A stretch of DNA of 64,000 nucleotides. It comes from Bilabrum cf. latius (lineage: Eukaryota). Location: contig OZ237754.1 of assembly GCA_965178125.1 (NCBI GenBank), forward strand, positions 372,001 to 436,000, written 5' to 3'. A model generated the notes under the pieces. That model did not search any database. It was given only the letters and a program-made list of their open reading frames with translations, and had not been told where the DNA came from. Position 1 is the first letter of the stretch, and every line of letters starts with the position of its first letter. The translations under genes were made by a program, and so were the position numbers. Shown piece by piece: positions 1-64,000 of this stretch.

Positions 1-2418
1 TCCAAGAGCCGAGGTGGGCGCACTGCTGGGCTGCAAGTACCGTTCGGACGGTCTGGTCGGATGGAGCTCAGGGGTCCTCTGCCACGATGGGTGGGCGCGC
101 CGCATCGTGCCGGACTCAACGATCTGCCGTGCGTGCTGTGGCTATCGGGTGCCAGGGTGGCTCCGATGATCATGCCGCTCGGTGCGCGGCCCGCAGCAGA
201 GGCGAGGAAAGCCACAAGTCTGATGGCGCTGCCTGCGAGACTCCCTGTCGACGATGGTCACAGGCTGCGGCGGGTCTATCCGGCACTCGAGTTTGACGTT
301 GTCAACACGGCCTCCAAGCCTGTCAAGCTGAGTGCACTGCAGCACCTGGCGGAGGCAGACCAGGCACTTGACTTGCATCGGCGCAGAGCCTACGGATATA
401 GGCTGTATCTGCCGCCCCGATTTGGCACTAGCATCGATCTGCCCCCTCGCAGCATTACCACGATCACAGCCATTACGGCTGATCCGAACTTCTACAGCAA
501 GTGCATGATGGCGCGTGTGTCATTGCATTGGCGAGATCCCTCAGGGGACGAGATGGACGCCCTGTACAGCGGGCCCAGGAAGAAATGGTTCCCGCACGAT
601 CCTCCTGGCCTCCCAAAGCCGGGATCATCGCGAGCGGAGCCGTTCAGGAGAGTAGCCACGCTGCCGCCGCCCCCACCAGAGGCCTAGCCCTGGGCCACGA
701 GCACGGCGGGTCGACGAACTGCCCAGTGGGCGCGCGACTCGGAGAACGCGCTGGCGACAGGGACCCCTGCCAGCCTTGACCCCACCTCTGGGGTTCGAGA
801 GGCCGCCAGCGCACCCGGCAGTAGCGGTGATTGGGGTGCTCCCCGGTTCACGAACGGCAGGGCGACGGGTCGCACGCATGAACCGGTCGGCCTTCGTGTG
901 ACTGCCAAGGACAGGTCGGCAGCATACCGGCCTCGCATGTCCGCAGCCGAGAGAGAAGAAGCCGAAGAGGCTGCTCGTGCGCAGAAGAAGAGAGAGACGC
1001 AGCGGTTAGCACATCATGGGGATGGTGTCTTTGCAGCTGCGGCTGCGGCATCAAGGGGGGCATCCGACCGGATCCTGGCTCCAACGCCTTTCCAAGCGCC
1101 CTGGCAGTCCAGAAGCAAGCGAGCCTCCTCCATGCGAGCACGGTCTGCCGGCAGGTTACGAGCAGTGGACGCCACCTCGCAGTCGAGTCGGCATCGACCA
1201 GGCAGCCCGATCCGTGCTGTGCGTCAGTTTGGTTACGGCAGCACAGAGAGTGAAGAAGATGACCATGACATGGTGGCTGCCACGCAACGGCCGTTCTCAT
1301 AGACGCAGTCTGGGTCAGCCGCGCGAAACGCTCTCGTAGGCAGCGATGGAATCAGCAGTGGGGGCTCGGGCGAAGCATCGTCTGGGTCGAATCGTTCAAG
1401 GCCTCGGCCGCAGAGTGCGCGGATCAGGAGGGGCCGAGACCGGCATGCCTCCCATGCGCAGCCTGCGCAGTCACGTGGTCGACAGAGGCCGCAGTCTGCT
1501 GCGGTGGCACGGCGGCAGCGACACGATTTGCCCCCCACGGATGCAGCATGGGCTGCAGACGCTGGTGATGCTACCTTTGGAGGCCTGGTGGAAGAGGAGA
1601 GCGGCAGCTTGCCAGAAGTAGTCGGTGCCCATGAGTTGGGCAGTCACCAAGATGGCCGATTCGAGGAAGCCATGGCCATCGCGATCCTGGCAGGGAAGGG
1701 CAAGGACGGAGCGGGGGGCAGGCCACCGAGTGCTTCCACCAAGACAATCACCACGGCGGGGGGTGGAAGGCACCGCGGGCGCACACCAGCCGCAAGTCCG
1801 ATGGTGCCGCCATCAACAGCCGCTCAAAGACGTCGCCCCTAGTCTGCCCGAGTGCGATCTCGCCGCCTGGTGGATTCGCACGAGTCCAACGCTGCGGGCA
1901 GAGATGCAGGGAACGAGTTCACAGCACGAGGTGGTTATCCAACCAGCAGAGGGGCTAGATCTAGTGGCCGTCGTCCAAGGAGCAGCATGTCTGGCCCGTC
2001 GCATCACAGCGAGCACGCTGGGTCGGGCTTGCCCAGCGTGCATGAGGCTGGCTTTGAGCCTGAGGGTGGTACAGCTGCTCCTCGCGCTCCTTCGTCTGGG
2101 TCTCGTGAACGTCGTCCTGACAGACCGCAGAGCGCGGTCACTAGGCTGGGCGGGCATAGAGACGCGCGCAGCACGTCGCCCCCTAATGCTTCAGCCAGTC
2201 GAAGAGGTAGCCCGCCAGGCAACAGACCTACAGGCTCTGGAAGCCGCCCGACATCGGCTGCTAGAAGTCGCCCGTGGTCTGCAGCGTCCTCAAGAACCGG
2301 CGCAGCATCTACTGCAGACGGTTATCGCTACGTGGCCGGCCTGTCTTCTGGCGCCGATGGGGGTGCAGCGCAGTGGCAGTCGCCGGCGAGTCCGCGTGGC
2401 GGTGGGCCTGGCACATGA
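1..2418 (+). CDS. Hypothetical protein, 3' part (starts left of the window); Ser/Arg-rich tail with repeated RPQSA-like motifs
   Basis: Frame 1 is open from base 1 to TGA 2416-2418 except for TAGs at 685, 1300 and 1840. ORF-track pieces 61-687, 898-1302, 1504-1842 and 1852-2418 share one frame. No domain recognised. Confidence 0.7.
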
Positions 2419-2535
2419 ACCGTGCTTCGGACCGCAGATTGGAGCATATGCTCTGGAGCATCCGTTGTTTGGATTATTATCCTTAATTTGTGTTGCAGGT
2501 GGAACAAAAATACCGAATGCAGTTATGAGTCGTAC

Positions 2536-5332
2536 TCATGCAACACTTCCTCGCCTATTCCGCCTCGGCCGCTACACCTCTGGATCAGCCCCGCTACCGC
2601 CCGTCACTACCCCACCATGTGGAGCTCCGACTGCCGGTGCACTCCCTGCGGCTGCTCGTGCTGCTGCTGTAGATCTCCTCCGCTGGCCAAAGGTACCCGT
2701 GGACGCCCGTCTGGTGCCCGGTCCGCCTTTGCCCGACGTGGAACCGCCAGTCGCCATCGCCTCCGCAAGCAGCTTTGCTCTCCGCACAGCGTCGATCGCT
2801 TGCGCATCGGTCGAAGCTCGTCGGCCGCGGACGTGAGGTGCCCTGGCAGCAGCAGCCGACGCCCGCCTGTGGCGCGCATACATCTTCCCCGTCTTGCTGA
2901 GATTGGACGTGAATTTCTTTGAAGCTTCGGAAAGCTGTCCAGACTGGCCGCTCCCGGCTGCCGCCCCCAACGCTCCTTGCCTCCTGCGTTCAACCGCCAA
3001 GTCCACGCTGGCCCTCCTCCGACCCCTGCCAGCAGCCCCCGTCGGCATGCCGCCGGTGCTACCCCGCCGATTGGTGCGCCTGTCTACCGCTTTCTTGGCG
3101 CTCTCAAGAGCCGATCCACTCTGGCCCTCCATGTCATAGAGCACGTTGCCAATTCGGGGACTGGCCGCATGCGGCGTGCCGCCGCCAGAACCAGACTTCT
3201 CCCGGTGGTCATCACCAACACCCTTGGCATCTCCTTCGACGGCACGAAGGAAGTTTCGAGTGGATTGATTGGCTCTCTGCCTCGCCTTCCTGATCTTCTG
3301 ACTCTCCGCGGCTGACAGCTGCCCTTGATCTCGCATGACCCGGCGCCGGTCTGCCAGTGTCATATTTTTATGTGCCTCGTATCCTTCCCCAGTCTCCCCG
3401 CGTCTCACCATCGATAGCACGTCTGGAGCACCCTTGGACTCGTTGTTGCCTATAGAGCCTAGTGCGGTAAACTCGCCGGCTGCATTGGTGTTTCCACCAC
3501 CGCTCGCACCAGACAGCGCCTCTGCAGTGCCAGGCAAGGCAGTTCCAGCGGGAAGTATACCTCGCTAGCTAGCGGAGGCGCCTTTGACCGCGGCTCGCTG
3601 GGCAGGTGTCAGGTGCTAAAAGTTTCCGTACGCACTCTCCTGCGTCTGGCTCGCCACAGCCATCGCATCCTGGTTTCCTGTAGAGATGCGCCGGCTGCTC
3701 TTCCTGGAGCGCAGACGGCCCAGCCTCCCACCCGTGGACCCAATGCTGCCCTGCGACTGGGCGTCGTCGTCTTTTCCAGGCAAAGAAGACGACTTCGCGC
3801 TGTCCTTGGCTCCCACACCAACCATAGAATCGTTGCCCTCTGCTGTGCCCGAAGCGGCCACGAATCGGCTGCTCTATCGCTGGATAGTGCTAATCACGGA
3901 CTTGAAATTGCCGTACTGCAGCGCGGTATTTTGCTGCGCTCGTTCCTGTCTCTGCTGTGTAGCTTGCTTCCAGAAGCCGACGCCACCCAGCCGCATCTGT
4001 AGCTGCCGCTGCATCGTGTACACTGGCCAGAGCATCGTGGGGTGCTTCTCTGCGTACTTGACGAAGTTGTTCTGGGTGATCAACCCCTCCCTGGCTTTTT
4101 GCTTGGATCCTGCGGCCTGCGTGTCCACAGATGTCGCCAGCAAGTCGATCTTAATGGTCTCTCGCTCGATCAGAGCGCGCTTCTCAGCAGACGCGCCATA
4201 CACTTCGTACAGGATCCTCTTCATTTCCTGCGGCTCGCGTGTGAGGGCGACGAGAAACGAGGACGAGAAACAAGCGTTGGGTTAAAAGTTGCTCGCTGGA
4301 AGTGCGGCGCGGTTGTGGTGCAGCCAGTGCTTGATCCGCCAAGAGAGCATACAGGAGATTTGGGTAGAAGTCGTGAGCCGCTGCCTGTTGCTGCAGCTTG
4401 TCACATGAAATGGCTCGGCTCCTCCTCACCAGTGTGCTGATGCTGCCCGACTAGTCGAGGTCGTAGAGATCGAAAGCAAACAGGATCAATGACTTGCGCT
4501 CCAGCGTGCAGTAGGTCCAGGTTGAGAGGCAAAACTCAGGGAACGACAGGGTGCCTGCGTGAGGGGGCGGGTAGAGCGAGAGCAATCGGGAGGAGGGCGG
4601 TCACTGGCGTACCGTGTCTTGCCACTGTGATGCGGTCGCTGCCATGCAGGTATGGTGGCGGATTACGCAGACTCACCAGATGAGTCTACATCTGCGAATA
4701 GAAAGATGTAGGGTTTGACACACGAAGCTGGGTATAGGACATGAACGAGAAAGATGCGAACCTAGCATGCACAGCGTGCGCGGGCCTCAGCACTTACCAA
4801 AGATCTGCAAGGTGAAATGAGACACGGTTTGGCAAGTAGTGTGCTGCTAGAAAAACGCTGTACGCCATGAAATTGCTGCAGATAGTGTCGCCTCACCTCG
4901 AAAGCTCGCTTAGTGAAAATAGAACTTTCCAATCCACAGTATACCACAAACTGCGATGGTTGACTCGTAGCGGGGTGCTGTTAAATGCAAAGGAGAAACG
5001 CGCGCTATTCGATGTGCAGCAGATGTCTTACTTCTGTTATTGTAACAAAGCCGTTGCTATCATCGTCAACTGCGCGGTGGCGCCGGTAAGCCTGGAGGAC
5101 AGATACTCTTCCTATCGGTGAATCCTAACGATTGAAGCAATGCAGATCTCTCACTCTAAGAAAAAACCTTCCATAGAATCTTTAGCTGCCACAGTGTCAT
5201 AGGAAGCGTGCGAAAAATGGGGATACTGTCTGGTCGTTGGAGCTCCTCCTCGAGACCTAGCGGGATCACTGGATCGCACCCGCACAAACTACATCTACAA
5301 CAATCCTCAAAGGACGAGCTTGCACATCCCAT
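2536..5332 (-). CDS. N-acylated (MGC...) EF-hand calcium-binding protein, calcineurin-B/NCS-like, with a long RRxS-rich C-terminal tail; 7 exons
   Basis: Exons 5155-5332, 5032-5069, 4897-4950, 4798-4804, 4677-4691, 4430-4554 and 2536-4227, all GT-AG and in phase. Splicing builds the EF loops DDDSNGFVTITE, DVDSSGTLSFPE and DLD*SGSISTLE (*=TAG 4451). Ends at TGA 2536-2538. Confidence 0.85.
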
Positions 5333-5458
5333 GGACGCCCAAAGCTGTAGATTTGCGGTTTTAAACGTATCGCAACGCTTCACGGCTACCGAACGTTCTT
5401 TATTGTTTCAACGAAGCTGCGTCGCAAGCACAGGTTTGGTCGCATGCGGTGCTGTTGA
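5333..5458. promoter_or_regulatory. Putative compact bidirectional promoter
   Basis: Only 126 bp lie between the divergent ATGs of the EF-hand and SMYD genes. No specific motif identified. Confidence 0.45.
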
Positions 5459-7957
5459 ATGCACCATAATGTGAAGAAGTTCGCCACTGTTGATAAATAC
5501 CGCGGCGTTTAGGTCGTACCAGGCGAGGGCATCAGCCAAGGTTCCTTAGTACTGCGGGATGTGGCTGTGTCGAAGGTGCCTCTTCACAGAACAAGCACCT
5601 GCTGGGCCACACTTGACAGGCCAGGCGTCGATAGGCTTGACCGTTGCTCAAAATGTAAAGTTACCCACTACTGCGATCGCAAGGCGCAGGTCTTGGATTG
5701 GTAGCAGCACAAGCATGAGTGCAAGACGTTGGCTCGGTTCGGATTAGAAAAAGTCAAAGCTATGCCCTCTCTCGCAATGTTGCTTGCGAGAGCGATGATG
5801 CAGGGCTAGAAGCATATAGATCCTGACAGTTCATCCCTCCACGAAGGGCTGTGGTGCGATATTTCGCGGCTCACTCGAAACCAGTTGAGGCACGTTCACC
5901 GCGTAGCAGTGGCAGCCATGGCAATTCATAGTGGTTTCCAACACGCTGGCGCACGGTGCGGTAAAACTAATCCACCCGATACGGCTGCTTACACGCGCAT
6001 GGCGCTTGCCCTTCAATGGAACATCCACACGATTCTAGACGCCGACAGGGTACCCGTGGCGGTGGGCCTCTTTGAGCTCGGCTCGCTGTTCAATCACTCG
6101 TGCTCACCCAACGCGCTCACCGCATTCAAAGGAACGGAACTGCGCGTGGTTGCCTCAGAAAGCATCCAATTGCCCTGTGAAGGGCCGGTGGCTGGAAGCA
6201 CGCGCAGCAAAGCGGTGCCACAAGGATCAGCCCTCCCACAAGAAGGCACTGCCAGTGGCGTGGCAGGGACGGCCACTGGCAGCTGTGATGGGCAAGCAGA
6301 CGAGGGTAGATCGCCGATAGCTGAGGATGGGTGCATCACCGAGGTCTGCATAGGGTACATCGACACGGTACGCCCGGCCTCATGGAGAAGAAGGGCGCTA
6401 CGAGCAGCATACGGATTCGAGTGCAACTGCGCTGAGTGCCGAGGTGCCTGCGCGGCGTGGGATCAGCTGGCCAGACTGCGGCGCTGCTAGGAGTAGGAGG
6501 GCCTACCCAGAGAAGCGGCTGTCCAGACGGACCCAGTAGGTGTCAAATTGCCGGGCGCATCGGCTGAGCCTGCACTAGTGGAGGAGGCAGCGGCTGGCGA
6601 ACCAGACCTCGAGCACTTGAGTCTACCGGACAGTAACTATGGGATTGAAAGCGACAGGGCCACAGCAGTGGGATCCGTTGAAAGCATTGCTGGAGCAAAT
6701 CGACTTCTGAAGAGATCAGCCGCACATCTCTCGAAGGCAAGCATAACCTATCTCCGCAGAGAAGCCGCACTGGGCGGTGTGCTGTGCCCTCACTGCCGGC
6801 GAGAGCACGACACGGTGCTACCCGTCCGACGACCGAAGGCATCTGGTGGTGCTGACGCCGAACGACCTAGCCTTAAGCAAAGCATAGATGCACTGGTGGA
6901 CAAGAGCTTCTTAGAAAAAGCCTCTTCGAGCATGAAGCAACAGGTTGGAGACGCTACGCTGCCCCCGCTATGCATCCAGCCGATCCGGTTGCCCGGGGAA
7001 CAAATCACTTCTCTCGCTAGAGATTTGAGCTCTCCAGACTTGGATGGTGCTGCTACAAGTATTGGGTCAATACGCGCAGCTGCATCCGCGAGCAGTATTG
7101 ATCAAGCGGCAGCGCCCGCCTCTGTGCCCTCGTCCAGTGCTAGGTCAGCAAGCTCGACTTCTCGCAGCGGGGACTTTTCGTGGATTGACGATTGGCAGCA
7201 GGATGGTGGGCGATCAGGCACGCATCCACAGGACACCGTGTGCCTGCGATGTTGGCAGTCCCCGTTCAGCTCTACCAATGCAGAGCTTGCTGCAGTGTAC
7301 GACGAGACGGACCCTGCATCTGGCGGGCCAGCCGAGGCAACGGTGGCCTGGATGGCCGCACGGCTTGCTGAAGCGGATCGTCTGGCAGCACATGCAAGAG
7401 AATGCACGGATATGGCAGCAGACCCCCCGCGCCGACATGGAGTCACCGTGTCGGAACATGCAAGTGGCCGCGATGAACCTAGGCCCAGAACTACAGTGGC
7501 AACAGAGGCATTCGCCGCTTTGTGCAGGTGTATCGCAATCCGGAAGCAGCTGCTGTCGCCAGCCCACCACCTGACCACTGCAGCGATCAGGGCACTTGGC
7601 GAATGCTGCATCGCGGAAAGGCAGTGGGGCAGCGCTCTCAGGTGCTACACGCACGTGTGGGCTGTCAGAGAGACCGCATCACCCTCTCTTTCTTGCACAA
7701 GCAGCCACACCGCCCTCGACCAGGGCATGGATGCTCTCCGGTGTGCTAAATTGTGCGATGCCGCGGGCCGGGCCCCGTCTGAGGCCGCGCGCTGGGCCAG
7801 GCGGGCCCTTGCACGGCTGTGTGCCTTCGAGACGTCTGCTGTGGACCGGTCCATTCTGGACGCGGCCAGGCGCATCGTTCGGTTTGCGGCCGTGGCCGAT
7901 GCAGGGGCACGAGATTTCTCAGGAGCAGCCGGGGGGCTTGCGGACGAGCTGGACTGA
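5459..7957 (+). CDS. SET and MYND domain (SMYD-family) lysine methyltransferase
   Basis: MYND-like CSKCKVTHYC...DW*QHKHEC, SET motif FNHSCSPN, EVCIGYID, post-SET YGFECNCAEC, and a helical TPR-like C-terminus. One frame from ATG 5459 to TGA 7957, with in-frame TAGs at 5510, 5702, 5807, 6488 and 6494. Confidence 0.85.
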
Positions 7958-8256
7958 GCGGGTGCGCTGGGCTGGAGCTGGGTGGGATGGGCGGGTCTAT
8001 GCTTGCTGAATGCCCGTGATTCCCGTGATCTCTCGCTTCATTGCAAATAGGATAGTCCTGAATGAAATATTATAGTACAGGGCAGCTGCAATCGTCCAGC
8101 AAGTGTCTATTTTGGTCAATCGCTCGTCTCGTCCGCATGGCACTAGCTGTGCATGAACACCCCAAATCCCAGGCGGAGAGGCTCCACAGAGGACCTGGCA
8201 GGCATCCGCACCCAGCAGTAGTTTGTCACCGTCTCAGCTGAGTAACGAGACCCCTT

Positions 8257-9646
8257 TCACGCGTCCACCTTCCCTGCGGATGCAGCCTCGGCCTCCTTGC
8301 CCTCGGAAGCCGCCGCGGTGCCTCCGAGCTGGATGGCCTCGAGCTCCTTCTGCACCTGCTTGCCGACCTTGATGGGCGGGTACTTTTCCTTGGCACCCTC
8401 CCGGTCGGCGAACTTGCCCAGGGGCTGCAGGGTCTTGTCTGATGCGAAGTGCGTGAAGCACGTGCTGCTGATCCTCCACAGGGACTTCTTGGCCTTTGTT
8501 GCTGCCTCGATTGCCTCGATCGTCTTGGGCTGCACCACCACCTCGTGGAAACCTGCGAGCACGTGGCCGCCTGTGGCGTATTCCGCCTGCATGCCGGCCT
8601 GGACCAGAAGGCAGCCATCCGGCACCTTTACAGACACCTTCCTTCCCTCCCTGGTCCAGATGTACAGCCCAGGGTACCGGCTCTTGCCGTGCACGGTGAA
8701 TGCGTTCAGGTCCTGGTGGAAACCGGCGCACACCGTTCCCAGCTGCGGAACGATAGAAACAACGGTGCAAAAGATAAAAGACAGTGCGATCCAAGAAATG
8801 TCTGCAGCAACAGTTGTTTGTAATAGAGACCAAGACTATGGGAGGCAAGGCTCTCCTGTATAGCTTACCTTGCCAAACTTGCTGAAGTCGGTCGCCGTGG
8901 GTGCGAGCAGATGCGGGGCCGAGTCCATCATCGAAGTCAGGGCATCCTTCTCCAGACCGAAACCCTCTGCTGCCATGGAAGCGATCGCGCGGCCGCAGCC
9001 GAGCAGCTTGCTTCCCCACCGGTTCATGGTGTCCTTCCACTCTGGGAACTCCTTTGGCGTAACGGGCTCCGCGTTGAGCTCTCCGAACTCTGTCTCCTTC
9101 GGCCTATCCCCAATTCTCCAGAAGAAGCGCCATTTGCAGTCCTTCTCGGGCGGGCACTCCGACAACGGGGCATCCGATTCCTTGTAGGCTTTCATCCTAT
9201 CGCAGTGGTTTCTGGGCAGCTCAGTCCCGGAAGGAGTAGCGCCAACCTGTGCAAGAGCAATACAATATGTAAAGGCTGATCAAACATGGGGGTGGCGCTT
9301 CGATTGCCTCCAGAAAACGGCCTGACGTCCTCGTGATTGGCATCCTTACCTGGTAGGAGTACTCTTCCCGCACATCCTCGCGCAAATTGCTCTCATCTTG
9401 CTCAAAATACTTCTCCAGCATGTCCAAAAACTCATTGTTATCTTCCTCGGTTACTCGGGGGTCTCTGGCGATCAAAATGCCGTACTTGTGCAAGGCCTCG
9501 GCAACTCGGTTGCACTCCATTCGTGCCTTCGTTTCCGCTTCACCGCCCTTATCACGGTTCAAAAAGGCGTTAAGGTCGACGATAGGGAGCTCACCGGACA
9601 TTTCAAGGTCAATCTTTGCCCCATCAGATCCTGCTACTGCCGCCAT
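8257..9646 (-). CDS. 2-oxoglutarate/Fe(II)-dependent oxygenase superfamily protein (IPNS/clavaminate synthase-like); 3 exons
   Basis: Exons 9350-9646, 8869-9246 and 8257-8742 (386 aa). Motifs LPIVDL, GFHQDLN (HxD), GKSRYPGL, GFHEV (distal His) and WRISS. TGA stop and no in-frame TAG. Confidence 0.88.
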
Positions 9647-10097
9647 TGCGAGAAGAAATGAAAGGAACCATCAGACCCAATCAAAACCAGAAAAAGCACC
9701 CAACCACCACAGATTCGGTGAATCGGATTCGCTGTGCCACAGAAATAAAATATCCCTTGTTACAGTGCAAATGCAAGCAATTGAATTCCATCTTTCCTTC
9801 GCCCCCCTGCGAGGACTAGCCCGGCATTCTCGGACCAACAAACTCCTCGCCGCGCACGGACAGGGCTCCTTTCGGTTGCTGTTCCCATGCAGCGCCCAGT
9901 CCCGTTCGCCCCCAATCATACACATACATGCCCGTCATGTCAGCTCCATTGCAAGCAAGAAGCTCGTCGCTGAAGCCCATCGCTTTGATCACGCGACATG
10001 CAAGCGACCACTGGTGCTGGCTTGCTGACTCCTCGTTTGATAAAGGCCGCCTGACTGCTGGTGCTGGCTTGCTGACTCCTCGCTGCACAGAGCCGAA

Positions 10098-13000
10098 TCA
10101 GCCGAGATCCAGCCCTAGGCCAGACCCCCCGCCGAGAGAGTCGTCCCCTGCAGCGTGCGCTGCTCCATTCACGCCAAGCACGTCAGCACCGGGCAGGCCC
10201 ACCGCTCCGGGGAGCAGGGCGCTCCTCATCAGCGCGCCTCCCAGCTCCACCATTCGATCTCCGCCGGAACCCGAACTGGCGCCGGCCCCAGTGCCAGCAC
10301 CTTGAACCCCCTGGCCGCCGCCTCCCTCCACTAGCTCCTTGGTGAGGCTGCTCACGCCTAGCAGACCACCGTCCTGCCCCTCGCCCGAATGGCCAAGGAA
10401 ACCACCGCCCATGCCGCCCCACAGGTCAGACCCAGAGAGCCCAGCCGACTGGGCGCCGTGGTATTGTTCCCCAGTGCTTCCCATAGGGGCGCCGTGGTAT
10501 TCTTCCCCAGTGCTCCCCATAGCAGGTTCCTGCAGACCGGACTGCCCCCCGCGCAGCTCCCACCCGCCACTGCCCGCCTCCCCCGACGCAGCCGAGGCAA
10601 GCGGAGACAGGCCTGGCGGTGCCTCCATCCTCCCAGAGGCACGAACCCCCCCCGGTGCGCCAGTGCCGCCCTCTGAACCTGAACCGCCTTGCGATCCTGC
10701 GAGCTGGTGCAAGCCATGCCCCTGGGACCACCCACCCGCAACCGCGCCCGAGCTGGAGTAGCTGCCGGTCGCCAGCACGGACGCAGAGGCCGGAAGGGGT
10801 CCAGCTGTCGAGCCCAGCAGCCAGCTCGGTGCAGGTAATTGCGGCACATGCGGTTGCCCAGAGACAGCGCCAGCCTGCGACTACGGCTGGGGCCCGGCAA
10901 AGCTGTGGACAGCACCGCTCGCAGCACCATGCTGCCTCCCGCCGCCAGCACCATGCACATGTACTGGCTCGGGAGCGGGGGGCACGCCCTTCCTCCCTGT
11001 AGACAACAAGTCCCCAGCGCTCTCGCTCCGCACACCTCCAGCCCCAGCCGCGTGATGCCCCCCCGGCCCTGAGACCAGGCCATGTCCACTGCCTGCATAC
11101 CCGCTGCTCTGGTGTGCCAGGGTGTGCAGGGACTGCACGCTCGTGCTACCAGAGCCACCCACCCCCCTGCCGTGCTGCTGGTACTGCTGCTAATAATACT
11201 GGGGATGGTACTGGGGGTGGTGCGCGTCAAATGACACGCGATGAACGTCGCCGTGCTGGCCACCCGGGCCTGGCTGCGCAAGCTGGTGATAGCTGCCCAC
11301 CGAGTGGATGGGCTGATGGCCGGGAGACTGGGCAGCGGCGGCGCTGAGCGACACCATCGAGGCGGGCCTAGCGGAGATGCCGGGGCCAAAGCTCGGGCTG
11401 CCGTGCACCACCATGCCCTGCATCTGAGCGGCACCATGGCCGTAGCCCATGGCCACAGGCTGAGACTGCTGCCCCATGCCGTCCGTGGACGCTGGTCCGA
11501 TGTAGCTGACGGCGGGAGGTGCAAGCACGAAGGACCCGTGACTGGCCACGGACCCGATTCGCCGCATGCCGCCCCCACCCTGGATCCCAAGCCCGTTGGT
11601 GCCCGTCGAGTCGGCGTCGGCGCCCCCTCTGGAAGTGCCCCTCCTTGACCTGCCCCTGCCCCTGCCGCTGCCGCTGCCGCTCTTCCGAGGTGAGCTCCCA
11701 GGGCTATTGCCCGGTGTGCCCGACATCTGCGGGCTGCCCGTGGACCGCGGCCCGAACTCCCTGTTCCTCCTGCGCTTCCAGGCCTTGCTGGCGTGCTCCA
11801 CGTTCTGCTCGGTCGGCATGGGCCTGGAGGGCAGCTGGTACTGCCCCACGTGCTCGAAGGGGCACTCCGGCCCGGCCCTGCAGCCGGTTCCAGACTCAAC
11901 GAACCAGAAGGGGCACAAAGGACGGTCAGAATCCTCGACCTCTTCTTTGCTGTCGCCCATTGGCTGCTCCCCGTCCTTGCCCTCGAGACCGTAGCCATGA
12001 TCTCGCCCATCGGTAGCGGGGTCAGCTCGTTCCGCAACATGCGCGTTCCCCGCTGTTCCCCGGTCCTGTGAGGCACCCACTCCGAGCGATTCCGAGTACC
12101 GAGCCAGCAGCAGCTGGTCAGAAGTCTCCGGAGTGGTCTGTGCCCTGGGGCGATTCAGTACCCCCGCGGCAGCAGTGCTGCGGGCGACGGCACCACCACT
12201 GGCAGGGTGTCCATCTCTCACACCCTGGCCCTGGCTTGAAGGAGTGAATGGGGCCGCGTCAACGGAGAGGTAAGACTGCCTGCCCCGCGCGAGGCCACTG
12301 CCACTCCCGGTGCCTGTGCCTGCACCGGGGTGGGTTGGGCTTGAGCCGTGGACGGAAGCGGGGGCAGGGGCGGGTGCTCCTGCCAGCGACTGCCTGTGCC
12401 CCGCACCAGATCCAGATCCAGATCCAGATCCAGATCCAGATCCAGGTATAGATCCAGGCCTCGGGGACTGCATGGTGCGACCATCTACTGAGCTTGTGCT
12501 GGCCGTGTCGCGCGCTGGACCGTCTCCATGCGTTGCGGCGTATGCACTGCCCATGTACCGAGCCATCCTCGCCCGGCCCTAGCTCTTCGGCGGCTGGGAC
12601 TGCGATCCAGCTCTGCCGTCGACAGAATAGCCCACGCTGCCCGAGGGTGGACCATGAGCCCTTGCCGTCTCGTGGCCCGCGCTGGGCTACCAGCTAACCC
12701 CAACGGAGCCAGTTCCCCCCTTTGGAGGAGCTGAGTGAGAGTGAGGGTGCTGCTGCTGCTGCTGCTGCAGCCATCCCTTAAACATGTCCCTCAGAGCGTC
12801 GATGTCGGACTGCTGGGTCAAGTGGTAATGGACACACCGCCCGTGCGGGGCTGAGCCTCCCAGGGAACAGTGGCCCGTCCACAGCTGATCCCTGCAGATG
12901 TGGTCGTCCGTGCACTTGGCGCCGTGCTTGCATGTCCCGGAAATGATCATGTTGCGGCAGGGGCTGCGGTGATGAAGGAAACTTGGTGTGAAGGCTAGCA

Positions 13001-14310
13001 CGCTTGCGGGTCGCAACACATACTTGCATTGGGGAATGGGGTCTGAGGCTGACGTGGACAGGACGCGAAACTCACTGGAGATAGCTGCAGCTGCGACCGA
13101 AATGGTTGTTGTTCCGGGCCAGATAGTACCTGCAAACCTTCGTCTTGGCACTCCTGCCCACCCTGCTTGCGAACTTGGAGGCGTGGTCATGACCCGTGCT
13201 GTGCGGCTGGAACGTGCCCATCCCGCCGAAGCCCGCGCCGGCCATTGGCACCCCCATCGGCTGTGCCGGCCCTTGCACGTACTACGGCACCTGCATGGCA
13301 TGCTCTGGCGCAACTGGCACCGCCATCGAGTGTTGCTGCTGCTGCTGTTGCTGCAGCTGCATGATCGGAGCACCCGGGACCCCCGTGTGTGCCATCACGT
13401 AGGCCTGCTGGTACTAGGGGCCGCCGTGGGCCCCTCCCCCCACAGAGGCAGAGGTTCCCGCGGGGGGGTGACTTCCTTGGGCTGCAGGCAGCAGGATGAC
13501 AGTGCCCGGCGGAAGTTGCCCCTGCATGACCGTCACAGGGTGGGTGTGGGAGTGGGCTACCCCCTGCTGCTACCCCCGTTGCTGCCCCTGCTGCTGCCCC
13601 TGCTGCTGCAGCTGGCCGTACTCAGCACGGTCAGCAGACGAGGCAGCAGCAGAGACAGCGACTGGGTCAGAGGCATGTCCCGGCAATCCAACGATCGCAT
13701 GACCAGTATAATCGAGCGAAGTTTGGCCTGATGACGAAGTTGGCACGCGGGCTGCAGAAGCTAGCTGCTGAACGTGGGCGCTAGGACCCGACTAGTCCCA
13801 TGTCTGCGAGGTCTGCGGATCGATCGAGTCGCCACGTCCCCGCTTCAAGCTGCTGGCATCGCTACAGCTGCTGGTGGTGCCAGATGCGCTTCTTTTCTTC
13901 TTGCCGCGCCGTCCTCGTCGTTTTTTCTTCTTCTTTTGTTGCTTAGAATCGCTGTGGGCATCAAGGCTACCGGCCGACGTGGAACCCGTCGCGACACTGG
14001 AAGGGCTCATTGGTCCCGAAAATCCGTCAACTACATGCAAACCATGAACAGCAATTGGGGCGGAGGACCCAATAAACCGAGAACTTGCAGTACCAAACGG
14101 TTGGCCAGGGTTGTCAGTACCGTCACCCGCTCGGCAGCTGGCTTGCTGCTAAACGTGCGACGCCAGCGGCATCCCGTGAGCATCCACCGGATTGTAGTAG
14201 CCACTGCCGTCAGTGGATGCAGTACCCATGTATCCCTATGCACCCATAATTTGACCCTTCTCGGCCGCATTCGTAGCGAAAGGCATTCCGGCACTGGACA
14301 GGTCCACCAT
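10098..14310 (-). CDS. CCCH zinc-finger protein with Gln/Gly/His-rich low-complexity regions (likely RNA-binding)
   Basis: Fingers CRNMIISGTCKHGAKCTDDH, CRDQLWTGHC...CVHYH and CPFWFVESGTGCRAGPECPFEH, plus a degenerate CRYYL...CSYLH spanning intron 12964-13075. Many in-frame TAGs (e.g. 13792, 13570, 13414, 12687, 12579, 11190, 10881). TGA at 10098. The start is the first ATG after an in-frame TGA at 14344. Confidence 0.8.
12406..12444. repeat. (CCAGAT)n hexamer microsatellite encoding (GS)n in the CCCH gene
   Basis: About 6 tandem CCAGAT units are visible. Confidence 0.85.
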
Positions 14311-14876
14311 CGAGACACTCGGCGGCCACTACGATCGAAATATTCAAGAAGCCCAGCCCCTGGCAGTACTTGCAAGTCACTCCAGATATTCAGCGGCAGG
14401 GCGGATATATGGCGACGCTCCCAATCGATTGTCAAGAGAATGCTCCCAAGCCAAGGGAATTCAGCAAGCCTCAGTGCACAACAGGCCAATTGCAATCATT
14501 CTACGATACGTATCGCAATTTTTTATCAACTACAATAAATCAAAGCCAAAATTGTACTGAAAATTTGCTTGTTCAGTGTCTGTGTCGTAAAATAGTACAC
14601 GCAAGACGCTTCTTGAGAAAGTGTTGCTGCTCCGATCCGATGACGCGCAGCAAACTGCGCGGCATCGTGCACTGCACCTGCAGCAATCACCCAATTTTTT
14701 AACGATTATCATTATTGCAGCCGCATAGTTTATAGGGCACGATCTATATAATGAAAATATGCAACAAACCAAATTTTTTAACATTAGGAATAGACAGAAT
14801 CGTGAAATTCTCGTTATAAAGGCAGTATCGGTGAAGGTCCAATGAAAGAATCGCATAACTCATCGATAATTCAGTA

Positions 14877-17800
14877 TCAATCAAGCAGGGAGGCCGTGCC
14901 CAGCGTCCACTTTTGCTTCAATACTTCATCGTCCGAATCATCCGGATTGGGCCCATTCGGTGCGCCACGGATTCCAACAACTGCAGAACTCGAGGAGGAA
15001 CCGCTCGATCTTGTTGAATCAGCCCCTTCAGAATCACTTAGGATGCTGGAGTTACTGGATAAGACCTCGCGATCGGTGCGCCCAGGAATCTGAGACGTAG
15101 TGCCCCGGTTGCGACCGTGGTCGGCCCCTTGGCTACCTCTGCGTCCGCTCCCACGACCACGCCCACGCCCACGCCCACGCCCACGCCCACGCCCACGCCC
15201 ACGCCCACGACCACGACCACGACCGCGCCCTCTGCCCCACCCAGCAGAGTCATCTGTTGTCGTCTGGAAGCGAGAGCCAAGCTGTGTTTCAACGGCCAGC
15301 GAATCGCTTTCTGAGCCACCACCCGAGTACTCACCGTCTGAAGAGTCCTCAGACTCCGAACTAGAAGTGCTGACCTGGTTGATGAGGGCAAGTGCTGCGC
15401 GCGCCCCATCCCGTTCTTTGGTGGAACTTGAAGGTTGTCGGATATTATTGTGGGCTCGCCCAGGTGGTAGCTTGGACGCACCAAGGCCTGCACGGGGCAC
15501 ACCCACGTTCTCATCGTCAGAACTGCTCGATGACAGGTTACTACCTGCTGCTGCCCATGCATGTTTCCTTCCAAGCCTACCTTTCGAACTAGCTGCCGGA
15601 ACGAGACCATTTTCGCTTCCCGAATTGCGCTCGAACAGCGAGCCAATGCCCAGTTGCTTTGCGCGCTTGGACAGAGTCAGCCGGCCCAGCGTACCAGTCT
15701 CTGAGGCATTAGCGGAGCTTTGAGCACCCAATCCTGCGCTTTGTGGTTCATCCCGTCTGTCCAGATTAGCCTCTGGTCCAACATCGCGTGCCTGTCCCAG
15801 CGGGTCGACTGAAGCAGAATCATCAGAGTCGTCCAACTGCAACGAGTCCAATGGGCTTAGTGCATGCTGAATGGCATGCTGAGACGAGCCGCTGGCGTAC
15901 AAGTCATTGCTATCGTCCGATGAGTCTGACACATGAAAGACTTGACCTTGGACTGCTTGCCTAGCTTTGATCACGCCAGTTCCACTACCAAGTGGGTGGC
16001 CCCTCCGGCGGCCTCGGCTAGTGCCTGTGCCACGACCCAAGCTGCTCCCCCGGCCGGTTCCTCTTGGCCTGCCACGCTTCCTGCCACGGCCTCGTCCACG
16101 CCCACGCCCACGCCCCTACCCACGACCATCATCCGGGCTGGGTCGAGTTGCCGATATCACAGCATTTCGACGTCTCATGCGCTGCTCACGCAGCATCTGT
16201 TGCTCCCTTGCCTGAGCTTCAGCAGCACCAGACAATGCGCTGGAACTTAATCTATGTGAGGGCCCCTCTGACATCTCGTCGACAACGTCACTGTCAATGA
16301 TGACATCGTTCATCATGCCAACGTGGTTCTTGGTTGCCAAGGTCTGGCCTTTAGACACAGATATTGCTGCCAAATAGGCCCGAACCCGTCCTGGGAAGTT
16401 GAGTCCTCGACTGCACCCGCGAAACACGCCGTGACTTCTAATGGTTTCTACATCGGCAGCTGCTGCAGCCTCCGAGGCAGTTGCACACGGTGAAAGTGCA
16501 AACACATGGGATCCCAGCACAACCGTAGGCACCCAAGCCCCAGCCACAAATCGCACATTCTTCAAGACGGCCCATATGGCTGCACGAGGACGCAAAGTGC
16601 AAGCGATCAAATCGGACAGAAGGTCCGCAGGCCTCTGCAACCCAACAGCTGCCGCAGTATGCTCTCCGGCAACTGTACAGAATGGCGAATCCCCAGCTAT
16701 GCCGTCGCCATGGGCCGCCTCTGTAGCGCCCACGAGTATGTTGAGACTACTGACAGCTGCTGAGCCCTCAAGCGACCCGTCACTATCATCCATGTCGTCG
16801 TCGGGTGATGTTGGTAGCGAAGCAGATCGCCTCTAGGGCGTCGCTGCAAGCCGAGGACTCAACATGCTAGTACTGCCTCCAGCAACGAGTCCCCGAGCTG
16901 TAGCAGAAACGGACTGCTTGCGCCTGGGAGAACTTGCGTAAGTCTTCACGCTGCTACTACGCTGAATGGCCGCCTCGGCGAACGATGGGGTTGCTGTAGA
17001 CGCAGCTGTTGCTTGAGCCTCGGGAGCATCGCTCGGCCCATGAACCATTGCGACTACATCAAAGGGGTCTCGTGGATCCATCTATCTGCTATCCATAAGC
17101 TTCCAAGAAGGCTCTCCAACCACAATACCGTTGACTCGCACTGGTTCTCTGCTGTAGGTCTCTGAAGTTAGCGCGCTGAGAGTCTCGTCCCCCGCATGAG
17201 ACAGGCCACCGCCATCAAGGTGCACCTTGTTAACGTGATACGTGCGAGTCGCAACCTTTCGGGGGTGCTTTGGTGGTCGACCGATGCGTTTCTTGGGTGC
17301 TTTCCACTCTGAAAACACGGCGTCTTGACGAAGCGGCTCGTGGAGGCCCCACATAGCTCGGGAACTCCACGGATCCACAAATGCACTAGCGGATTCACGC
17401 AGTGCCCCATTATCTTTGCTTCGAAGAATCATCGCCTGGAGCTGAGCACCCAGTTGCATAACGCTAGCTTGACGCGGGCCTGCACTATACCCACCCGGAG
17501 GGAGCTGCAGTGGAAGCGTGGACGTCCTGGCGGTAGCAGAAGCAGACTAGTGTGCTGGTAGATGACTATGATCCCCAACAACACTGCCCCCCTTGCTCGT
17601 ATCTGGCTGCTGCAGACTTGCTTGCATGACAGCCTGCAGCTCAGCCTCAGACGAGGCGTACATCGAGCTAGCCAGCACCGCCTCAGCCACTCCTCTGCGG
17701 CGCTTATGTCTACGAAGACTTGGTCGTCCTTGGCGAGATTGCTCCTCAGAAGTATGTACACGTTGAGACAGACGTCTTGGAACGCCCTCTGAGTCTGAGT

Positions 17801-18728
17801 CGTGAACAGACCAAATTCCAAGTGACCCTGTTGAGCTCGAGTCGCTGTCGTGCAGTTCAAGTACGGCATCGTCCGCTACCGACATGGGCTCCTGCTCACG
17901 TCCAAAATTTGGCAGGGCTGTACTTTTGCGCAAAGAATCGTCAGACTTCTCGATGAATTTAGCGGAATCTCGAAGTTGAGCGGACGAGAACGAAGCCGCA
18001 CCGCGGATCGCAGCTGCGTCGTCAGAATGCAGCAAACCTAGCCGTAGACCACGCGACTAGACCTCCACAGCGCCCTAATGCGAATTTTGGGCGCTACTCA
18101 CACCACTGGCTGCTACAGCAAGTGGAATTGGGAAACCCTAGTTAGACCTGGCAGCCCAGTACTGCTCACTCGCCCCAGTTCCGTACAAAATTGGCTGCTC
18201 AAGGCTGAAGGCACCACCAGGGAACTCAGCTGGAGCCGAAAGTTTCTCATGAGGTACAAGTTGAGGCCGAAACCTTGCCTGCGAATCGAATGCTTTGTTG
18301 AAGCTCGAACTCGAGCCTGCGGTCCTATTTGTAATGTCGATTCGAGACAAAGCCCAGCTATTACTGCCTTTCGGAGACGTATCGCCGTGCTAAACACCTC
18401 CAACTCTACCATCGAAATGTCTTGTTTTAGCTGAACAAGGTTGAAACACGCCAACAGCGCTTAAACCAGACTGGGCACGATCCCCGACGTCAATTCGAAT
18501 ATCTGCTCCACAGCCATCTGCCTGCAAACCGAGTGATACTAGGCTACCTGCCGCCTAAGACGCCTTGTTAATGCACTGTGAACAGCTTTCCGACTGAATC
18601 GGTGTCAAGTCACCCTCAGAGGCGACGTGAAAGTGGGCTTCCCCTGTACGAGGATTGTACGCATCAATAATCACCCTCCCAACGACGTTCCCAATCGAAT
18701 CTTTTAGAAAAAGTCTCATGTTGAGCAT
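14877..18728 (-). CDS. Large low-complexity, probably nuclear protein with a degenerate AP2-like domain, AT-hook-like motif, UIM-like motif and poly-(Gly-Arg) tracts
   Basis: ORF pieces 18555-18794, 18138-18350, 17547-18035, 17082-17459, 16833-17081, 16116-16793 and 14877-16040 share one frame, broken only by TAG; TGA at 14877. Motifs: ...W...CATASEAAAAAD...G...LNFP, KKRIGRPPK and EAELQAVMQASL. The start is ATG 18728 or 18719. Confidence 0.7.
15150..15230. repeat. (CCACGC/CCACGA)n hexamer repeat encoding a poly-GR dipeptide on the minus strand
   Basis: About 13 tandem hexamers; a shorter copy lies at ~16080-16125. Confidence 0.85.
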
Positions 18729-19593
18729 ATCATTAATAGTTATAGTAAAGTCTGGGAATTTACGTTTATTGGAGGCCCATTCGGGGCGGCACAATGATGT
18801 GTACGCTTTTTACGGCTCAAATAATTGAAACAGGTTTTTCAGTGATAAATTAATCAAAACTATATTTCAATTGTCGAATCGTGGTTACAACCAGCTTGCG
18901 AACAGGGAGCGTGCTCAACCGCCGGCGAGCCATTCGCTCCGGGCTCACAAGCCAAGCAGCCGTCAACGAAAGCTGTTTGCTGTCCGTTCAAATACCCTGA
19001 GACTAGTGTAGCCAACTGTGTGGGGGGAAATAAAAGCGGTCAAAGCACACACAAAAGGCAACCTCTAGTATCTTCGCTTTCAATCGCAGTACTTGCGTGT
19101 CTGTGCGGAGGGTTATGGGCCACTAAATTATGGCTCGGATCAAGCTCTAGTCAAAGCCTCCTCCTACACATTACGTGGAACGCGACATTTCTCGAAAAAT
19201 TTCAAACAATATAAACTCAACAACTCACCAAAAGTGCACATTACTAAATAACTGGTTCGGAACCAGTGGTTCCTACTGCGTTTCCGGATTGCCCTGCTTC
19301 CACGGACCCTTACCGTTCGTGAGATAGTTGCGAGGTAGCTACTTTTTTTTTGTGGCAGGCACACGCGGTGGCAGGTCCCACACAGGCTGCATGCAAGCGC
19401 GCTGGAATGCAATGACTTTTTATCTTTTTGTACGCGAGATCTTGTACTTGTCTTGACCGCCAAATATCTACACTTTTTAATTTTAAGGTTGATTTGTAAT
19501 TTTTAAAACGATCAAAAAGAGCAGCGATGACAAAATAAAAAGCAGATTTTACCAAAGCAAGTCTTGAAATAACTTATCAATGTCGTCGCCAAG

Positions 19594-21826
19594 CAGGCCT
19601 GTACACTTTATAAAGTAGGATATAAATGGCTCTGAAAACAGCGTATAAGTTGCATTTAGAAACTTATTCTCCAGGCTAGCCTGGAGGTTTTGTGAGTAAA
19701 TAATAGCAGATATATAATAATTGTTTATATTTGAAATTGAATGTCGCGGTGTCTGTCCCGCAATATGGCGTGGGAGTCTCGAGAGTGGCCTCGACGTAGG
19801 TATCTACAGCTCAAGTGGAAGAGACGGTTTCACGGAATGGGAACGCCCATCGTGATGAAAGAAGCAATACATCATTACAGACACTACATATGAGTGCGTG
19901 CTGAAGGCCAATGAGCAGCTGCAGCTTGCAATTCTCACCGTAGCCTACTATGGTGAGAGCTCCACCCAGGCGAAGGCTGCCTTCAAGGCCATGTACAGCA
20001 GCATGATGAAGGCCACAGTTACACACTCAGGCAGTGATGGTGAGAATGGGTGCAAGGGGGCTGCTGAGGGCAGCGACTCCGGCGGTCGCCAGTCATGAAG
20101 CATGTCCCTCGAGTCGGGCCTCGACACGCTGTCCACCATGACTGGATCTGCTCCTCAAGGTAACCCGGTACGAGCCTTAGAAAGTGGCAGTGTGCCTCTA
20201 GGCAGTGCTTGCCACTTTCAAGCTTGGGAGCAAGCGGGCCGGCCGAAAACCTACACATGTTTCGACCTCGGACTTGCTGATTGGCAGCTGTCTACAGATT
20301 CCGGAGACGATGACGAAGACGCCGCAGCGGGGTTCAAGAAGAGCAGCGATGGCGATGAGGATGCCGACCCGGGCAAGGGTAGGGCCGAACCACCACCAGA
20401 AGATGACAGCCTGAGTGGGGAGCGACTGGTTGACGGAGGCATTCCGAAGGCGTGATGCAGAGGTGGTTTATCTCGCGCCAGAGCTGGTTGAGGTGCGTCT
20501 ACAGGATGGAACGATGGTGATGCCAACAAGTCGCGCTTAGTTCCTTGAGCTCCACGCCCGGAATGGGACGTGGGAAGACACGATCCACATCGTTGCGCTC
20601 GCCGCGGTAAAGGAGTACAAGAAGGTTCAATTGTTCAGAGACGTATAGACTCTATGCTGGCTTTAAGGTGGTCGGCGTCGAGTACAATGGAGGCACTGCA
20701 CGTTTCTTGGGCGCACTTACAGAGTATGTGCAATGGCACGTCCCATGCGAGATTAACCGGAACTAAGGGTTGACGGTGATCATCAGGGTGTGTCCACCAA
20801 CCTACCCCACCCCACTTTTACCCCTCAAAGCTTCCAGTCAAGGCGATACTCGTCACACAAAACCCTTTCAGTCTAGCTACGGAACCGCTTGACTGGAAGG
20901 GTGGCGCCGCGAAAATCGATGTAGGTCCATGCCAGTCTAGCTCCAACGGTCAGCAAGCACCCCGGCGCAGAGCTCGTGATTTCAGGCACATAACATTCAT
21001 ACATTAAGAATCAGTTCCCACAATTATATTAAATATACAATTAAGTGTGATATATGGAAGTGGTCGACTGCAACCTCATTCGCATAGGTTGCGCACTCCC
21101 ATCCTCTGGGAGCACCTCGCCGAGGTCAGGTGGGCGGGGGTGATTCGCCGCTCAGCTCTAGTGGAAGCACACACCAGGCAGGCTGATGTGCTCAGACGCA
21201 ATATTATACAATAATACATAAATTCTGCCTTTTATTGTAGAATTTCAATGATGCTATCGGCTAGAATTTTGGAACATTGGCCGACACGGCAAGGCTCAAT
21301 CACTTGCGCCAGCGACCCTCACCGTCGCCTGTGCGCAGGTAATTCGCTTTGATTTGATAAAGTGCCTCTTTTCTTCGGGCAAATCGATGAAAATCCACAC
21401 TATTTGCCGCGTACGACCACATCTGCCTAGACTGGAAGGCTTGAGGAAATCTTGATTAGTCTACCGACTAACCTACTCCAGTTGCGTGCACTACGCCGTA
21501 GACTGGTTGGTTTGAAGATTATAGGGGGGGTAGGTTGGTGGACACTCCCTGAGGTCAAGGTTGCGTGCTATAGGACTTTTGCCAGGCGCCACTAGGTCGG
21601 CCGCCTCAGCGGCCAAAGTGCAAATATTTTTGCGATTGAGAGCTGGAATACAGGTGGACAAATACTTTGGTGTACATAGAACAATGTTTTAGTCACTGTA
21701 GAGCTAGGGAACACTGTCCAAAGATATAAGTGTCCGCAGAGGACAAAAACAGCACATAGGATGCCTTTATAAGTTTCTGCTTAAATGGTCAAGCTCGATT
21801 TTGACCACATAAGGTGTACAGGCCTG
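19594..21826. mobile_element. Non-autonomous TIR DNA transposon, hAT-like
   Basis: TIR CAGGCCTGTACAC(T/C)TTAT at 19594-19611 and inverted at 21809-21826 (17/18 match). Flanking 8-mers TCGCCAAG and TCATCAAG (6/8) fit a decayed 8-bp TSD. Subterminal AGAAACTTAT/ATAAGT motifs occur at both ends. No intact transposase. Confidence 0.65.
20783..21552. mobile_element. MITE (PIF/Harbinger Tourist-like) nested in the hAT-like element
   Basis: 26-bp inverted repeat TCAGGG(T/A)GTGTCCACCAACCTACCCC with one mismatch. The interior is non-coding and carries repeated subterminal CCAGTC(T)AG/GACTGGAAG motifs. The terminal trinucleotides TCA and TGA are TNA-like but not an identical TSD. Confidence 0.75.
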
Positions 21827-21966
21827 TCATCAAGACATTGGGATTGAGGTCTGTGAAGTGCTGTCTCGAAACTCCGAATCCGGATTAAATTAATAATTAA
21901 ATTGCACATTTTAATCCAATTTCGTGCTCGGTTCGAATTAAATTTTCTGGGTTAGTTTCAACCAGC

Positions 21967-24035
21967 ATGCCACGAGGCAACAAGGCCCTACTGATAGTGC
22001 TTTTGCTTGCGTTAATTAATTTGAACAATCAACTTTACGTTACCATAGTCGTAGAGTTCGATCGTTAGCGCAAAGAAGCAGATGCCCAAGCAGACATGCG
22101 AGGGAGGTACGAACGGGACCCTGCTAGGGTGTAGCAGCTCAAAGGTACCCGTGAGAATGGCACCATACAGCCTCCTGGTGTTTTTGAAGACATTAGATTC
22201 TTTAACACGACGGGATTTACGCCAGACCAGTTCAAAGCGCTCAAGCTGTGTATCCTGCCGTGGCTCGAGCCAGCCTGGAAGCGGCGGACCGGACGCCCCC
22301 GATTGCTTTCGATCGATCAAACGATAACCCTCTTTCTAGCAACACTTAGAAACAGTAAGATTTACCGGGTTCATCTTGTGCCTTGTTGGCGCCGTGCATA
22401 TGCTGTTCTTCTGCGAGTGCATTGCTCAGCTCCTATGGCGCAGAAGGTGGATACCGAATGGCGGAGACTAGCTGGGGTATTCCGAAACCCTAGATGACCA
22501 ACGCTTTTGTAATGGTCTCTCGAGCAATATTCGGGCTGCTCACCGAGCGACGCATGTCTGTTGATGAGGGAATGGCGATGGAAGGCAAACCAGACAATAG
22601 TCTTGCTTCGCGTTGCGTCGCTTTGCCGCGTGGCAGGGAGCTGCTTCGACTCGGACTTTATACAAGTACATTCGATTCGTGCATTCCAGGGTGCCTCATG
22701 GCCACTGACGGCTGCTTCGTGCCGTGCGGTGCGCCTACTGACGGTGAAAGGCACCTAATGGGACACAAGGGAGTTGGCATGACCATTTCTGCAATAACGG
22801 ACTGTAGGCGGATAGTAAGGGACGCCTGTATCGGATACTCTGCTTCAGTGCACGATTCGACTCTGCTCAAGAAGCATTCATTCCACAAACAGATGGCGAA
22901 GGCGCTAGCGGACAGGTTCGAAACGGTCCGCGTAAATGGCCGCGCTACGATGAAAAACTCCCGAAGTTTCTTGAAATAGCGATTTGAGTCGGGTGAGTAT
23001 CCTTTCCCGGTTCATACTGGCACCCCACTCTGGATTATCGGCGATAGTGCATACAGCAGAAGCGCCTGTCTGCTGAAGCCTGCAGCAGCTCAGGGAAAGA
23101 AGATTTTAGGCTAGAAATCTTCCGTGGCTTGGGCAGCACTCGTTGCCAAAGCAAACGCAGTGCTTAGTGGATTTAGAGTAATTGTGGAGCACGGTTTCGG
23201 AATCCTGAAGAGCCGTTTTGGCAAAATGCGAGACACAACACGTTAGTACGATCAGGCGTACTACCAGTCTTTGATCACGGTTGTACTGAACAATTTCCTA
23301 CGTTTGGTGCCCAAGTATGCCGATATGGATGACCCAATCGACTGGGCACGACCTGCCTGGGTGGTTGCTCTCATGCAGGCTGTGCGAGATGGTGCGACCA
23401 GATTCGATATCACTGCGTCGCACGACGGCAGCTATGCCCCCTTGCCATTCGGTGCTCTCTCTGAGCTGAGGAAAGGGACTGACGGAAAGTACCACTTCCA
23501 GGAACTGTCCAGAGAGGCAATAATTCGAAGCTTCGAGGGGACATCTTTCTTGAGTACCGAGATGAGGCTGCACGCTGAAACTCTACGTGCTGCGACAGGA
23601 GAGCTGCGCTCGTTGACTGCCAGGTAGGTGCGATCGGTTGAGGTTCCAAGGAATACCAAGGGGTTTCCTACTGAAATGGAAGCCCTAAATGAAGCTCGCT
23701 GGAAGGTGGACGAAGCCACACATGAAATTGTTCTGCAGGAACCGGATAACTCATCAAGGCATTGTCCGTAGAGCCCAACGTCAACTGATGCGTCCTACGT
23801 TAGGTAGATACCAGAAGACCAGTTTGCTGAGTATACAGACCAGAATATGCAGGACCAGTTTGAAGATGGGCGCGGATTAGGTCGATATGGCTAGGGCTCT
23901 CTTGCGACACGCGGCGAGAAGCTGCAGCGGGCTATCACAAGATACTTGTCCTCGAATTCGCTGCGGAAATGGCCACTCTTTGACATGCATGAGTACGCGT
24001 CGAGCTGGGCTCGCGGCTTCAGCGCAGCCAGTTGA
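21967..24035 (+). CDS. PIF/Harbinger (DDE_Tnp_4-like) transposase; 2 exons
   Basis: Intron 22355-22443 (GTAAG...GCAG). Motifs FFNTTGFTPDQF, GCLMATDGCFVP (D), ASVHDS, IIGDSAY (D) and RVIVEHGFGILKSRF (E). About 10 in-frame TAGs, no frameshift seen, TGA at 24033-24035. Confidence 0.88.
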
Positions 24036-24281
24036 TCGGAAAGTCTACTACTTGATTTGACCTCATGCTGAGAATATCAAGATTCGTTTGTTCGTTCGTT
24101 CGCTGTAGATCTCTAGTGCTTTTAAAGTCACGTTCACTTCTAGACAACATACAAATACAACATAAACAAAACATGGGTACGAAGGCCAGCGGCGGCTTCG
24201 ACTTATCCTTAATTGGGTTCACATTTTTCATGGGCCAAAGTCATCAGCATTGGCCACCTGTGGAAATGCGTCACGCGTGGA

Positions 24282-27200
24282 TCATGCATCAGACCCGAAC
24301 ATCTTCCTCATTTCGATGGCTGCTGGATCTGGCATTTCTGGACACTTGGAGCTGAATTCTTCCCATGTCTTAAACTCTGCCACGATCGGCAGGAGCAGCG
24401 CCAAACCCTGCCGGAGCACATGCTGTGATTTTGGCGTCACTCCCTCAGCTGACCAGTCCTCCACGGCGAGACTGGTCAGTCTGGTCACCAGGACGCGGTA
24501 GCTGACCTCCGTCAACGTTTTTGGCAGGGTGATCATTAGGCGCACTAGTCCCTGTGACGTCGTAACAGACAGCGCCACTAGAGCATCTTGTAGCTGAGGT
24601 TCTTGCAGCCGCTCCATCAGGTCCTCCCCCGTCTCCTCGGACGCTGCATAAGCGCACAGGGCCTGGAATGCCTGAAGCACACCGGGGTATAGGCCACTGG
24701 TACCATCCCTCTGTGCAGCCTTCATTGCTTCATCCTGGGGACGCTGGGTGTCGGTTGCAGGTGGTCCCATGATCCGTTGCAGGACCTCCTGGATGGCGGC
24801 GTTGCCGCGGGCATGCTGCTCAATCAAGGCAGCCATATGATCAGGTCCATGGCTGGTCGCTTTTTTCGCTCGTTGGCCCTTCATTTTCCCTTTTTTCTTG
24901 ATGACCTCCTTAGGCACTGACATGGATCCTGTGAGCACCTCAGCCTCTCCATCACCCGCCCTGTGCACAGAAGCTTGGATCGACTGTATCCACTCCTTGG
25001 TCCATGGCATGTCAGCTCCCTGGAGCTTCAGCGAACTGCGTACATTCTGGGCTAGAGCCTTCTTCTTGTCGGACATGCTCTTTTCGCCCTTCAAGAAATC
25101 GACCAGCGTGCCCAATGCACCAACCACAGCTTCGTGCTGCCCAGGCAAGTCCGAAGCGGCAGAATGTAGAGCCCTTGCAACGTGGAAAACTAGCGACCCA
25201 TTCCCAGTGACGGACGACGACAACACCTTCTGCTTGAGCTGAGAGGTTACCGATCGCGCCTGTTCCAGTGCCTTCCGGAACCATTGGCCAAACCTGCCCC
25301 ACAAAACTCGGCGATCCTCCGATTTCTTTGTTGTTGCTGAGGTTGCCACTTTGGAGGATGTCCCTTCGCCCTTACTCGCGGCCTTGACCATCGCTTGAAC
25401 AGCAGACGGGACTATACTTGTGAACTGCAGCATGCCTGTCCGCTTGCCAACGGAGCCGTAAGAGAATTGGGCCTCGTCCGTTAGCAGCCATGCTGCAATC
25501 TGCAGGAATACATTCGCTTCCTGTGCCTTCCAGGTGTGCTTCGGACCCAGTTTGAAAGACGCCTTGGCTTTCTGCATGACAGCATTCGCCTGCAATAGCT
25601 CGCGAATCACACCACCTGACAATTCCAGGATGCACATGTTCTCGACCGCCTTATTCCCGGCACCACGAGCAACGGGCTGTTCACCCTTGCGCGACTTGAT
25701 GAACTCTTCCCAAACAGCATGCAGGTTGTTCAAGTTGAACTCCGCACCCATGTACTCCAAGAGCTGAGCTGCACCTTTCTCTGCACGTTGCAGGGAACTG
25801 TTAGTATGCTAAGAATGTAGAAATACGCCAAGGGAGCCAGCAGAAGCGTCGACGTTCTCATCGCTATCTGAAGAAGGATCGCTAGCTCCAGCACCACTAG
25901 CTGCTGACTTCAGCGGTGTGCTTACCCTCTCACCGTAGTCGTCATCATCCTCGTCCTCGCTGCTTGCCGGCCGGGCGCCCTTCTTCTTGCCCCTCGACGA
26001 CCTCCCCCCACCATCCGGGGTGCGGGTGCTGCGCAGGGGCTGGCCGCTTGCAGCGGCCTTCGTTGATGCCGCGCCTCCACTGCCCAAGCTCTCACGGTCG
26101 AAGCCGAACCCATCGTCATCATCCTCGTCCTCGCTGCTTGCCGGCCGGGCGCCCTTCTTCGTGCCCCTCGACAACCTCCCCCCACCATCCGGGGTGCGGG
26201 TGCTGCGCAGGGGCTGGCCGCTTGCAGCGGCCTTCGTTGATGCCGCGCCTCCACTGCCCAAGCTCTCACGGTCGAAGCCGAACCCATCGTCATCATCCTC
26301 GTCCTCGCTGCTTGCCGGCCGGGCGCCCTTCTTCTTGCCCCTCGACGACCTCCCCCCACCATCCGGGGTGCGGGTGCTGCGCAGGGGCTGGCCGCTTGCA
26401 GCGGCCTTCGTTGATGCCGCGCCTCCACTGCCCAAGCTCTCACGGTCGAAGCCGAACCCATCGTCATCATCCTCGTCCTCGCTGCTTGCCGGCCGGGCGC
26501 CCTTCTTCTTGCCCCTCGACGACCTCCCCCCACCATCCGGGGTGCGGGTGCTGCGCAGGGGCTGGCCGCTTGCAGCGGCCTTCGTTGATGCCGCGCCTCC
26601 ACTGCCCAAGCTCTCACGGTCGAAGCCGAACCCATCGTCATCATCCTCGTCCTCGCTGCTTGCCGGCCGGGCGCCCTTCTTCTTGCCCCTCGACGACCTC
26701 CCCCCACCATCCGGGGTGCGGGTGCTGCGCAGGGGCTGGCCGCTTGCAGCGGCCTTCGTTGATGCCGCGCCTCCACTGCCCAAGCTCTCACGGTCGAAGC
26801 CGAACCCATCGTCATCATCCTCGTCCTCGCTGCTTGCCGGCCGGGCGCCCTTCTTCTTGCCCCTCGACGACCTCCCCCCACCATCCGGGGTGCGGGTGCT
26901 GCGCAGGGGCTGGCCGCTTGCAGCGACCTTCGTTGATGCCGCGCCTCCACTGCCCAAGCTCTCACGGTCGAAGCCGAACCCATCGTCATCATCCTCGTCC
27001 TCGCTGCTTGCCGGCCGGGCGCCCTTCTTCTTGCCCCTCGACGACCTCCCCCCACCATCCGGGGTGCGGGTGCTGCGCGGGGTTTTGGTTGAGTTTCCCT
27101 CAGACCCCGCCCGACCAGAACGTTCTCCCTAAGGTAAAAGAAGCTGTTGGTTGCTCTTGGGTGTAGAAATTGAAGTTGGATGGCTTGGAACACGACCAGC

Positions 27201-27656
27201 CGCTTTTTGCACGGCGCCCGCAACTCCCTTGGATGCAGCCCGTTTCGGCCGCACTTTCTATTCGGACGAGGAGGTTGCGTCATCAATTCGCACGTTGTTT
27301 GACTCCTGTGTGCGTCTAGCCTTCCGTTTCGGACTCCGACTCGAGATAGAGCCGTGTGAACTGCTGTCTGGCCCGGCGCCTTGGGATGATGTCTGTCTGT
27401 CAGGTGTACGCGCTGATCTAGGACGAACAAAACCCTGCGAGGATTATTAGCGATCATGCGTATTGTTCCAGGCATTGGGAGTAGGTTGGCTCGTCAATCA
27501 ACGTTTGAGGTGCAAAAAACAATTAATGTTGTGCGTATCGAGTCAAAGCGTTCAGGCACTGCAAAATATCATCGAACTATACCAAAGTTACTCTTAAAAC
27601 TAAATGTAAGCATCAAAGATAATGCTCACGGCTTTGGTACTACCTTTACGGGGCAT
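24282..27656 (-). CDS. Harbinger ORF2 (accessory, putatively DNA-binding) with an internal 58-aa tandem repeat
   Basis: One frame is open from ~27434 to TGA 24282 apart from TAGs (25809, ~27129, ~27258). There is a CTAAT...CGCAG acceptor at ~27435 and a putative exon 1 MPRKGSTKA (27630-27656) followed by a GTGAG donor. It sits convergent with the transposase inside the TIRs. The 5' structure is tentative. Confidence 0.7.
25939..27078. repeat. Near-perfect coding tandem array, 174-bp unit x ~6.5
   Basis: The period is 174 bp (e.g. TTCTTC at 25981 and 26155), with only about 3 substitutions seen. The unit encodes LGSGGAASTKAAASGQPLRSTRTPDGGGRSSRGKKKGARPASSEDEDDDDGFGFDRES. Confidence 0.95.
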
Positions 27657-28427
27657 GGAACCCCGCTAGGCTCAGTTCAAGTTAATTCGTCAGAAATTTG
27701 TCTCGAATCGAATCCCCACTCAACTAATCCCAGAACTAATCCCGATTTTCGGTTTCGAGACACGGCTTGAGACGGCAGTGAGGGCTCTGCCGGGGAGGGA
27801 TACAGCGGCAGAGTGCAGGCAGGTGGAGGACAACAGCGATGGAAGGATACGGCATAGCGGGAGTTCAAAAATCAAGAGAAAATCGACCCACATTCCTAGT
27901 TTATTCGCTGGAAGTACGAAGCAACTGCATTATAAAGTGGTCCGCTTTCATTAATCGAAAAAAGGAAATAATGAAAACAACAGTTTGAAAGTCTTCTTTT
28001 TACAACAAATGGGAGCAAAATGGCAGCGTGGTGCCATACGGAATGGCAACAGAGTGAAGATGGTACAACAGAAATGCATCATAGAGGCAGGAATCTGAAT
28101 AAATTCACGCCGTGGCGGCCTCAATAGATTGGAAAGTATGTATACTTGCGGCTAGTGTGACCTGCTCTGGAATCAACATCAGATCTGGTCTGCGTTCATG
28201 TCCATGGATGCTCCGGCTTCAGGTGAGGTAATTGCTGGAGATCTGCCCAAGATCCTGAATGTTGCTGACTGCTTGCTGTCAACAATAACAACAGCACGAT
28301 CCGGCTTTAACTGTTTCGTTCAGTCCATTTGTTGATAGGAGAGGATTGTAGAAGCCGTGAGTATCTCGTGTGGCAACTGCAGCATTATTTCGACTGACAA
28401 AGACTCAGTAAATCCGGGTCAAGTGAA

Positions 28428-31400
28428 TTACGACAGAATAGACACTACATCAGTACGCCCTTCCGCCACAGCTAGCTACAGAGCCGTGCAGCCCTCGTAT
28501 GTCTCGATATCCTTGCTTGCTCCGACACTCAGAAGGGACTGCACGGCCGCTTCCTGACCCTCTTCAGCAGCCCTGTGAAGAGCAGTGCACCCGTGCTCAT
28601 CGATGCGGTCAGGGTCGGCTCCACCGACACGGGCAAGGTGCTCAATGACAGCACCATGACCTGCGACAGCTGCAACCATCAATGGAGTCATACCATTACG
28701 TGGATCTGCAGCGACAGCGCTAGCAGAGCCATTCTGTAGAATCCGTTGAACTTTGACCACGTCACCTTCTTCACAAGCCGACACCAGCGACTGCTGATCC
28801 TCTAAAGTGGCATGCAATCGCGGGGTACCGGAGCTGTCGGATTGCATGGGACCAGCCCATTCGGGTGCTTGCTCGGCAACCCGCGCACGCCCTACAGCAC
28901 GACTGTGGGGAGAAGGGCCAGTCACGGCCTTGCTCCCACCATTGCTGGACTCGGTAGTGCTAGATCGACTTCGCCGATCCCTTCGCTCCGCTGCCGTTGA
29001 TAGTATTGGCTTGCCATTTGCCGCCAAAAACACTAAATGTGACTAGTCTAGTAAACCGGCGGATGCATCAGATGCCATCATCAGTCGGTCCCGGCGCTGT
29101 TCGCGGCGGCTGCTATCGCTTGGGTCAGCGCCACTACCTTGTCGAGCAAGCTTTGGCGCCGGCTACGTGGCCGATGAGCCCTCTGCACCAGCTGCGGCTG
29201 CTTCATTGACCAAGTCGTCGTCGCTGTCTTCCTCAGAGTGGCCAGGCGGCAACGCCCGCATATCGCCTACCACCGTCCCTCCGTACCCAGACAGGTTCAG
29301 CTGAGCAGACCCGGTGGTGGGAAACAGATTTCCCTGCCTCTGAACGACGACGCTTGATAGTGCTTGTCCGCTGGATGCATACTTATTGGAGTCTTCTCGG
29401 GCTGATACGGGCACTGTAACCACGTTTCCTCCAGTCTGCGATCTCGGTCTGCGGGGATCTTCGGAGGACTTCATTGCATCACTCCTGGCCTCGATGGGTG
29501 GACGCTTACTGCTCGTGTCGACGAACAGCGATCCAGATGAACTAAATCGGTCAGACCTCGGGCCATCCAACAGTGATGGGGGTCTCTCTGCGCTGTGGAT
29601 CATCCTCCGTCGCCACTCTGCGAGTACCACACGCAACCTTTTGCGTCTCCATCGACGCAACAACCGACTCCGTCCGAGCTACGAATGAAATCTAGCAAGT
29701 GCCTGTGACTCGAGGAACCCCTCCCACCATTGCAGCTCCCCTGCAGATAAGGTTGCTTTCGTTCTATCAATGCACTCATCAAGTGACGATAGCACTCCTC
29801 TTTGCACTTGATTGAGCATGTCTTTTGTCGCCTGTACCTCCGGATTCTCGACCATTGTCACGGGTCGTTCCTCGTCCGATGGAAGCCCGTCTGATTGGTT
29901 GGACCGATCCGGTTCAGCAGGAACAGGAGGCAGGCTCAGCCTGTGCTCGACTTGTTCCAGCAGCTCTTCGTGTCGAGGCAGCAGTGTTCTTGCGAGAAGG
30001 TGCTAAGATATGTGGCACCTGAAAATCTCTGCGATTGCTCTGACATCGAGTCGCTACGCCTTGTCAGTGGTGAAAATGGGCTGATAGAACGACTCACCGG
30101 TCTCAAAATTCTAAATTACTCCACCTGTGCGGCACAAGGACTTCATGTGCTTCTACAGCTTGTAGCAAAGCGCTGAACTGTCTGGCAGTAGCATTTCTAG
30201 GTAGGCGGGCCCGGTGATGGACTCCCCTTGAATCACCTGTTCTTTCACTGGCACGTCAATCGTGGCACGATCCAACCTAACAATGAGCGTGTCGGACTCC
30301 TGCACGAAGCCATGTGGCAAGTCCTAGACGCCTGCCAAAATGGGCATTGGAGACTCCACGATGTCGAGAAGAGACGGTGACACTATGGGAATCATCTTGT
30401 GGGCCCAATGTAGCGGTCTGAGCAACGCCTCAAGCCCTAGCACCGTCGCAGCAGCAGCGCTACCGGGAAGCTGCCCTGCAACGACCAAGACCTTGTGCTC
30501 CGACAACAGAGCACCAACTGTCATGCACAAGACATCAGTATCAAGGAGAGACACTGGTATCGGCAGGCACCAGTCCACTACTGCCCCCCATGCCTCCTCA
30601 CTGTGAAGGGAAGAGCCGCCGTCGAAATGTATCATTGAATGGGCATGAATGATCCGCAGCACTTTTTCCGCTGATAAAAACATCGAGGGTTCGCTTCCAA
30701 CAGACTGATCGGCTCCTGCTTGCGCTGCATTTAGCCCGACATCATGATCGGTGCGAGCACTCCGGCCAACCTATGCCGCAGATTCTTCCGTATCCGCAAT
30801 GCCTGCAGCTGCTCGCACGCCGGACGCGATAGAAACGTTGCCAGTGAGAGTAAGCTCGTCATCTTTCTATTGGGCGCCGGCGTATGCCTGAGCATGACGA
30901 AGCCGCCCCCGGCTTGCACGAGCTAAGCTGTCCTCGGCTGCTCGTATGGATCGCTCTTCCACGCTGCTTGCCTCACCATGCTTAGCAGAGCTATTACTTT
31001 GCGAGCTGGTGCTCGAGTCTGCGTCATCTGTAGCGGTCCTAGATGCCTCTGAGAATGGTTCCAGTTTCACGCTTTCCTTTGGCAGTTTCGTTGCCATGGA
31101 CAGTCGATCAAAACTGGTCTGCGTGAGGACCTAGCGGTGCATGCCAAGCACCTCGGGTGGCTCCAGGGCAGCTTTTAGCGGGCCACTGCCCAGGAGGTCA
31201 CCCGAGGGGCTGAAGAGAGCCGCCTCAATAGGTAGCCCGATTGGCAGACTCATAGGTTGTGCTGGAGTAGTCGAGATATCGAGCAGGCCAGGATGCTTCT
31301 TGCTGAGCTATATCCACAGATCGCCGCCGCTGGAACCAACCAGCCTGCTTCCTGCGCTGCCACTTCCTATCGAATCCGCATCGGCCAGCGCAAGCCAGCC

Positions 31401-33965
31401 CGGAAGCGGCAAACATGAACCTACCGGTGAGTCCACTGCCGAGTACAGCTCGGCAAGTCTACGGAGCGGAGAATTGCTAGCGTCGCCGGGGTCTCCCCGT
31501 GTCGAGGAAGTGTTGCTAGCCGCGCGATGCAGGGGATTCTGTGTTACATTATTGTCGGCGTCCATGCTAACCCCGCTAGGTGCTGTTGAGGCCAGAGCTG
31601 CAGCAACTGATGATGACACTAAGCTGGGGTGCCACCGGATGAAGTCAGCAGCTGGGTCAACCTTTTGAATCATGTTCAGCAGGGAGGCAACTGAACGCTA
31701 CCCACCTTTACGACGTGAGCCTGATATCGACCGCTTTGCTCTCTCAAGTGCATTTTGAGTCCAAGCCCGCGGGGATACAGCTTGTCCAAATCTGGGAACG
31801 GGTCTGTCCATCACCTCTTGAACGATAGTCGCAGCAGCCACAGCAGCCCTTGCTAGAACACCGCCTGCCCCCTAGAATACAATCAAGCCATCTGTTTGAT
31901 ACGAAGCACCCGGAACGAGATCACGTCCATCTTTTGCGGCTTGTGTTGCTGGGCTTGGCCGTTCGTCAGAGTGGCTAGCTGGCAGCTCGCCCACGACACC
32001 GATGACACCTTCTAATTCCCCGTCTTGCAAGGAGTCTCTGCCGTCCACAGACTTTGATTCGCCCTCGCCCTATCCGGCACCGCTTGGAGATGCAATGCTG
32101 CTACCACCTGATCCCTGGCGGCGACGCGCTTTCTTCGTTCTGGGCATTGACTCAGGCACGAAGCCAGGCAGCGTGCAAATTGTTTCGAGTGACTCCGCTA
32201 TGGACCTGGCAACCTGAAGCAACAGCGGAAAGAACGGGTACCTGGAGGCCACTATGACAATCCGTGGTACTGCAAACATAAAGCCAGATGGAATGGCTGG
32301 ACACTGCGCAAGCCTTGGATCGTCGCAAGGATCGTCCAGCGGATCGGCTTGCGTGGACCTAGCCGCGGCCGACGTGCTGCTGCGGGCTGCTCCCCGCACA
32401 TGCGGGCCTGACAGCCGCCTTCCAACTGAGTCATGGTGCGCAGGCGAGTCTTCACTCCCAGCTGCGTGTGCGGAGCCAATACCAGCTAAGGATGGCGCTA
32501 CAGAGATAGTTGAGGACCTGTAGTCATCGGACCGGACGATTTGCGTCGTGCGAACAGCGACACAGTACCTCTCAGTTGATGGTGACGGTTGCTGCCAGGT
32601 TCCATACACAGCATCAGCCTGCACGCTGCCACGGGAATCGCCAATCGGACTTTCCGAGTCCGGCGCGCCTGGTGTCCACGAGGGAACTAGATTCCCAAGG
32701 GCAGCGCCGTGAGCATGCTTCCACAGCTCTGCTTCTGCCTCAAAGTCGCCATCAGACGAAGGGATCACGGTGGTCAGCGTGCTCTCACCTCGGTATGCAT
32801 CCGATCCGAGCTTCAGGTACCTCTGGAAATCTTTCCGGGCATCATGCGGGGACGGCTTCCCGAAGATCTGCAGTCCATGGATGTTCATCCCAGGGGGGAA
32901 CATGATCTCAGTCAGGATATCTGTGCTGCAGAGGGGCGAACCAGGGATCACAGCCAGCGTCCTTGCCGGAGGACATGGCACTGCGATTCCATCAGCTCCG
33001 TGAACGCCGCCTGCCGCCGCTGGGTGTTGCTGGCCGGAAACAGAGCCGATTGTCCGTGCGAGCTCTCTTCTCAGTCTCAGAACGCAGTCAGCCGCTGCTG
33101 GACCAGATATAACAGCTGCATCCAGCAGTGGCACTGTCTGGCGGACGGCTGGAACGCTAGGAGGCCGGCCCAGAGGCATGTGGCGAAGCAGCGCGAGGCG
33201 AGACTCGCTGCTGCGCTCCCTCTCCATCGCCTGCGCACGGAGAGCGTCCAGTGCTGCTTCACGCCTTCTCTATTTTAATTTTTGCGTTGGAACCTGGGTC
33301 TTCGCTTCCAGCTAGGCTTCAGAGCCCTCTGCGCTGGTGGCGAGAGGCTCTGGTTCTGGTACGGGTGTGCTTTCGGCAGGTTTTTCCTCCATTGCGGTAA
33401 AGCCCACGCCACCAAGAGCATCTTCAAAGTCAGAGTCGTCTGAATCTAATTCCTGTGTGCGCGCAATCTTCGCGGCTGGGCCAGTGGTCGGTGCAGACAA
33501 GGAGGCGACGCTCGCAGAAGCTTCAACACTAGTTCCCGCGGTACTGGCACCTTTTGGGCGAATCACAATCGGTGAGTTAACCTGAGTTGCTGCACGTAAC
33601 AACGACTTGCCTGAACGGTGTCTAGCTTGTGGTTCTCCGGGCTTTTTGTGAACAGCCAAAGAATCGTCATCGGAATCGATTTCTGCGCCTGGAGCCATTT
33701 CTGTGCTATCTTCAGAGTCAGACTCCTCGCTAACAACCTCTCCAGCGGCTTGCCTGTACTTACGCAGCTGTCTCTACAGGTGCTAGCACCGCCGTCGCTC
33801 GGTAAAGTACCTCTACTTCCATTTCTCCTGTGAAATTTGCGCAGCAACATGTACACTCGTAACGTGCGGAATCTGTAACGTAGCACGATTGATCAACTGG
33901 ACGTGCATACTTACAACTTGTCTCGATGCATCACTTTCAGCCTCTGGGCCCGACGGTTGGCTCAT
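28428..33965 (-). CDS. DENN-domain protein (putative Rab GEF) with C-terminal ankyrin repeats, ~1850 aa
   Basis: uDENN-like RYCVAVRT...PRIVIVASRYPFF; cDENN ALLSEHKVLVVA...LEALLRPLHWAHKMIPIVSPSLLDIVESPMPILAGV; dDENN-like FLESQ; ankyrins GMTPLMVAA, GCTALHRAA and GCTAL*LAV. One frame broken only by TAG, ending at TAA 28428. Start ATG 33965 is inferred. Confidence 0.82.
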
Positions 33966-34412
33966 GAGGCCAAGGATCTTTGTGGACCTGCGTGCGGTTC
34001 GAAGGTTCGGGCACCAGCACGGAACGTTCTTTCTGCTCCAGAAAGCGAATTCAGATTTTTCCTAGTCTAGCTCCAAGGTAGGTCTCAAAGAAGGTTGTAT
34101 TTATCTATTGTGAGTTCGCAGTAAGGCTACTACTTGTCAAATTGTATCGAAGCCATGCTGGCTCGCCGATTTGGTCACTAGCCAAGCATGTCTGCCAATA
34201 CACGACTGTAATGCAATGTGGAACATCGGATCCACTGAAGATGGGCTAGTTTTATTGACTCCTAAATGTTTATTGGTACTTAACCACCCTTCTCGATGCT
34301 CATACCTACCATATAATCGCAGCAGGCAAGTCTTGAAGGCGCAGAAACTTCGATCTTGTCGCTGCTAGATTTGATCATACTTGCGTTGCTGCACTAAGCA
34401 TAGAGATCGAGT

Positions 34413-37400
34413 ATGAAATCATCGAAAGATGTGGTAGGTGATGCTGGCATAGATCCAGAACACTGGTTGGTCCGCAGACCCGCTGGAATGGGCCGCGCAG
34501 TGCTGAGATTTGATGCTGTCGGTATTGTAACATTTGCAGAATGTTAGAAAAAGACAGGTACTGGCACAGGAGAGTAGCATTCTCCCACTCAATCTAATCA
34601 TGTACTGCTGTGGGTCGTAAGAGAAGATGCACGCCCGGGGGAGACCGTCATCGGGAGAGAGATGCAAGCACTAAAGAGCATGCCGAGACACAAGAATGTC
34701 GGGATGATCATATGGTGCAGCATAGGCATACCTCCACCATGGCTTAGTAAAGTTGGCGATGCAGTCCATTCGAAATCAGCAGCAGGTGCGGGAGAACCGA
34801 CTGGAGTGGGTGAAACTAAGGCCGGGCAAGACAGCCAGGGACCAGGGGAATCGACGAGTCCAGCCAGCAGTGCCGGTGCTAGTGCCAGTAAGAGTGACCA
34901 AGCACCGTTCGGGTGCAGACACCGAGCATGCATGCTGGCAATGGTGCTCCCTCCAGGCCGACACGTGCGAGAGCTGTGCAAGCCGGCCCGAGGCCTCTCA
35001 CCGCTGGAGCTCTTGCTTGGGGGTGTGGGTATCGCTGAGGGCATGCTCCACCTGAAGCAGCACGGGTATCCCAGCCTGGACCTGACTCTCGATTAGATCA
35101 TGTGGTGGCGTCCTGATGCGAAAAGGACGGGGTGGATCCCTGTCATTGTTCCATTCTAGCCGTGTGGGCCTGGTGCTAGCTCAGCGGGCGACGCGGGTGA
35201 AGGTGATGCCGAGGGTAAGTTAGACGCACCGAAACCATCACATGTTCAGTGCCTGTGCAGGGTGTTACGCGACCTCGCATCCGTACGAGGGGTGAAGGTT
35301 GACAAGCAGATGATTGATGCCGATGGTGGCCAGACACCGTTATATCCGACTGGCAATGGGAGCTCTGCGAGCTCGGGGGCTGGAGCTGGCGGTGGCAGTA
35401 GCTCTAGCCAGGATGCAGCAGCTACTAGTGCCGTTCCTGATAGTTGCAGCCGGGCAACCGGGCCTGCATTGGGGCAACCACCGGGCTGGCATGCCTTGCT
35501 CAGTAGGCTAGAGGAAGGTGCTGATCTCCAAGCTTCAATGGACATTTCAGTAGCACTGCGCGAGCTTCGGATGTTCCTCATCGATTCAATGATCCCACTG
35601 CTCATCAAAAGTTTAACTCGTGCGCGATCCTCCGCGGAGATCGCTGATATTGATGATGTGATTCGGGCGATCCAGCCCGATGTCGCCTGCCTCATGCGCG
35701 CTCTGTGGCACGTGTGGGTTCACGGCAATGGCATCCGAAGCACTGATGATATGCAGGAATGGGTTCGCGATATCTTTACTGGGCTTCTTGCTCGGGTCGT
35801 GCTCAGGTTGCAGACAGATTGTGCTGCAGTAGATTGTCTGTCGCAGGTTTTGTAGCAATAGAGCGGGTCGCATGTCGCTGCGGCGTGCATCTTGCTGGTT
35901 GCACCGAGATACCCGCCCTTGAAGTAGGCGCTCGTGGCTGCTGATGCTTCGTCAAGACTTGCGGAGCTGGCTCGAAGTGAAGCTTTGGATGACGTGGCGA
36001 TAGGGCTCAACGCGCTGTTGCAAGTTACCACCGGCGATTCTAGCTGCAAAGAGAGGGTCCTGCTCTCTGGTGTTCTGCCGGATCTTAAGAAACTGATGAA
36101 TCATCCCAATAGCAACATTGCTTACGTAGCTATCGGATGCGTGCAAAACCTTGCAGTAGGCGAGGAAGGAGTAGTCCTCCAGATGGTTCAAGAGGGCATC
36201 TTGGCTGCGCTGTTGCGCGTGATCCGAACACGGCAGGAGCCACTGATAGCCTCTGCAGCCAGAGCTATCCGAAACATTGCGGGGGGATCACAGGCTTGTT
36301 AGCAGGCTATCATGGATCTACAAGGGCTGCCTGACCTGGTGCAACTCCTAGATACACGGGAGAGACAAGCAGCAGACAAGCGAGATGAAACAACGGCTGC
36401 AATCGCAGCTGGAGCTCTGTGGAGTCTTTCATCTGGATCTGTTCAAATTCAAGAAGCTGTCTGCTCGTCGGGGGCAATTGATGGCTTAGTACAGCTGCTG
36501 AAGCGTGGCTCTGAAAGCGAAAAGTTGGAAGCTGCGGGGGCATTGCGCAACATGGCCTCGGGCACGGACGCGATGACCAGGCAGGTTGCAGAGGCCGGGG
36601 TTGTCCCTCTCTTGGTGCAAATGTTAGATTCACAATCAAATGATCATCTCATGATCGCAGCAAGCTCGTTGCGGAACATTGCCGGTGGACCTGTCGACCT
36701 GATTAAGCTGGTCGTGCGCTCGGGCGCGGTTCCAAAGCTACTCTAGCTGTTGGGAGGTGACAACACGGCCGTTGTCATTCAGGCTTTGAACGCCCTCTGG
36801 TGCATTTCTAGCGGACCACGCTCGTGTGCAAAGGCCTTGATTAAAGCAGGGGGTGCGCATCTTCTGGAGCGGCATCAGAACTCCGCAGATGCTGAGCTGT
36901 CTGCCGTGGCGAAGGGCGTTGATTTGAACTTAAAGGTATCTGGTGCCATGGGCAAGCTTGCAGAATCCCCTGCTTTCGAGCAGCTGCGCGAGTGGATGCG
37001 CAACGGGACTAGCAAGGAGGCGGAGTTGGGAGTGAGCACACTGCAGTCTTTGTCTCGCATTTCGGACAAGTGGAGAGATCGCATTGCGTTGTCTGGTGCT
37101 GTGACAGATGTTGTAAACCTTCTCAGCTCTGAAGTCGACAGGGGGGTTGAGTACGCTGCCCGGTGTCTCATTGAGCTTGCCAACGGTACAAGTACTGTGC
37201 TCAGTGTGATTCAGGAGTCTGGGGCGCTGTTGCGGCTGCGTCGACTGGAAGCTGCAGGCTCGCAGGTGGCAGACGCGGTCCAGGAAGCCATTGCAAGCCT
37301 GTCAAACAAGCTTGCCCAAAGCGAAGAGAACAGCAGCGATGACAGTGAAAGCGAAGGAGACGGGGTCCGTAGCGAAGAAGAGTCTCGGGGAACACAGATG

Positions 37401-38906
37401 GACGTACCACGTTCAATAGTGTTGGACGGAGGTGCAAGTGCTGAGCTGCAGTTGCAGCGCAGAGCCCACCGGAGTACAGTCGGTAGCGTCTCTGGGCAAA
37501 CAGAGTCGCACCAATCAAACCCATCGTTGAGGTCGCACCGCACAGGCTAGACGTGGAGCACGGTCACATCGCGAGGCGGCGCATCCCTCGGTGCATGGCA
37601 CGCGGTACACACCGGCAGCACCTGCTCCTCGCACATAGATGCACCCCACGTGTGCTGGGCATCTAACCATGATGTTCTACCAAGGGTCTCCTCGCTCGGA
37701 TTTGCACGAAATTCAATGCAAACGACATCTGTAGGATCCGATAAGCATTTGACCGATGAGGATGACAGGGTTTCTAAGCCGAGTCAGCAGGCTCGCAGAC
37801 TGCTGGCAGGTTCAGTAGTCCAGCAGGCCGAATCTGGTTCAATGCAGTCTGCATCAGATGGACGGGAGTCTACAAGGTCGGTAAAATTCCTTTTCGAGAC
37901 AGCCAAGCATAGACAGCATGCGTCAGAGCGGTGCACATTGCCGGAGACATGCCCAGGCGCATGGAGAAATCAAGCAACGTCGGGGCCAGAACACGGTTGG
38001 CACAACTGGACCGCCCTTTGCAACCTCTTTCGCCCCTTGCATCGGTCTATTCGCCGTATTAGGGTTCGACAAAATGCACTGCAGTCCGGGACGGCATGGC
38101 GTGTGCCTGCTCGCTCCGAAGCGTCGCATATCGGCCGCGCCTCTGTCACGACAGCGCCTATTGGTTGCGAAACGCAGACACCTGCTTCCAAACCGCGAAT
38201 CGATCCAGTGTATGCATCCCGCGCATCATCCGGCGGGGATAGCCAAGCCAGCACGTTCGAAGGAGCGCGGTCTCCTGCCACAGTGAGATCCGGCGCTCCA
38301 GTCGCAACGAGGACGAGCAGCGGCGGAGAAGTGTCTGTGGCAACCGCGAACAGCAGCACAAGAAGCGCATCTAGCGTGTTTCAGACAATGCGCGCAAGTA
38401 GCACTGCCACACGCACGGGAAGTATCCCAGGCGCGCCTGGGCAGCCAAGGGAAGGTGGCGGCAGCGCCAGGACAAGCGCTAGCAGCGATGGTGAATCGCT
38501 GGTAGGCGAACCTTCGGCAGACGGGAGCCCTAGTCAGTGGCCCGCCGTGAGTTCGATTGCAGCAGGGAGCACGCAGCCTGATCCGAGTCCCGGCTGGGAG
38601 GTAGGATCCCAGCAAGATGGGGGCGGCGCGACCCACGCTGCTCCCCTTGACCTGAGTGACAGGCCCACTGGGGACGACATGCGAGCCAGGGCCGTCGCAA
38701 TGGGAGTTGCCACAGATAGTAGCGTGCACTCCGGCTCTGTGGCTAGCACGGACAGGACTCGCACGACCTCGGCTCGGAGCAGGGGCACGGGGCGCACTGG
38801 GGCGAGCAAGGCATCCGTGGGGATCGGCTCCCAGGACCCAGAGACTGGAGAGATGTACACGCCAGAGGCATGGGATCTGGCCAGAGCACAGGCTGGTTAG
38901 TCGTAA
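34413..38906 (+). CDS. Armadillo-repeat protein with an N-terminal pseudokinase-like region and Ser-rich tail (may splice into the next CDS)
   Basis: ARM repeats (GAIDGLVQLL...AAGALRNMA) at ~35930-37300. Kinase-like REMQALKSMPRHKNV and IAEGMLHLKQHG...LDLTLD*IMW. One frame broken only by TAG. Ends at TAA 38904-38906 unless GTTAGT at 38896 is a splice donor. Start uncertain. Confidence 0.7.
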
Positions 38907-39091
38907 TGAAAGCCGTGCGCTGTATACTTGGGCTTTCGAAGCCGCGGTGCGTGGGTTGCAAAAGTTGCGACCTGCAGCCTTGCCTGTGTCTTCAAGTTGC
39001 GACCGAGCACCCATTCGTTCGGAGCCATTAAAAAGTGCCGTTGAGCCAATATTTCGTCTTTGTCCGCTTAAACATCTGCTAGTGCAAAGCA

Positions 39092-42000
39092 ATGAATGGC
39101 TCAAGCACGAACAATATGTGGATTAGTCAAGTTTGGGGTCATGACGACGATGTACCCCTTGTTGAACTGTGCATCGTGCTCCGACCGCTGTTGCATGGGG
39201 ATGGTTTGACTGCTCCAGATGTCCTCCGCGCTGCTGCAGCAGTAGTCCCCCAGGCATTTGGCCCTCCAAGCTCCAACGAGTCAGTTTTTCACATTCTGAA
39301 TGTCTGGTCGCAGCTTTTGCATCCCATCAAAGCAGCAACACGTGATGACGAGGACGAAGGTAGCGGTGCGCGCCGATCGGTACGCCGGAGCGACTCGCCT
39401 TTTGAGGCTCGGTACGGAGAGCATAAGTCTGACGTCGAAGAAGAAGCTAAGTAGAGACTTATTTCTGAGATTCAGGCGGCCAACACCTCGAAGCCACTGC
39501 TGAACTTGGACAGCTTTCGCGTGGCGCTCCAGCATCCGACAGTTTGGCGAGACGTCATGCTAGGACGCCTGCCCTCAGGGGCAATAGGACCCATGCTGCA
39601 GCATTTACCGACATGGTGGATGCTTACGCCGTCGCTTGCCCTCAGCGAGCTCGTTGCAGTCGCTGGAGATGACTCGGACGCCAACAAGACTTCCGGCAAG
39701 TTGAAGGCAGCTGAGCACCTGCAGCTGCGGAGAGGATCGGCCGGCAGAAGCCTCTCATAGACTTGGCACGTTCATCCGCACTTACTGGCTTCCATGGAGG
39801 AATGCAGGGGCCTCCCTGGCTCCATTATCCCCAGGGATAAGCTGCCTGCGGTGCTCGCGAGAATCGCGCAGGCCCGCTGGAGGCACCATAGCACGGGCAG
39901 CCTGCTGGCCATGGCCGCCCATCTCAACTCAACCGGGCCAGGAGCAGATCTAGCAGAATCTGGTGAAGCAGAGCGGCCAGGTGCCGGCTTAGCGGGGGGT
40001 TTCATGCCGCCAGATGGACATGGCCAAGGATTTCATGATCACCCATCGCCTCCTAGGCGGGGTTCACCCACCAGACCTCGCCCAATGAGCTCGGTTCGAG
40101 CCTTGAACGCAGCAACTGCTGAAAGCGCGCGGCTCACTGCCGAGCAGATGCTATTCTCAGCCGAAGTTCGCCTTCTGTGCCTACCGCGACTGGCAGCATT
40201 GCTTGCTCGCGACAAAGCCAGGGGCATTGCTGCGGTGCTCGCGGTGAGAAAGCGAAGGCGAGAGCGGCTGGCCCAGACCTCCGCGAAGGATGAAGAGGAC
40301 GAAGATGCGGCCCTGTTTGGGGGGCATCAGCTCTCGAGTGCCGGCCTCGGTACCGAGAGCCAGGGCGGCAAGGATCCTTCGACATCAAGCCGAGGCGCGG
40401 GTGCGTCGGCAGTCACGGGCGTGACGGCTGGGTCCGAGGGCAGCACTGGCAGGAGGGACGGCATGGATCTGTTTCGCACCACTAGCAAGTACGGCAGCGC
40501 GTCATGGGGTTCGCTTGCCGCGGCTGGAGCACACGGGGCCAAGCCCTCGGGCACTGGACCAGGACAGGCACCAGGAGCCGATGGTGCTGCTGCCGACGGA
40601 GAGCCCATGTGCTGGAGCCTGCGCGCGCTCCTGCGCACCCCGACGGAAGACCACTTGCTCGCCCAAGAGGAGCTGGGGAAGGCAGAGGCTGAGATGCTGC
40701 AGAGGAGGAAAGAAGCCGTGGCTGAGGCGAAGAGGGGATAGGAGGACCTCGACCGGCTGCAGCGAGGCAGCTCTGGCAGAGCCGGCGGGGGCAACCGAAC
40801 GGCGGCACCCATGGCCGTGGCTCTCAAGAATCAAAGAACGACGTGGGTGCCGGGTTCTCCTCGAGCACGCAGTCGATAGCCGCAGGAAAGCGCTGGCCAA
40901 AGCACGGCATCTAGGGGTGCAATTGGATCTGTATCCGATGCAGCTGCTCCCAACAGCGAGGATGCAATGGAAAGCGGGCCTGGGAGCATTCAGGACAGGC
41001 GTGCATCGCTGCGAGGTATGGCGCCGTCGATGGGTTCCCTTGTAGACAATCGCCAGCTGCATGGTGGCAAGGCGGCTGTCTTGGATGGAGCCACTGTGGC
41101 CAGCCTGAGCTCGGCGATGAGGGAGGTGCAGCGACGTCTGCGAGGGAGATCCCCGGGCGGTGGTGAGGTGGCTTCGCTTTGGAGGTGTTACTCTCCTGGT
41201 GCCATACAGGCCATGGCGGTGACAGAGACCGCAATCCGGGAAATGGTTGCCTCAGCCTGTGCCAGCTCAAGGCTGTGGGTCTTTGCGCCTCTATCGCCGC
41301 TGCTGCTGCTCCCTCCAACTGCCCCGCGCAGCGCAGCAGAGGCGCGCGCAAGCCTCGGTCTGACAGCAGGAGGCGGTAATACTGCTAGTCTGCTCCCCAT
41401 AGTATCCAACACTGGGGATGATCGGCTGCCCAATGGCGCCGCGGAAGCAGCAGCTGCGTGGCAATTGTGGCCGTCTGCCGGTGGCCAGTCTGGGCTGCTG
41501 CAGAGGTGGGCGAGGGGTGGTGGATCAGGTGCAGGCGAAGTAGCACGAAAGGCCAGAGCCCGCGTGTAGGCACAGGAAGAGAAACAATAGCGGAAAGAGG
41601 GGGAGTGGGATGGCACCGGGAGGCTGTAGTCGGGAGCTCGAGCGGCCACAGGCGGCAGGAGCACCCTGCGCCAGCGGCTTGATCATCACCGAGAATCTGT
41701 CTCGAAGAGGCGGATGGCAGAGGCCAAAGCACGGGTGAAGTTCGACGTTGGTAAGGCAGCAGAGGCGGCAGGCACGGTGCACCTGGCAGAGTCACTGGTA
41801 CGACTTGACCTGCCGCCGCCCGGCGCCACCTCGGGGCAAATGCAGTCTCCGCTGTTGGCTTTTAGCTTGGTTCCGCACGAGATGCCGCCTAGCAGCGGAG
41901 GAATCGACAGCGATGTACACGGAGTGGACGGTGATGCGGGTGCTATTATGTGCTTGCCGCCGCCGTCACTGGTTCAGCATGAGGCGCGTATGTCGCCTGC

Positions 42001-45000
42001 CGTGCTCCTAGGTCTGCTGCGCGGTGCGGGACTGCTGTCAGGCATCGTGGCAGACAGCGATCTAACAAGCTTGCTCCAAGCCTCCAGCGAGCCGTGGACT
42101 GTGCTAGCAAAACTAGGATCAGGAGAGGCAGGGGACGCTCAGGACGAGGTTCGTAGCGCGGGTCTAAGCCCCATGCTGCCTGGCCTTTCCGACCGCGACT
42201 CTGCAGGGGGCCCGGGTGGGTCCAGCACGGCAAGGCGGAACGTGTTCCGAAGAGATATGGCGGATGATAGGGACAGTCCGCGCAGCGCGAGCCGAAAGGA
42301 GCACGCTCGGATCGGAGTGGCCGCCGCGCTGACGCTGAACCGGTGCATGCGCCGCCTGGGACTCGGCGAGGCCGAGCTGGGGCTAGGCCCACGGGATGCA
42401 GCCTGCCTACTCGCGGCGGCTGCAGGCAGCCTGTGGACCACTGCAGCCAGGCCTCTGGCCGATTCCGCTGGCTTGGGCGAGGTTCCACTGCTGACTATGC
42501 GCGGCGACCTCGGGTCCGCGGCACGTGCTCGGCCGACGTCTGCCATGTCCCGCCGTTCGGGGGGAAGCGGTTCCAGGGGGAAGAGACGAATGCGAAGCCA
42601 GGGAAATTCATCGCTCGTCGTTGGTGGAGTTGACTCTGCTCAGTCGGTCCCTAGCAGCTGGCATGCGCCCATCGGGGGCGTTGGTTTCGTGATGGAGGTG
42701 CTCTCACGCGTTGCAGATCACGCTCATTTGCCCCAGCTGCGGACGCTCGCATCGGTGAAGCGCGGGCACGGGGACGACATCCGGGCAGCTGGAACCCTGG
42801 TACCTTCCCGTGGAGAAGATGCGCTGAGGAGGCGCCCTGCCACTGGCGATGCGATGGGTCGCAAGGTATGCTGCTTGCTCGAATGCATGGCGCCATTCGT
42901 CACCGACCGGAAGGCGGGTGCTGCGTCCGGTATCGCAGCAAATCAGGCCGGACTGCCTGGCGATTTCACTTTCAGTGCTTCTGGACGGCCCGGCGGCGAG
43001 CAGGGTGCTCAAGTGGATGCTGCTCTTCGCGCTGTGCTCGCTCCAACGGCGGGTGCGATCGGGACGGAGGCGCAGGCATTTAGGGCCGCACAGCAAGCCT
43101 TTGCAGCGCTTGGAGAGGCGCACGGGCCTGTACTGTCAGAAATGGCTGCCAGCATTGGCAACGGTGCTTAGGTTTCGGGTAAGTCGATCGTGACACTCCG
43201 CACGGCTCTGGCTGTTGGTTCCGGTTTTGCCTCCCCATGCTCAGTTCCCAATATCCGTTTCCTGACCGCGTCTTGTTTCTCTCCTCGCAGTCAAGTCTGC
43301 CTTATAGTTGTCAAGGCTTGCACTTTTCTTTTCCAAGGACGCTAGAGAAGCTTCGACTCTCACTGGAGTCGGGGACGAGGAGGCAGCTGCCCTTCGTCAA
43401 ATAGACGTTGCTGGCCGGAAGAAGCTTGGCAAGCGAATTCAGAGACTTCTAGAGGGCCCACCCGACAAAAATAAGCGAAAACCACCGTAGAAATCGGGTG
43501 GGATGTCGAAAGGGGCTGCAAAGCCGGGAGATGAGCCGTTGTACGCGACTGTACGCTTCAGCGACTCTATTGCTCGGCAGCGCGAGGATTTCATGGCCAG
43601 CCAGGCACTGTCACGGGCCCTGCGGCAAGACGGTGCAATCGAAAGGTTTGGTTATGATGCAGAAGCAGTCGAGAAGAGGCAGGCGGAGGCAGCAGGAGGA
43701 AAGAAGAAAACCTCCAAAAAGAAGAAGGCCAAGTTCAGGCCTGGCCTCCCGGGCAAGCCGGGCTCGCAGCACACAGACGCGTTCGGCGCCGTGGTTGCCC
43801 CGATGCATCCGGGTGATCTAGCCAATGTTGACTTGACAGAGATCGCTGCCATTGCTCGGGGCCGCTCCACGGACGCGGTGTCCGCCCTCTCCGGTGCCAA
43901 GGACCAGAAGAAGGCATAGCTAGCCGCGCGCGGCCGGGCTCGTGCCCACGCATCAGCCATGGCCAAGTGGAAGAAGGAGTGTGCTGTCATCGAAGAGCAA
44001 GCGGCGGAAGTTGAGGAGGAAATTCGCATCATGCGGAAGCGATACAAAAACATGCCGCACCTGATGCCAGCACTGCCAGAGGTGCCCCGCCCTCCACCAG
44101 CACCGGTCCGGCCCAAGACTCCAGAGAAGGCGGATAGGCCTCCCAACTCCTTCTTTACCCTTGCGTCTATGCTGACTGAAGCAGGAATTGGAATAGGCGC
44201 ACAGGCAGCGGGTGCTGATGCAGTGCGAAGCTCAGCTGCTGCCGATCCCACAGCAGCTGACGGGGCCCGCCTCCGGGCCAGTCGGGGTGCAACCGCCAGA
44301 ATGCTGCTGTCACCTTCCATGCCCGAAAACCAGGGTGCTTCTCATGGTGCTGCGGGCTTCGCGGGCGCGCAACAGGGACGAGACCCTGTGACAGCATCCA
44401 GGACTGGTGATTTCAAGGTCCTACTTCCTCCTACCGTGAGTGCCGCTGTGGGTGCAGACACGGCGGCAGAGGCAGCTGGAGGCAAGGCTGGCGGTGCTGC
44501 CGGGCCGAAGAAGAAAACTAAGGCAAGGAAGAAAAAGGCCAACCCGTTAGACGGAGAACTACCGCCCAATCTGCTAGCCCATGTTCCGCGGAGGCCCACC
44601 AGGCGTATGGGTGCTGCTCTCCACAGCGGCTTCGAGAGCACGGGCGGGGCCATGAGTCACATTCAGCGACAGCACGCAGAAGGTGCAAGCAATGTGCCTG
44701 CTGCAGTGGTGGACCCGTATCTGGCGGCAATGTCCTCGACGATCGGGGAGCAGGCGGTCGCCGACACGGCAAGGAGCATGATCCTTCCTGGGCCTGGGCC
44801 TGGCTCGCAGCTGCGGACTGCGCATTCCAGCGGTACGCAGCCCAAGCAGAGGCCCTAGGGCCTAGCTCAGCCAGTTCCAATCGCCGGCATAGACCCTGCA
44901 CGGACGGCCTCTTTGCTGGGCAATCCATCTGCTGTGCTAGCGCAGCGTGTGGCGTCAGTTGGAGATGTTCTTGAAACGGACGGTTCGGTGACTGGCTCAA

Positions 45001-46418
45001 TGTTTGCAGGGGGTGGGCAGGCTAAGATTCTTGGCAGTTCAGCGCACGTACACCACACAGGTCGTGGCCATGGCAGCTCGAGAGGAGGAAGCTTTGTGGC
45101 AACTGTGGCTAGCCATGGCGAGATTTCGGGCCAAGACTCCGCGCCTAGTGGTATCTTTGCAGCCGAGGTAGCCGACCCAATCGTCTAGATATCCATGCAA
45201 TCGCTTGCCAGTGGCGGAAACGCTATCGCGCAGGCGGCATCCGGTGCCCTCCCTCCTGGGTCCAAATTGCAATGGATCGACGAATTCGATCCGCTGGTGC
45301 TTGCTTGCGTCCCTGCGGTGAATCCGCTGGCAGAGCACGTCAAGTCTGCGGTGCAAGCTAGAGACGCTGGTTCCGTCTCAATTGCCAGGGATGAGGCGAG
45401 AAAGTCAGTGCAATTATGGGTTGAGCTGGCACAGACTGCGCTGCTCGGTGGCACCATCGGCAGCAGCGAGCCGCGTGCTGAGGCCAAGACGAAGGCCCAA
45501 ATGGATGCAGAAGACAAAGACATCATGCTTGCGACAGTGCGCGAAGAGCTGCAGCCGTCAGCCAGCACTGGCACATTGCCACGGCCCGGAACCCTGGCCG
45601 GTGGTGCAGCTTCGGAGGCTGGCGAATCGTTGGCAGCAATGGTAAGGGCAGAGGGCAAGCAGCATGAGGACGCCGCTGCTGCTGCTCAAGAAGCCATTCC
45701 ACCGTCTGTCGCTGACAGGGCGCTCCCTGAGAAGGCGCGGGCAACCGCGGTGTCAGTTCGCCTCGCCCTCATCGTGGCGGGTTGCGAGTCGGAGGCAGGG
45801 GAGCAGGGCAAAGCCCTCGAGTGGATACTCGAGGCGAGGTCTGCATGCCTCGGTGCATCACCCTCGCTCGCCCCTTGGCAGAGTGGTGTACCAGACTCGC
45901 ATCCGTTGCACGCAGATGTCTTGTCTTGGATGGGTGGAGCTCTGTACCGGTGCGGGTAGTATGCGCTGTCGGCTCAATGCGCTGCCCGGGCGGCACAGCG
46001 ACGGTCTTCGTCTAGGATGATTGGGCCGACCCATCCCACGACGATGGTATCTTTGGCAAACTTGGGGGCTGCAGCGGCACATGGGGGTCGCACAGCTGAT
46101 GCCGCGGTGCTCATGAAGCGAGCGGCAGCAGGGCTGAGGGAACGATTACCTGCGGATGACGCAAGGTTGGCAGCTGTGCAGATGAACGGAATGCGACTAG
46201 CACGTGCAGTCGGGCGATAGGAGCCCAGCTTGGGCCAGTCGTTAGGCGGGGCCGCCGTGGCTGCACTTGGTGTTGGCCAGCGCCCCGTAGGCCTTTCGGC
46301 GAGACCTGAGCGGCATGCGCTGCTTTCTGACGGGCTTTTCGCAGCGAAGGCAGGCCCTGCTCTATTCAAGCACGGCAAGTCGGGTGGTGGTGGCAAGCAG
46401 AGGAAGAAGCGCAAATGA
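39092..46418 (+). CDS. Very large Ala/Gly-rich protein with coiled-coil segments and C-terminal TPR-like repeats (kinesin-light-chain type); intron 43179-43290
   Basis: Consecutive ORF fragments stay in frame across TAGs. A GTAAGT...CCTGAC...CGCAG intron restores the frame. TPR-like GPTHPTTMVSLANLG...AAVLMKRA; TGA at 46416-46418. The 5' end is uncertain. Confidence 0.7.
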
Positions 46419-46519
46419 CGACACGATCGCGGATGGATATATACTTGATAAGGTCTTATCCGTAATTTCACGTAGCACCGGCCGCGATTCGACCCAGTCC
46501 AGGTCACATTCACTCCGGA

Positions 46520-49500
46520 TCACAACTACTCTACCTCGTGAGAGGTATCGCCGGGTCTCGCCGCGCCTGCCTCGTCACTGATGCTGCCGGTGTCCATTCG
46601 ACTCTAACGGGCAAGCGCTCGCGCCAACCTCCCTAACTCCATGCCTTCCATGCACTCTGCAACTTCCTAGCTGTCGGCCCCGCGAAGAGGATTCAGGGTT
46701 GTCTTTGCTCTGGACTCCTGCAAGTCCCTCTCACTGCTGTTCCTTCTCGAGGAGCTTCGTGAATGTCGTGGGGAGCCCTCAGATAAATGTCCAATAGAGA
46801 CATGGTCACTTGAGCTGTCTGACGATCTGCTAGCCAGCCCGTGTTCGGGCGAGCCAGCACCTCGATAGCAGTCAATGTCGACAAGCTCAATTCCACGACC
46901 GACATTCAGTACTTCCCTTATCCTCCAGTCTTCCGTTCGAGTTGTGCCACTATCACTTCCACTGTTAGTCGTACTTTCAGCGCCATTCATGTTGGACACC
47001 ACGGAACGAGACTCATGAATGGCTGACTTCTGCTTGATTTCCTCCAGTCCCACTGAGCTCAGCATCGCACCCAACACATGCCGCATCACGTTCAGTCCCG
47101 TGAATATCAGTGCCACCAGCGCTGCCAGATTGCCCCCGCCTCCTCGCCCGCCCTGATATAGCACGAAGACCTGCAGCCCAAACTGCACCAAGTCCTCTAG
47201 CACCACCTGAGGGATGCCCAGCAGCCTGAGGCGGTGAGACAGCTCCCGCCGACGAGCCATGTCGCTGGCCGAGTCCGACGCGTACAGACTCAAGGCGGCG
47301 CTTCGGCCCAGCCGGCTCGTGAGCAGGTCCAGCGACTTGGGCCCGAAGATCGACAAGAACGACACACCGTACACCATGCCCCAGTGCTGGCCCGCATGCT
47401 GCCGCAGGCCGTCCACTGGCCAGCAGCGCAGGAGCACCATAGACACTGCGAAGTTCACCAGCATGGATACACCAATGGAGGCTACAGCGATGATGACTAG
47501 CCCAGGCATCTCACAGCTCCTCTCCCGAACCAGCTGGTAGGTGAAGCTTGCGTCACTGACCACGTCCAACACCTGCAGCCCCACGCTGACAACAGTGAAG
47601 GTGCCGCTCCATGATACTAAGTCGCGCTGAAATAGTCCTAACGAAGCCGTCGGAACAATGCCAGCGAGTGCAATCAAACTAATCGTCATGACGCTGGTGT
47701 CCACACGTACCCTGGGGCACGACTCACCTGCCAGATCCACCGTCCATGCCCCCTCGAAGCACCGACACAGCTCGGCAGCCGGCGCGCCCAGCGTGAGGAT
47801 CAGCGGCAGCCCCACGGTCGTGTTGAGCACAGTGGCACCCTGCTGCTGGGCCTTGGCGATGAGCCGCTGGTCCACCAATGCGGCGGTCTGCGAGGCTGAC
47901 AGCACTGAAGTGGCCGGCTGGGTAGTCCTATCATCCGGCGCAATTCCCACGCTTGGCGGCTGCACAAGCACCAGCACGTTGGTGCGACGCGCATTGGACT
48001 CGTCAGTCCGGGCGCCCACCACCCTGAGCCGATCCACCCATGACGCACCTGTCTCCGCACTTGGTAGTCCTCGCACCGCGTACAGGCTAGATGCCTCCAC
48101 CAGCGCGTCCGGCAGTACCCTCTTGAGTGTCTGCAGGTCCATGTCGGGAGGCAGCAGCTGGTCCGTGGCCGGATCTCTCCACACCTGAAGCGAGCCCACC
48201 ACGCCCACCTGTACATGCTGTGCCTCCATGGACGCCCCATCACCCTCTGGAAATTGACTAGGCGACGCGGAGGGCGACGGGGTGGTGGATGGTGTGGGTG
48301 TGGCGCTAGCAGTACTGGATGGGGATGACGAAATCGACACGGAGGGCGTTGGAGACGCGCTGGCTGACGGCGATGCTGACACGCTGGGCGTGGGCGTTGC
48401 TGATGTTGACGGCGTGGGTGTGGGTCTGGCAGTGTCGTTGTAGGACCATAGTTTGGCTAGGCCCGGCCCATCACTAGCACCAAAGTAGAGCAGCGGCTGG
48501 CTGGCATTCGGTGGTATGAAAGATGTCAGGAAAGCCGGGTTGGAGTTCTCGTATCCGTAGTAGAGATCGACAGCCAGGAAGAGGAATGACTGCTTGGCTG
48601 GGTTGTACCCCCAGAGCTCCCGGCCTAGCGGTGGCTAATCTAGATTCCCACTCATATACAGGGTGTCACCTGGTCCCAATGTCAGGTAGATAGGCGCGAA
48701 AGAGTTCAGCGACCTCGACGGTGATCGCACCTGCACGTCTGTTCCATTTCGAAGGTTGACAATGTAGAGCTGCGAACTTCTTGTGGCTGCCGGGGCTGCA
48801 GATAGTGCTAGAGTTTCGTTGTTCAGCAGCGTCATCCAGCGGGGATCGATAATCTGCAGTGCGGGGTCGACTACCAGCTCTGGGTCATCAGGTGGTTGTG
48901 ACGGGTCAGTGCCTGCTGGCTTGACCACGAATAAAGACGAGCTGCTGAACCCGCTGTTGGCCCGCATGAAGAGCCCAACCGCTGTCGAGACCATGTACTG
49001 GGGCGACGATCCCCCCGGCCCTGGCTGCAGGTCCTGCACCATCTGAGGCACCCCTGTACCGTTGTACCACCAAAGCTCGTCACCCTCAAAGAACGACGTA
49101 GCCGTGAAGAATAGACGGCCATCGAACACCGCTAGCTCTCGTGGATTTGATCCCTGCAGCTGCCCCGGCTGCAAGTCAGCCACGAGCTCGGGCTTGCCCT
49201 GCCCAGTGTACCGGTACAGCTCGCGCCCTATGTCATTCCCGCCCTCTGCCCCAAAGTACAGCGCGTCTGGGCCCAGGCCCTTGTACTGGCACAAGGCTGC
49301 TGGATCAGTTCCAAATTCTGCATTGGTGGGCGGCACCGTTTGCAGGCTCACGTTGCGTCCTTCGGCAGCAGCTGTTGGATCGATTGAGTAAAGTTGTTTT
49401 TTGAAGTCTACACCTCGGGCGCCGAAATACAGCCTGTCTCGATAGATTGTTAAGTCTGTAGGAGTAGAGCTGTCAGTTCCCGGCCTCAGGTCTGAGAGAA

Positions 49501-49858
49501 GCACGGCACTGTAGCCATCTGACATCCACAGCTCCCTCCCGTAATCTTCGGTTTGGCCCTGGAAGAAGAGTCGACCGCTTGCCTCGATCATGGCAGATCT
49601 TGGCTGCACGTCTGCAATGACGGTAGCACCTCCCGTACCGACTACTGGTGAAGGGGATGGTGATGCTGATGGCTCTGAGCTATTTGGAGAGCTTGAAGCT
49701 GCCAACTGTCTCCAACCAGCCTGAGGTCGGGATGCCATCCTCATTGCTTTATTGTTTGTTGTCAGTCCAAGAGCAAAAACCTAGCTAGACCAACTGAAAA
49801 CGTTTGCTGAAATGACACACATTCCAATGCAACAATACAAGTTTCTACATGCAGTCAT
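46520..49858 (-). CDS. ELWxxDGT-repeat (beta-propeller) cell-surface protein with a Pro/Ser/Thr stalk and multi-pass TM domain; copy A
   Basis: Repeats GRELWMSDG, GRELYRY, GDELWWY and GRELWGY; SPSPT stalk; about 6-7 hydrophobic helices including IPQVVLEDLVQFGLQV. Reading TAG as sense adds a signal-peptide-like N-terminus from ATG 49858 and extends the C-terminus to TGA 46520. Confidence 0.82.
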
Positions 49859-50179
49859 TGTAGCACGTAAGTTGTTGATACGGACTGGTTACGAGCTATC
49901 TGGCTATCGAACACGAATCAAGCCACAGTCAAGGCGCTCTCGACATACAAGTAGGTGGCAGCCAAAAAGTACGCTGCATCGATTCAGGCGGGAGCTCGTC
50001 GCAGAGTGAATTGTTGTCGCCTCTGCAAGCAGAATGTACGGAACCAAACACCGCGGCGCGGCGCCGCCGGCGATTTGGGTGGAAGTTTTGAGGCCTCCAC
50101 CAATCCACCAACCTGCAGACGCAGCGCCGGGTTTGCATGCCTTATCTCAAGCGAGCGTCTTTTCTAACCAATTAATTAA

Positions 50180-53100
50180 ATGAGTGTATATTGGACAAAA
50201 GCTGGTGGGCATTCACTGCTTGTCATGGTGCTTACTGGGTTGGTAGTACGCTTCACGTGTTTGGCAGAGACTGCTGTACCTGAACACGAGCGAGCGGTCA
50301 GCATGACCCTTCCAGCCTACTTGAGGCATCCAAGGACCTTAACAGCTGCATCAGGTAGTCCGGAGCCCTCAGCAACACCATCACCCTCAGCGGTGCCTTC
50401 ATCGCTTGTTGGCACTGGAGGCGCTACCGTCATTGCAGACGTGCAGCCAAGATCTGCCATGATCGAGGCAAGCGGTCGACTCTTCTTCCAGGGCCAAACC
50501 GAAGATTACGGGAGGGAGCTGTGGATGTCAGATGGCTACAGTGCCGTGCTTCTCTCAGACCTGAGGCCGGGAACTGACAGCTCGATCCCTTCTGACTTTA
50601 CAATCTATCGAGACAGGCTGTATTTCGGCGCCCGAGGTGTAGACTTCAAAAAACAACTTTATTCGATCGATCCCGCAGCAGCAGCCGAAGGGCGCAATAT
50701 GACCTTGCAGATGGTACCTCCGATCGGTGACGACTGGGACACCAGTCCCGAGTCCCTGTGCCAGTACAAGGGCCTGGGCCCAGACGCACTGTACTTCGGC
50801 GCAAACGGCGGGAATGACATAGGTCGCGAGCTGTACCGTTACACTGGCCAGGGCAAGCCCGAGCTCGTGGCTGACTTGCAGCCGGGGGAGCTGCAAGGCG
50901 GAGACCCACAGGAGCTCACAGTGTTCGACGGTCGCCTGTTTTATGCATCATCATCATTTTTCCAAGGCCTAGAGCTCTGGTGGTACAACGGTACAGGGGT
51001 GCCGCAGATGGTGCAGGACCTGCAGCCAGGGCCGGGGGGATCAGCGCCCCGATACATGGTCTCGACAGCGGTTGGTCTCTTCATGCGGGCTACCGTAAAT
51101 TAGAGGACCTCGTCACTGTTCGTGGTGAAGGCAGCAGGCACTGACCCGTCCCAACGACCCAACCAGCCTGAGTTGGTAATAGACCCCGCTCTAGAGATAT
51201 CAGATCCCCAGTGGATGACACTACTTGACAACGACACGCTGGCTATGGCTGCTACACCACGAAACGACGATGTAGGCCTGTTCATTATCGATCTGAAGAA
51301 CGCATCCTAGCCGTTATCCTTTGGGTCCAGCTTATTGTCTGATGCCTATGCACCACAGTTCCTTACCATGGGACCTGGTGGCACCCTGTATATGAGTGGC
51401 TACTCTGTCCAGATTGGCCGGGAGCTCTGGGGTTACAACCCAGCCAAGCAGTCATTCCTCTTCCTGGCTGTCGATCTCTACTACGGCACCGACGACTCCA
51501 ACCCGGCATTCCTGACATCTTTCATACCACCGAATGCCAGCGAGCCGCTGCTCTACTTTGGCACCAGCGATGGAGATGATGACTCGAAGCTCTGGTCCTA
51601 CAACGACACCGCCAGACCCACGCCCACGCCGTCAACATCAGCCACGCCCACGCCCAGCGCGTCAGCATCGCCGTCAGCCAGTGCGTCTCCAACGCCCTCC
51701 GTGTCGATTTCGTCATCCCCATCCAGTACTGCTAGCGCCACACCCACGCCATCCACCACCCCGTCGCCCTCCGCGTCGCCTAGTCAGTTTCCAGAGGGTG
51801 ATGGGGCGTCCATGGAGGCACAGCATGTACAGGTGGGCGTGGTGGGCTCGCTTCAGGTGTGGAGAGATCCGGCCACGGACCAGCTGCTGCCTCCCGACAT
51901 GGACCTGTAGACACTCAAGAGGGTACTGCCGGACGCGCTGGTGGAGGCATCTAGCCTGTACGCGGTGCGAGGACTACCAAGTGCGGAGACAGGTGCGTCA
52001 TGGGTGGATCGGCTCAGGGTGGTGGGCGCCCGGACTGACGAGTCCAATGTGCGTCGCACCAACGTGCTGGTGCTTGTGCAGCCACCGGCTATGGAGCCAA
52101 CACTTGATGAATCTACCCAGCCGGCCACTTCAGTGCTGTCAGCCTCGCAGACCGCCGCATTGGTGGACCAGCGGCTCATCGCCAAGGCCCAGCAGCAGGG
52201 TGCCACTGTGCTCAACACGACCGTGGGGCTGCCGCTGATCCTCACGCTGGGCGCGCCGGCTGCCGAGCTGTGTCGGTGCTTCGAGGGGGCATGGACGGTG
52301 GATCTGGCAGGTGAGTCGTGCCCCAGGGTACGTGTGGACACCAGCGTCATGACGATTGCCATGATATCTTGCGCGATCATTATTCCGTTCTGTGGGCTGG
52401 GTCTGTTTCAGCGTGACCTTGCATCACCAAGCGGCATCTTCACTGTTGTCAGCGTGGGGCTGCAGGTGTTGGACGTGGTCAGTGACGCAAGCTTCACCTA
52501 CCAGCTGGTTCGGGAGCGGAGCTGTGAGATGCCTGGGCTAGTCATCATTGCTGTAGCCTCCATTGGTGTATCCATGCTGGTGAACTTCGCAGTGTCTATG
52601 GTGCTCCTGCGCTGCTGGCCAGTGGACGGGCTGCGGCAGCATGCGGGCCAGCACTGGGGCATGGTGTACGGTGTGTCGTTCTTGTCGATCTTCGGGCCCA
52701 AGTCGCTGGACCTGCTCACGAGCCGGCTGGGCCGAAGCGCCGCCTTGAGTCTGTACGCGTCGGACTCGGCTAGCGACATGGCTCGTCGGCGGGAGCTGTC
52801 TCACCGCCTCAGGCTGCTGGGCATCCCTCAGGTGGTGCTAGAGGACTTGGTGCAGTTTGGGCTGCAGGTCTTCGTGCTATATCAGGGCGGGCGAGGAGGC
52901 GGAAGCAATCTGGCAGCGCTGGTGGCACTGATATTCACGGGACTGAACGTGATGCGGCATGTGTTGGGTGCGATGCTGAGCTCAGTGGGACTGGAGGAAA
53001 TCAAGCAGAAGTCACACGGTCGTGCCGTGGATGTATCTAGACGTGCAGAGCCCGCATTGCATGCCAGAAGACTACAACCGAGCGTGTCAGCCTTGATTTT

Positions 53101-53425
53101 TTCTGGATCGCATTGGATGTCGCCTGGTGGAGCTGGTCAGGGCCCGGTTGCTCTTCCTGTAGACTCGGAGGGCGAATCGAAGCGCACCAGTACAGTCTGT
53201 CCAGTACAAGCAAGCAGTCCCAGTGCCACTAGTGCAGGTAGTGCCGCCTCCAGAGCAACACTTAATCCGCTTCGTGGAGCCGAGGACGGGCAAGTGGCAT
53301 CATGGATGCAGGAGATGGAGGAGAGCAGGATGCCTAAAGGGAGCGGCCCCGATCCAGACTCGTTGCTTGAGCCGAGCCCGACCAGTGACTAGGTGAGTGA
53401 GAAACACGGTGTGGAGGCTCTTTGA
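50180..53425 (+). CDS. ELWxxDGT-repeat cell-surface multi-pass membrane protein; copy B (inverted paralog of copy A)
   Basis: Same architecture as copy A, with a hydrophobic signal peptide. In-frame TAGs at 51101, 51308, 51908 and 53390; TGA at 53423-53425. The C-terminus HGVEAL matches HEVE*L in copy A. Confidence 0.82.
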
Positions 53426-54396
53426 AGCCAGCAAAATATTACGCTTGTATGACTTGCGTGCTTGCATCCCTGGATGCGGCACGATGCATACTACCCGAAA
53501 CGAAGGTATCGAGAGAAGGTGCACCTCTAAGACCTAGGTCGCGCACTGGACACGGTGCAATGCGCGATGGAGATGAAGAACAGTTGGTGAGGTCTCTGAG
53601 ATTGAGGTCTCACGTTGGGCGCAGTACCCGTTCGGGGCGTTCGACGCAGCGAACCGGAAGAGTTAGCAGTCAGGGTGGGAAAGGCTCGGTGCAAGTCCGA
53701 TCCGGGTCGGGTACGAGCAGGGATGGCGGTCAGGATGGGCGAGAAGGATAAGGGCAAGGAAGGGAGGGAGGGGGGATGGTACAGCAGGCCTGTGTAGGAT
53801 GTAGTGGGGGATTTATGGTTGAGAGATTTGCTTCGGCTCAAGGTGGAATGGACGTGGTTCAGAATCGAAGTATTGTCAGATCAAGCACCGATCCTCACGG
53901 TGGCAGGCACAACCTGCTCACTGTAGCCTCGATATCCACACGCACTAAGCAACTCATTAAATGGCGTTGCAGCGGCCTCACACGAGGCATCGCGCAAACT
54001 CCAGCCAAACAATCATACGTATCCAGTACACGCAGCGGGATGCAACCGCCGCGCAACTGGCCCCAGTGTGCTCAAAAGAAGAGAACGATAGGGTAGTGGC
54101 AACAGCACCATCCTGTCACAAGGCACTGTCAGGATCGCATGAGAGGTGCTCCATCACAATGGTGGATAAATCCACGACAGACACGATCACCCACAAGCGC
54201 GCCCGAGCCGTCGCCCAGGTCTGCTTGCAAGTCATCGTGTAATGCAATGGCCCTCTTCACGCAACTCACAAACAGCCGTACTGTCCCATTGCCTCCTCAG
54301 TGCCATTCACACCCTTTCGCCCTCTATCTCGTCACCACCTCACCACTCTACAGCTGCCCCAACTTGCTCACTCAAACCCCCATCACACTCAGCTTC

Positions 54397-57300
54397 TCAC
54401 ACGAACCCGCTCGCGCCCCCGCGGCTAGGCCGCCTCGTGCCCCTCGGCGTGAAGCCCTTCCGCTCATCCTCAGCCGACACACCCAGAGATGCACCTGCTG
54501 GCGCCACGACCTCCTCTGAGGAACCACCGGCAGGCCCGCCCACCAGCTTGCGGGCCTGCGTGGCCGCGCGGTCGCCCATGGGGTTGGCGAATGCGAACTT
54601 GCTCGGGCCGCTGGAAGGAGGCAGGGGCTTGGACCCGGCCAGGGCCGGCTTCCCGCCCTTGCCTGAAGACCCCCCGCTCTGCAGGCCAGCCAAGGGCCCT
54701 TGCGTCACGCGGTAGCCGGCGCCTGACCGCCTGGTGGACGACATGTAGTACGCCAGACCCACTCCTGCGGCCACCACCACCAGCGCGCCCACCACCACGC
54801 CCACGATCAGCCCCGTGCTGGCCCCGCCAGGAGCAGCACCATCGCCGGGCAGCTCCTCGCCCATCACGTCCTCCACGGACCCGAAGCACACGGTGCCCAG
54901 CAGCATTGACTCTCCGTCAGACGCGATCGTCATGCCGCTCTGCATGTCCAGGCCAGTCACACCGTCCATGTCGCCGGCGAGCACCACAAGGCTGGCGCGC
55001 CTCCGGTCCGCTGTGGCATCGCCCTCCGGCATGGGGGCATCCTCGGCTCGTAGTGGGATTACCGCGCTGGCCTGCGCCTCTCCCGCAGCGAACTGCACCG
55101 TTACTGTGCTCGACACCCCGCCTGCGTTGTAGTCCGCCCCCTCCTACGCGGCGCTCGCGATGCCCTCTCCGGGTGACACCACAGTCACAGTAAGCTCCGC
55201 GGGGCCGGCAGACGCCGATTCCGTCCTGGTCAGCACCACTGTGGCCTGCTCGGCCCCGAAGTAGTTGCACTCACCGTCCACGTCAACGCTCTCAACCTGC
55301 GCGATGTCGTCGTCTACGATCCGAAGCACCGCCTCCGACTGGAGACCGAAGTCGTTCTCACCTGCGATGCGCGCCCCGCCAGTGGCAGCCGACAGCCGCA
55401 GGCCCACTGCTTCGGTACGCACAGCGCCCGCCCTGCTAAGCTCGGCGATGGCATCCTGGATGGAACTAATAGACACGGTCTTCGAGTCCTCGCCGCGCCC
55501 GAACGATAGCTCGCCCGATGCGGCAACGAAGTCGCCGGAGCTCGCGGGCATGGACCCATCCTCCAAAGCGTTCTGCAGCACGTATGCTTCGTACCGCACA
55601 GTCACTGGGTCATCTCCGAAAGTGCCCAGCTCTCGGCGGACCTCCAGGTTGGCGCTGCCGCCCTCGCCCACTTCGTACCCAGCCTCTGACCAGCTAAACA
55701 CTCCACGACCGAACGAGATGCGTCCGCCCGTCGTGATCTGCTCGCCAAGCTCGCCCTCGCCCGTGGCGGCAGCCTCGATGGCTGCAATTTCTTCCTCGGC
55801 GGTGCGCTCCACATCCGTCGCATTCTCGGACACAGGGGCCGCAGGCTCGGCGGGAGGCACAACTTCCATGGCCTGGATGCCCACACCCAGCGTGTCCTGC
55901 AGAGAGCCAGACAGTGCCTCCTCCACCAGCCGCTCCTGGGCTGCCACCAGCTCCTCATACTGGGCGTGCCTCACCTCGAATTCCGCCTCCTCCTCTGGAT
56001 CCACACCGTCCACGTCGCCCTCGCCCTCGCCCTCGCCCTCTGTCTCCACCTCGTCGTCCTCCAGAGCATCGATTTCGAAGTCCACGCGGGCCGATCCTGC
56101 CACCACATTGACCACCCGGATGCGGTTTGACGCGATGTTCAGCACGAACGCCAGCCGGCCCATGAACTCGTCCTGCTGGTCGTAGAACGTGTCGATGTTG
56201 AGCGCCAGCGTCAGCGACACCTGGATCAGCGGCACGGTCCGGATCTCCACGTACCCCTTGCCCTTCACGTTGAAGTGGATCGTGCGGGCCAACCGGAAGT
56301 ACGCGTTAGCGCCGTCGTCGGACGAAGGCGAGATGAAGTCGTCCGTGCCGTCGTACACGTCCCCGGGCCAGTTGGTGTCGTTCACGAACACCATCGCGTC
56401 TCCGCGTCCGGTCACCTGATCGCCGGACTTGTACACGCGCAGCTTGTTCGGGTTGGCCCTCCAGTTGGCGATGGTCACGGCCTCGCTGTCGGCCGCGTGC
56501 AGCAGGTGCCAGCGCATCTTCTGCGGCACCGTGGACATGAAGTAGATGGTCAGGTGCTGCGGCACGGGCACGATGGAGTGGAACAGAGAGAGCCTCTTGA
56601 GGCAGGTGTACCCGGCGCACCAGCCGTGGTCCATTTGGGAGTTCATCTGGTTCAGGTATCCTCCACCCAGCGTGGCGTTGTTGCCGTCCTTGCCTAGAGC
56701 TTCCTCACGCAGCAGAGTCTCGGTGCCAGTCACGCCGCCCGTGCCGGTGGTGAGGACGTTCATGGGAGCGAGGCTCCTCGTCTCCGAATCGGGGTCCATG
56801 CTCTCCACCGCCAGCATTCGGTAGTTGAGAGTGGACCTGCAGCGGTAGGCCTGCCAATTGCGGTCCAGCTCGCATCCGTCAGTTCGTGCGATGCCGCGTC
56901 CGATGGCTAGATCGTCCTCGGCGATGCGCGTGCCGTCATGCCTGGTGATCATGGTGATTGGGATCCACCAGCGCGCGCGAGAGTTCCTGAACTCTGACTC
57001 GGAGAAGATGTTGTAGTAGATGGGCTCGGTGGCGGACGAGTCGCCGGTCTGCGCCAGACCGCTGAACGATCCGTCCAGGTCGTTGATGAGCACCTGCTGC
57101 AGACCCTCGCAGTCAAAGATGATGCAATCGGCTTCGTTGATCCACCCAGGGTTGGGTCGATCGATACGCAGGCGGTTTGCAACCGGCGTGGAGACCCACT
57201 TGATGCCTCGAGCGTGCGTCGGGTGCGTGACGTCGGGGCTGGCGGGGTTGGTGCGCACCGCGCGAGGCGTTACGGCACACTGCCCAGAGGAAAGAGCTCC

Positions 57301-60300
57301 GCTGGATGGCTGCTTCTGCCCGTAGTTGACAAACCGAACGTTGGTGATGATCGTCTTGCCGCTGATCTGACCGTAGCTACCCACCTCGTGTGGGGGTGAC
57401 ATGTCGAGCGACATCGGCCCGCCAGAGACGAACGACGGGATGAAAAGGCCCAGGCGAGATACACCCATCTGTCCCCGGCCCCAGGACCAGCGCCAGCGCT
57501 TGGTTGGCAGCGCTTCAGAGCAATCAGAGTCGGCCCCATAGCCCACAAAGATCGAGTTGCTGACCTCGACGTACTGGTCACCGATCAGGTGCCTTGCCGA
57601 GGCAAAGCCGAACACGAATGCGCCCACCGCCACACGCTCGTCCACACTGGTGTGGCTGGTGACCTTCACCTTGGCCCTGGACCAGGTCAGGAACCCGTAC
57701 TCGCTCGCCTTCCAGCTCTTCATGCCATGCACCTGCAGACAGCCGCCGATGCCGCGGGTCATTCGGATGTTAAAGTGAGAGCCGTGGGCCTCATTGCCGT
57801 CAAAGTAGCGGCGCCCGTCGGACATCACGCCGGCATTTCCGCAAGGCAGGCTGCTCAGGTAGAACCCGGACCTCTCGCTGCCGCCCGCCACGTTGTCTCG
57901 CACGATCGCGTTGGCACCCATGATCTCAAACCCACCGGGAGTGCGGGTGTCCTAAGCAAGGTTGTTGCCATGGTGCGTTCCAGGGAACACAGAGTTGATC
58001 GCGAGATTCTTGCGGATGCGGGTGCCCGGGGAGTCGGTGCGCACGGCCGCGCCCACCGACCTCTAGATCACATTGCTGTCAACATACACGTTCCTGCTCC
58101 CAGAAACGACCACACCCAGCTGGTAGAGGTTGTGCATGGAGCAGTTCAGAAGGCCGAAGCTGCCGCTCGCCGGCGGTGCAGCCGGGGCAGCGCTGCCGGG
58201 GGTCACGCCCAGGAAGGCCACGGCGGCGCCCTCTCCGTTGTTCTCCCCGAGAGCAAAGTGGCCGGCCTTGTGGAACTCCACGTTGCGGATCAGGGCTGAG
58301 CCCTGGTACGAGTCCGTGCACACGTCATTCTCCTCGTACGCGATCATCACGCGGGCGCCGAAGTGGTCCTGCTCCGTGTTGATGAAAGCAGTGTCGTCCT
58401 TGGGGTCCTTGAGGTCGGTCACGTCGGCGCCCTCGATCTTGATGTTGCGGGTGAGCAGACCAACCTCGGGGGCGGTCGTGATCTCTACGCCGTCGTACGT
58501 GGCTGTCGTCACCGTGTGCGCGTGCGTGAGGGCCGCAGACACGGTTACCTCCGTAGTTGTCACACCGCCAGTCGTGGAGGCGCTCGCGATGGCGGAGATC
58601 GTCCTGGTCTCGGCATCGCCAGGCTTGAAGGAGCTCGTAGATACGGAGATCTGGTCGCCCACGCGCCACCCACCGTCAGTGGCGTCGCCGTTGATCGTCA
58701 GCACAGTGTCTCCAGCATCCGCGGTGGCTGCCAGCTTGGTCCAAGGCAGCTGCACCTCGCGGCCCTCCATCTCGACCTGGCCTAGCACGGCCAGCGTGGA
58801 CGCGCCGATGATCGTGTGCCCGAAGCCCAGGTGGTCCGTCATGCGATCGCCGGCCAACTTGATGGTCGCGCGGCCCGGGTACGGGTCACCGCCGCCGTCG
58901 CCGCGGATGCGCAAGAGGCCCTCGTGCCTCACGACGATGCGCATGGCAGTCAGCACGATCTCGTCCTCGGGTTTGTCCTCCACGCTGTCGTGGGCGAAGC
59001 GCATGCGACCAAGTACGGAGAGCGTGCCCAGCTCCGGCGTCGACTCGTCCAGCTCCACGTTCAGGTGCCACGGAATCGTGACGTTCTCGCCAGCCTCCGT
59101 CGGCTTGCCGTCGTCGCGCTGCGCGATGTCGGTCCAGAAGGTCTCGCTGCTCCACTTGTACCAGGTGCTGGTGCGCGTCACTGTCCTCGAGGCCTGGCAC
59201 GGCGTCACGATCGGGCACCCGGTCTTGGGGCAGTCGAAGGAGCGGAAGCTGCCCTGCACAGTCTCGCGGTTGTTGTTGGTCTTATCCTGCTTGCTCAGGC
59301 TAAAAGTCACCCGGCGATCCACGTCATCGTAATAGTACGACCCCGGAGCATCCGTGCTAGTCGGCAGCTGCTGCAGCGCCGTTTCGAAGCCACGGATGTT
59401 GAAGTAGGCCGGATCCTGCATGTAGTCGATGTGCAGCAGGATCTGCTCATTCCGTCGGAACTCTCCCTGGTCATACGAGAAACGGTCGGGATCCACACGG
59501 GGTGTGTGCTCCCACTTGACACCGATCGAGGAGTCGGCGCCCACAGGGAGGGTCATCACCCACCCGCTTGGCTTGGTCTTGCGCTTGAGCTGCCACACAA
59601 CGGAATCTGTCGAGTCTCCCAGTGACAGGATCATTGGGACGTACCTGGCAATGCGCTCGGGGGCGGCATTGTTCACTGCAAACCTCCGGAAGCGCATGTT
59701 GTTACAGACCTTGCCCTGGAAGCCGGTGACGTCCTGGCAGTCGTCAAACTCTGGCAGCAGGCCGTTGTTCGGGACCAGGGAGCGGAAGTTGCGGAAGCTG
59801 CTGGGCGCGTTGGGCACCAGCGTACCATCCGTGTCCTCGTGCACACCCTCATGCTTCCACCGCCACATGACCCGGTTGGGGGTGTTGTCGTAGGCGATGC
59901 GGCGGAACCTGGTGGTCCATCCGCCACCGAGCGGCGTGAACCCCTCGCACTTGGAGCAGCCGCGCACGGCGTACGTGCTAGACTTGTTGTAGTTGGCGAA
60001 CGTGATCCGGTCGAACGTGAGGCCGTGGTCGGCGGCCGTGAAGATGCCGTGGCCCCTTGGCCCAGCCACCATCAGCACGTCTTGCACGGTGTTGGCGCCC
60101 CACTCGCCGCCTATGAACCCGCCCTGCGCGCCAGCCATCTCGAAGCCAGCCTGCAGGTTCTCCACTACCTGCATCTGCAGGAAGCGAAGGTGCGACTGAG
60201 CCGTTACAGTCACACCGTTCTTGCCGTTGCGGTACGACAGCAGACCCTTGAAGGTCCCAGTCCTGGCACGCGAGCTGGGATTGCAGGGCTCAACGCGTGG

Positions 60301-63300
60301 CGCCAGGAAGTGGTAGATGCGCAGGCCATAGTGGCTGTTGGAGTGCGCAACGTTGTTCTCGAACTTGCGCACGCGGGCGTGCCTGGGGCACACGCCGGTG
60401 CCCAGGCCCTCCGCTGCCATCACGCCGGTCACTGATGCCTCATCTTTGTACCAGAAGCCGTACCTAGCGCCTGATGCCACGTTGTTCACAAAGGTGTTGT
60501 CGGGATTGGTGATCCAGAAGGCGGCAGGCGTCTGGTCTACATTCAGGAGAGCGAAGCTGGGACCCACCTGGGTCACCAGCACGCCGTCCACGGTGTTGTC
60601 GGTTTCGCCACCATCTTCCACGAACACGGCGTGGCCCTTGACGTCATAGGCAACAGAGTCCTCGATCTTGAGATTCTTGACCCCGTGGATGGTGAAGGCG
60701 CGGTTGAACGTGCGATGCACAGCCACGCTGCGGATGTAGGAGCGGCTCACGCTGCCAACCATGTGGAAATGCAGCGGGTAGCGACCAAGGCGGAAAGCCT
60801 GCCCCACGCGGTACAGCTCGATGTCCTGGAACCTTCCCTGCACGGAGTTGTCCCCGCGGGAGTGCAGCATGATGTGGGCGCCGAACTGGTTCGGCAGGTC
60901 GCTGTCAACGGCACCCTGGAACTTCACCGTCCTCGTGAGCAGCGCCACCTCGGCTGCCATAGTGAAGCTATGGATCGCCTCCCGGGCTCCCGCGCGGTTG
61001 CTGTAGCCGCTGTCGGGCTCGTACGTCCTGTCCTCGGCGATGTGGGTCCACGATAGTGTCTCGTTCAGCCCGATGGTCTTCAGATTGCCAGAGATTGACG
61101 TGATCTTCCTGGGCTCGGCATGTGTAGGATCGTAGTCAGTGGAGGCGATCACGATCTCGTCGCCCACGCGCCAGTCCAGAGCCTGCTCGGCCAGGGTGAT
61201 GCTGTTGGCGCCAGCAGCGGCTGTAGCGGCCAAGCGAGTCCAGGGGCGGCGCACGGGCCGGCCATGCATGTCCAGCTCACCGTTCCGGACCGCAATCATC
61301 TTGGTGCCGTACACGGGTAGCTCAAGCTGCTTGACGTGCCCGTGCATGGTGATTGTCGCCTTGTTCGTGGTGTACGGGTCGTCTGAGGTACCGACCTTCA
61401 TCTTGCCACCGTTCACGATGATGTAGTGGGCGTCCAGGTTGATGTCACGGCTCGTGTCGAACTCCAGCTCGCCCTGAATCACAATGGCGAAGAGCTTCGG
61501 CGGGCTCACGTCCAGCACGACCTTTTGACCAGCTGGGATCTGCACCGAGTCGCCCTCCACCGGAGGATCAAGGCCGCCCCAGGTTGTCTTGAGGCTCCAC
61601 GCGTCCACGTACTCGTACGTCACGCGAGTGGACACGCTGAACGTGCCACACGTGTCGTGCTCCAGGGTAATCGCGCCGGGCTTGCCGTGCAGGGCCCCGC
61701 CGGCACGCTTGGTCACGCAGTTCAGAGCAGTGCCACCGCCACCGATGCTATCCAAGCGGCAAAAGTTGTTGAAGGTGCGGATGCGGTTCCCGTCACGGAT
61801 CTTGAGCTTGATGGACAGCTTGGTGGTGTCCGCCCCGAAGCCCTGACCGTTGATGACCAGTTGTGTGCCGCCCTTGGTGGAGCCACGGAGCTTGTTGATT
61901 GACGTGACGACGCGAGCTCCGCTGCAGGAGCCACCGCCGCCCAGCAGCGGCGGTAGGCCGAGCCCGAACAGGCGGCGACGCCCGCCCGCATTGTCGTAGT
62001 ACTGCGAGTTGGCCGAATCCATCGGCTGCACTTCGGCACCAACAGCCTCAGCTGACGTGCATCCGAAGACGTCCACGGTGTGAAGGCCCACGCGATCGTG
62101 GCTGCCGCTCTCCCTAGAGTTCCGGGTCACGATGCGGACAAAACGCCCAATCGGTGCCGAATCCAGCTTGGTGACCGGATCCACGGTGGACAGCAGGAAG
62201 TCCGAGGCGGCCTCACCGGACGTACTCTCGTGCCCAGTCACCCAGGCCGACCCGTCGCGAGAGACGTCGATCCTGTAGTACCCAGGCCTGGTGTCCCACC
62301 ACTGCACGCGCACGCGCGACACGGCCGCCTGCTGGTGCAGGTCAACGGTGAATACCTGCTGGTTGGAGGCACCCTGCGTGGAGCGAGAGCCAGACACCCA
62401 GCGGGTGTTGTCGTTGCCATCCAAGGCGCGGTGGGGCTGATGGTCAGGGTTGGACCACGAGGACGTGGCGGTGGCGGTGGCCGGCGTGCCGGGGCCGCTC
62501 AGGAGCTGACCGTTCCCGCATGTGCCGGGTGCAGCCGCCACTGGCACTGCCCTGGGCCTGTGGAGCACGACATCGCACACTCCCTGGGCGTCCACCGAGG
62601 GCAGGCGTGCGGTGGCCGACTCTTCAGAGGGCATCCTGTACTTGATGACTAGACGCGGCGCGACCTTGTCGCCCTTCATGCCGTCGCCGTCCGTGTCCAC
62701 GTTGGCAGCACCAGAGTAGAACACCCTGCGGGACTCCTGTGCCCTTCCCCGAGCCTCGGCGAGCGGGTCGTCATCCTGCCCCTCTTCGCCTTCCGATTCG
62801 CCCTGTGCGGCAGCGGCATTGGCGAGCGCGATCTCAGTGGCAAGCCCAGGGTAGTCCTCGGGTTCGAACCCCTCGAGATCCATGGGTTCAGAGCCGAGCA
62901 CTTCCTGGGCGCCCTGCAGCACGCTGAGCTCCTCGTCGGTCAGCTCGGCAGCGCGCAGCACGAACGGGAATGCCACGGTGGGCGCTGCATCGGCCTCGGT
63001 GCGTTCCGGCATCTGCTGGGCAACTGAGGGGCTCCAGGGCCAGGACTCGGAGCTGATATGCTTCTGCACCAGGTGCGCGATGTTGGGCGAGCGGTAGGAC
63101 TGCCCCTGGGCCTTGAAGCGGTCGAACATCCATGCCACGGGGCTGGCCCCAAAGTAGGCGGCGCTGCTGTTCATGGCGTCACTTATCGCGCCATTGCTCA
63201 GGTCGCAGACGTGACCCTGGGCGCACCCGGGGGTGCCAGTCAGCGTGCCAATCTCGAACTTAATGTCACCGTCAGCGCCGATGCCCTGCGAAGCGCTCAC

Positions 63301-64000
63301 CTCAATGTACGCCTCCGTGATGGTGGCACCACGCGGGATGTTGCCTGCCGGGGTGATTAGCACGTCAGAGTCCGCGCCGCCGGAGCGCATGGACTCGAGG
63401 GACTCTTCGTCGGCGGCGATAGCCGAGCGGAAAGTGAAGAGTGCGTTGCTGCCGTACTTCATGTCGATTGTCTCTCCCACCACCCGAAGCGGCTCGTTTG
63501 AAAGCCTAGGCGTCTCGACCATGTCTGCGTACTGCCCGCCCACGAGGGGCAGCTCCACCTCGACCTCCGTCTCTGGCATGCGAGCGGCATCGATGGTGGG
63601 CAGAAGTGCGCACACCACAGCCGTGCCCGAGTCGACCTCGCTGCGCAGGTTTTGGCTCACGTTGGCAGCAGCTTCGATGACAGACACCTCGTTGGACCGC
63701 ACAGGCTGGCACGGCACGCCGCACACGTCTAGAGTGAAGTCGTCCTCGTCATTGCCGTTGTAATTCGCGTCCTGGTTGGGGAGGCCCTCGCCGCGAACCC
63801 ACACGTGCACGCCACCGTACACGTCAGCCTGGAGGGCTACCTTCTGAACGGGCAGCACCTGGCCAGACACGACCACCTGCACTCCGGGCGCCACGGTTGC
63901 GACTCGGCCGCCGACCGCCACGTACAAGGCATGTCGGCCCACAGTTAGAGGAGGCACGGTGCAGGCGATGGCCTTGCCGTCCCCGCTGATGCTAGGAGAC
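54397..64000 (-). CDS. Fibrocystin-L/PKHD1L1-like giant type I membrane protein (IPT/TIG, F5/8C discoidin, two G8 domains, parallel beta-helix, Calx-beta, TM); starts right of the window
   Basis: G8 motifs WSLKTTWGG...PVEGDSVQIPAGQKVVLD and WSSETFW...NVTIPWHLNVELD; GQAFRLGRYPLHFH; AAFWITNPDN; MDHGWCAGYTCLKRLSLF; Calx-beta SGELSFGRGEDSKTVSI; TM LIVGVVVGALVVVAAGVGLAYYM. In frame across TAGs at 58063, 57952 and 55144; TGA at 54397. Confidence 0.88.

What the first reader, a model, noticed from the sequence alone, without database searches (positions are those of the whole stretch)
1..64000. Non-standard nuclear genetic code: UAG is a sense codon (Gln) while UGA and UAA stay stops
Seen: in almost every gene the standard-code ORF fragments are collinear in one frame and break only at TAG. 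This happens dozens of times, and I saw no TAA or TGA in the gaps I read. The TAGs lie inside intact conserved domains: EF loop DLD*SGSIS (4451), MYND DW*QHKHEC (5702), an ARM repeat (36744), an ankyrin repeat (28476) and the DDE transposase. No frameshifts accompany them. Known: most eukaryotic stop reassignments change UAA and UAG together (ciliates, diplomonads); UAG-only to Gln (NCBI table 15 type) is rare, reported for example in the fornicate Iotanema. Inference: this GC-rich protist is probably an independent origin. It would need a tRNA-Gln(CUA) and an eRF1 that ignores UAG but still reads UAA and UGA.
Basis: partly seen in the sequence, partly recalled or inferred. Interest (0 to 1): 0.96.

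Follow-up and report, generated by a model that had tools for sequence, protein, structure and literature searches.

The report
TAG read as glutamine in protist
This GC-rich eukaryotic DNA carries TAG, normally a stop signal, dozens of times inside working genes, most likely read as glutamine, while TAA and TGA never occur inside them: a rare but already known type of genetic-code change, here in what looks like a new lineage.

Summary
In 13 gene models (16,280 codons from the first ATG, corrected for two introns) there are 95 in-frame TAG, 0 TAA and 0 TGA. The other two frames of the same DNA hold 302, 114 and 658. Reading TAG as sense raises stop-to-stop ORFs of at least 1000 aa from 1 to 10. 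Reading TAA or TGA as sense leaves 1.

It is not an assembly error or RNA editing. An independent 19-kb DNA contig and spliced, RNA-like contigs from other studies match base for base over 51 of 55 checked TAG codons.

Glutamine is the best reading. Where 80-94% identical relatives have a residue opposite TAG it is Q 4, E 1, K 1, Y 1, H 1. Relatives' fragments end opposite window TAG 6 times and opposite CAG 3 times. One paralogue has CAG.

TAA is not a sense codon (P about 1.5e-12). Its role as terminator rests on only two genes.

The code type is known (Iotanema, Protocruzia, some ciliates). All four organism-named homologues are stramenopiles, a group for which my searches found no such report. 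tRNA-Gln(CUA) and eRF1 could not be checked because no genome is held.

The parts
2539..4281 (-). ORF with 4 in-frame TAG. It is probably the downstream exon of the gene whose EF-like ORF lies at 4187-4600.
4187..4600 (-). ORF with the motif FAFDLYDLD-TAG-SGSIS (TAG at 4451-4453). The EF-hand reading is by eye only.
   Evidence: (no Pfam hit)
5459..7954 (+). SMYD-like gene (MYND finger plus split SET) with 5 in-frame TAG, among them 5510, 5702 and 5807. It ends at TGA.
   Evidence: Pfam zf-MYND. SMYD3 in the PDB at E 5.5e-21..
10101..13394 (-). Q/G/S-rich ORF with 4 in-frame TAG. It ends at TGA.
13075..14343 (-). Q-rich ORF with 7 in-frame TAG (6 after the first ATG), several beside Q runs.
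14880..18809 (-). RG-repeat-rich ORF of 1310 aa with 9 in-frame TAG. It ends at TGA.
22359..24032 (+). Harbinger-type DDE_Tnp_4 transposase ORF with 8 in-frame TAG.
   Evidence: Pfam PF13359, E 3.9e-9
24285..27443 (-). ORF with 3 in-frame TAG. It contains a 174-bp tandem repeat of 6.6 copies at 25939-27082.
28431..34100 (-). DENN plus ankyrin gene with 22 in-frame TAG, including 28476-28478 in the last ankyrin repeat. An intron at 33827-33913 (87 nt) is spliced in runs X5 and X8. The gene ends TAA, two codons, TGA.
34398..38903 (+). Armadillo-repeat gene with 12 in-frame TAG (11 after the first ATG), including 36744. A 5' intron at 34110-34322 is spliced in run X8. The gene ends TAG TCG TAA TGA.
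39032..46415 (+). One gene of two exons (39032-43177 and 43290-46415) joined in frame by removal of a 112-nt GT..AG intron. It has 16 in-frame TAG and a TPR_12 hit near the C-terminus, and ends at TGA.
46523..49888 (-). PT-linker and multi-TM protein, paralogue A, with 5 in-frame TAG.
50180..53422 (+). Paralogue B (78% aa identity to A), with 4 in-frame TAG. The TAG at residue 577 lies opposite CAG in A.
54400..63999 (-). Large surface protein with G8, CEMIP beta-helix, F5/8-C, TIG and Calx-beta domains. It is open at the window end and has GC3 of 0.82. Only 3 TAG fall in its 3200 codons, at 58063, 57952 and 55144.

Best explanation
The window is nuclear DNA of a GC-rich, intron-poor eukaryote, probably a stramenopile. 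Its cytoplasmic translation reads UAG as an amino acid, most likely glutamine, making it a third Gln codon (about 12% of Gln codons here). UAA and UGA are not used as sense codons.

Shown here: TAG is frequent in frame; it is kept in the RNA; it is shared by related organisms at the same sites; and it exchanges mainly with CAG.

Inferred: decoding needs a tRNA-Gln with anticodon CUA (or a strongly UAG-reading tRNA-Gln) and an eRF1 that no longer recognises UAG. TGA is the main terminator.

TAG is rarer where codon bias is strong, so it behaves as a non-preferred synonymous codon.
For: 1. Specificity to TAG. There are 95 in-frame TAG against 0 TAA and 0 TGA in 16,280 codons of 13 gene models, while off-frame counts are 302, 114 and 658. 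ORFs of at least 1000 aa number 1 (standard), 10 (TAG sense), 1 (TAA sense) and 1 (TGA sense).

2. These are real genes. Pfam or PDB matches span TAG sites in the DENN/ankyrin, ARM, SMYD, DDE_Tnp_4 and G8 genes.

3. Not an artefact or editing. Run X1 gives a 19,054-base contig with 0 differences. Runs X5 and X8 behave as RNA: they show GT..AG or CT..AC joints, contig ends at gene ends, and depth that differs between genes. No base difference is listed between 28000 and 47053. X5 contigs cover 51 of the 55 in-frame TAGs of four genes.

4. Gln. Opposite window TAGs, fragments from relatives of 80-94% identity show Q 4, E 1, K 1, Y 1 and H 1 (8 sites). Of 11 relatives' fragments, the window codon just after the fragment's end is TAG 6 times, CAG 3 times, CGT once and GAG once; Q makes up about 4% of residues. 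Paralogue B has TAG opposite CAG in A. The column for DENN X1259 in 138 homologues is V 32, Q 20, P 17, T 17, and Q is the most enriched at +1.86 bits. The summed substitution score puts Q first under all four matrices tried, for example BLOSUM90: Q 36, H 12, E 11. ARM X783 sits in 'LLXLL' beside three 'LVQLL/LVQML' repeats of the same protein (read by eye).

5. TAA is not sense. CAA/(CAA+CAG) is 0.249, which gives P(0 TAA alongside 95 TAG) of 1.5e-12. Treating TAA as sense lengthens the long ORFs by only 1-144 codons, and the added TAAs (1-5 per ORF) all lie in those short flanks.

6. TAG tracks weak codon bias. TAG count against AT3 in 200-codon windows gives rho 0.53, p 5.7e-7. The G8 gene has 3 TAG in 3200 codons at GC3 0.82.
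Against: The sample for the amino acid is small, and 4 of 8 close-relative sites are not Q.

At two conserved motif positions the consensus is not Gln. The ankyrin TPLH position is His in most PDB repeats shown. G8 X1979 lies opposite Tyr in the first beta-helix module, by my own by-eye alignment of the translation.

Neighbour composition and amino-acid correlation tests did not single out Q.

TAA as a terminator rests on 2 genes, each with an in-frame TGA 0-2 codons downstream.

The ARM gene ends TAG TCG TAA TGA, so use of TAG as a stop there cannot be excluded.

The relatives' DNA was not seen, so their terminators are assumed to be TAG.

Runs X5 and X8 are only guessed to be RNA, and the tool labels X5 'probably DNA'.

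No tRNA, eRF1 or peptide evidence is available.
Confidence: 0.8

Rival explanations
1. UAG is a sense codon but encodes a residue other than Gln: Glu, Lys, His or Tyr, or Leu or Ser as in the rhizarian exLh and Scotinosphaera.
For: Non-Q residues lie opposite TAG at 4 of 8 close-relative sites: E, K, Y, H. His is the consensus at the ankyrin site. Tyr is at the G8 module site (by eye).
Against: Q is the commonest partner in both directions: 4 of 8 opposite window TAGs, CAG at 3 of the 5 relatives' fragment ends that are not opposite a window TAG, and 1 paralogue site. Q scores 12-29 units above the next residue under four matrices. No L or S was seen at any of the 9 scored sites. E, K, Y and H are all one mutational step from TAG or CAG.
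Confidence: 0.1
2. Both UAG and UAA are reassigned (ciliate or diplomonad type, table 6) and TGA is the only stop. TAA is simply rare in a GC-rich genome.
For: 11 of 13 genes end at TGA. The two that end at TAA have an in-frame TGA 0 and 2 codons downstream.
Against: There are 0 TAA against 95 TAG in frame, although A-ending Gln, Glu and Lys codons make up 25-30% of their pairs (P 1.5e-12). The TAAs cluster in the short flanks that TAA read-through adds to the ORFs.
Confidence: 0.05
3. UAG is ambiguous: sense inside genes and a terminator near some 3' ends, depending on context, as in Condylostoma, karyorelicts or Blastocrithidia.
For: The ARM gene ends TAG TCG TAA TGA. Paralogue A ends ...E-TAG-L-TGA.
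Against: Paralogue B has GCT (Ala) opposite A's penultimate TAG and the same C-terminus, which fits read-through. No gene in the window needs TAG as its terminator. The window cannot settle the point.
Confidence: 0.1
4. There is no code change: the TAGs are assembly errors, pseudogene mutations or sites edited in the mRNA.
For: None found.
Against: Independent assemblies from four studies show the same bases, and spliced RNA-like contigs keep TAG. The interruptions are confined to one of the three stop codons. Relatives share the same in-frame positions.
Confidence: 0.01

Closest known systems
Iotanema spirale (Fornicata) nuclear code: UAG=Gln, UAA and UGA stops (Panek et al. 2017, PMC5304391; abstract, section 7 and passages read)
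   Same: Only UAG is reassigned and the best-fitting residue is Gln. No in-frame UAA or UGA occurs. UAG is not needed as a terminator.
   Different: Iotanema ends genes mostly at UAA (104 UAA against 15 UGA). Here 11 of 13 genes end at TGA. The window is 59% GC, and its named homologues are stramenopiles, not metamonads. Iotanema is a gecko-gut anaerobe.
UAG-only reassignments in ciliates: Protocruzia tuzeti and phyllopharyngeans (Gln or Leu) (McGowan et al. 2024, PMC11687900; passages read)
   Same: UAG is decoupled from UAA, and most genes carry at least one UAG.
   Different: The phyllopharyngeans sampled there are 27.4-53.6% GC and UAA is their main stop. Here there are long multi-gene DNA contigs, GT..AG introns, 59% GC and TGA as the main stop.
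Rhizarian exLh (UAG=Leu) and Scotinosphaera (UAG=Ser) (PMC5304391; PMC11687900 passage)
   Same: UAG alone is reassigned, with UAA and UGA kept. In exLh UAG is rarer in highly expressed genes, as it is in the strongly biased G8 gene here.
   Different: No Leu or Ser was found opposite TAG at any of the 9 scored sites.
UAR=Gln codes (table 6 type): Amoeboaphelidium protococcarum, hexamitin diplomonads, ulvophytes, many ciliates
   Same: A stop codon is read as Gln.
   Different: In those codes TAA is also sense; here there are 0 TAA in frame. Amoeboaphelidium genomes are about 40% GC (PMC10608142, Table 1) against 59% here.
Amoebophrya sp. ex Karlodinium veneficum (all three stop codons read contextually; PMC12005148, passages read)
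   Same: In-frame stop codons lie in transcribed, unedited genes.
   Different: That genome is described as AT-rich and carries in-frame TAA and TGA as well. Neither holds here.

Membership tests
UAG=Gln-only nuclear code (NCBI table 15 type) | UAG occurs in frame within conserved, expressed genes | tested here: met
   95 in-frame TAG in 13 gene models. Pfam or PDB matches span TAG sites. TAG is kept in spliced RNA-like contigs.
UAG=Gln-only nuclear code (NCBI table 15 type) | UAG is decoded as glutamine | tested here: met
   Q is the commonest partner in relatives and in a paralogue and scores highest. The sample is small (about 12 sites), with no peptide evidence.
UAG=Gln-only nuclear code (NCBI table 15 type) | UAA is not a sense codon | tested here: met
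   0 TAA in 16,280 codons; P 1.5e-12 if TAA were used like CAA. One search agrees.
UAG=Gln-only nuclear code (NCBI table 15 type) | UGA is not a sense codon | tested here: met
   0 in-frame TGA against 206 TGG in the whole ORFs. 11 of 13 genes end at TGA.
UAG=Gln-only nuclear code (NCBI table 15 type) | UAA functions as a terminator | tested here: inconclusive
   Only 2 genes end at TAA, and both have a TGA 0-2 codons downstream.
UAG=Gln-only nuclear code (NCBI table 15 type) | UAG is never a terminator | not testable with these tools
   This needs orthologue-defined 3' ends or ribosome or peptide data. The ARM gene ends TAG TCG TAA TGA.
UAG=Gln-only nuclear code (NCBI table 15 type) | A cognate tRNA-Gln(CUA) is present | not testable with these tools
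   No tRNA in the window, no Rfam match, and no genome held.
UAG=Gln-only nuclear code (NCBI table 15 type) | eRF1 is altered in its stop-codon recognition motifs | not testable with these tools
   eRF1 is not in the window and no genome is held.
UAR=Gln code (table 6 type) | UAA is used in frame alongside UAG | tested here: not met
   0 TAA against 95 TAG.
UAG=Leu (rhizarian exLh type) or UAG=Ser (Scotinosphaera type) | Leu or Ser lies opposite UAG in homologues | tested here: not met
   0 L and 0 S at the 9 scored sites. Both score negative.
Ambiguous codes with all three stops read as sense (Condylostoma, Amoebophrya Kv, Blastocrithidia) | In-frame UGA and/or UAA as well as UAG | tested here: not met
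   0 in-frame TGA and 0 in-frame TAA.

The most novel reading that the evidence does not exclude
This is the first nuclear stop-codon reassignment in a stramenopile lineage. It would be an independent origin of UAG=Gln that arose in a GC-rich genome where TGA is the main terminator, which is the opposite of the AT-pressure codon-capture setting. It is shared by a clade of environmental relatives of 63-94% protein identity that keep TAG at the same sites.
Probability: 0.4. Interest if true: 0.85.

Novelty: new member of a known kind. Interest (0 to 1): 0.72.

Why it matters
Reassignments of UAG without UAA are few. The papers I read list Iotanema, Protocruzia and some phyllopharyngean ciliates for Gln, plus one rhizarian (Leu) and Scotinosphaera (Ser).

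A further origin in a GC-rich genome, probably a stramenopile, with TGA as the main stop would add an independent test case. It bears on how eRF1 can lose UAG while keeping UAA, and on whether codon capture under AT pressure is needed at all.

There is also a practical side. Any standard-code annotation of this organism and its relatives breaks most genes into fragments. This is visible in the public protein fragments that end at the window's TAG positions. Table 15 should be used instead.

Tried and rejected

- No whole genome is held, so no search for tRNA-Gln(CUA), eRF1 or 18S was possible.
- The tRNA scan and the Rfam scan of the window both found nothing.

**Searches for relatives' DNA**
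- Two metagenome scans and one viral-contig scan found no relative.
- The GTDB scan gave only a bacterial G8 homologue of 35% identity, L001.
- As a result the relatives' codons were never seen.

**Protein and structure searches**
- The first word-based search, with the SMYD-like protein, found nothing.
- A single-sequence hmmalign of the DENN hits gave too few aligned columns. It was replaced by a MAFFT alignment.
- A PDB search with the second G8 module found nothing.
- The protein atlas confirmed the G8 and DENN families but gave no usable taxonomy.

**Tests that did not discriminate**
- Neighbour composition around TAG did not identify the residue.
- Correlation of TAG with amino-acid content across windows did not either.

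**Sequencing runs**
- No listed holder is on record as RNA. X5 and X8 are called RNA-like only from their joints and their contig and depth pattern.
- One count used a wrong frame for the DENN gene (24 TAG). It was redone (22 TAG, 20 covered).

**Candidate organisms rejected from papers**
- Amoebophrya Kv: AT-rich, all three stops in frame (PMC12005148).
- Amoeboaphelidium: 40% GC, TAA also read as sense (PMC10608142, PMC6299283).
- Iotanema: UAA is the main stop (PMC5304391).

**Literature searches**
- For a stramenopile or bicosoecid nuclear code change, the searches were 'non-canonical genetic code + UAG + stramenopile', 'bicosoecid + genetic code + stop codon' and 'stramenopile + alternative genetic code + in-frame stop'. 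A search for reports since 2025 was 'UAG + glutamine + nuclear genetic code'. None gave a relevant paper.
- Subscription journals and supplementary files were not searchable.
Full report
**What is in the window.** The 64-kb window is 52-65% GC. It carries eukaryote-type genes:
- a DENN plus ankyrin protein
- an armadillo-repeat protein
- a SMYD-like MYND/SET protein
- a Harbinger-type DDE_Tnp_4 transposase
- a very large protein with G8, CEMIP beta-helix, F5/8-C, TIG and Calx-beta domains
- a diverged head-to-head pair of PT-linker membrane proteins
- several low-complexity proteins (Pfam; PDB)

No tRNA or Rfam family is present. No whole genome is held for the window.

**Check of the observation.**
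- Stop-to-stop ORFs of at least 1000 aa number 1 under the standard code and 10 when TAG is read through. They stay at 1 when TAA or TGA is read through instead.
- The read-through ORFs hold 102 TAG, 0 TAA and 0 TGA in 17,074 codons.
- With gene models started at the first ATG and corrected for the two introns seen in transcripts, the counts are 95, 0 and 0 in 16,280 codons of 13 models. The two other frames of the same DNA contain 302 TAG, 114 TAA and 658 TGA.
- Four of the five domain examples are backed by Pfam or PDB matches that span the TAG. The 'EF loop' ORF has no Pfam hit at E<=0.01.
- The only frame change between adjacent long ORFs (39032-43471 and 43266-46415) is a 112-nt GT..AG intron at 43178-43289. 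Its removal joins them in frame into one gene of about 2,400 codons.

**Not an artefact, and not editing.**
- The stretch 28431-38400 is held by runs of several studies under four coded organism labels.
- Four runs were laid on 28000-47999. X1 gives one 19,054-base piece with 0 differences.
- X5 and X8 give pieces that stop at gene boundaries, have depths that differ between genes, and carry spliced joints. The joints are 43177>43290 and 34109>34323 (GT..AG) and 33826>33914 (CT..AC, which is GT..AG on the minus strand for the minus-strand DENN gene).
- All listed base differences lie at 47134 or beyond.
- X5 contigs cover 51 of the 55 in-frame TAGs of the four genes there: 20 of 22, 12 of 12, 16 of 16 and 3 of 5.
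- The records do not say that X5 and X8 are RNA, and the tool calls X5 'probably DNA'. The splicing is my reason for treating them as RNA-like.

**Which residue.** A full HMMER search with the DENN region found 397 homologues at E<=0.001. Some are short fragments of 63-94% identity from other assemblies. Two word-based searches for shorter proteins added more such fragments for the DENN and ARM genes.
- These fragments are what a standard-code gene caller makes of a relative that also has in-frame stops. Of 11 fragments, the window codon just after the fragment's last residue is TAG 6 times, CAG 3 times, CGT once and GAG once.
- Where a relative of 80-94% identity reads through a window TAG, it has Q at 4 sites (DENN 801, 1078, 1316, 1474), E at one (1110), Y at one (263), H at one (277) and K at one (ARM 635).
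- In the in-window paralogue pair, the one TAG in a conserved context lies opposite CAG.
- At DENN X1259, Cafeteria has Q. Across 138 homologues the column is V 32, Q 20, P 17, T 17, with Q the most enriched over background.
- Summed substitution scores over the 9 close sites put Q first under BLOSUM90, BLOSUM80, BLOSUM62 and PAM30.

Evidence that does not favour Q:
- The ankyrin TAG sits at the TPLH position, which is His in most PDB repeats shown.
- G8 X1979 lines up, by eye, with Tyr of the first beta-helix module.
- Composition-based tests were uninformative.

E, K, Y and H are each one mutational step from TAG or CAG. I put Gln at about 0.8-0.85, given that TAG is a sense codon.

**TAA and TGA.** A-ending codons make up 25% of CAA plus CAG in these genes. 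If TAA were synonymous with TAG, finding 0 TAA beside 95 TAG has P about 1.5e-12.
- Treating TAA as sense extends the long ORFs by only 1-144 codons. The added TAAs (1-5 per ORF) all lie in these short added flanks, as expected of untranslated sequence.
- TGA ends 11 of 13 genes and TAA ends 2.
- Both TAA ends are followed by an in-frame TGA, immediately in the ARM gene (TAG TCG TAA TGA) and two codons later in the DENN gene.
- So 'TAA is not a sense codon' is shown. 'TAA terminates' is only likely. Whether TAG can still terminate in some contexts is open.

**Codon behaviour.** TAG is about 12% of Gln-type codons (95 against 500 CAG and 166 CAA). It is concentrated where third positions are AT-richer (rho 0.53, p 5.7e-7). 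The strongly biased G8 gene (GC3 0.82) has 3 TAG in 3200 codons, while the DENN gene has 22 in 1890. This matches the pattern reported for the rhizarian exLh, where UAG is rarest in highly expressed genes (PMC5304391, passage read).

**Who is it?** No marker gene is in the window.
- Of the 26 DENN-homologue clusters looked up, 4 carry an organism name. All four are stramenopiles: Cafeteria roenbergensis (37% identity, third-best hit), a MAST-4 protein, Phytophthora capsici and Pythium oligandrum. This is a lead from one protein, not a placement.
- Known organisms with related codes do not fit. Amoebophrya Kv is AT-rich and uses all three stops in frame (PMC12005148). Amoeboaphelidium is about 40% GC and reads TAA too (PMC10608142 Table 1; PMC6299283). 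Iotanema ends genes mainly at UAA (PMC5304391, section 7). The phyllopharyngean ciliates sampled in PMC11687900 are 27.4-53.6% GC with UAA as their main stop.
- My searches for a nuclear code change in stramenopiles or bicosoecids, and for new reports since 2025, found nothing relevant. Subscription journals and supplementary files were out of reach. The organism already has public DNA and RNA-like data from 2025, so others may have noticed the code.

**Mechanism.**
- Shown: UAG is kept in mRNA, is in frame in nearly every gene, is shared across related organisms, and exchanges chiefly with CAG.
- Inferred from established knowledge of other reassigned lineages: a tRNA-Gln(CUA), typically derived from a tRNA-Gln gene by an anticodon change, together with an eRF1 that has lost affinity for G at the third stop position while keeping UAA and UGA.
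- Neither could be examined here.

**Verdict.** This is a genuine non-standard nuclear code of the UAG=Gln-only type, in a GC-rich organism that is probably a stramenopile, and in its relatives. It is a new member of a known kind unless it has already been published. The independent-origin claim is plausible but untested.

Noticed in passing
window 38898-38909 and 28419-28430: Both genes that end at TAA have a second in-frame stop close by. The ARM gene ends TAG TCG TAA TGA, and the DENN gene ends TAA TTC ACT TGA. This may be back-up stops for leaky UAA termination, or chance (n=2).
   Followed up: partly
window 43178-43289; 34110-34322; 33827-33913: Three GT..AG introns of 112, 213 and 87 nt are supported by spliced contigs in runs X5 and X8. 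The first fuses two long ORFs into one gene of about 2,400 codons. The second lies upstream of the ARM ORF, and its 5' exon (34010-34109) overlaps the 5' end of the opposite-strand DENN ORF.
   Followed up: partly
window 31714-31835 and 33570-33767: Two further joints, skipping 120 and 196 nt, have GT..AG on the plus strand but lie inside the minus-strand DENN gene. Each is seen in one run with a short side (29-30 nt). They could be antisense transcripts or assembly noise.
   Followed up: no
window 46523-49888 (-) and 50180-53422 (+): A head-to-head pair of paralogues, 78% identical in protein. Each has repeated 'ELW..DG'-type N-terminal units, long PT/ST-rich linkers and a C-terminal multi-TM region. 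Neither has a Pfam match.
   Followed up: partly
window 25939-27082: A near-perfect tandem repeat (174 bp, 6.6 copies, 99% matches) encodes a 58-aa acidic/basic unit inside the ORF 24285-27443.
   Followed up: partly
window 16000-24000: This region is AT-richer (about 52% GC) than the rest of the window. It holds the Harbinger-type transposase ORF (22359-24032) and, at 18.8-22.3 kb, only short broken ORFs. It may be a decayed mobile-element island.
   Followed up: no
window 54400-63999 (-); L001 6212-7507: In the language-model atlas search, the top-scoring clusters for the G8/CEMIP beta-helix part of the giant surface protein are bacterial. It is 35% identical to a protein of a gammaproteobacterial MAG. 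The gene has the strongest GC3 bias in the window (0.82).
   Followed up: partly
window 1-2415 (+): An open-ended ORF with 3 TAG has a weak Urease_beta Pfam hit (31 bits against a cut-off of 25) in a sequence that otherwise looks arginine-rich and low in complexity. It overlaps another long ORF (902-2833) in a different frame, so the real gene model is unclear.
   Followed up: no
runs X1-X8: The same sequence, with no listed differences over about 17-19 kb, occurs in runs filed under four different coded organism labels in four studies. In X6 its depth is low (about 3). The organism may be a shared culture strain or a co-cultured or contaminating protist.
   Followed up: no

Follow-up and report, generated by a model that had tools for sequence, protein, structure and literature searches.

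The window analysed here, a 64,000-nt stretch of nuclear eukaryotic DNA (59% GC, intron-poor), contains two long paralogous genes arranged head to head as an inverted pair. Copy A (46520–49858, minus strand, with a putative ATG start) encodes an ELWxxDGT-repeat protein of 1112 amino acids, and copy B (50180–53425, plus strand) encodes its paralog of 1081 amino acids. Both products pass the curated cut-off (65 bits) of the TIGR04534 model, with 116.8 bits (E 3.1e-34) and 110.9 bits (E 2.2e-32), respectively. That model was built for prokaryotes, whereas in the A/B protein a Ser/Thr/Pro stalk and several hydrophobic segments come after the repeats (stalk and segments assigned by eye; the latter C-terminal in copy A). 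The coding frame of copy A includes five in-frame TAG codons and terminates at TGA; that of copy B includes four (51101, 51308, 51908 and 53390) and terminates at TGA (53423–53425). A frame of 1081 codons free of TAA and TGA is expected by chance with p ~8e-12 at the shifted-frame rate.

In-frame TAG codons also occur in other long genes of the window. These are a gene of unknown family (39092–46418, plus strand; 2404 amino acids, 15 TAG) with a GT-AG intron, an ARM-repeat gene (34413–38906, plus strand; 11 TAG, ending at TAA), a DENN plus ankyrin gene (28428–33965, minus strand; 21 TAG, ending at TAA), and a 5'-open gene for a fibrocystin-L-like protein of the G8/CEMIP type (54397–63999, minus strand; 3200 codons, GC3 0.82) with only three TAGs. 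The three-exon 2-oxoglutarate dioxygenase gene (8257–9645, minus strand), which served as a lineage marker, has no exonic TAG; a TAG at ~8836 turned out to be intronic. Searches with the DENN, ARM and fibrocystin genes yielded no named close relatives (16 ankyrin proteins and no orthologue for the first, 99 distant, mostly animal, proteins for the last). A trial splice of a transposase did not restore a single frame, and no relatives of this transposase were found in viral contigs.

The initial annotation proposed that CAG and TAG are synonymous from a site at which the two paralogs have exchanged one for the other. This exchange is confirmed base for base: both copies read GAC ATG GAC CTG, followed by CAG in A (48131–48133, minus strand) or TAG in B (51908–51910, plus strand) and then by ACA CTC AAG. 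The site indeed lies in near-identical DNA, a 500-nt block of 98% identity (47955–48454 in A, 51587–52086 in B), and copy B stays open beyond it for 493 codons until its next TAG and then runs on to TGA. Both alleles are present in public sequencing runs. A contig of run X7 (46550–49995) matches copy A including the CAG, and a contig of run X8 (51623–52458, depth 2) matches copy B including the TAG, each with 0 differences; no cover of copy B was seen among the X7 contigs, and at this site the collapsed contig of X1, which may be the source sample, has T and that of X5 has C. A second exchange claimed in the opposite direction, between the TAG of A at 48635–48637 (minus strand) and the CAG within YSVQIG of B, is weaker than originally stated: the two codons face each other in two alignments, under one gap placement only, but in a third the TAG faces TCT, the site being in a diverged stretch with a two-codon indel.

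No nonsense change is commoner than CAG to TAG, so the same exchange could be an ordinary premature stop that made copy B a pseudogene, and the ratio pN/pS between A and B is in fact higher downstream of the TAG (0.53) than upstream (0.35). The downstream changes, on the other hand, are concentrated in two short diverged patches, and the block holding the swap (11 synonymous and 2 non-synonymous differences if TAG is scored as Gln) is under purifying selection, with a pN/pS of 0.07. Copy A itself has five TAGs, TAG positions are common to the window and a relative, and TAG occurs in all 16 long frames of the window with no internal TAA or TGA in any of them (partly by construction). As for expression, B-only as well as A-only sequence is covered by the spliced-RNA run X5; the TAG at 51908 itself is absent from this run, whose collapsed contig has C. 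We regard the reading of copy B as a nonsense pseudogene as effectively refuted. Most likely the swap is a C/T transition that is silent, both of the inverted paralogs being live. Patchy gene conversion may maintain the near-identity in parts of A and B, and we propose that the swap would in that case be recent.

A single swap alone is no proof of synonymy; the proposed synonymy is borne out by the window-wide frame pattern, by unedited TAGs in a spliced-mRNA run, by the pN/pS of the swap block and by the code of the relatives. With TAG as a sense codon the window has ten frames longer than 1000 codons, compared with one each under the standard code, with TAA as sense and with TGA as sense. 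The 16 long frames (17,731 codons) contain 103 TAG, 536 CAG and 175 CAA, which makes TAG 12.7% (103/814) of the Gln codons, and this share drops with rising GC3 (rho -0.78, p 0.001, 14 genes). Among 15 genes examined, 13 end at TGA and two at TAA. A table 6 code (UAR = Gln) was rejected in view of these two TAA-ended genes, the count of zero in-frame TAA in 14 frames and the lack of a long TAA-sense frame; read-through of TGA opened many short overlapping frames and no long one. A prokaryote or phage code 15 is ruled out by the GT-AG introns and eukaryotic domains. Very probably, UAG is read as Gln throughout the window while UAA and UGA still serve as stops (the NCBI table 15 type).

The TAG codons could also be assembly errors, or be removed from the message by RNA editing or small introns. 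Run X5 is joined across the intron at 43179–43290, which is retained in X1 and X8, and of the 35 TAGs in four genes, 31 fall inside X5 pieces with 0 differences and no gaps save this one intron, although X5 is labelled only as a guessed RNA run and was compared as contigs, which drop rare variants, rather than as raw stranded reads. Runs of three further studies agree with the window as well. TAG is unedited in spliced RNA, and the chance that errors, editing or small introns account for these codons is negligible.

An improbable, albeit less remote, alternative to an unambiguous Gln codon is that UAG has a dual role, coding for Gln inside genes and terminating translation near the ends of some transcripts, or that its decoding is leaky, with an unchanged eRF1 as competitor. 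In two of the 15 genes a TAG does fall within the three final sense codons (binomial p 0.03), and a few genes ending at TAG would escape notice among frames picked as TAG-open. The late TAG of copy A, two codons ahead of its TGA (46520–46540, minus strand), faces GCT in copy B, and the two copies stop at the same, homologous TGA; UAG thus appears to be passed even near the end of copy A. Leaky decoding, for its part, would be expected to give little full-length protein from genes with 15 and 21 TAGs.

Related species appear, from sequence comparison, to have the same code. Among five loci (L001–L005), only the syntenic L001 is close (138 of 162 residues identical), and it is in L001 that the code was read. 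Its dioxygenase orthologue has TAG opposite a CAG of the window and ends at TAA, where the window gene ends at TGA. The ARM orthologue of a relative is found as four database fragments (66–86% identity to the window), all of which stop exactly before a window TAG (three) or a window CAG (one), as would follow if this gene had been called under the standard code. In-frame TAG is, on this sequence evidence, tolerated window-wide, common to relatives and in alternation with CAG. As to the lineage, the best named relative of the dioxygenase is Cafeteria roenbergensis (~60% identity), the nuclear code of Cafeteria being presumably standard. The window and L001 join the Cafeteria clade at 100/97 and 100/98 in careful 31-row trees of this one gene (29 of the rows hand-picked from 155), whereas a quick 70-row tree left the window unplaced. 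The organism is probably a single-celled bicosoecid stramenopile (Bicosoecida) related to Cafeteria, a marine flagellate.

The residue inserted at UAG is best read as Gln, an assignment we make from sequence comparison with high confidence. Four close comparisons include a Gln codon, and in each of them TAG stands against CAG: the paralog swap, L001, the fragment P0172 (where the stop is inferred, its DNA not being seen) and an RPQSA motif, whose fourth copy has TAG (1840–1842, plus strand) while the other three internal copies have CAG. The column of the L001 TAG is Gln in the window and in the six clade neighbours that have an intact end and were included in the tree; among 120 homologs it holds Gln 92, His 20 and Tyr 0 (top six residues). 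That UAG stands for a residue other than Gln (Tyr, His, Lys or Leu) appears unlikely, more so than a dual UAG, even though some comparisons offer it support. In the column of the fibrocystin TAG at 58063, 95 distant homologs have His 66, Tyr 16, Phe 9 and Gln 0; the ankyrin column is dominated by His (61, with Gln 10, Met 7 and Tyr 4), and the window TAG at 36300 faces Lys in the relative's ARM orthologue. Exchanges of His or Lys with Gln are common. At the fibrocystin TAG at 57952 the column is variable, and Gln is missing from its top seven residues; only one of five ARM TAG columns has Gln on top, and in an L001 MYND gene the two TAGs stand opposite Ala and Arg. Neither of two attempts to deduce the residue from its context was informative, most residues being compatible with the outcome: the first put the correct residue at the top for only 16 of 59 control codons, and the second rejected Cys only.

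A plausible route to the assignment of UAG to Gln would begin with a duplicated tRNA-Gln(CUG) whose anticodon changed to CUA, pairing with UAG and not with UAA, and with an eRF1 that lost or weakened recognition of UAG and kept that of UAA and UGA. TAG may then have spread as a minor Gln codon through CAG-to-TAG transitions, least in high-GC3 genes. Within the 64 kb, ARAGORN found no tRNA, an Rfam scan gave no match and no rRNA, and no eRF1 was seen among 17 frames scanned.

UAA and UAG are almost always reassigned as a pair. A code in which UAG alone becomes Gln is rare, being known from Iotanema and some ciliates, and literature searches turned up no stramenopile case. Such exceptions bear on how eRF1 skips UAG yet stops at UAA and UGA. 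We somewhat favor the view that the window represents a so far unreported clade, comprising at least two GC-rich, UGA-terminating species of bicosoecid flagellates, in which UAG is unambiguously Gln. This would be the first departure from the standard nuclear code in Stramenopiles, with UAG and UAA uncoupled independently, without AT pressure or UAA-dominated termination, and with a resident transposon recoded to match. Its DNA and RNA data are public, and in a GC-rich, UGA-terminating lineage near the model flagellate Cafeteria with its presumably standard code, and with public DNA and spliced-RNA runs, the changes in tRNA and eRF1 would be directly readable and explanations based on AT richness or UAA preference could be tested. 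Standard gene calling fragments such genomes, as it did the relative's ARM gene, and leaves the lineage invisible to surveys; the viruses and transposons of the lineage would need to cope with the code. The published UAG-only cases, as far as the available parts of their reports go, concern partial assemblies or taxa that are uncultured or hard to grow; most of them terminate with UAA, and for UAG = Gln these parts describe no tRNA as found.

In the fornicate Iotanema spirale, according to the available part of its report, UAG is Gln and UAA is kept as a stop, a tRNA-Gln(CUA) was predicted and a T32G change was noted in eRF1 (PMC5304391). Iotanema is an anaerobic metamonad with UAA as its primary stop, whereas in the window UGA ends 13 of 15 genes and a single marker points to Bicosoecida. 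Table 6, as described in the sources available in part, assigns both UAA and UAG to Gln in Tetrahymena, hexamitin diplomonads, ulvophytes and Amoeboaphelidium; it shares UAG = Gln with the window, where UAA remains a stop. Cafeteria roenbergensis/burkhardae falls in the same supported dioxygenase clade as the window but has ~70% GC, compared with 59%, and the accessible portion of its genome report names a non-standard code only for the mitochondrion (10.1101/751586). The ciliates Hartmannula sinica, Trochilia petrani and Protocruzia tuzeti were assigned to translation table 15 in a report (PMC11687900) whose available sections give UAA as their commonest stop, tie the retention of UAA to this, and show UAG as a minor Gln codon in H. 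sinica (18.5%, versus 12.7% in the window). The codon table of these ciliates is the same as that of the window, which differs in having 59% GC, in terminating with UGA and in belonging to another supergroup branch.

The two ELWxxDGT-repeat paralogs (copy A, 49858-46520, minus strand; copy B, 50180-53425, plus strand) form an inverted, head-to-head pair with ~320 nt between the copies, their likeness starting near 49679/50368. Their identity is a mosaic, in which stretches of high identity (500 nt at 98%, 902 nt at 96%) alternate with blocks of 74-85%, a patchiness that suggests repeated gene conversion. In the products, which are probably cell-surface proteins, the repeats are accompanied by a Ser/Thr/Pro stalk and, at the C-terminus, by hydrophobic segments; the repeat domain is of a prokaryotic type, placed here in a eukaryotic membrane-protein layout, and is possibly of horizontal origin. 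Both octamers reported in the initial annotation were found at their positions within the 98% block, CAG 48131-48133 of copy A standing opposite TAG 51908-51910 of copy B, whose frame stays open for 493 codons until the next TAG and terminates at TGA 53423-53425. A second, reciprocal swap (TAG 48635 in copy A versus CAG in copy B) is weaker, as copy A is longer by two codons there and the partner codon shifts with the alignment (CAG in two, TCT in another).

Public runs matching the window amount to eight rows from four studies, one possibly the source. Run X7 equals copy A across 46550-49995 and run X8 equals copy B across 51623-52458, both with 0 differences; collapsed contigs carry T at the swap site in run X1 and C in run X5, and both alleles are present in public runs. 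Just beyond copy B, the stretch 53585-53637 shows loose ends of many contigs in all four runs, together with depth jumps, and is similar to sequence that recurs elsewhere or in other organisms.

A simple nonsense pseudogene would be expected to show relaxed selection in copy B. With TAG read as Gln, the swap block holds 11 synonymous versus 2 non-synonymous differences (pN/pS 0.07); values outside it are 0.35 upstream and 0.53 downstream, the latter due to short diverged patches, and copy B shows no obvious decay. Expression, the other point raised for this copy, was seen in X5 (an RNA run by software guess alone, with unstranded contigs): within these limits, pieces specific to copy B (51013-51463 and 52985-53756) indicate its transcription, and others are specific to copy A (48578-49037). 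An X5 contig omits 43179-43290 (GT..AG), where X1 and X8 are continuous and ungapped, and this splice unites two frames into a single 2404-codon gene (39092-46418, plus strand) that contains 15 TAGs but neither TAA nor TGA in frame. In the ARM gene (34413-38906, plus strand), the spliced gene and both copies, 31 of 35 TAGs are covered by X5 pieces with 0 differing letters, 31 nt or more from a piece end, which argues, as far as unstranded contigs allow, against removal of TAG by editing or splicing; two of the other four are beside the splice, one is outside the listed X5 pieces, and at 51908 the contig has collapsed to the A allele. The spliced gene and copy A converge, with ~100 nt between them; a single X5 contig (39073-47053) covers this gene together with the 3' end of copy A, and the two 3' UTRs may overlap.

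The swap is one part of a code acting across the whole window. Ten frames exceed 1000 codons when TAG alone is sense, and one each does so under the standard, TAA-sense and TGA-sense codes. Sixteen long frames of our selection (17,731 codons) contain 103 TAG, 536 CAG and 175 CAA. A 14-frame subset (copy B omitted, two frames joined) contains 97 TAG, 0 TAA and 0 TGA when read in the coding frame, versus 46-71 TAA and 281-357 TGA when either shifted frame is read; the zeros are partly by construction, the frame lengths are not (p <1e-11 each). Pfam domains flank TAGs on either side (MYND, DENN with ankyrin, ARM, G8/CEMIP and DDE transposase) and, together with GT-AG introns, indicate a eukaryote. 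The TAG share of Gln codons drops with rising GC3 (rho -0.78, 14 genes), as expected of a minor synonymous codon. Fifteen genes end in TGA (13) or TAA (2), the ARM gene in tandem TAA TGA. The last TAG of copy A precedes by two codons a TGA homologous to that of copy B, which argues against position-dependent stopping. Such late TAGs, two codons before the stop (38898-38909 in the ARM gene, 46520-46528 in copy A), are in mild excess (2 of 15 genes, p 0.03), possibly as remnants of UAG stops used by an ancestor. Overall, we consider it nearly certain that TAG is a sense codon.

The residue is, on comparative sequence grounds, very probably Gln, to which four close comparisons point: the paralog swap, a dioxygenase, ARM fragments and an internal RPQSA motif. 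The last dioxygenase exon (gene at 8257-9645, minus strand) is identical at 138 of 162 residues to that of L001, a syntenic metagenome locus of a related species, where TAG stands opposite the window's CAG in a column with Gln in 92 and His in 20 of 120 homologs; the terminator is TAA in L001 and TGA in the window. In L001 (1-1664) the dioxygenase and SET/MYND genes lie tail to tail, as they do in the window, with the same intron position, and together they have three in-frame TAGs. Four standard-code fragments, all from a 5786-nt contig, represent the ARM orthologue of a relative. Window TAGs (residues 228, 481 and 1046) immediately follow the ends of three of them, and a window CAG (724) follows that of the fourth, where the relative's stop is deduced from the end of a protein fragment rather than read from DNA. 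The RPQSA motif uses CAG three times and TAG once; it lies four times in the low-complexity remainder of a frame (61-2418) with an N-terminal urease-beta-like domain (PF00699, E 2.4e-7). TAG also falls within Gln-rich repeats at 11190 and 13570. Against Gln, one fibrocystin TAG column holds His 66, Tyr 16, Phe 9 and Gln 0 (95 homologs, ~30% identity), one ankyrin TAG column His 61 and Gln 10, and in the L001 MYND gene, where identity over the stretch concerned is 49%, the two TAGs align with Ala and Arg. Of the ARM TAGs, that at 36300 aligns with Lys in the relative that supplied the ARM fragments, with Gln commonest (23%) among distant ARM repeats; the other four ARM columns are variable. Context statistics did not discriminate between candidate residues.

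By reasoning modelled on the consulted parts of PMC5304391 and PMC11687900, a tRNA-Gln whose anticodon, CUA, differs from CUG by a single base would read UAG and be unable to pair with UAA, and eRF1 would have lost its grip on UAG; neither gene was found within the 64-kb window.

The region 21862-27762 is likely a PIF/Harbinger-type transposon, a presumed family label based on Pfam matches. It is bounded by imperfect 26-nt inverted repeats (21862-21887/27737-27762) and holds DDE_Tnp_4 frames (21967-24035, plus strand, 10 in-frame TAGs) and a convergent frame (24282-27443, minus strand) with about seven 174-nt tandem repeats. The transposase is carried in two frames with a putative joining splice. 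In the main frame TAG accounts for 8 of the 20 Gln codons, which suggests adaptation of the element to the code of its host. The adjacent 19594-21826 is devoid of long frames and has two inverted pairs (18 nt, 19594-19611/21809-21826; 29 nt, 20783-20811/21524-21552), perhaps nested non-autonomous elements.

For the dioxygenase, the nearest named relative is Cafeteria roenbergensis (cluster of database protein P0003, ~60% identity). No match in this dioxygenase search exceeded 60% identity, which suggests that named protein sets do not include the organism, and the other window genes searched gave no close named match. Careful trees of this one gene under two models (29 homologs picked by us from 155) place the window and L001, which share a long branch, with the Cafeteria clade (support 100/97 and 100/98) and separate from the oomycete and chrysophyte rows; a 70-row quick tree left both unplaced. 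We regard a bicosoecid as the likely source. L001 and the ARM fragments may derive from either one species or two.

In the portions of open full-text literature covered we found no stramenopile with a reassigned nuclear UAG; the parts consulted of PMC13768787, PMC12153298 and PMC11412368 added nothing on it, and those of the Cafeteria genome preprint (10.1101/751586) mention an altered code for the mitochondrion only. A printed account may exist elsewhere, and the case may already be known to an owner of the 2025 data. The initial reading of CAG and TAG as synonymous Gln codons is borne out by the window-wide frames, the RNA run and the relatives. Table 6 was rejected as the window's code, which is that of NCBI table 15, given in the consulted part of PMC11687900 for Iotanema spirale, Hartmannula sinica, Trochilia petrani and Protocruzia tuzeti: a rare known code, distinctive here by its likely lineage, high GC and UGA-dominated termination.
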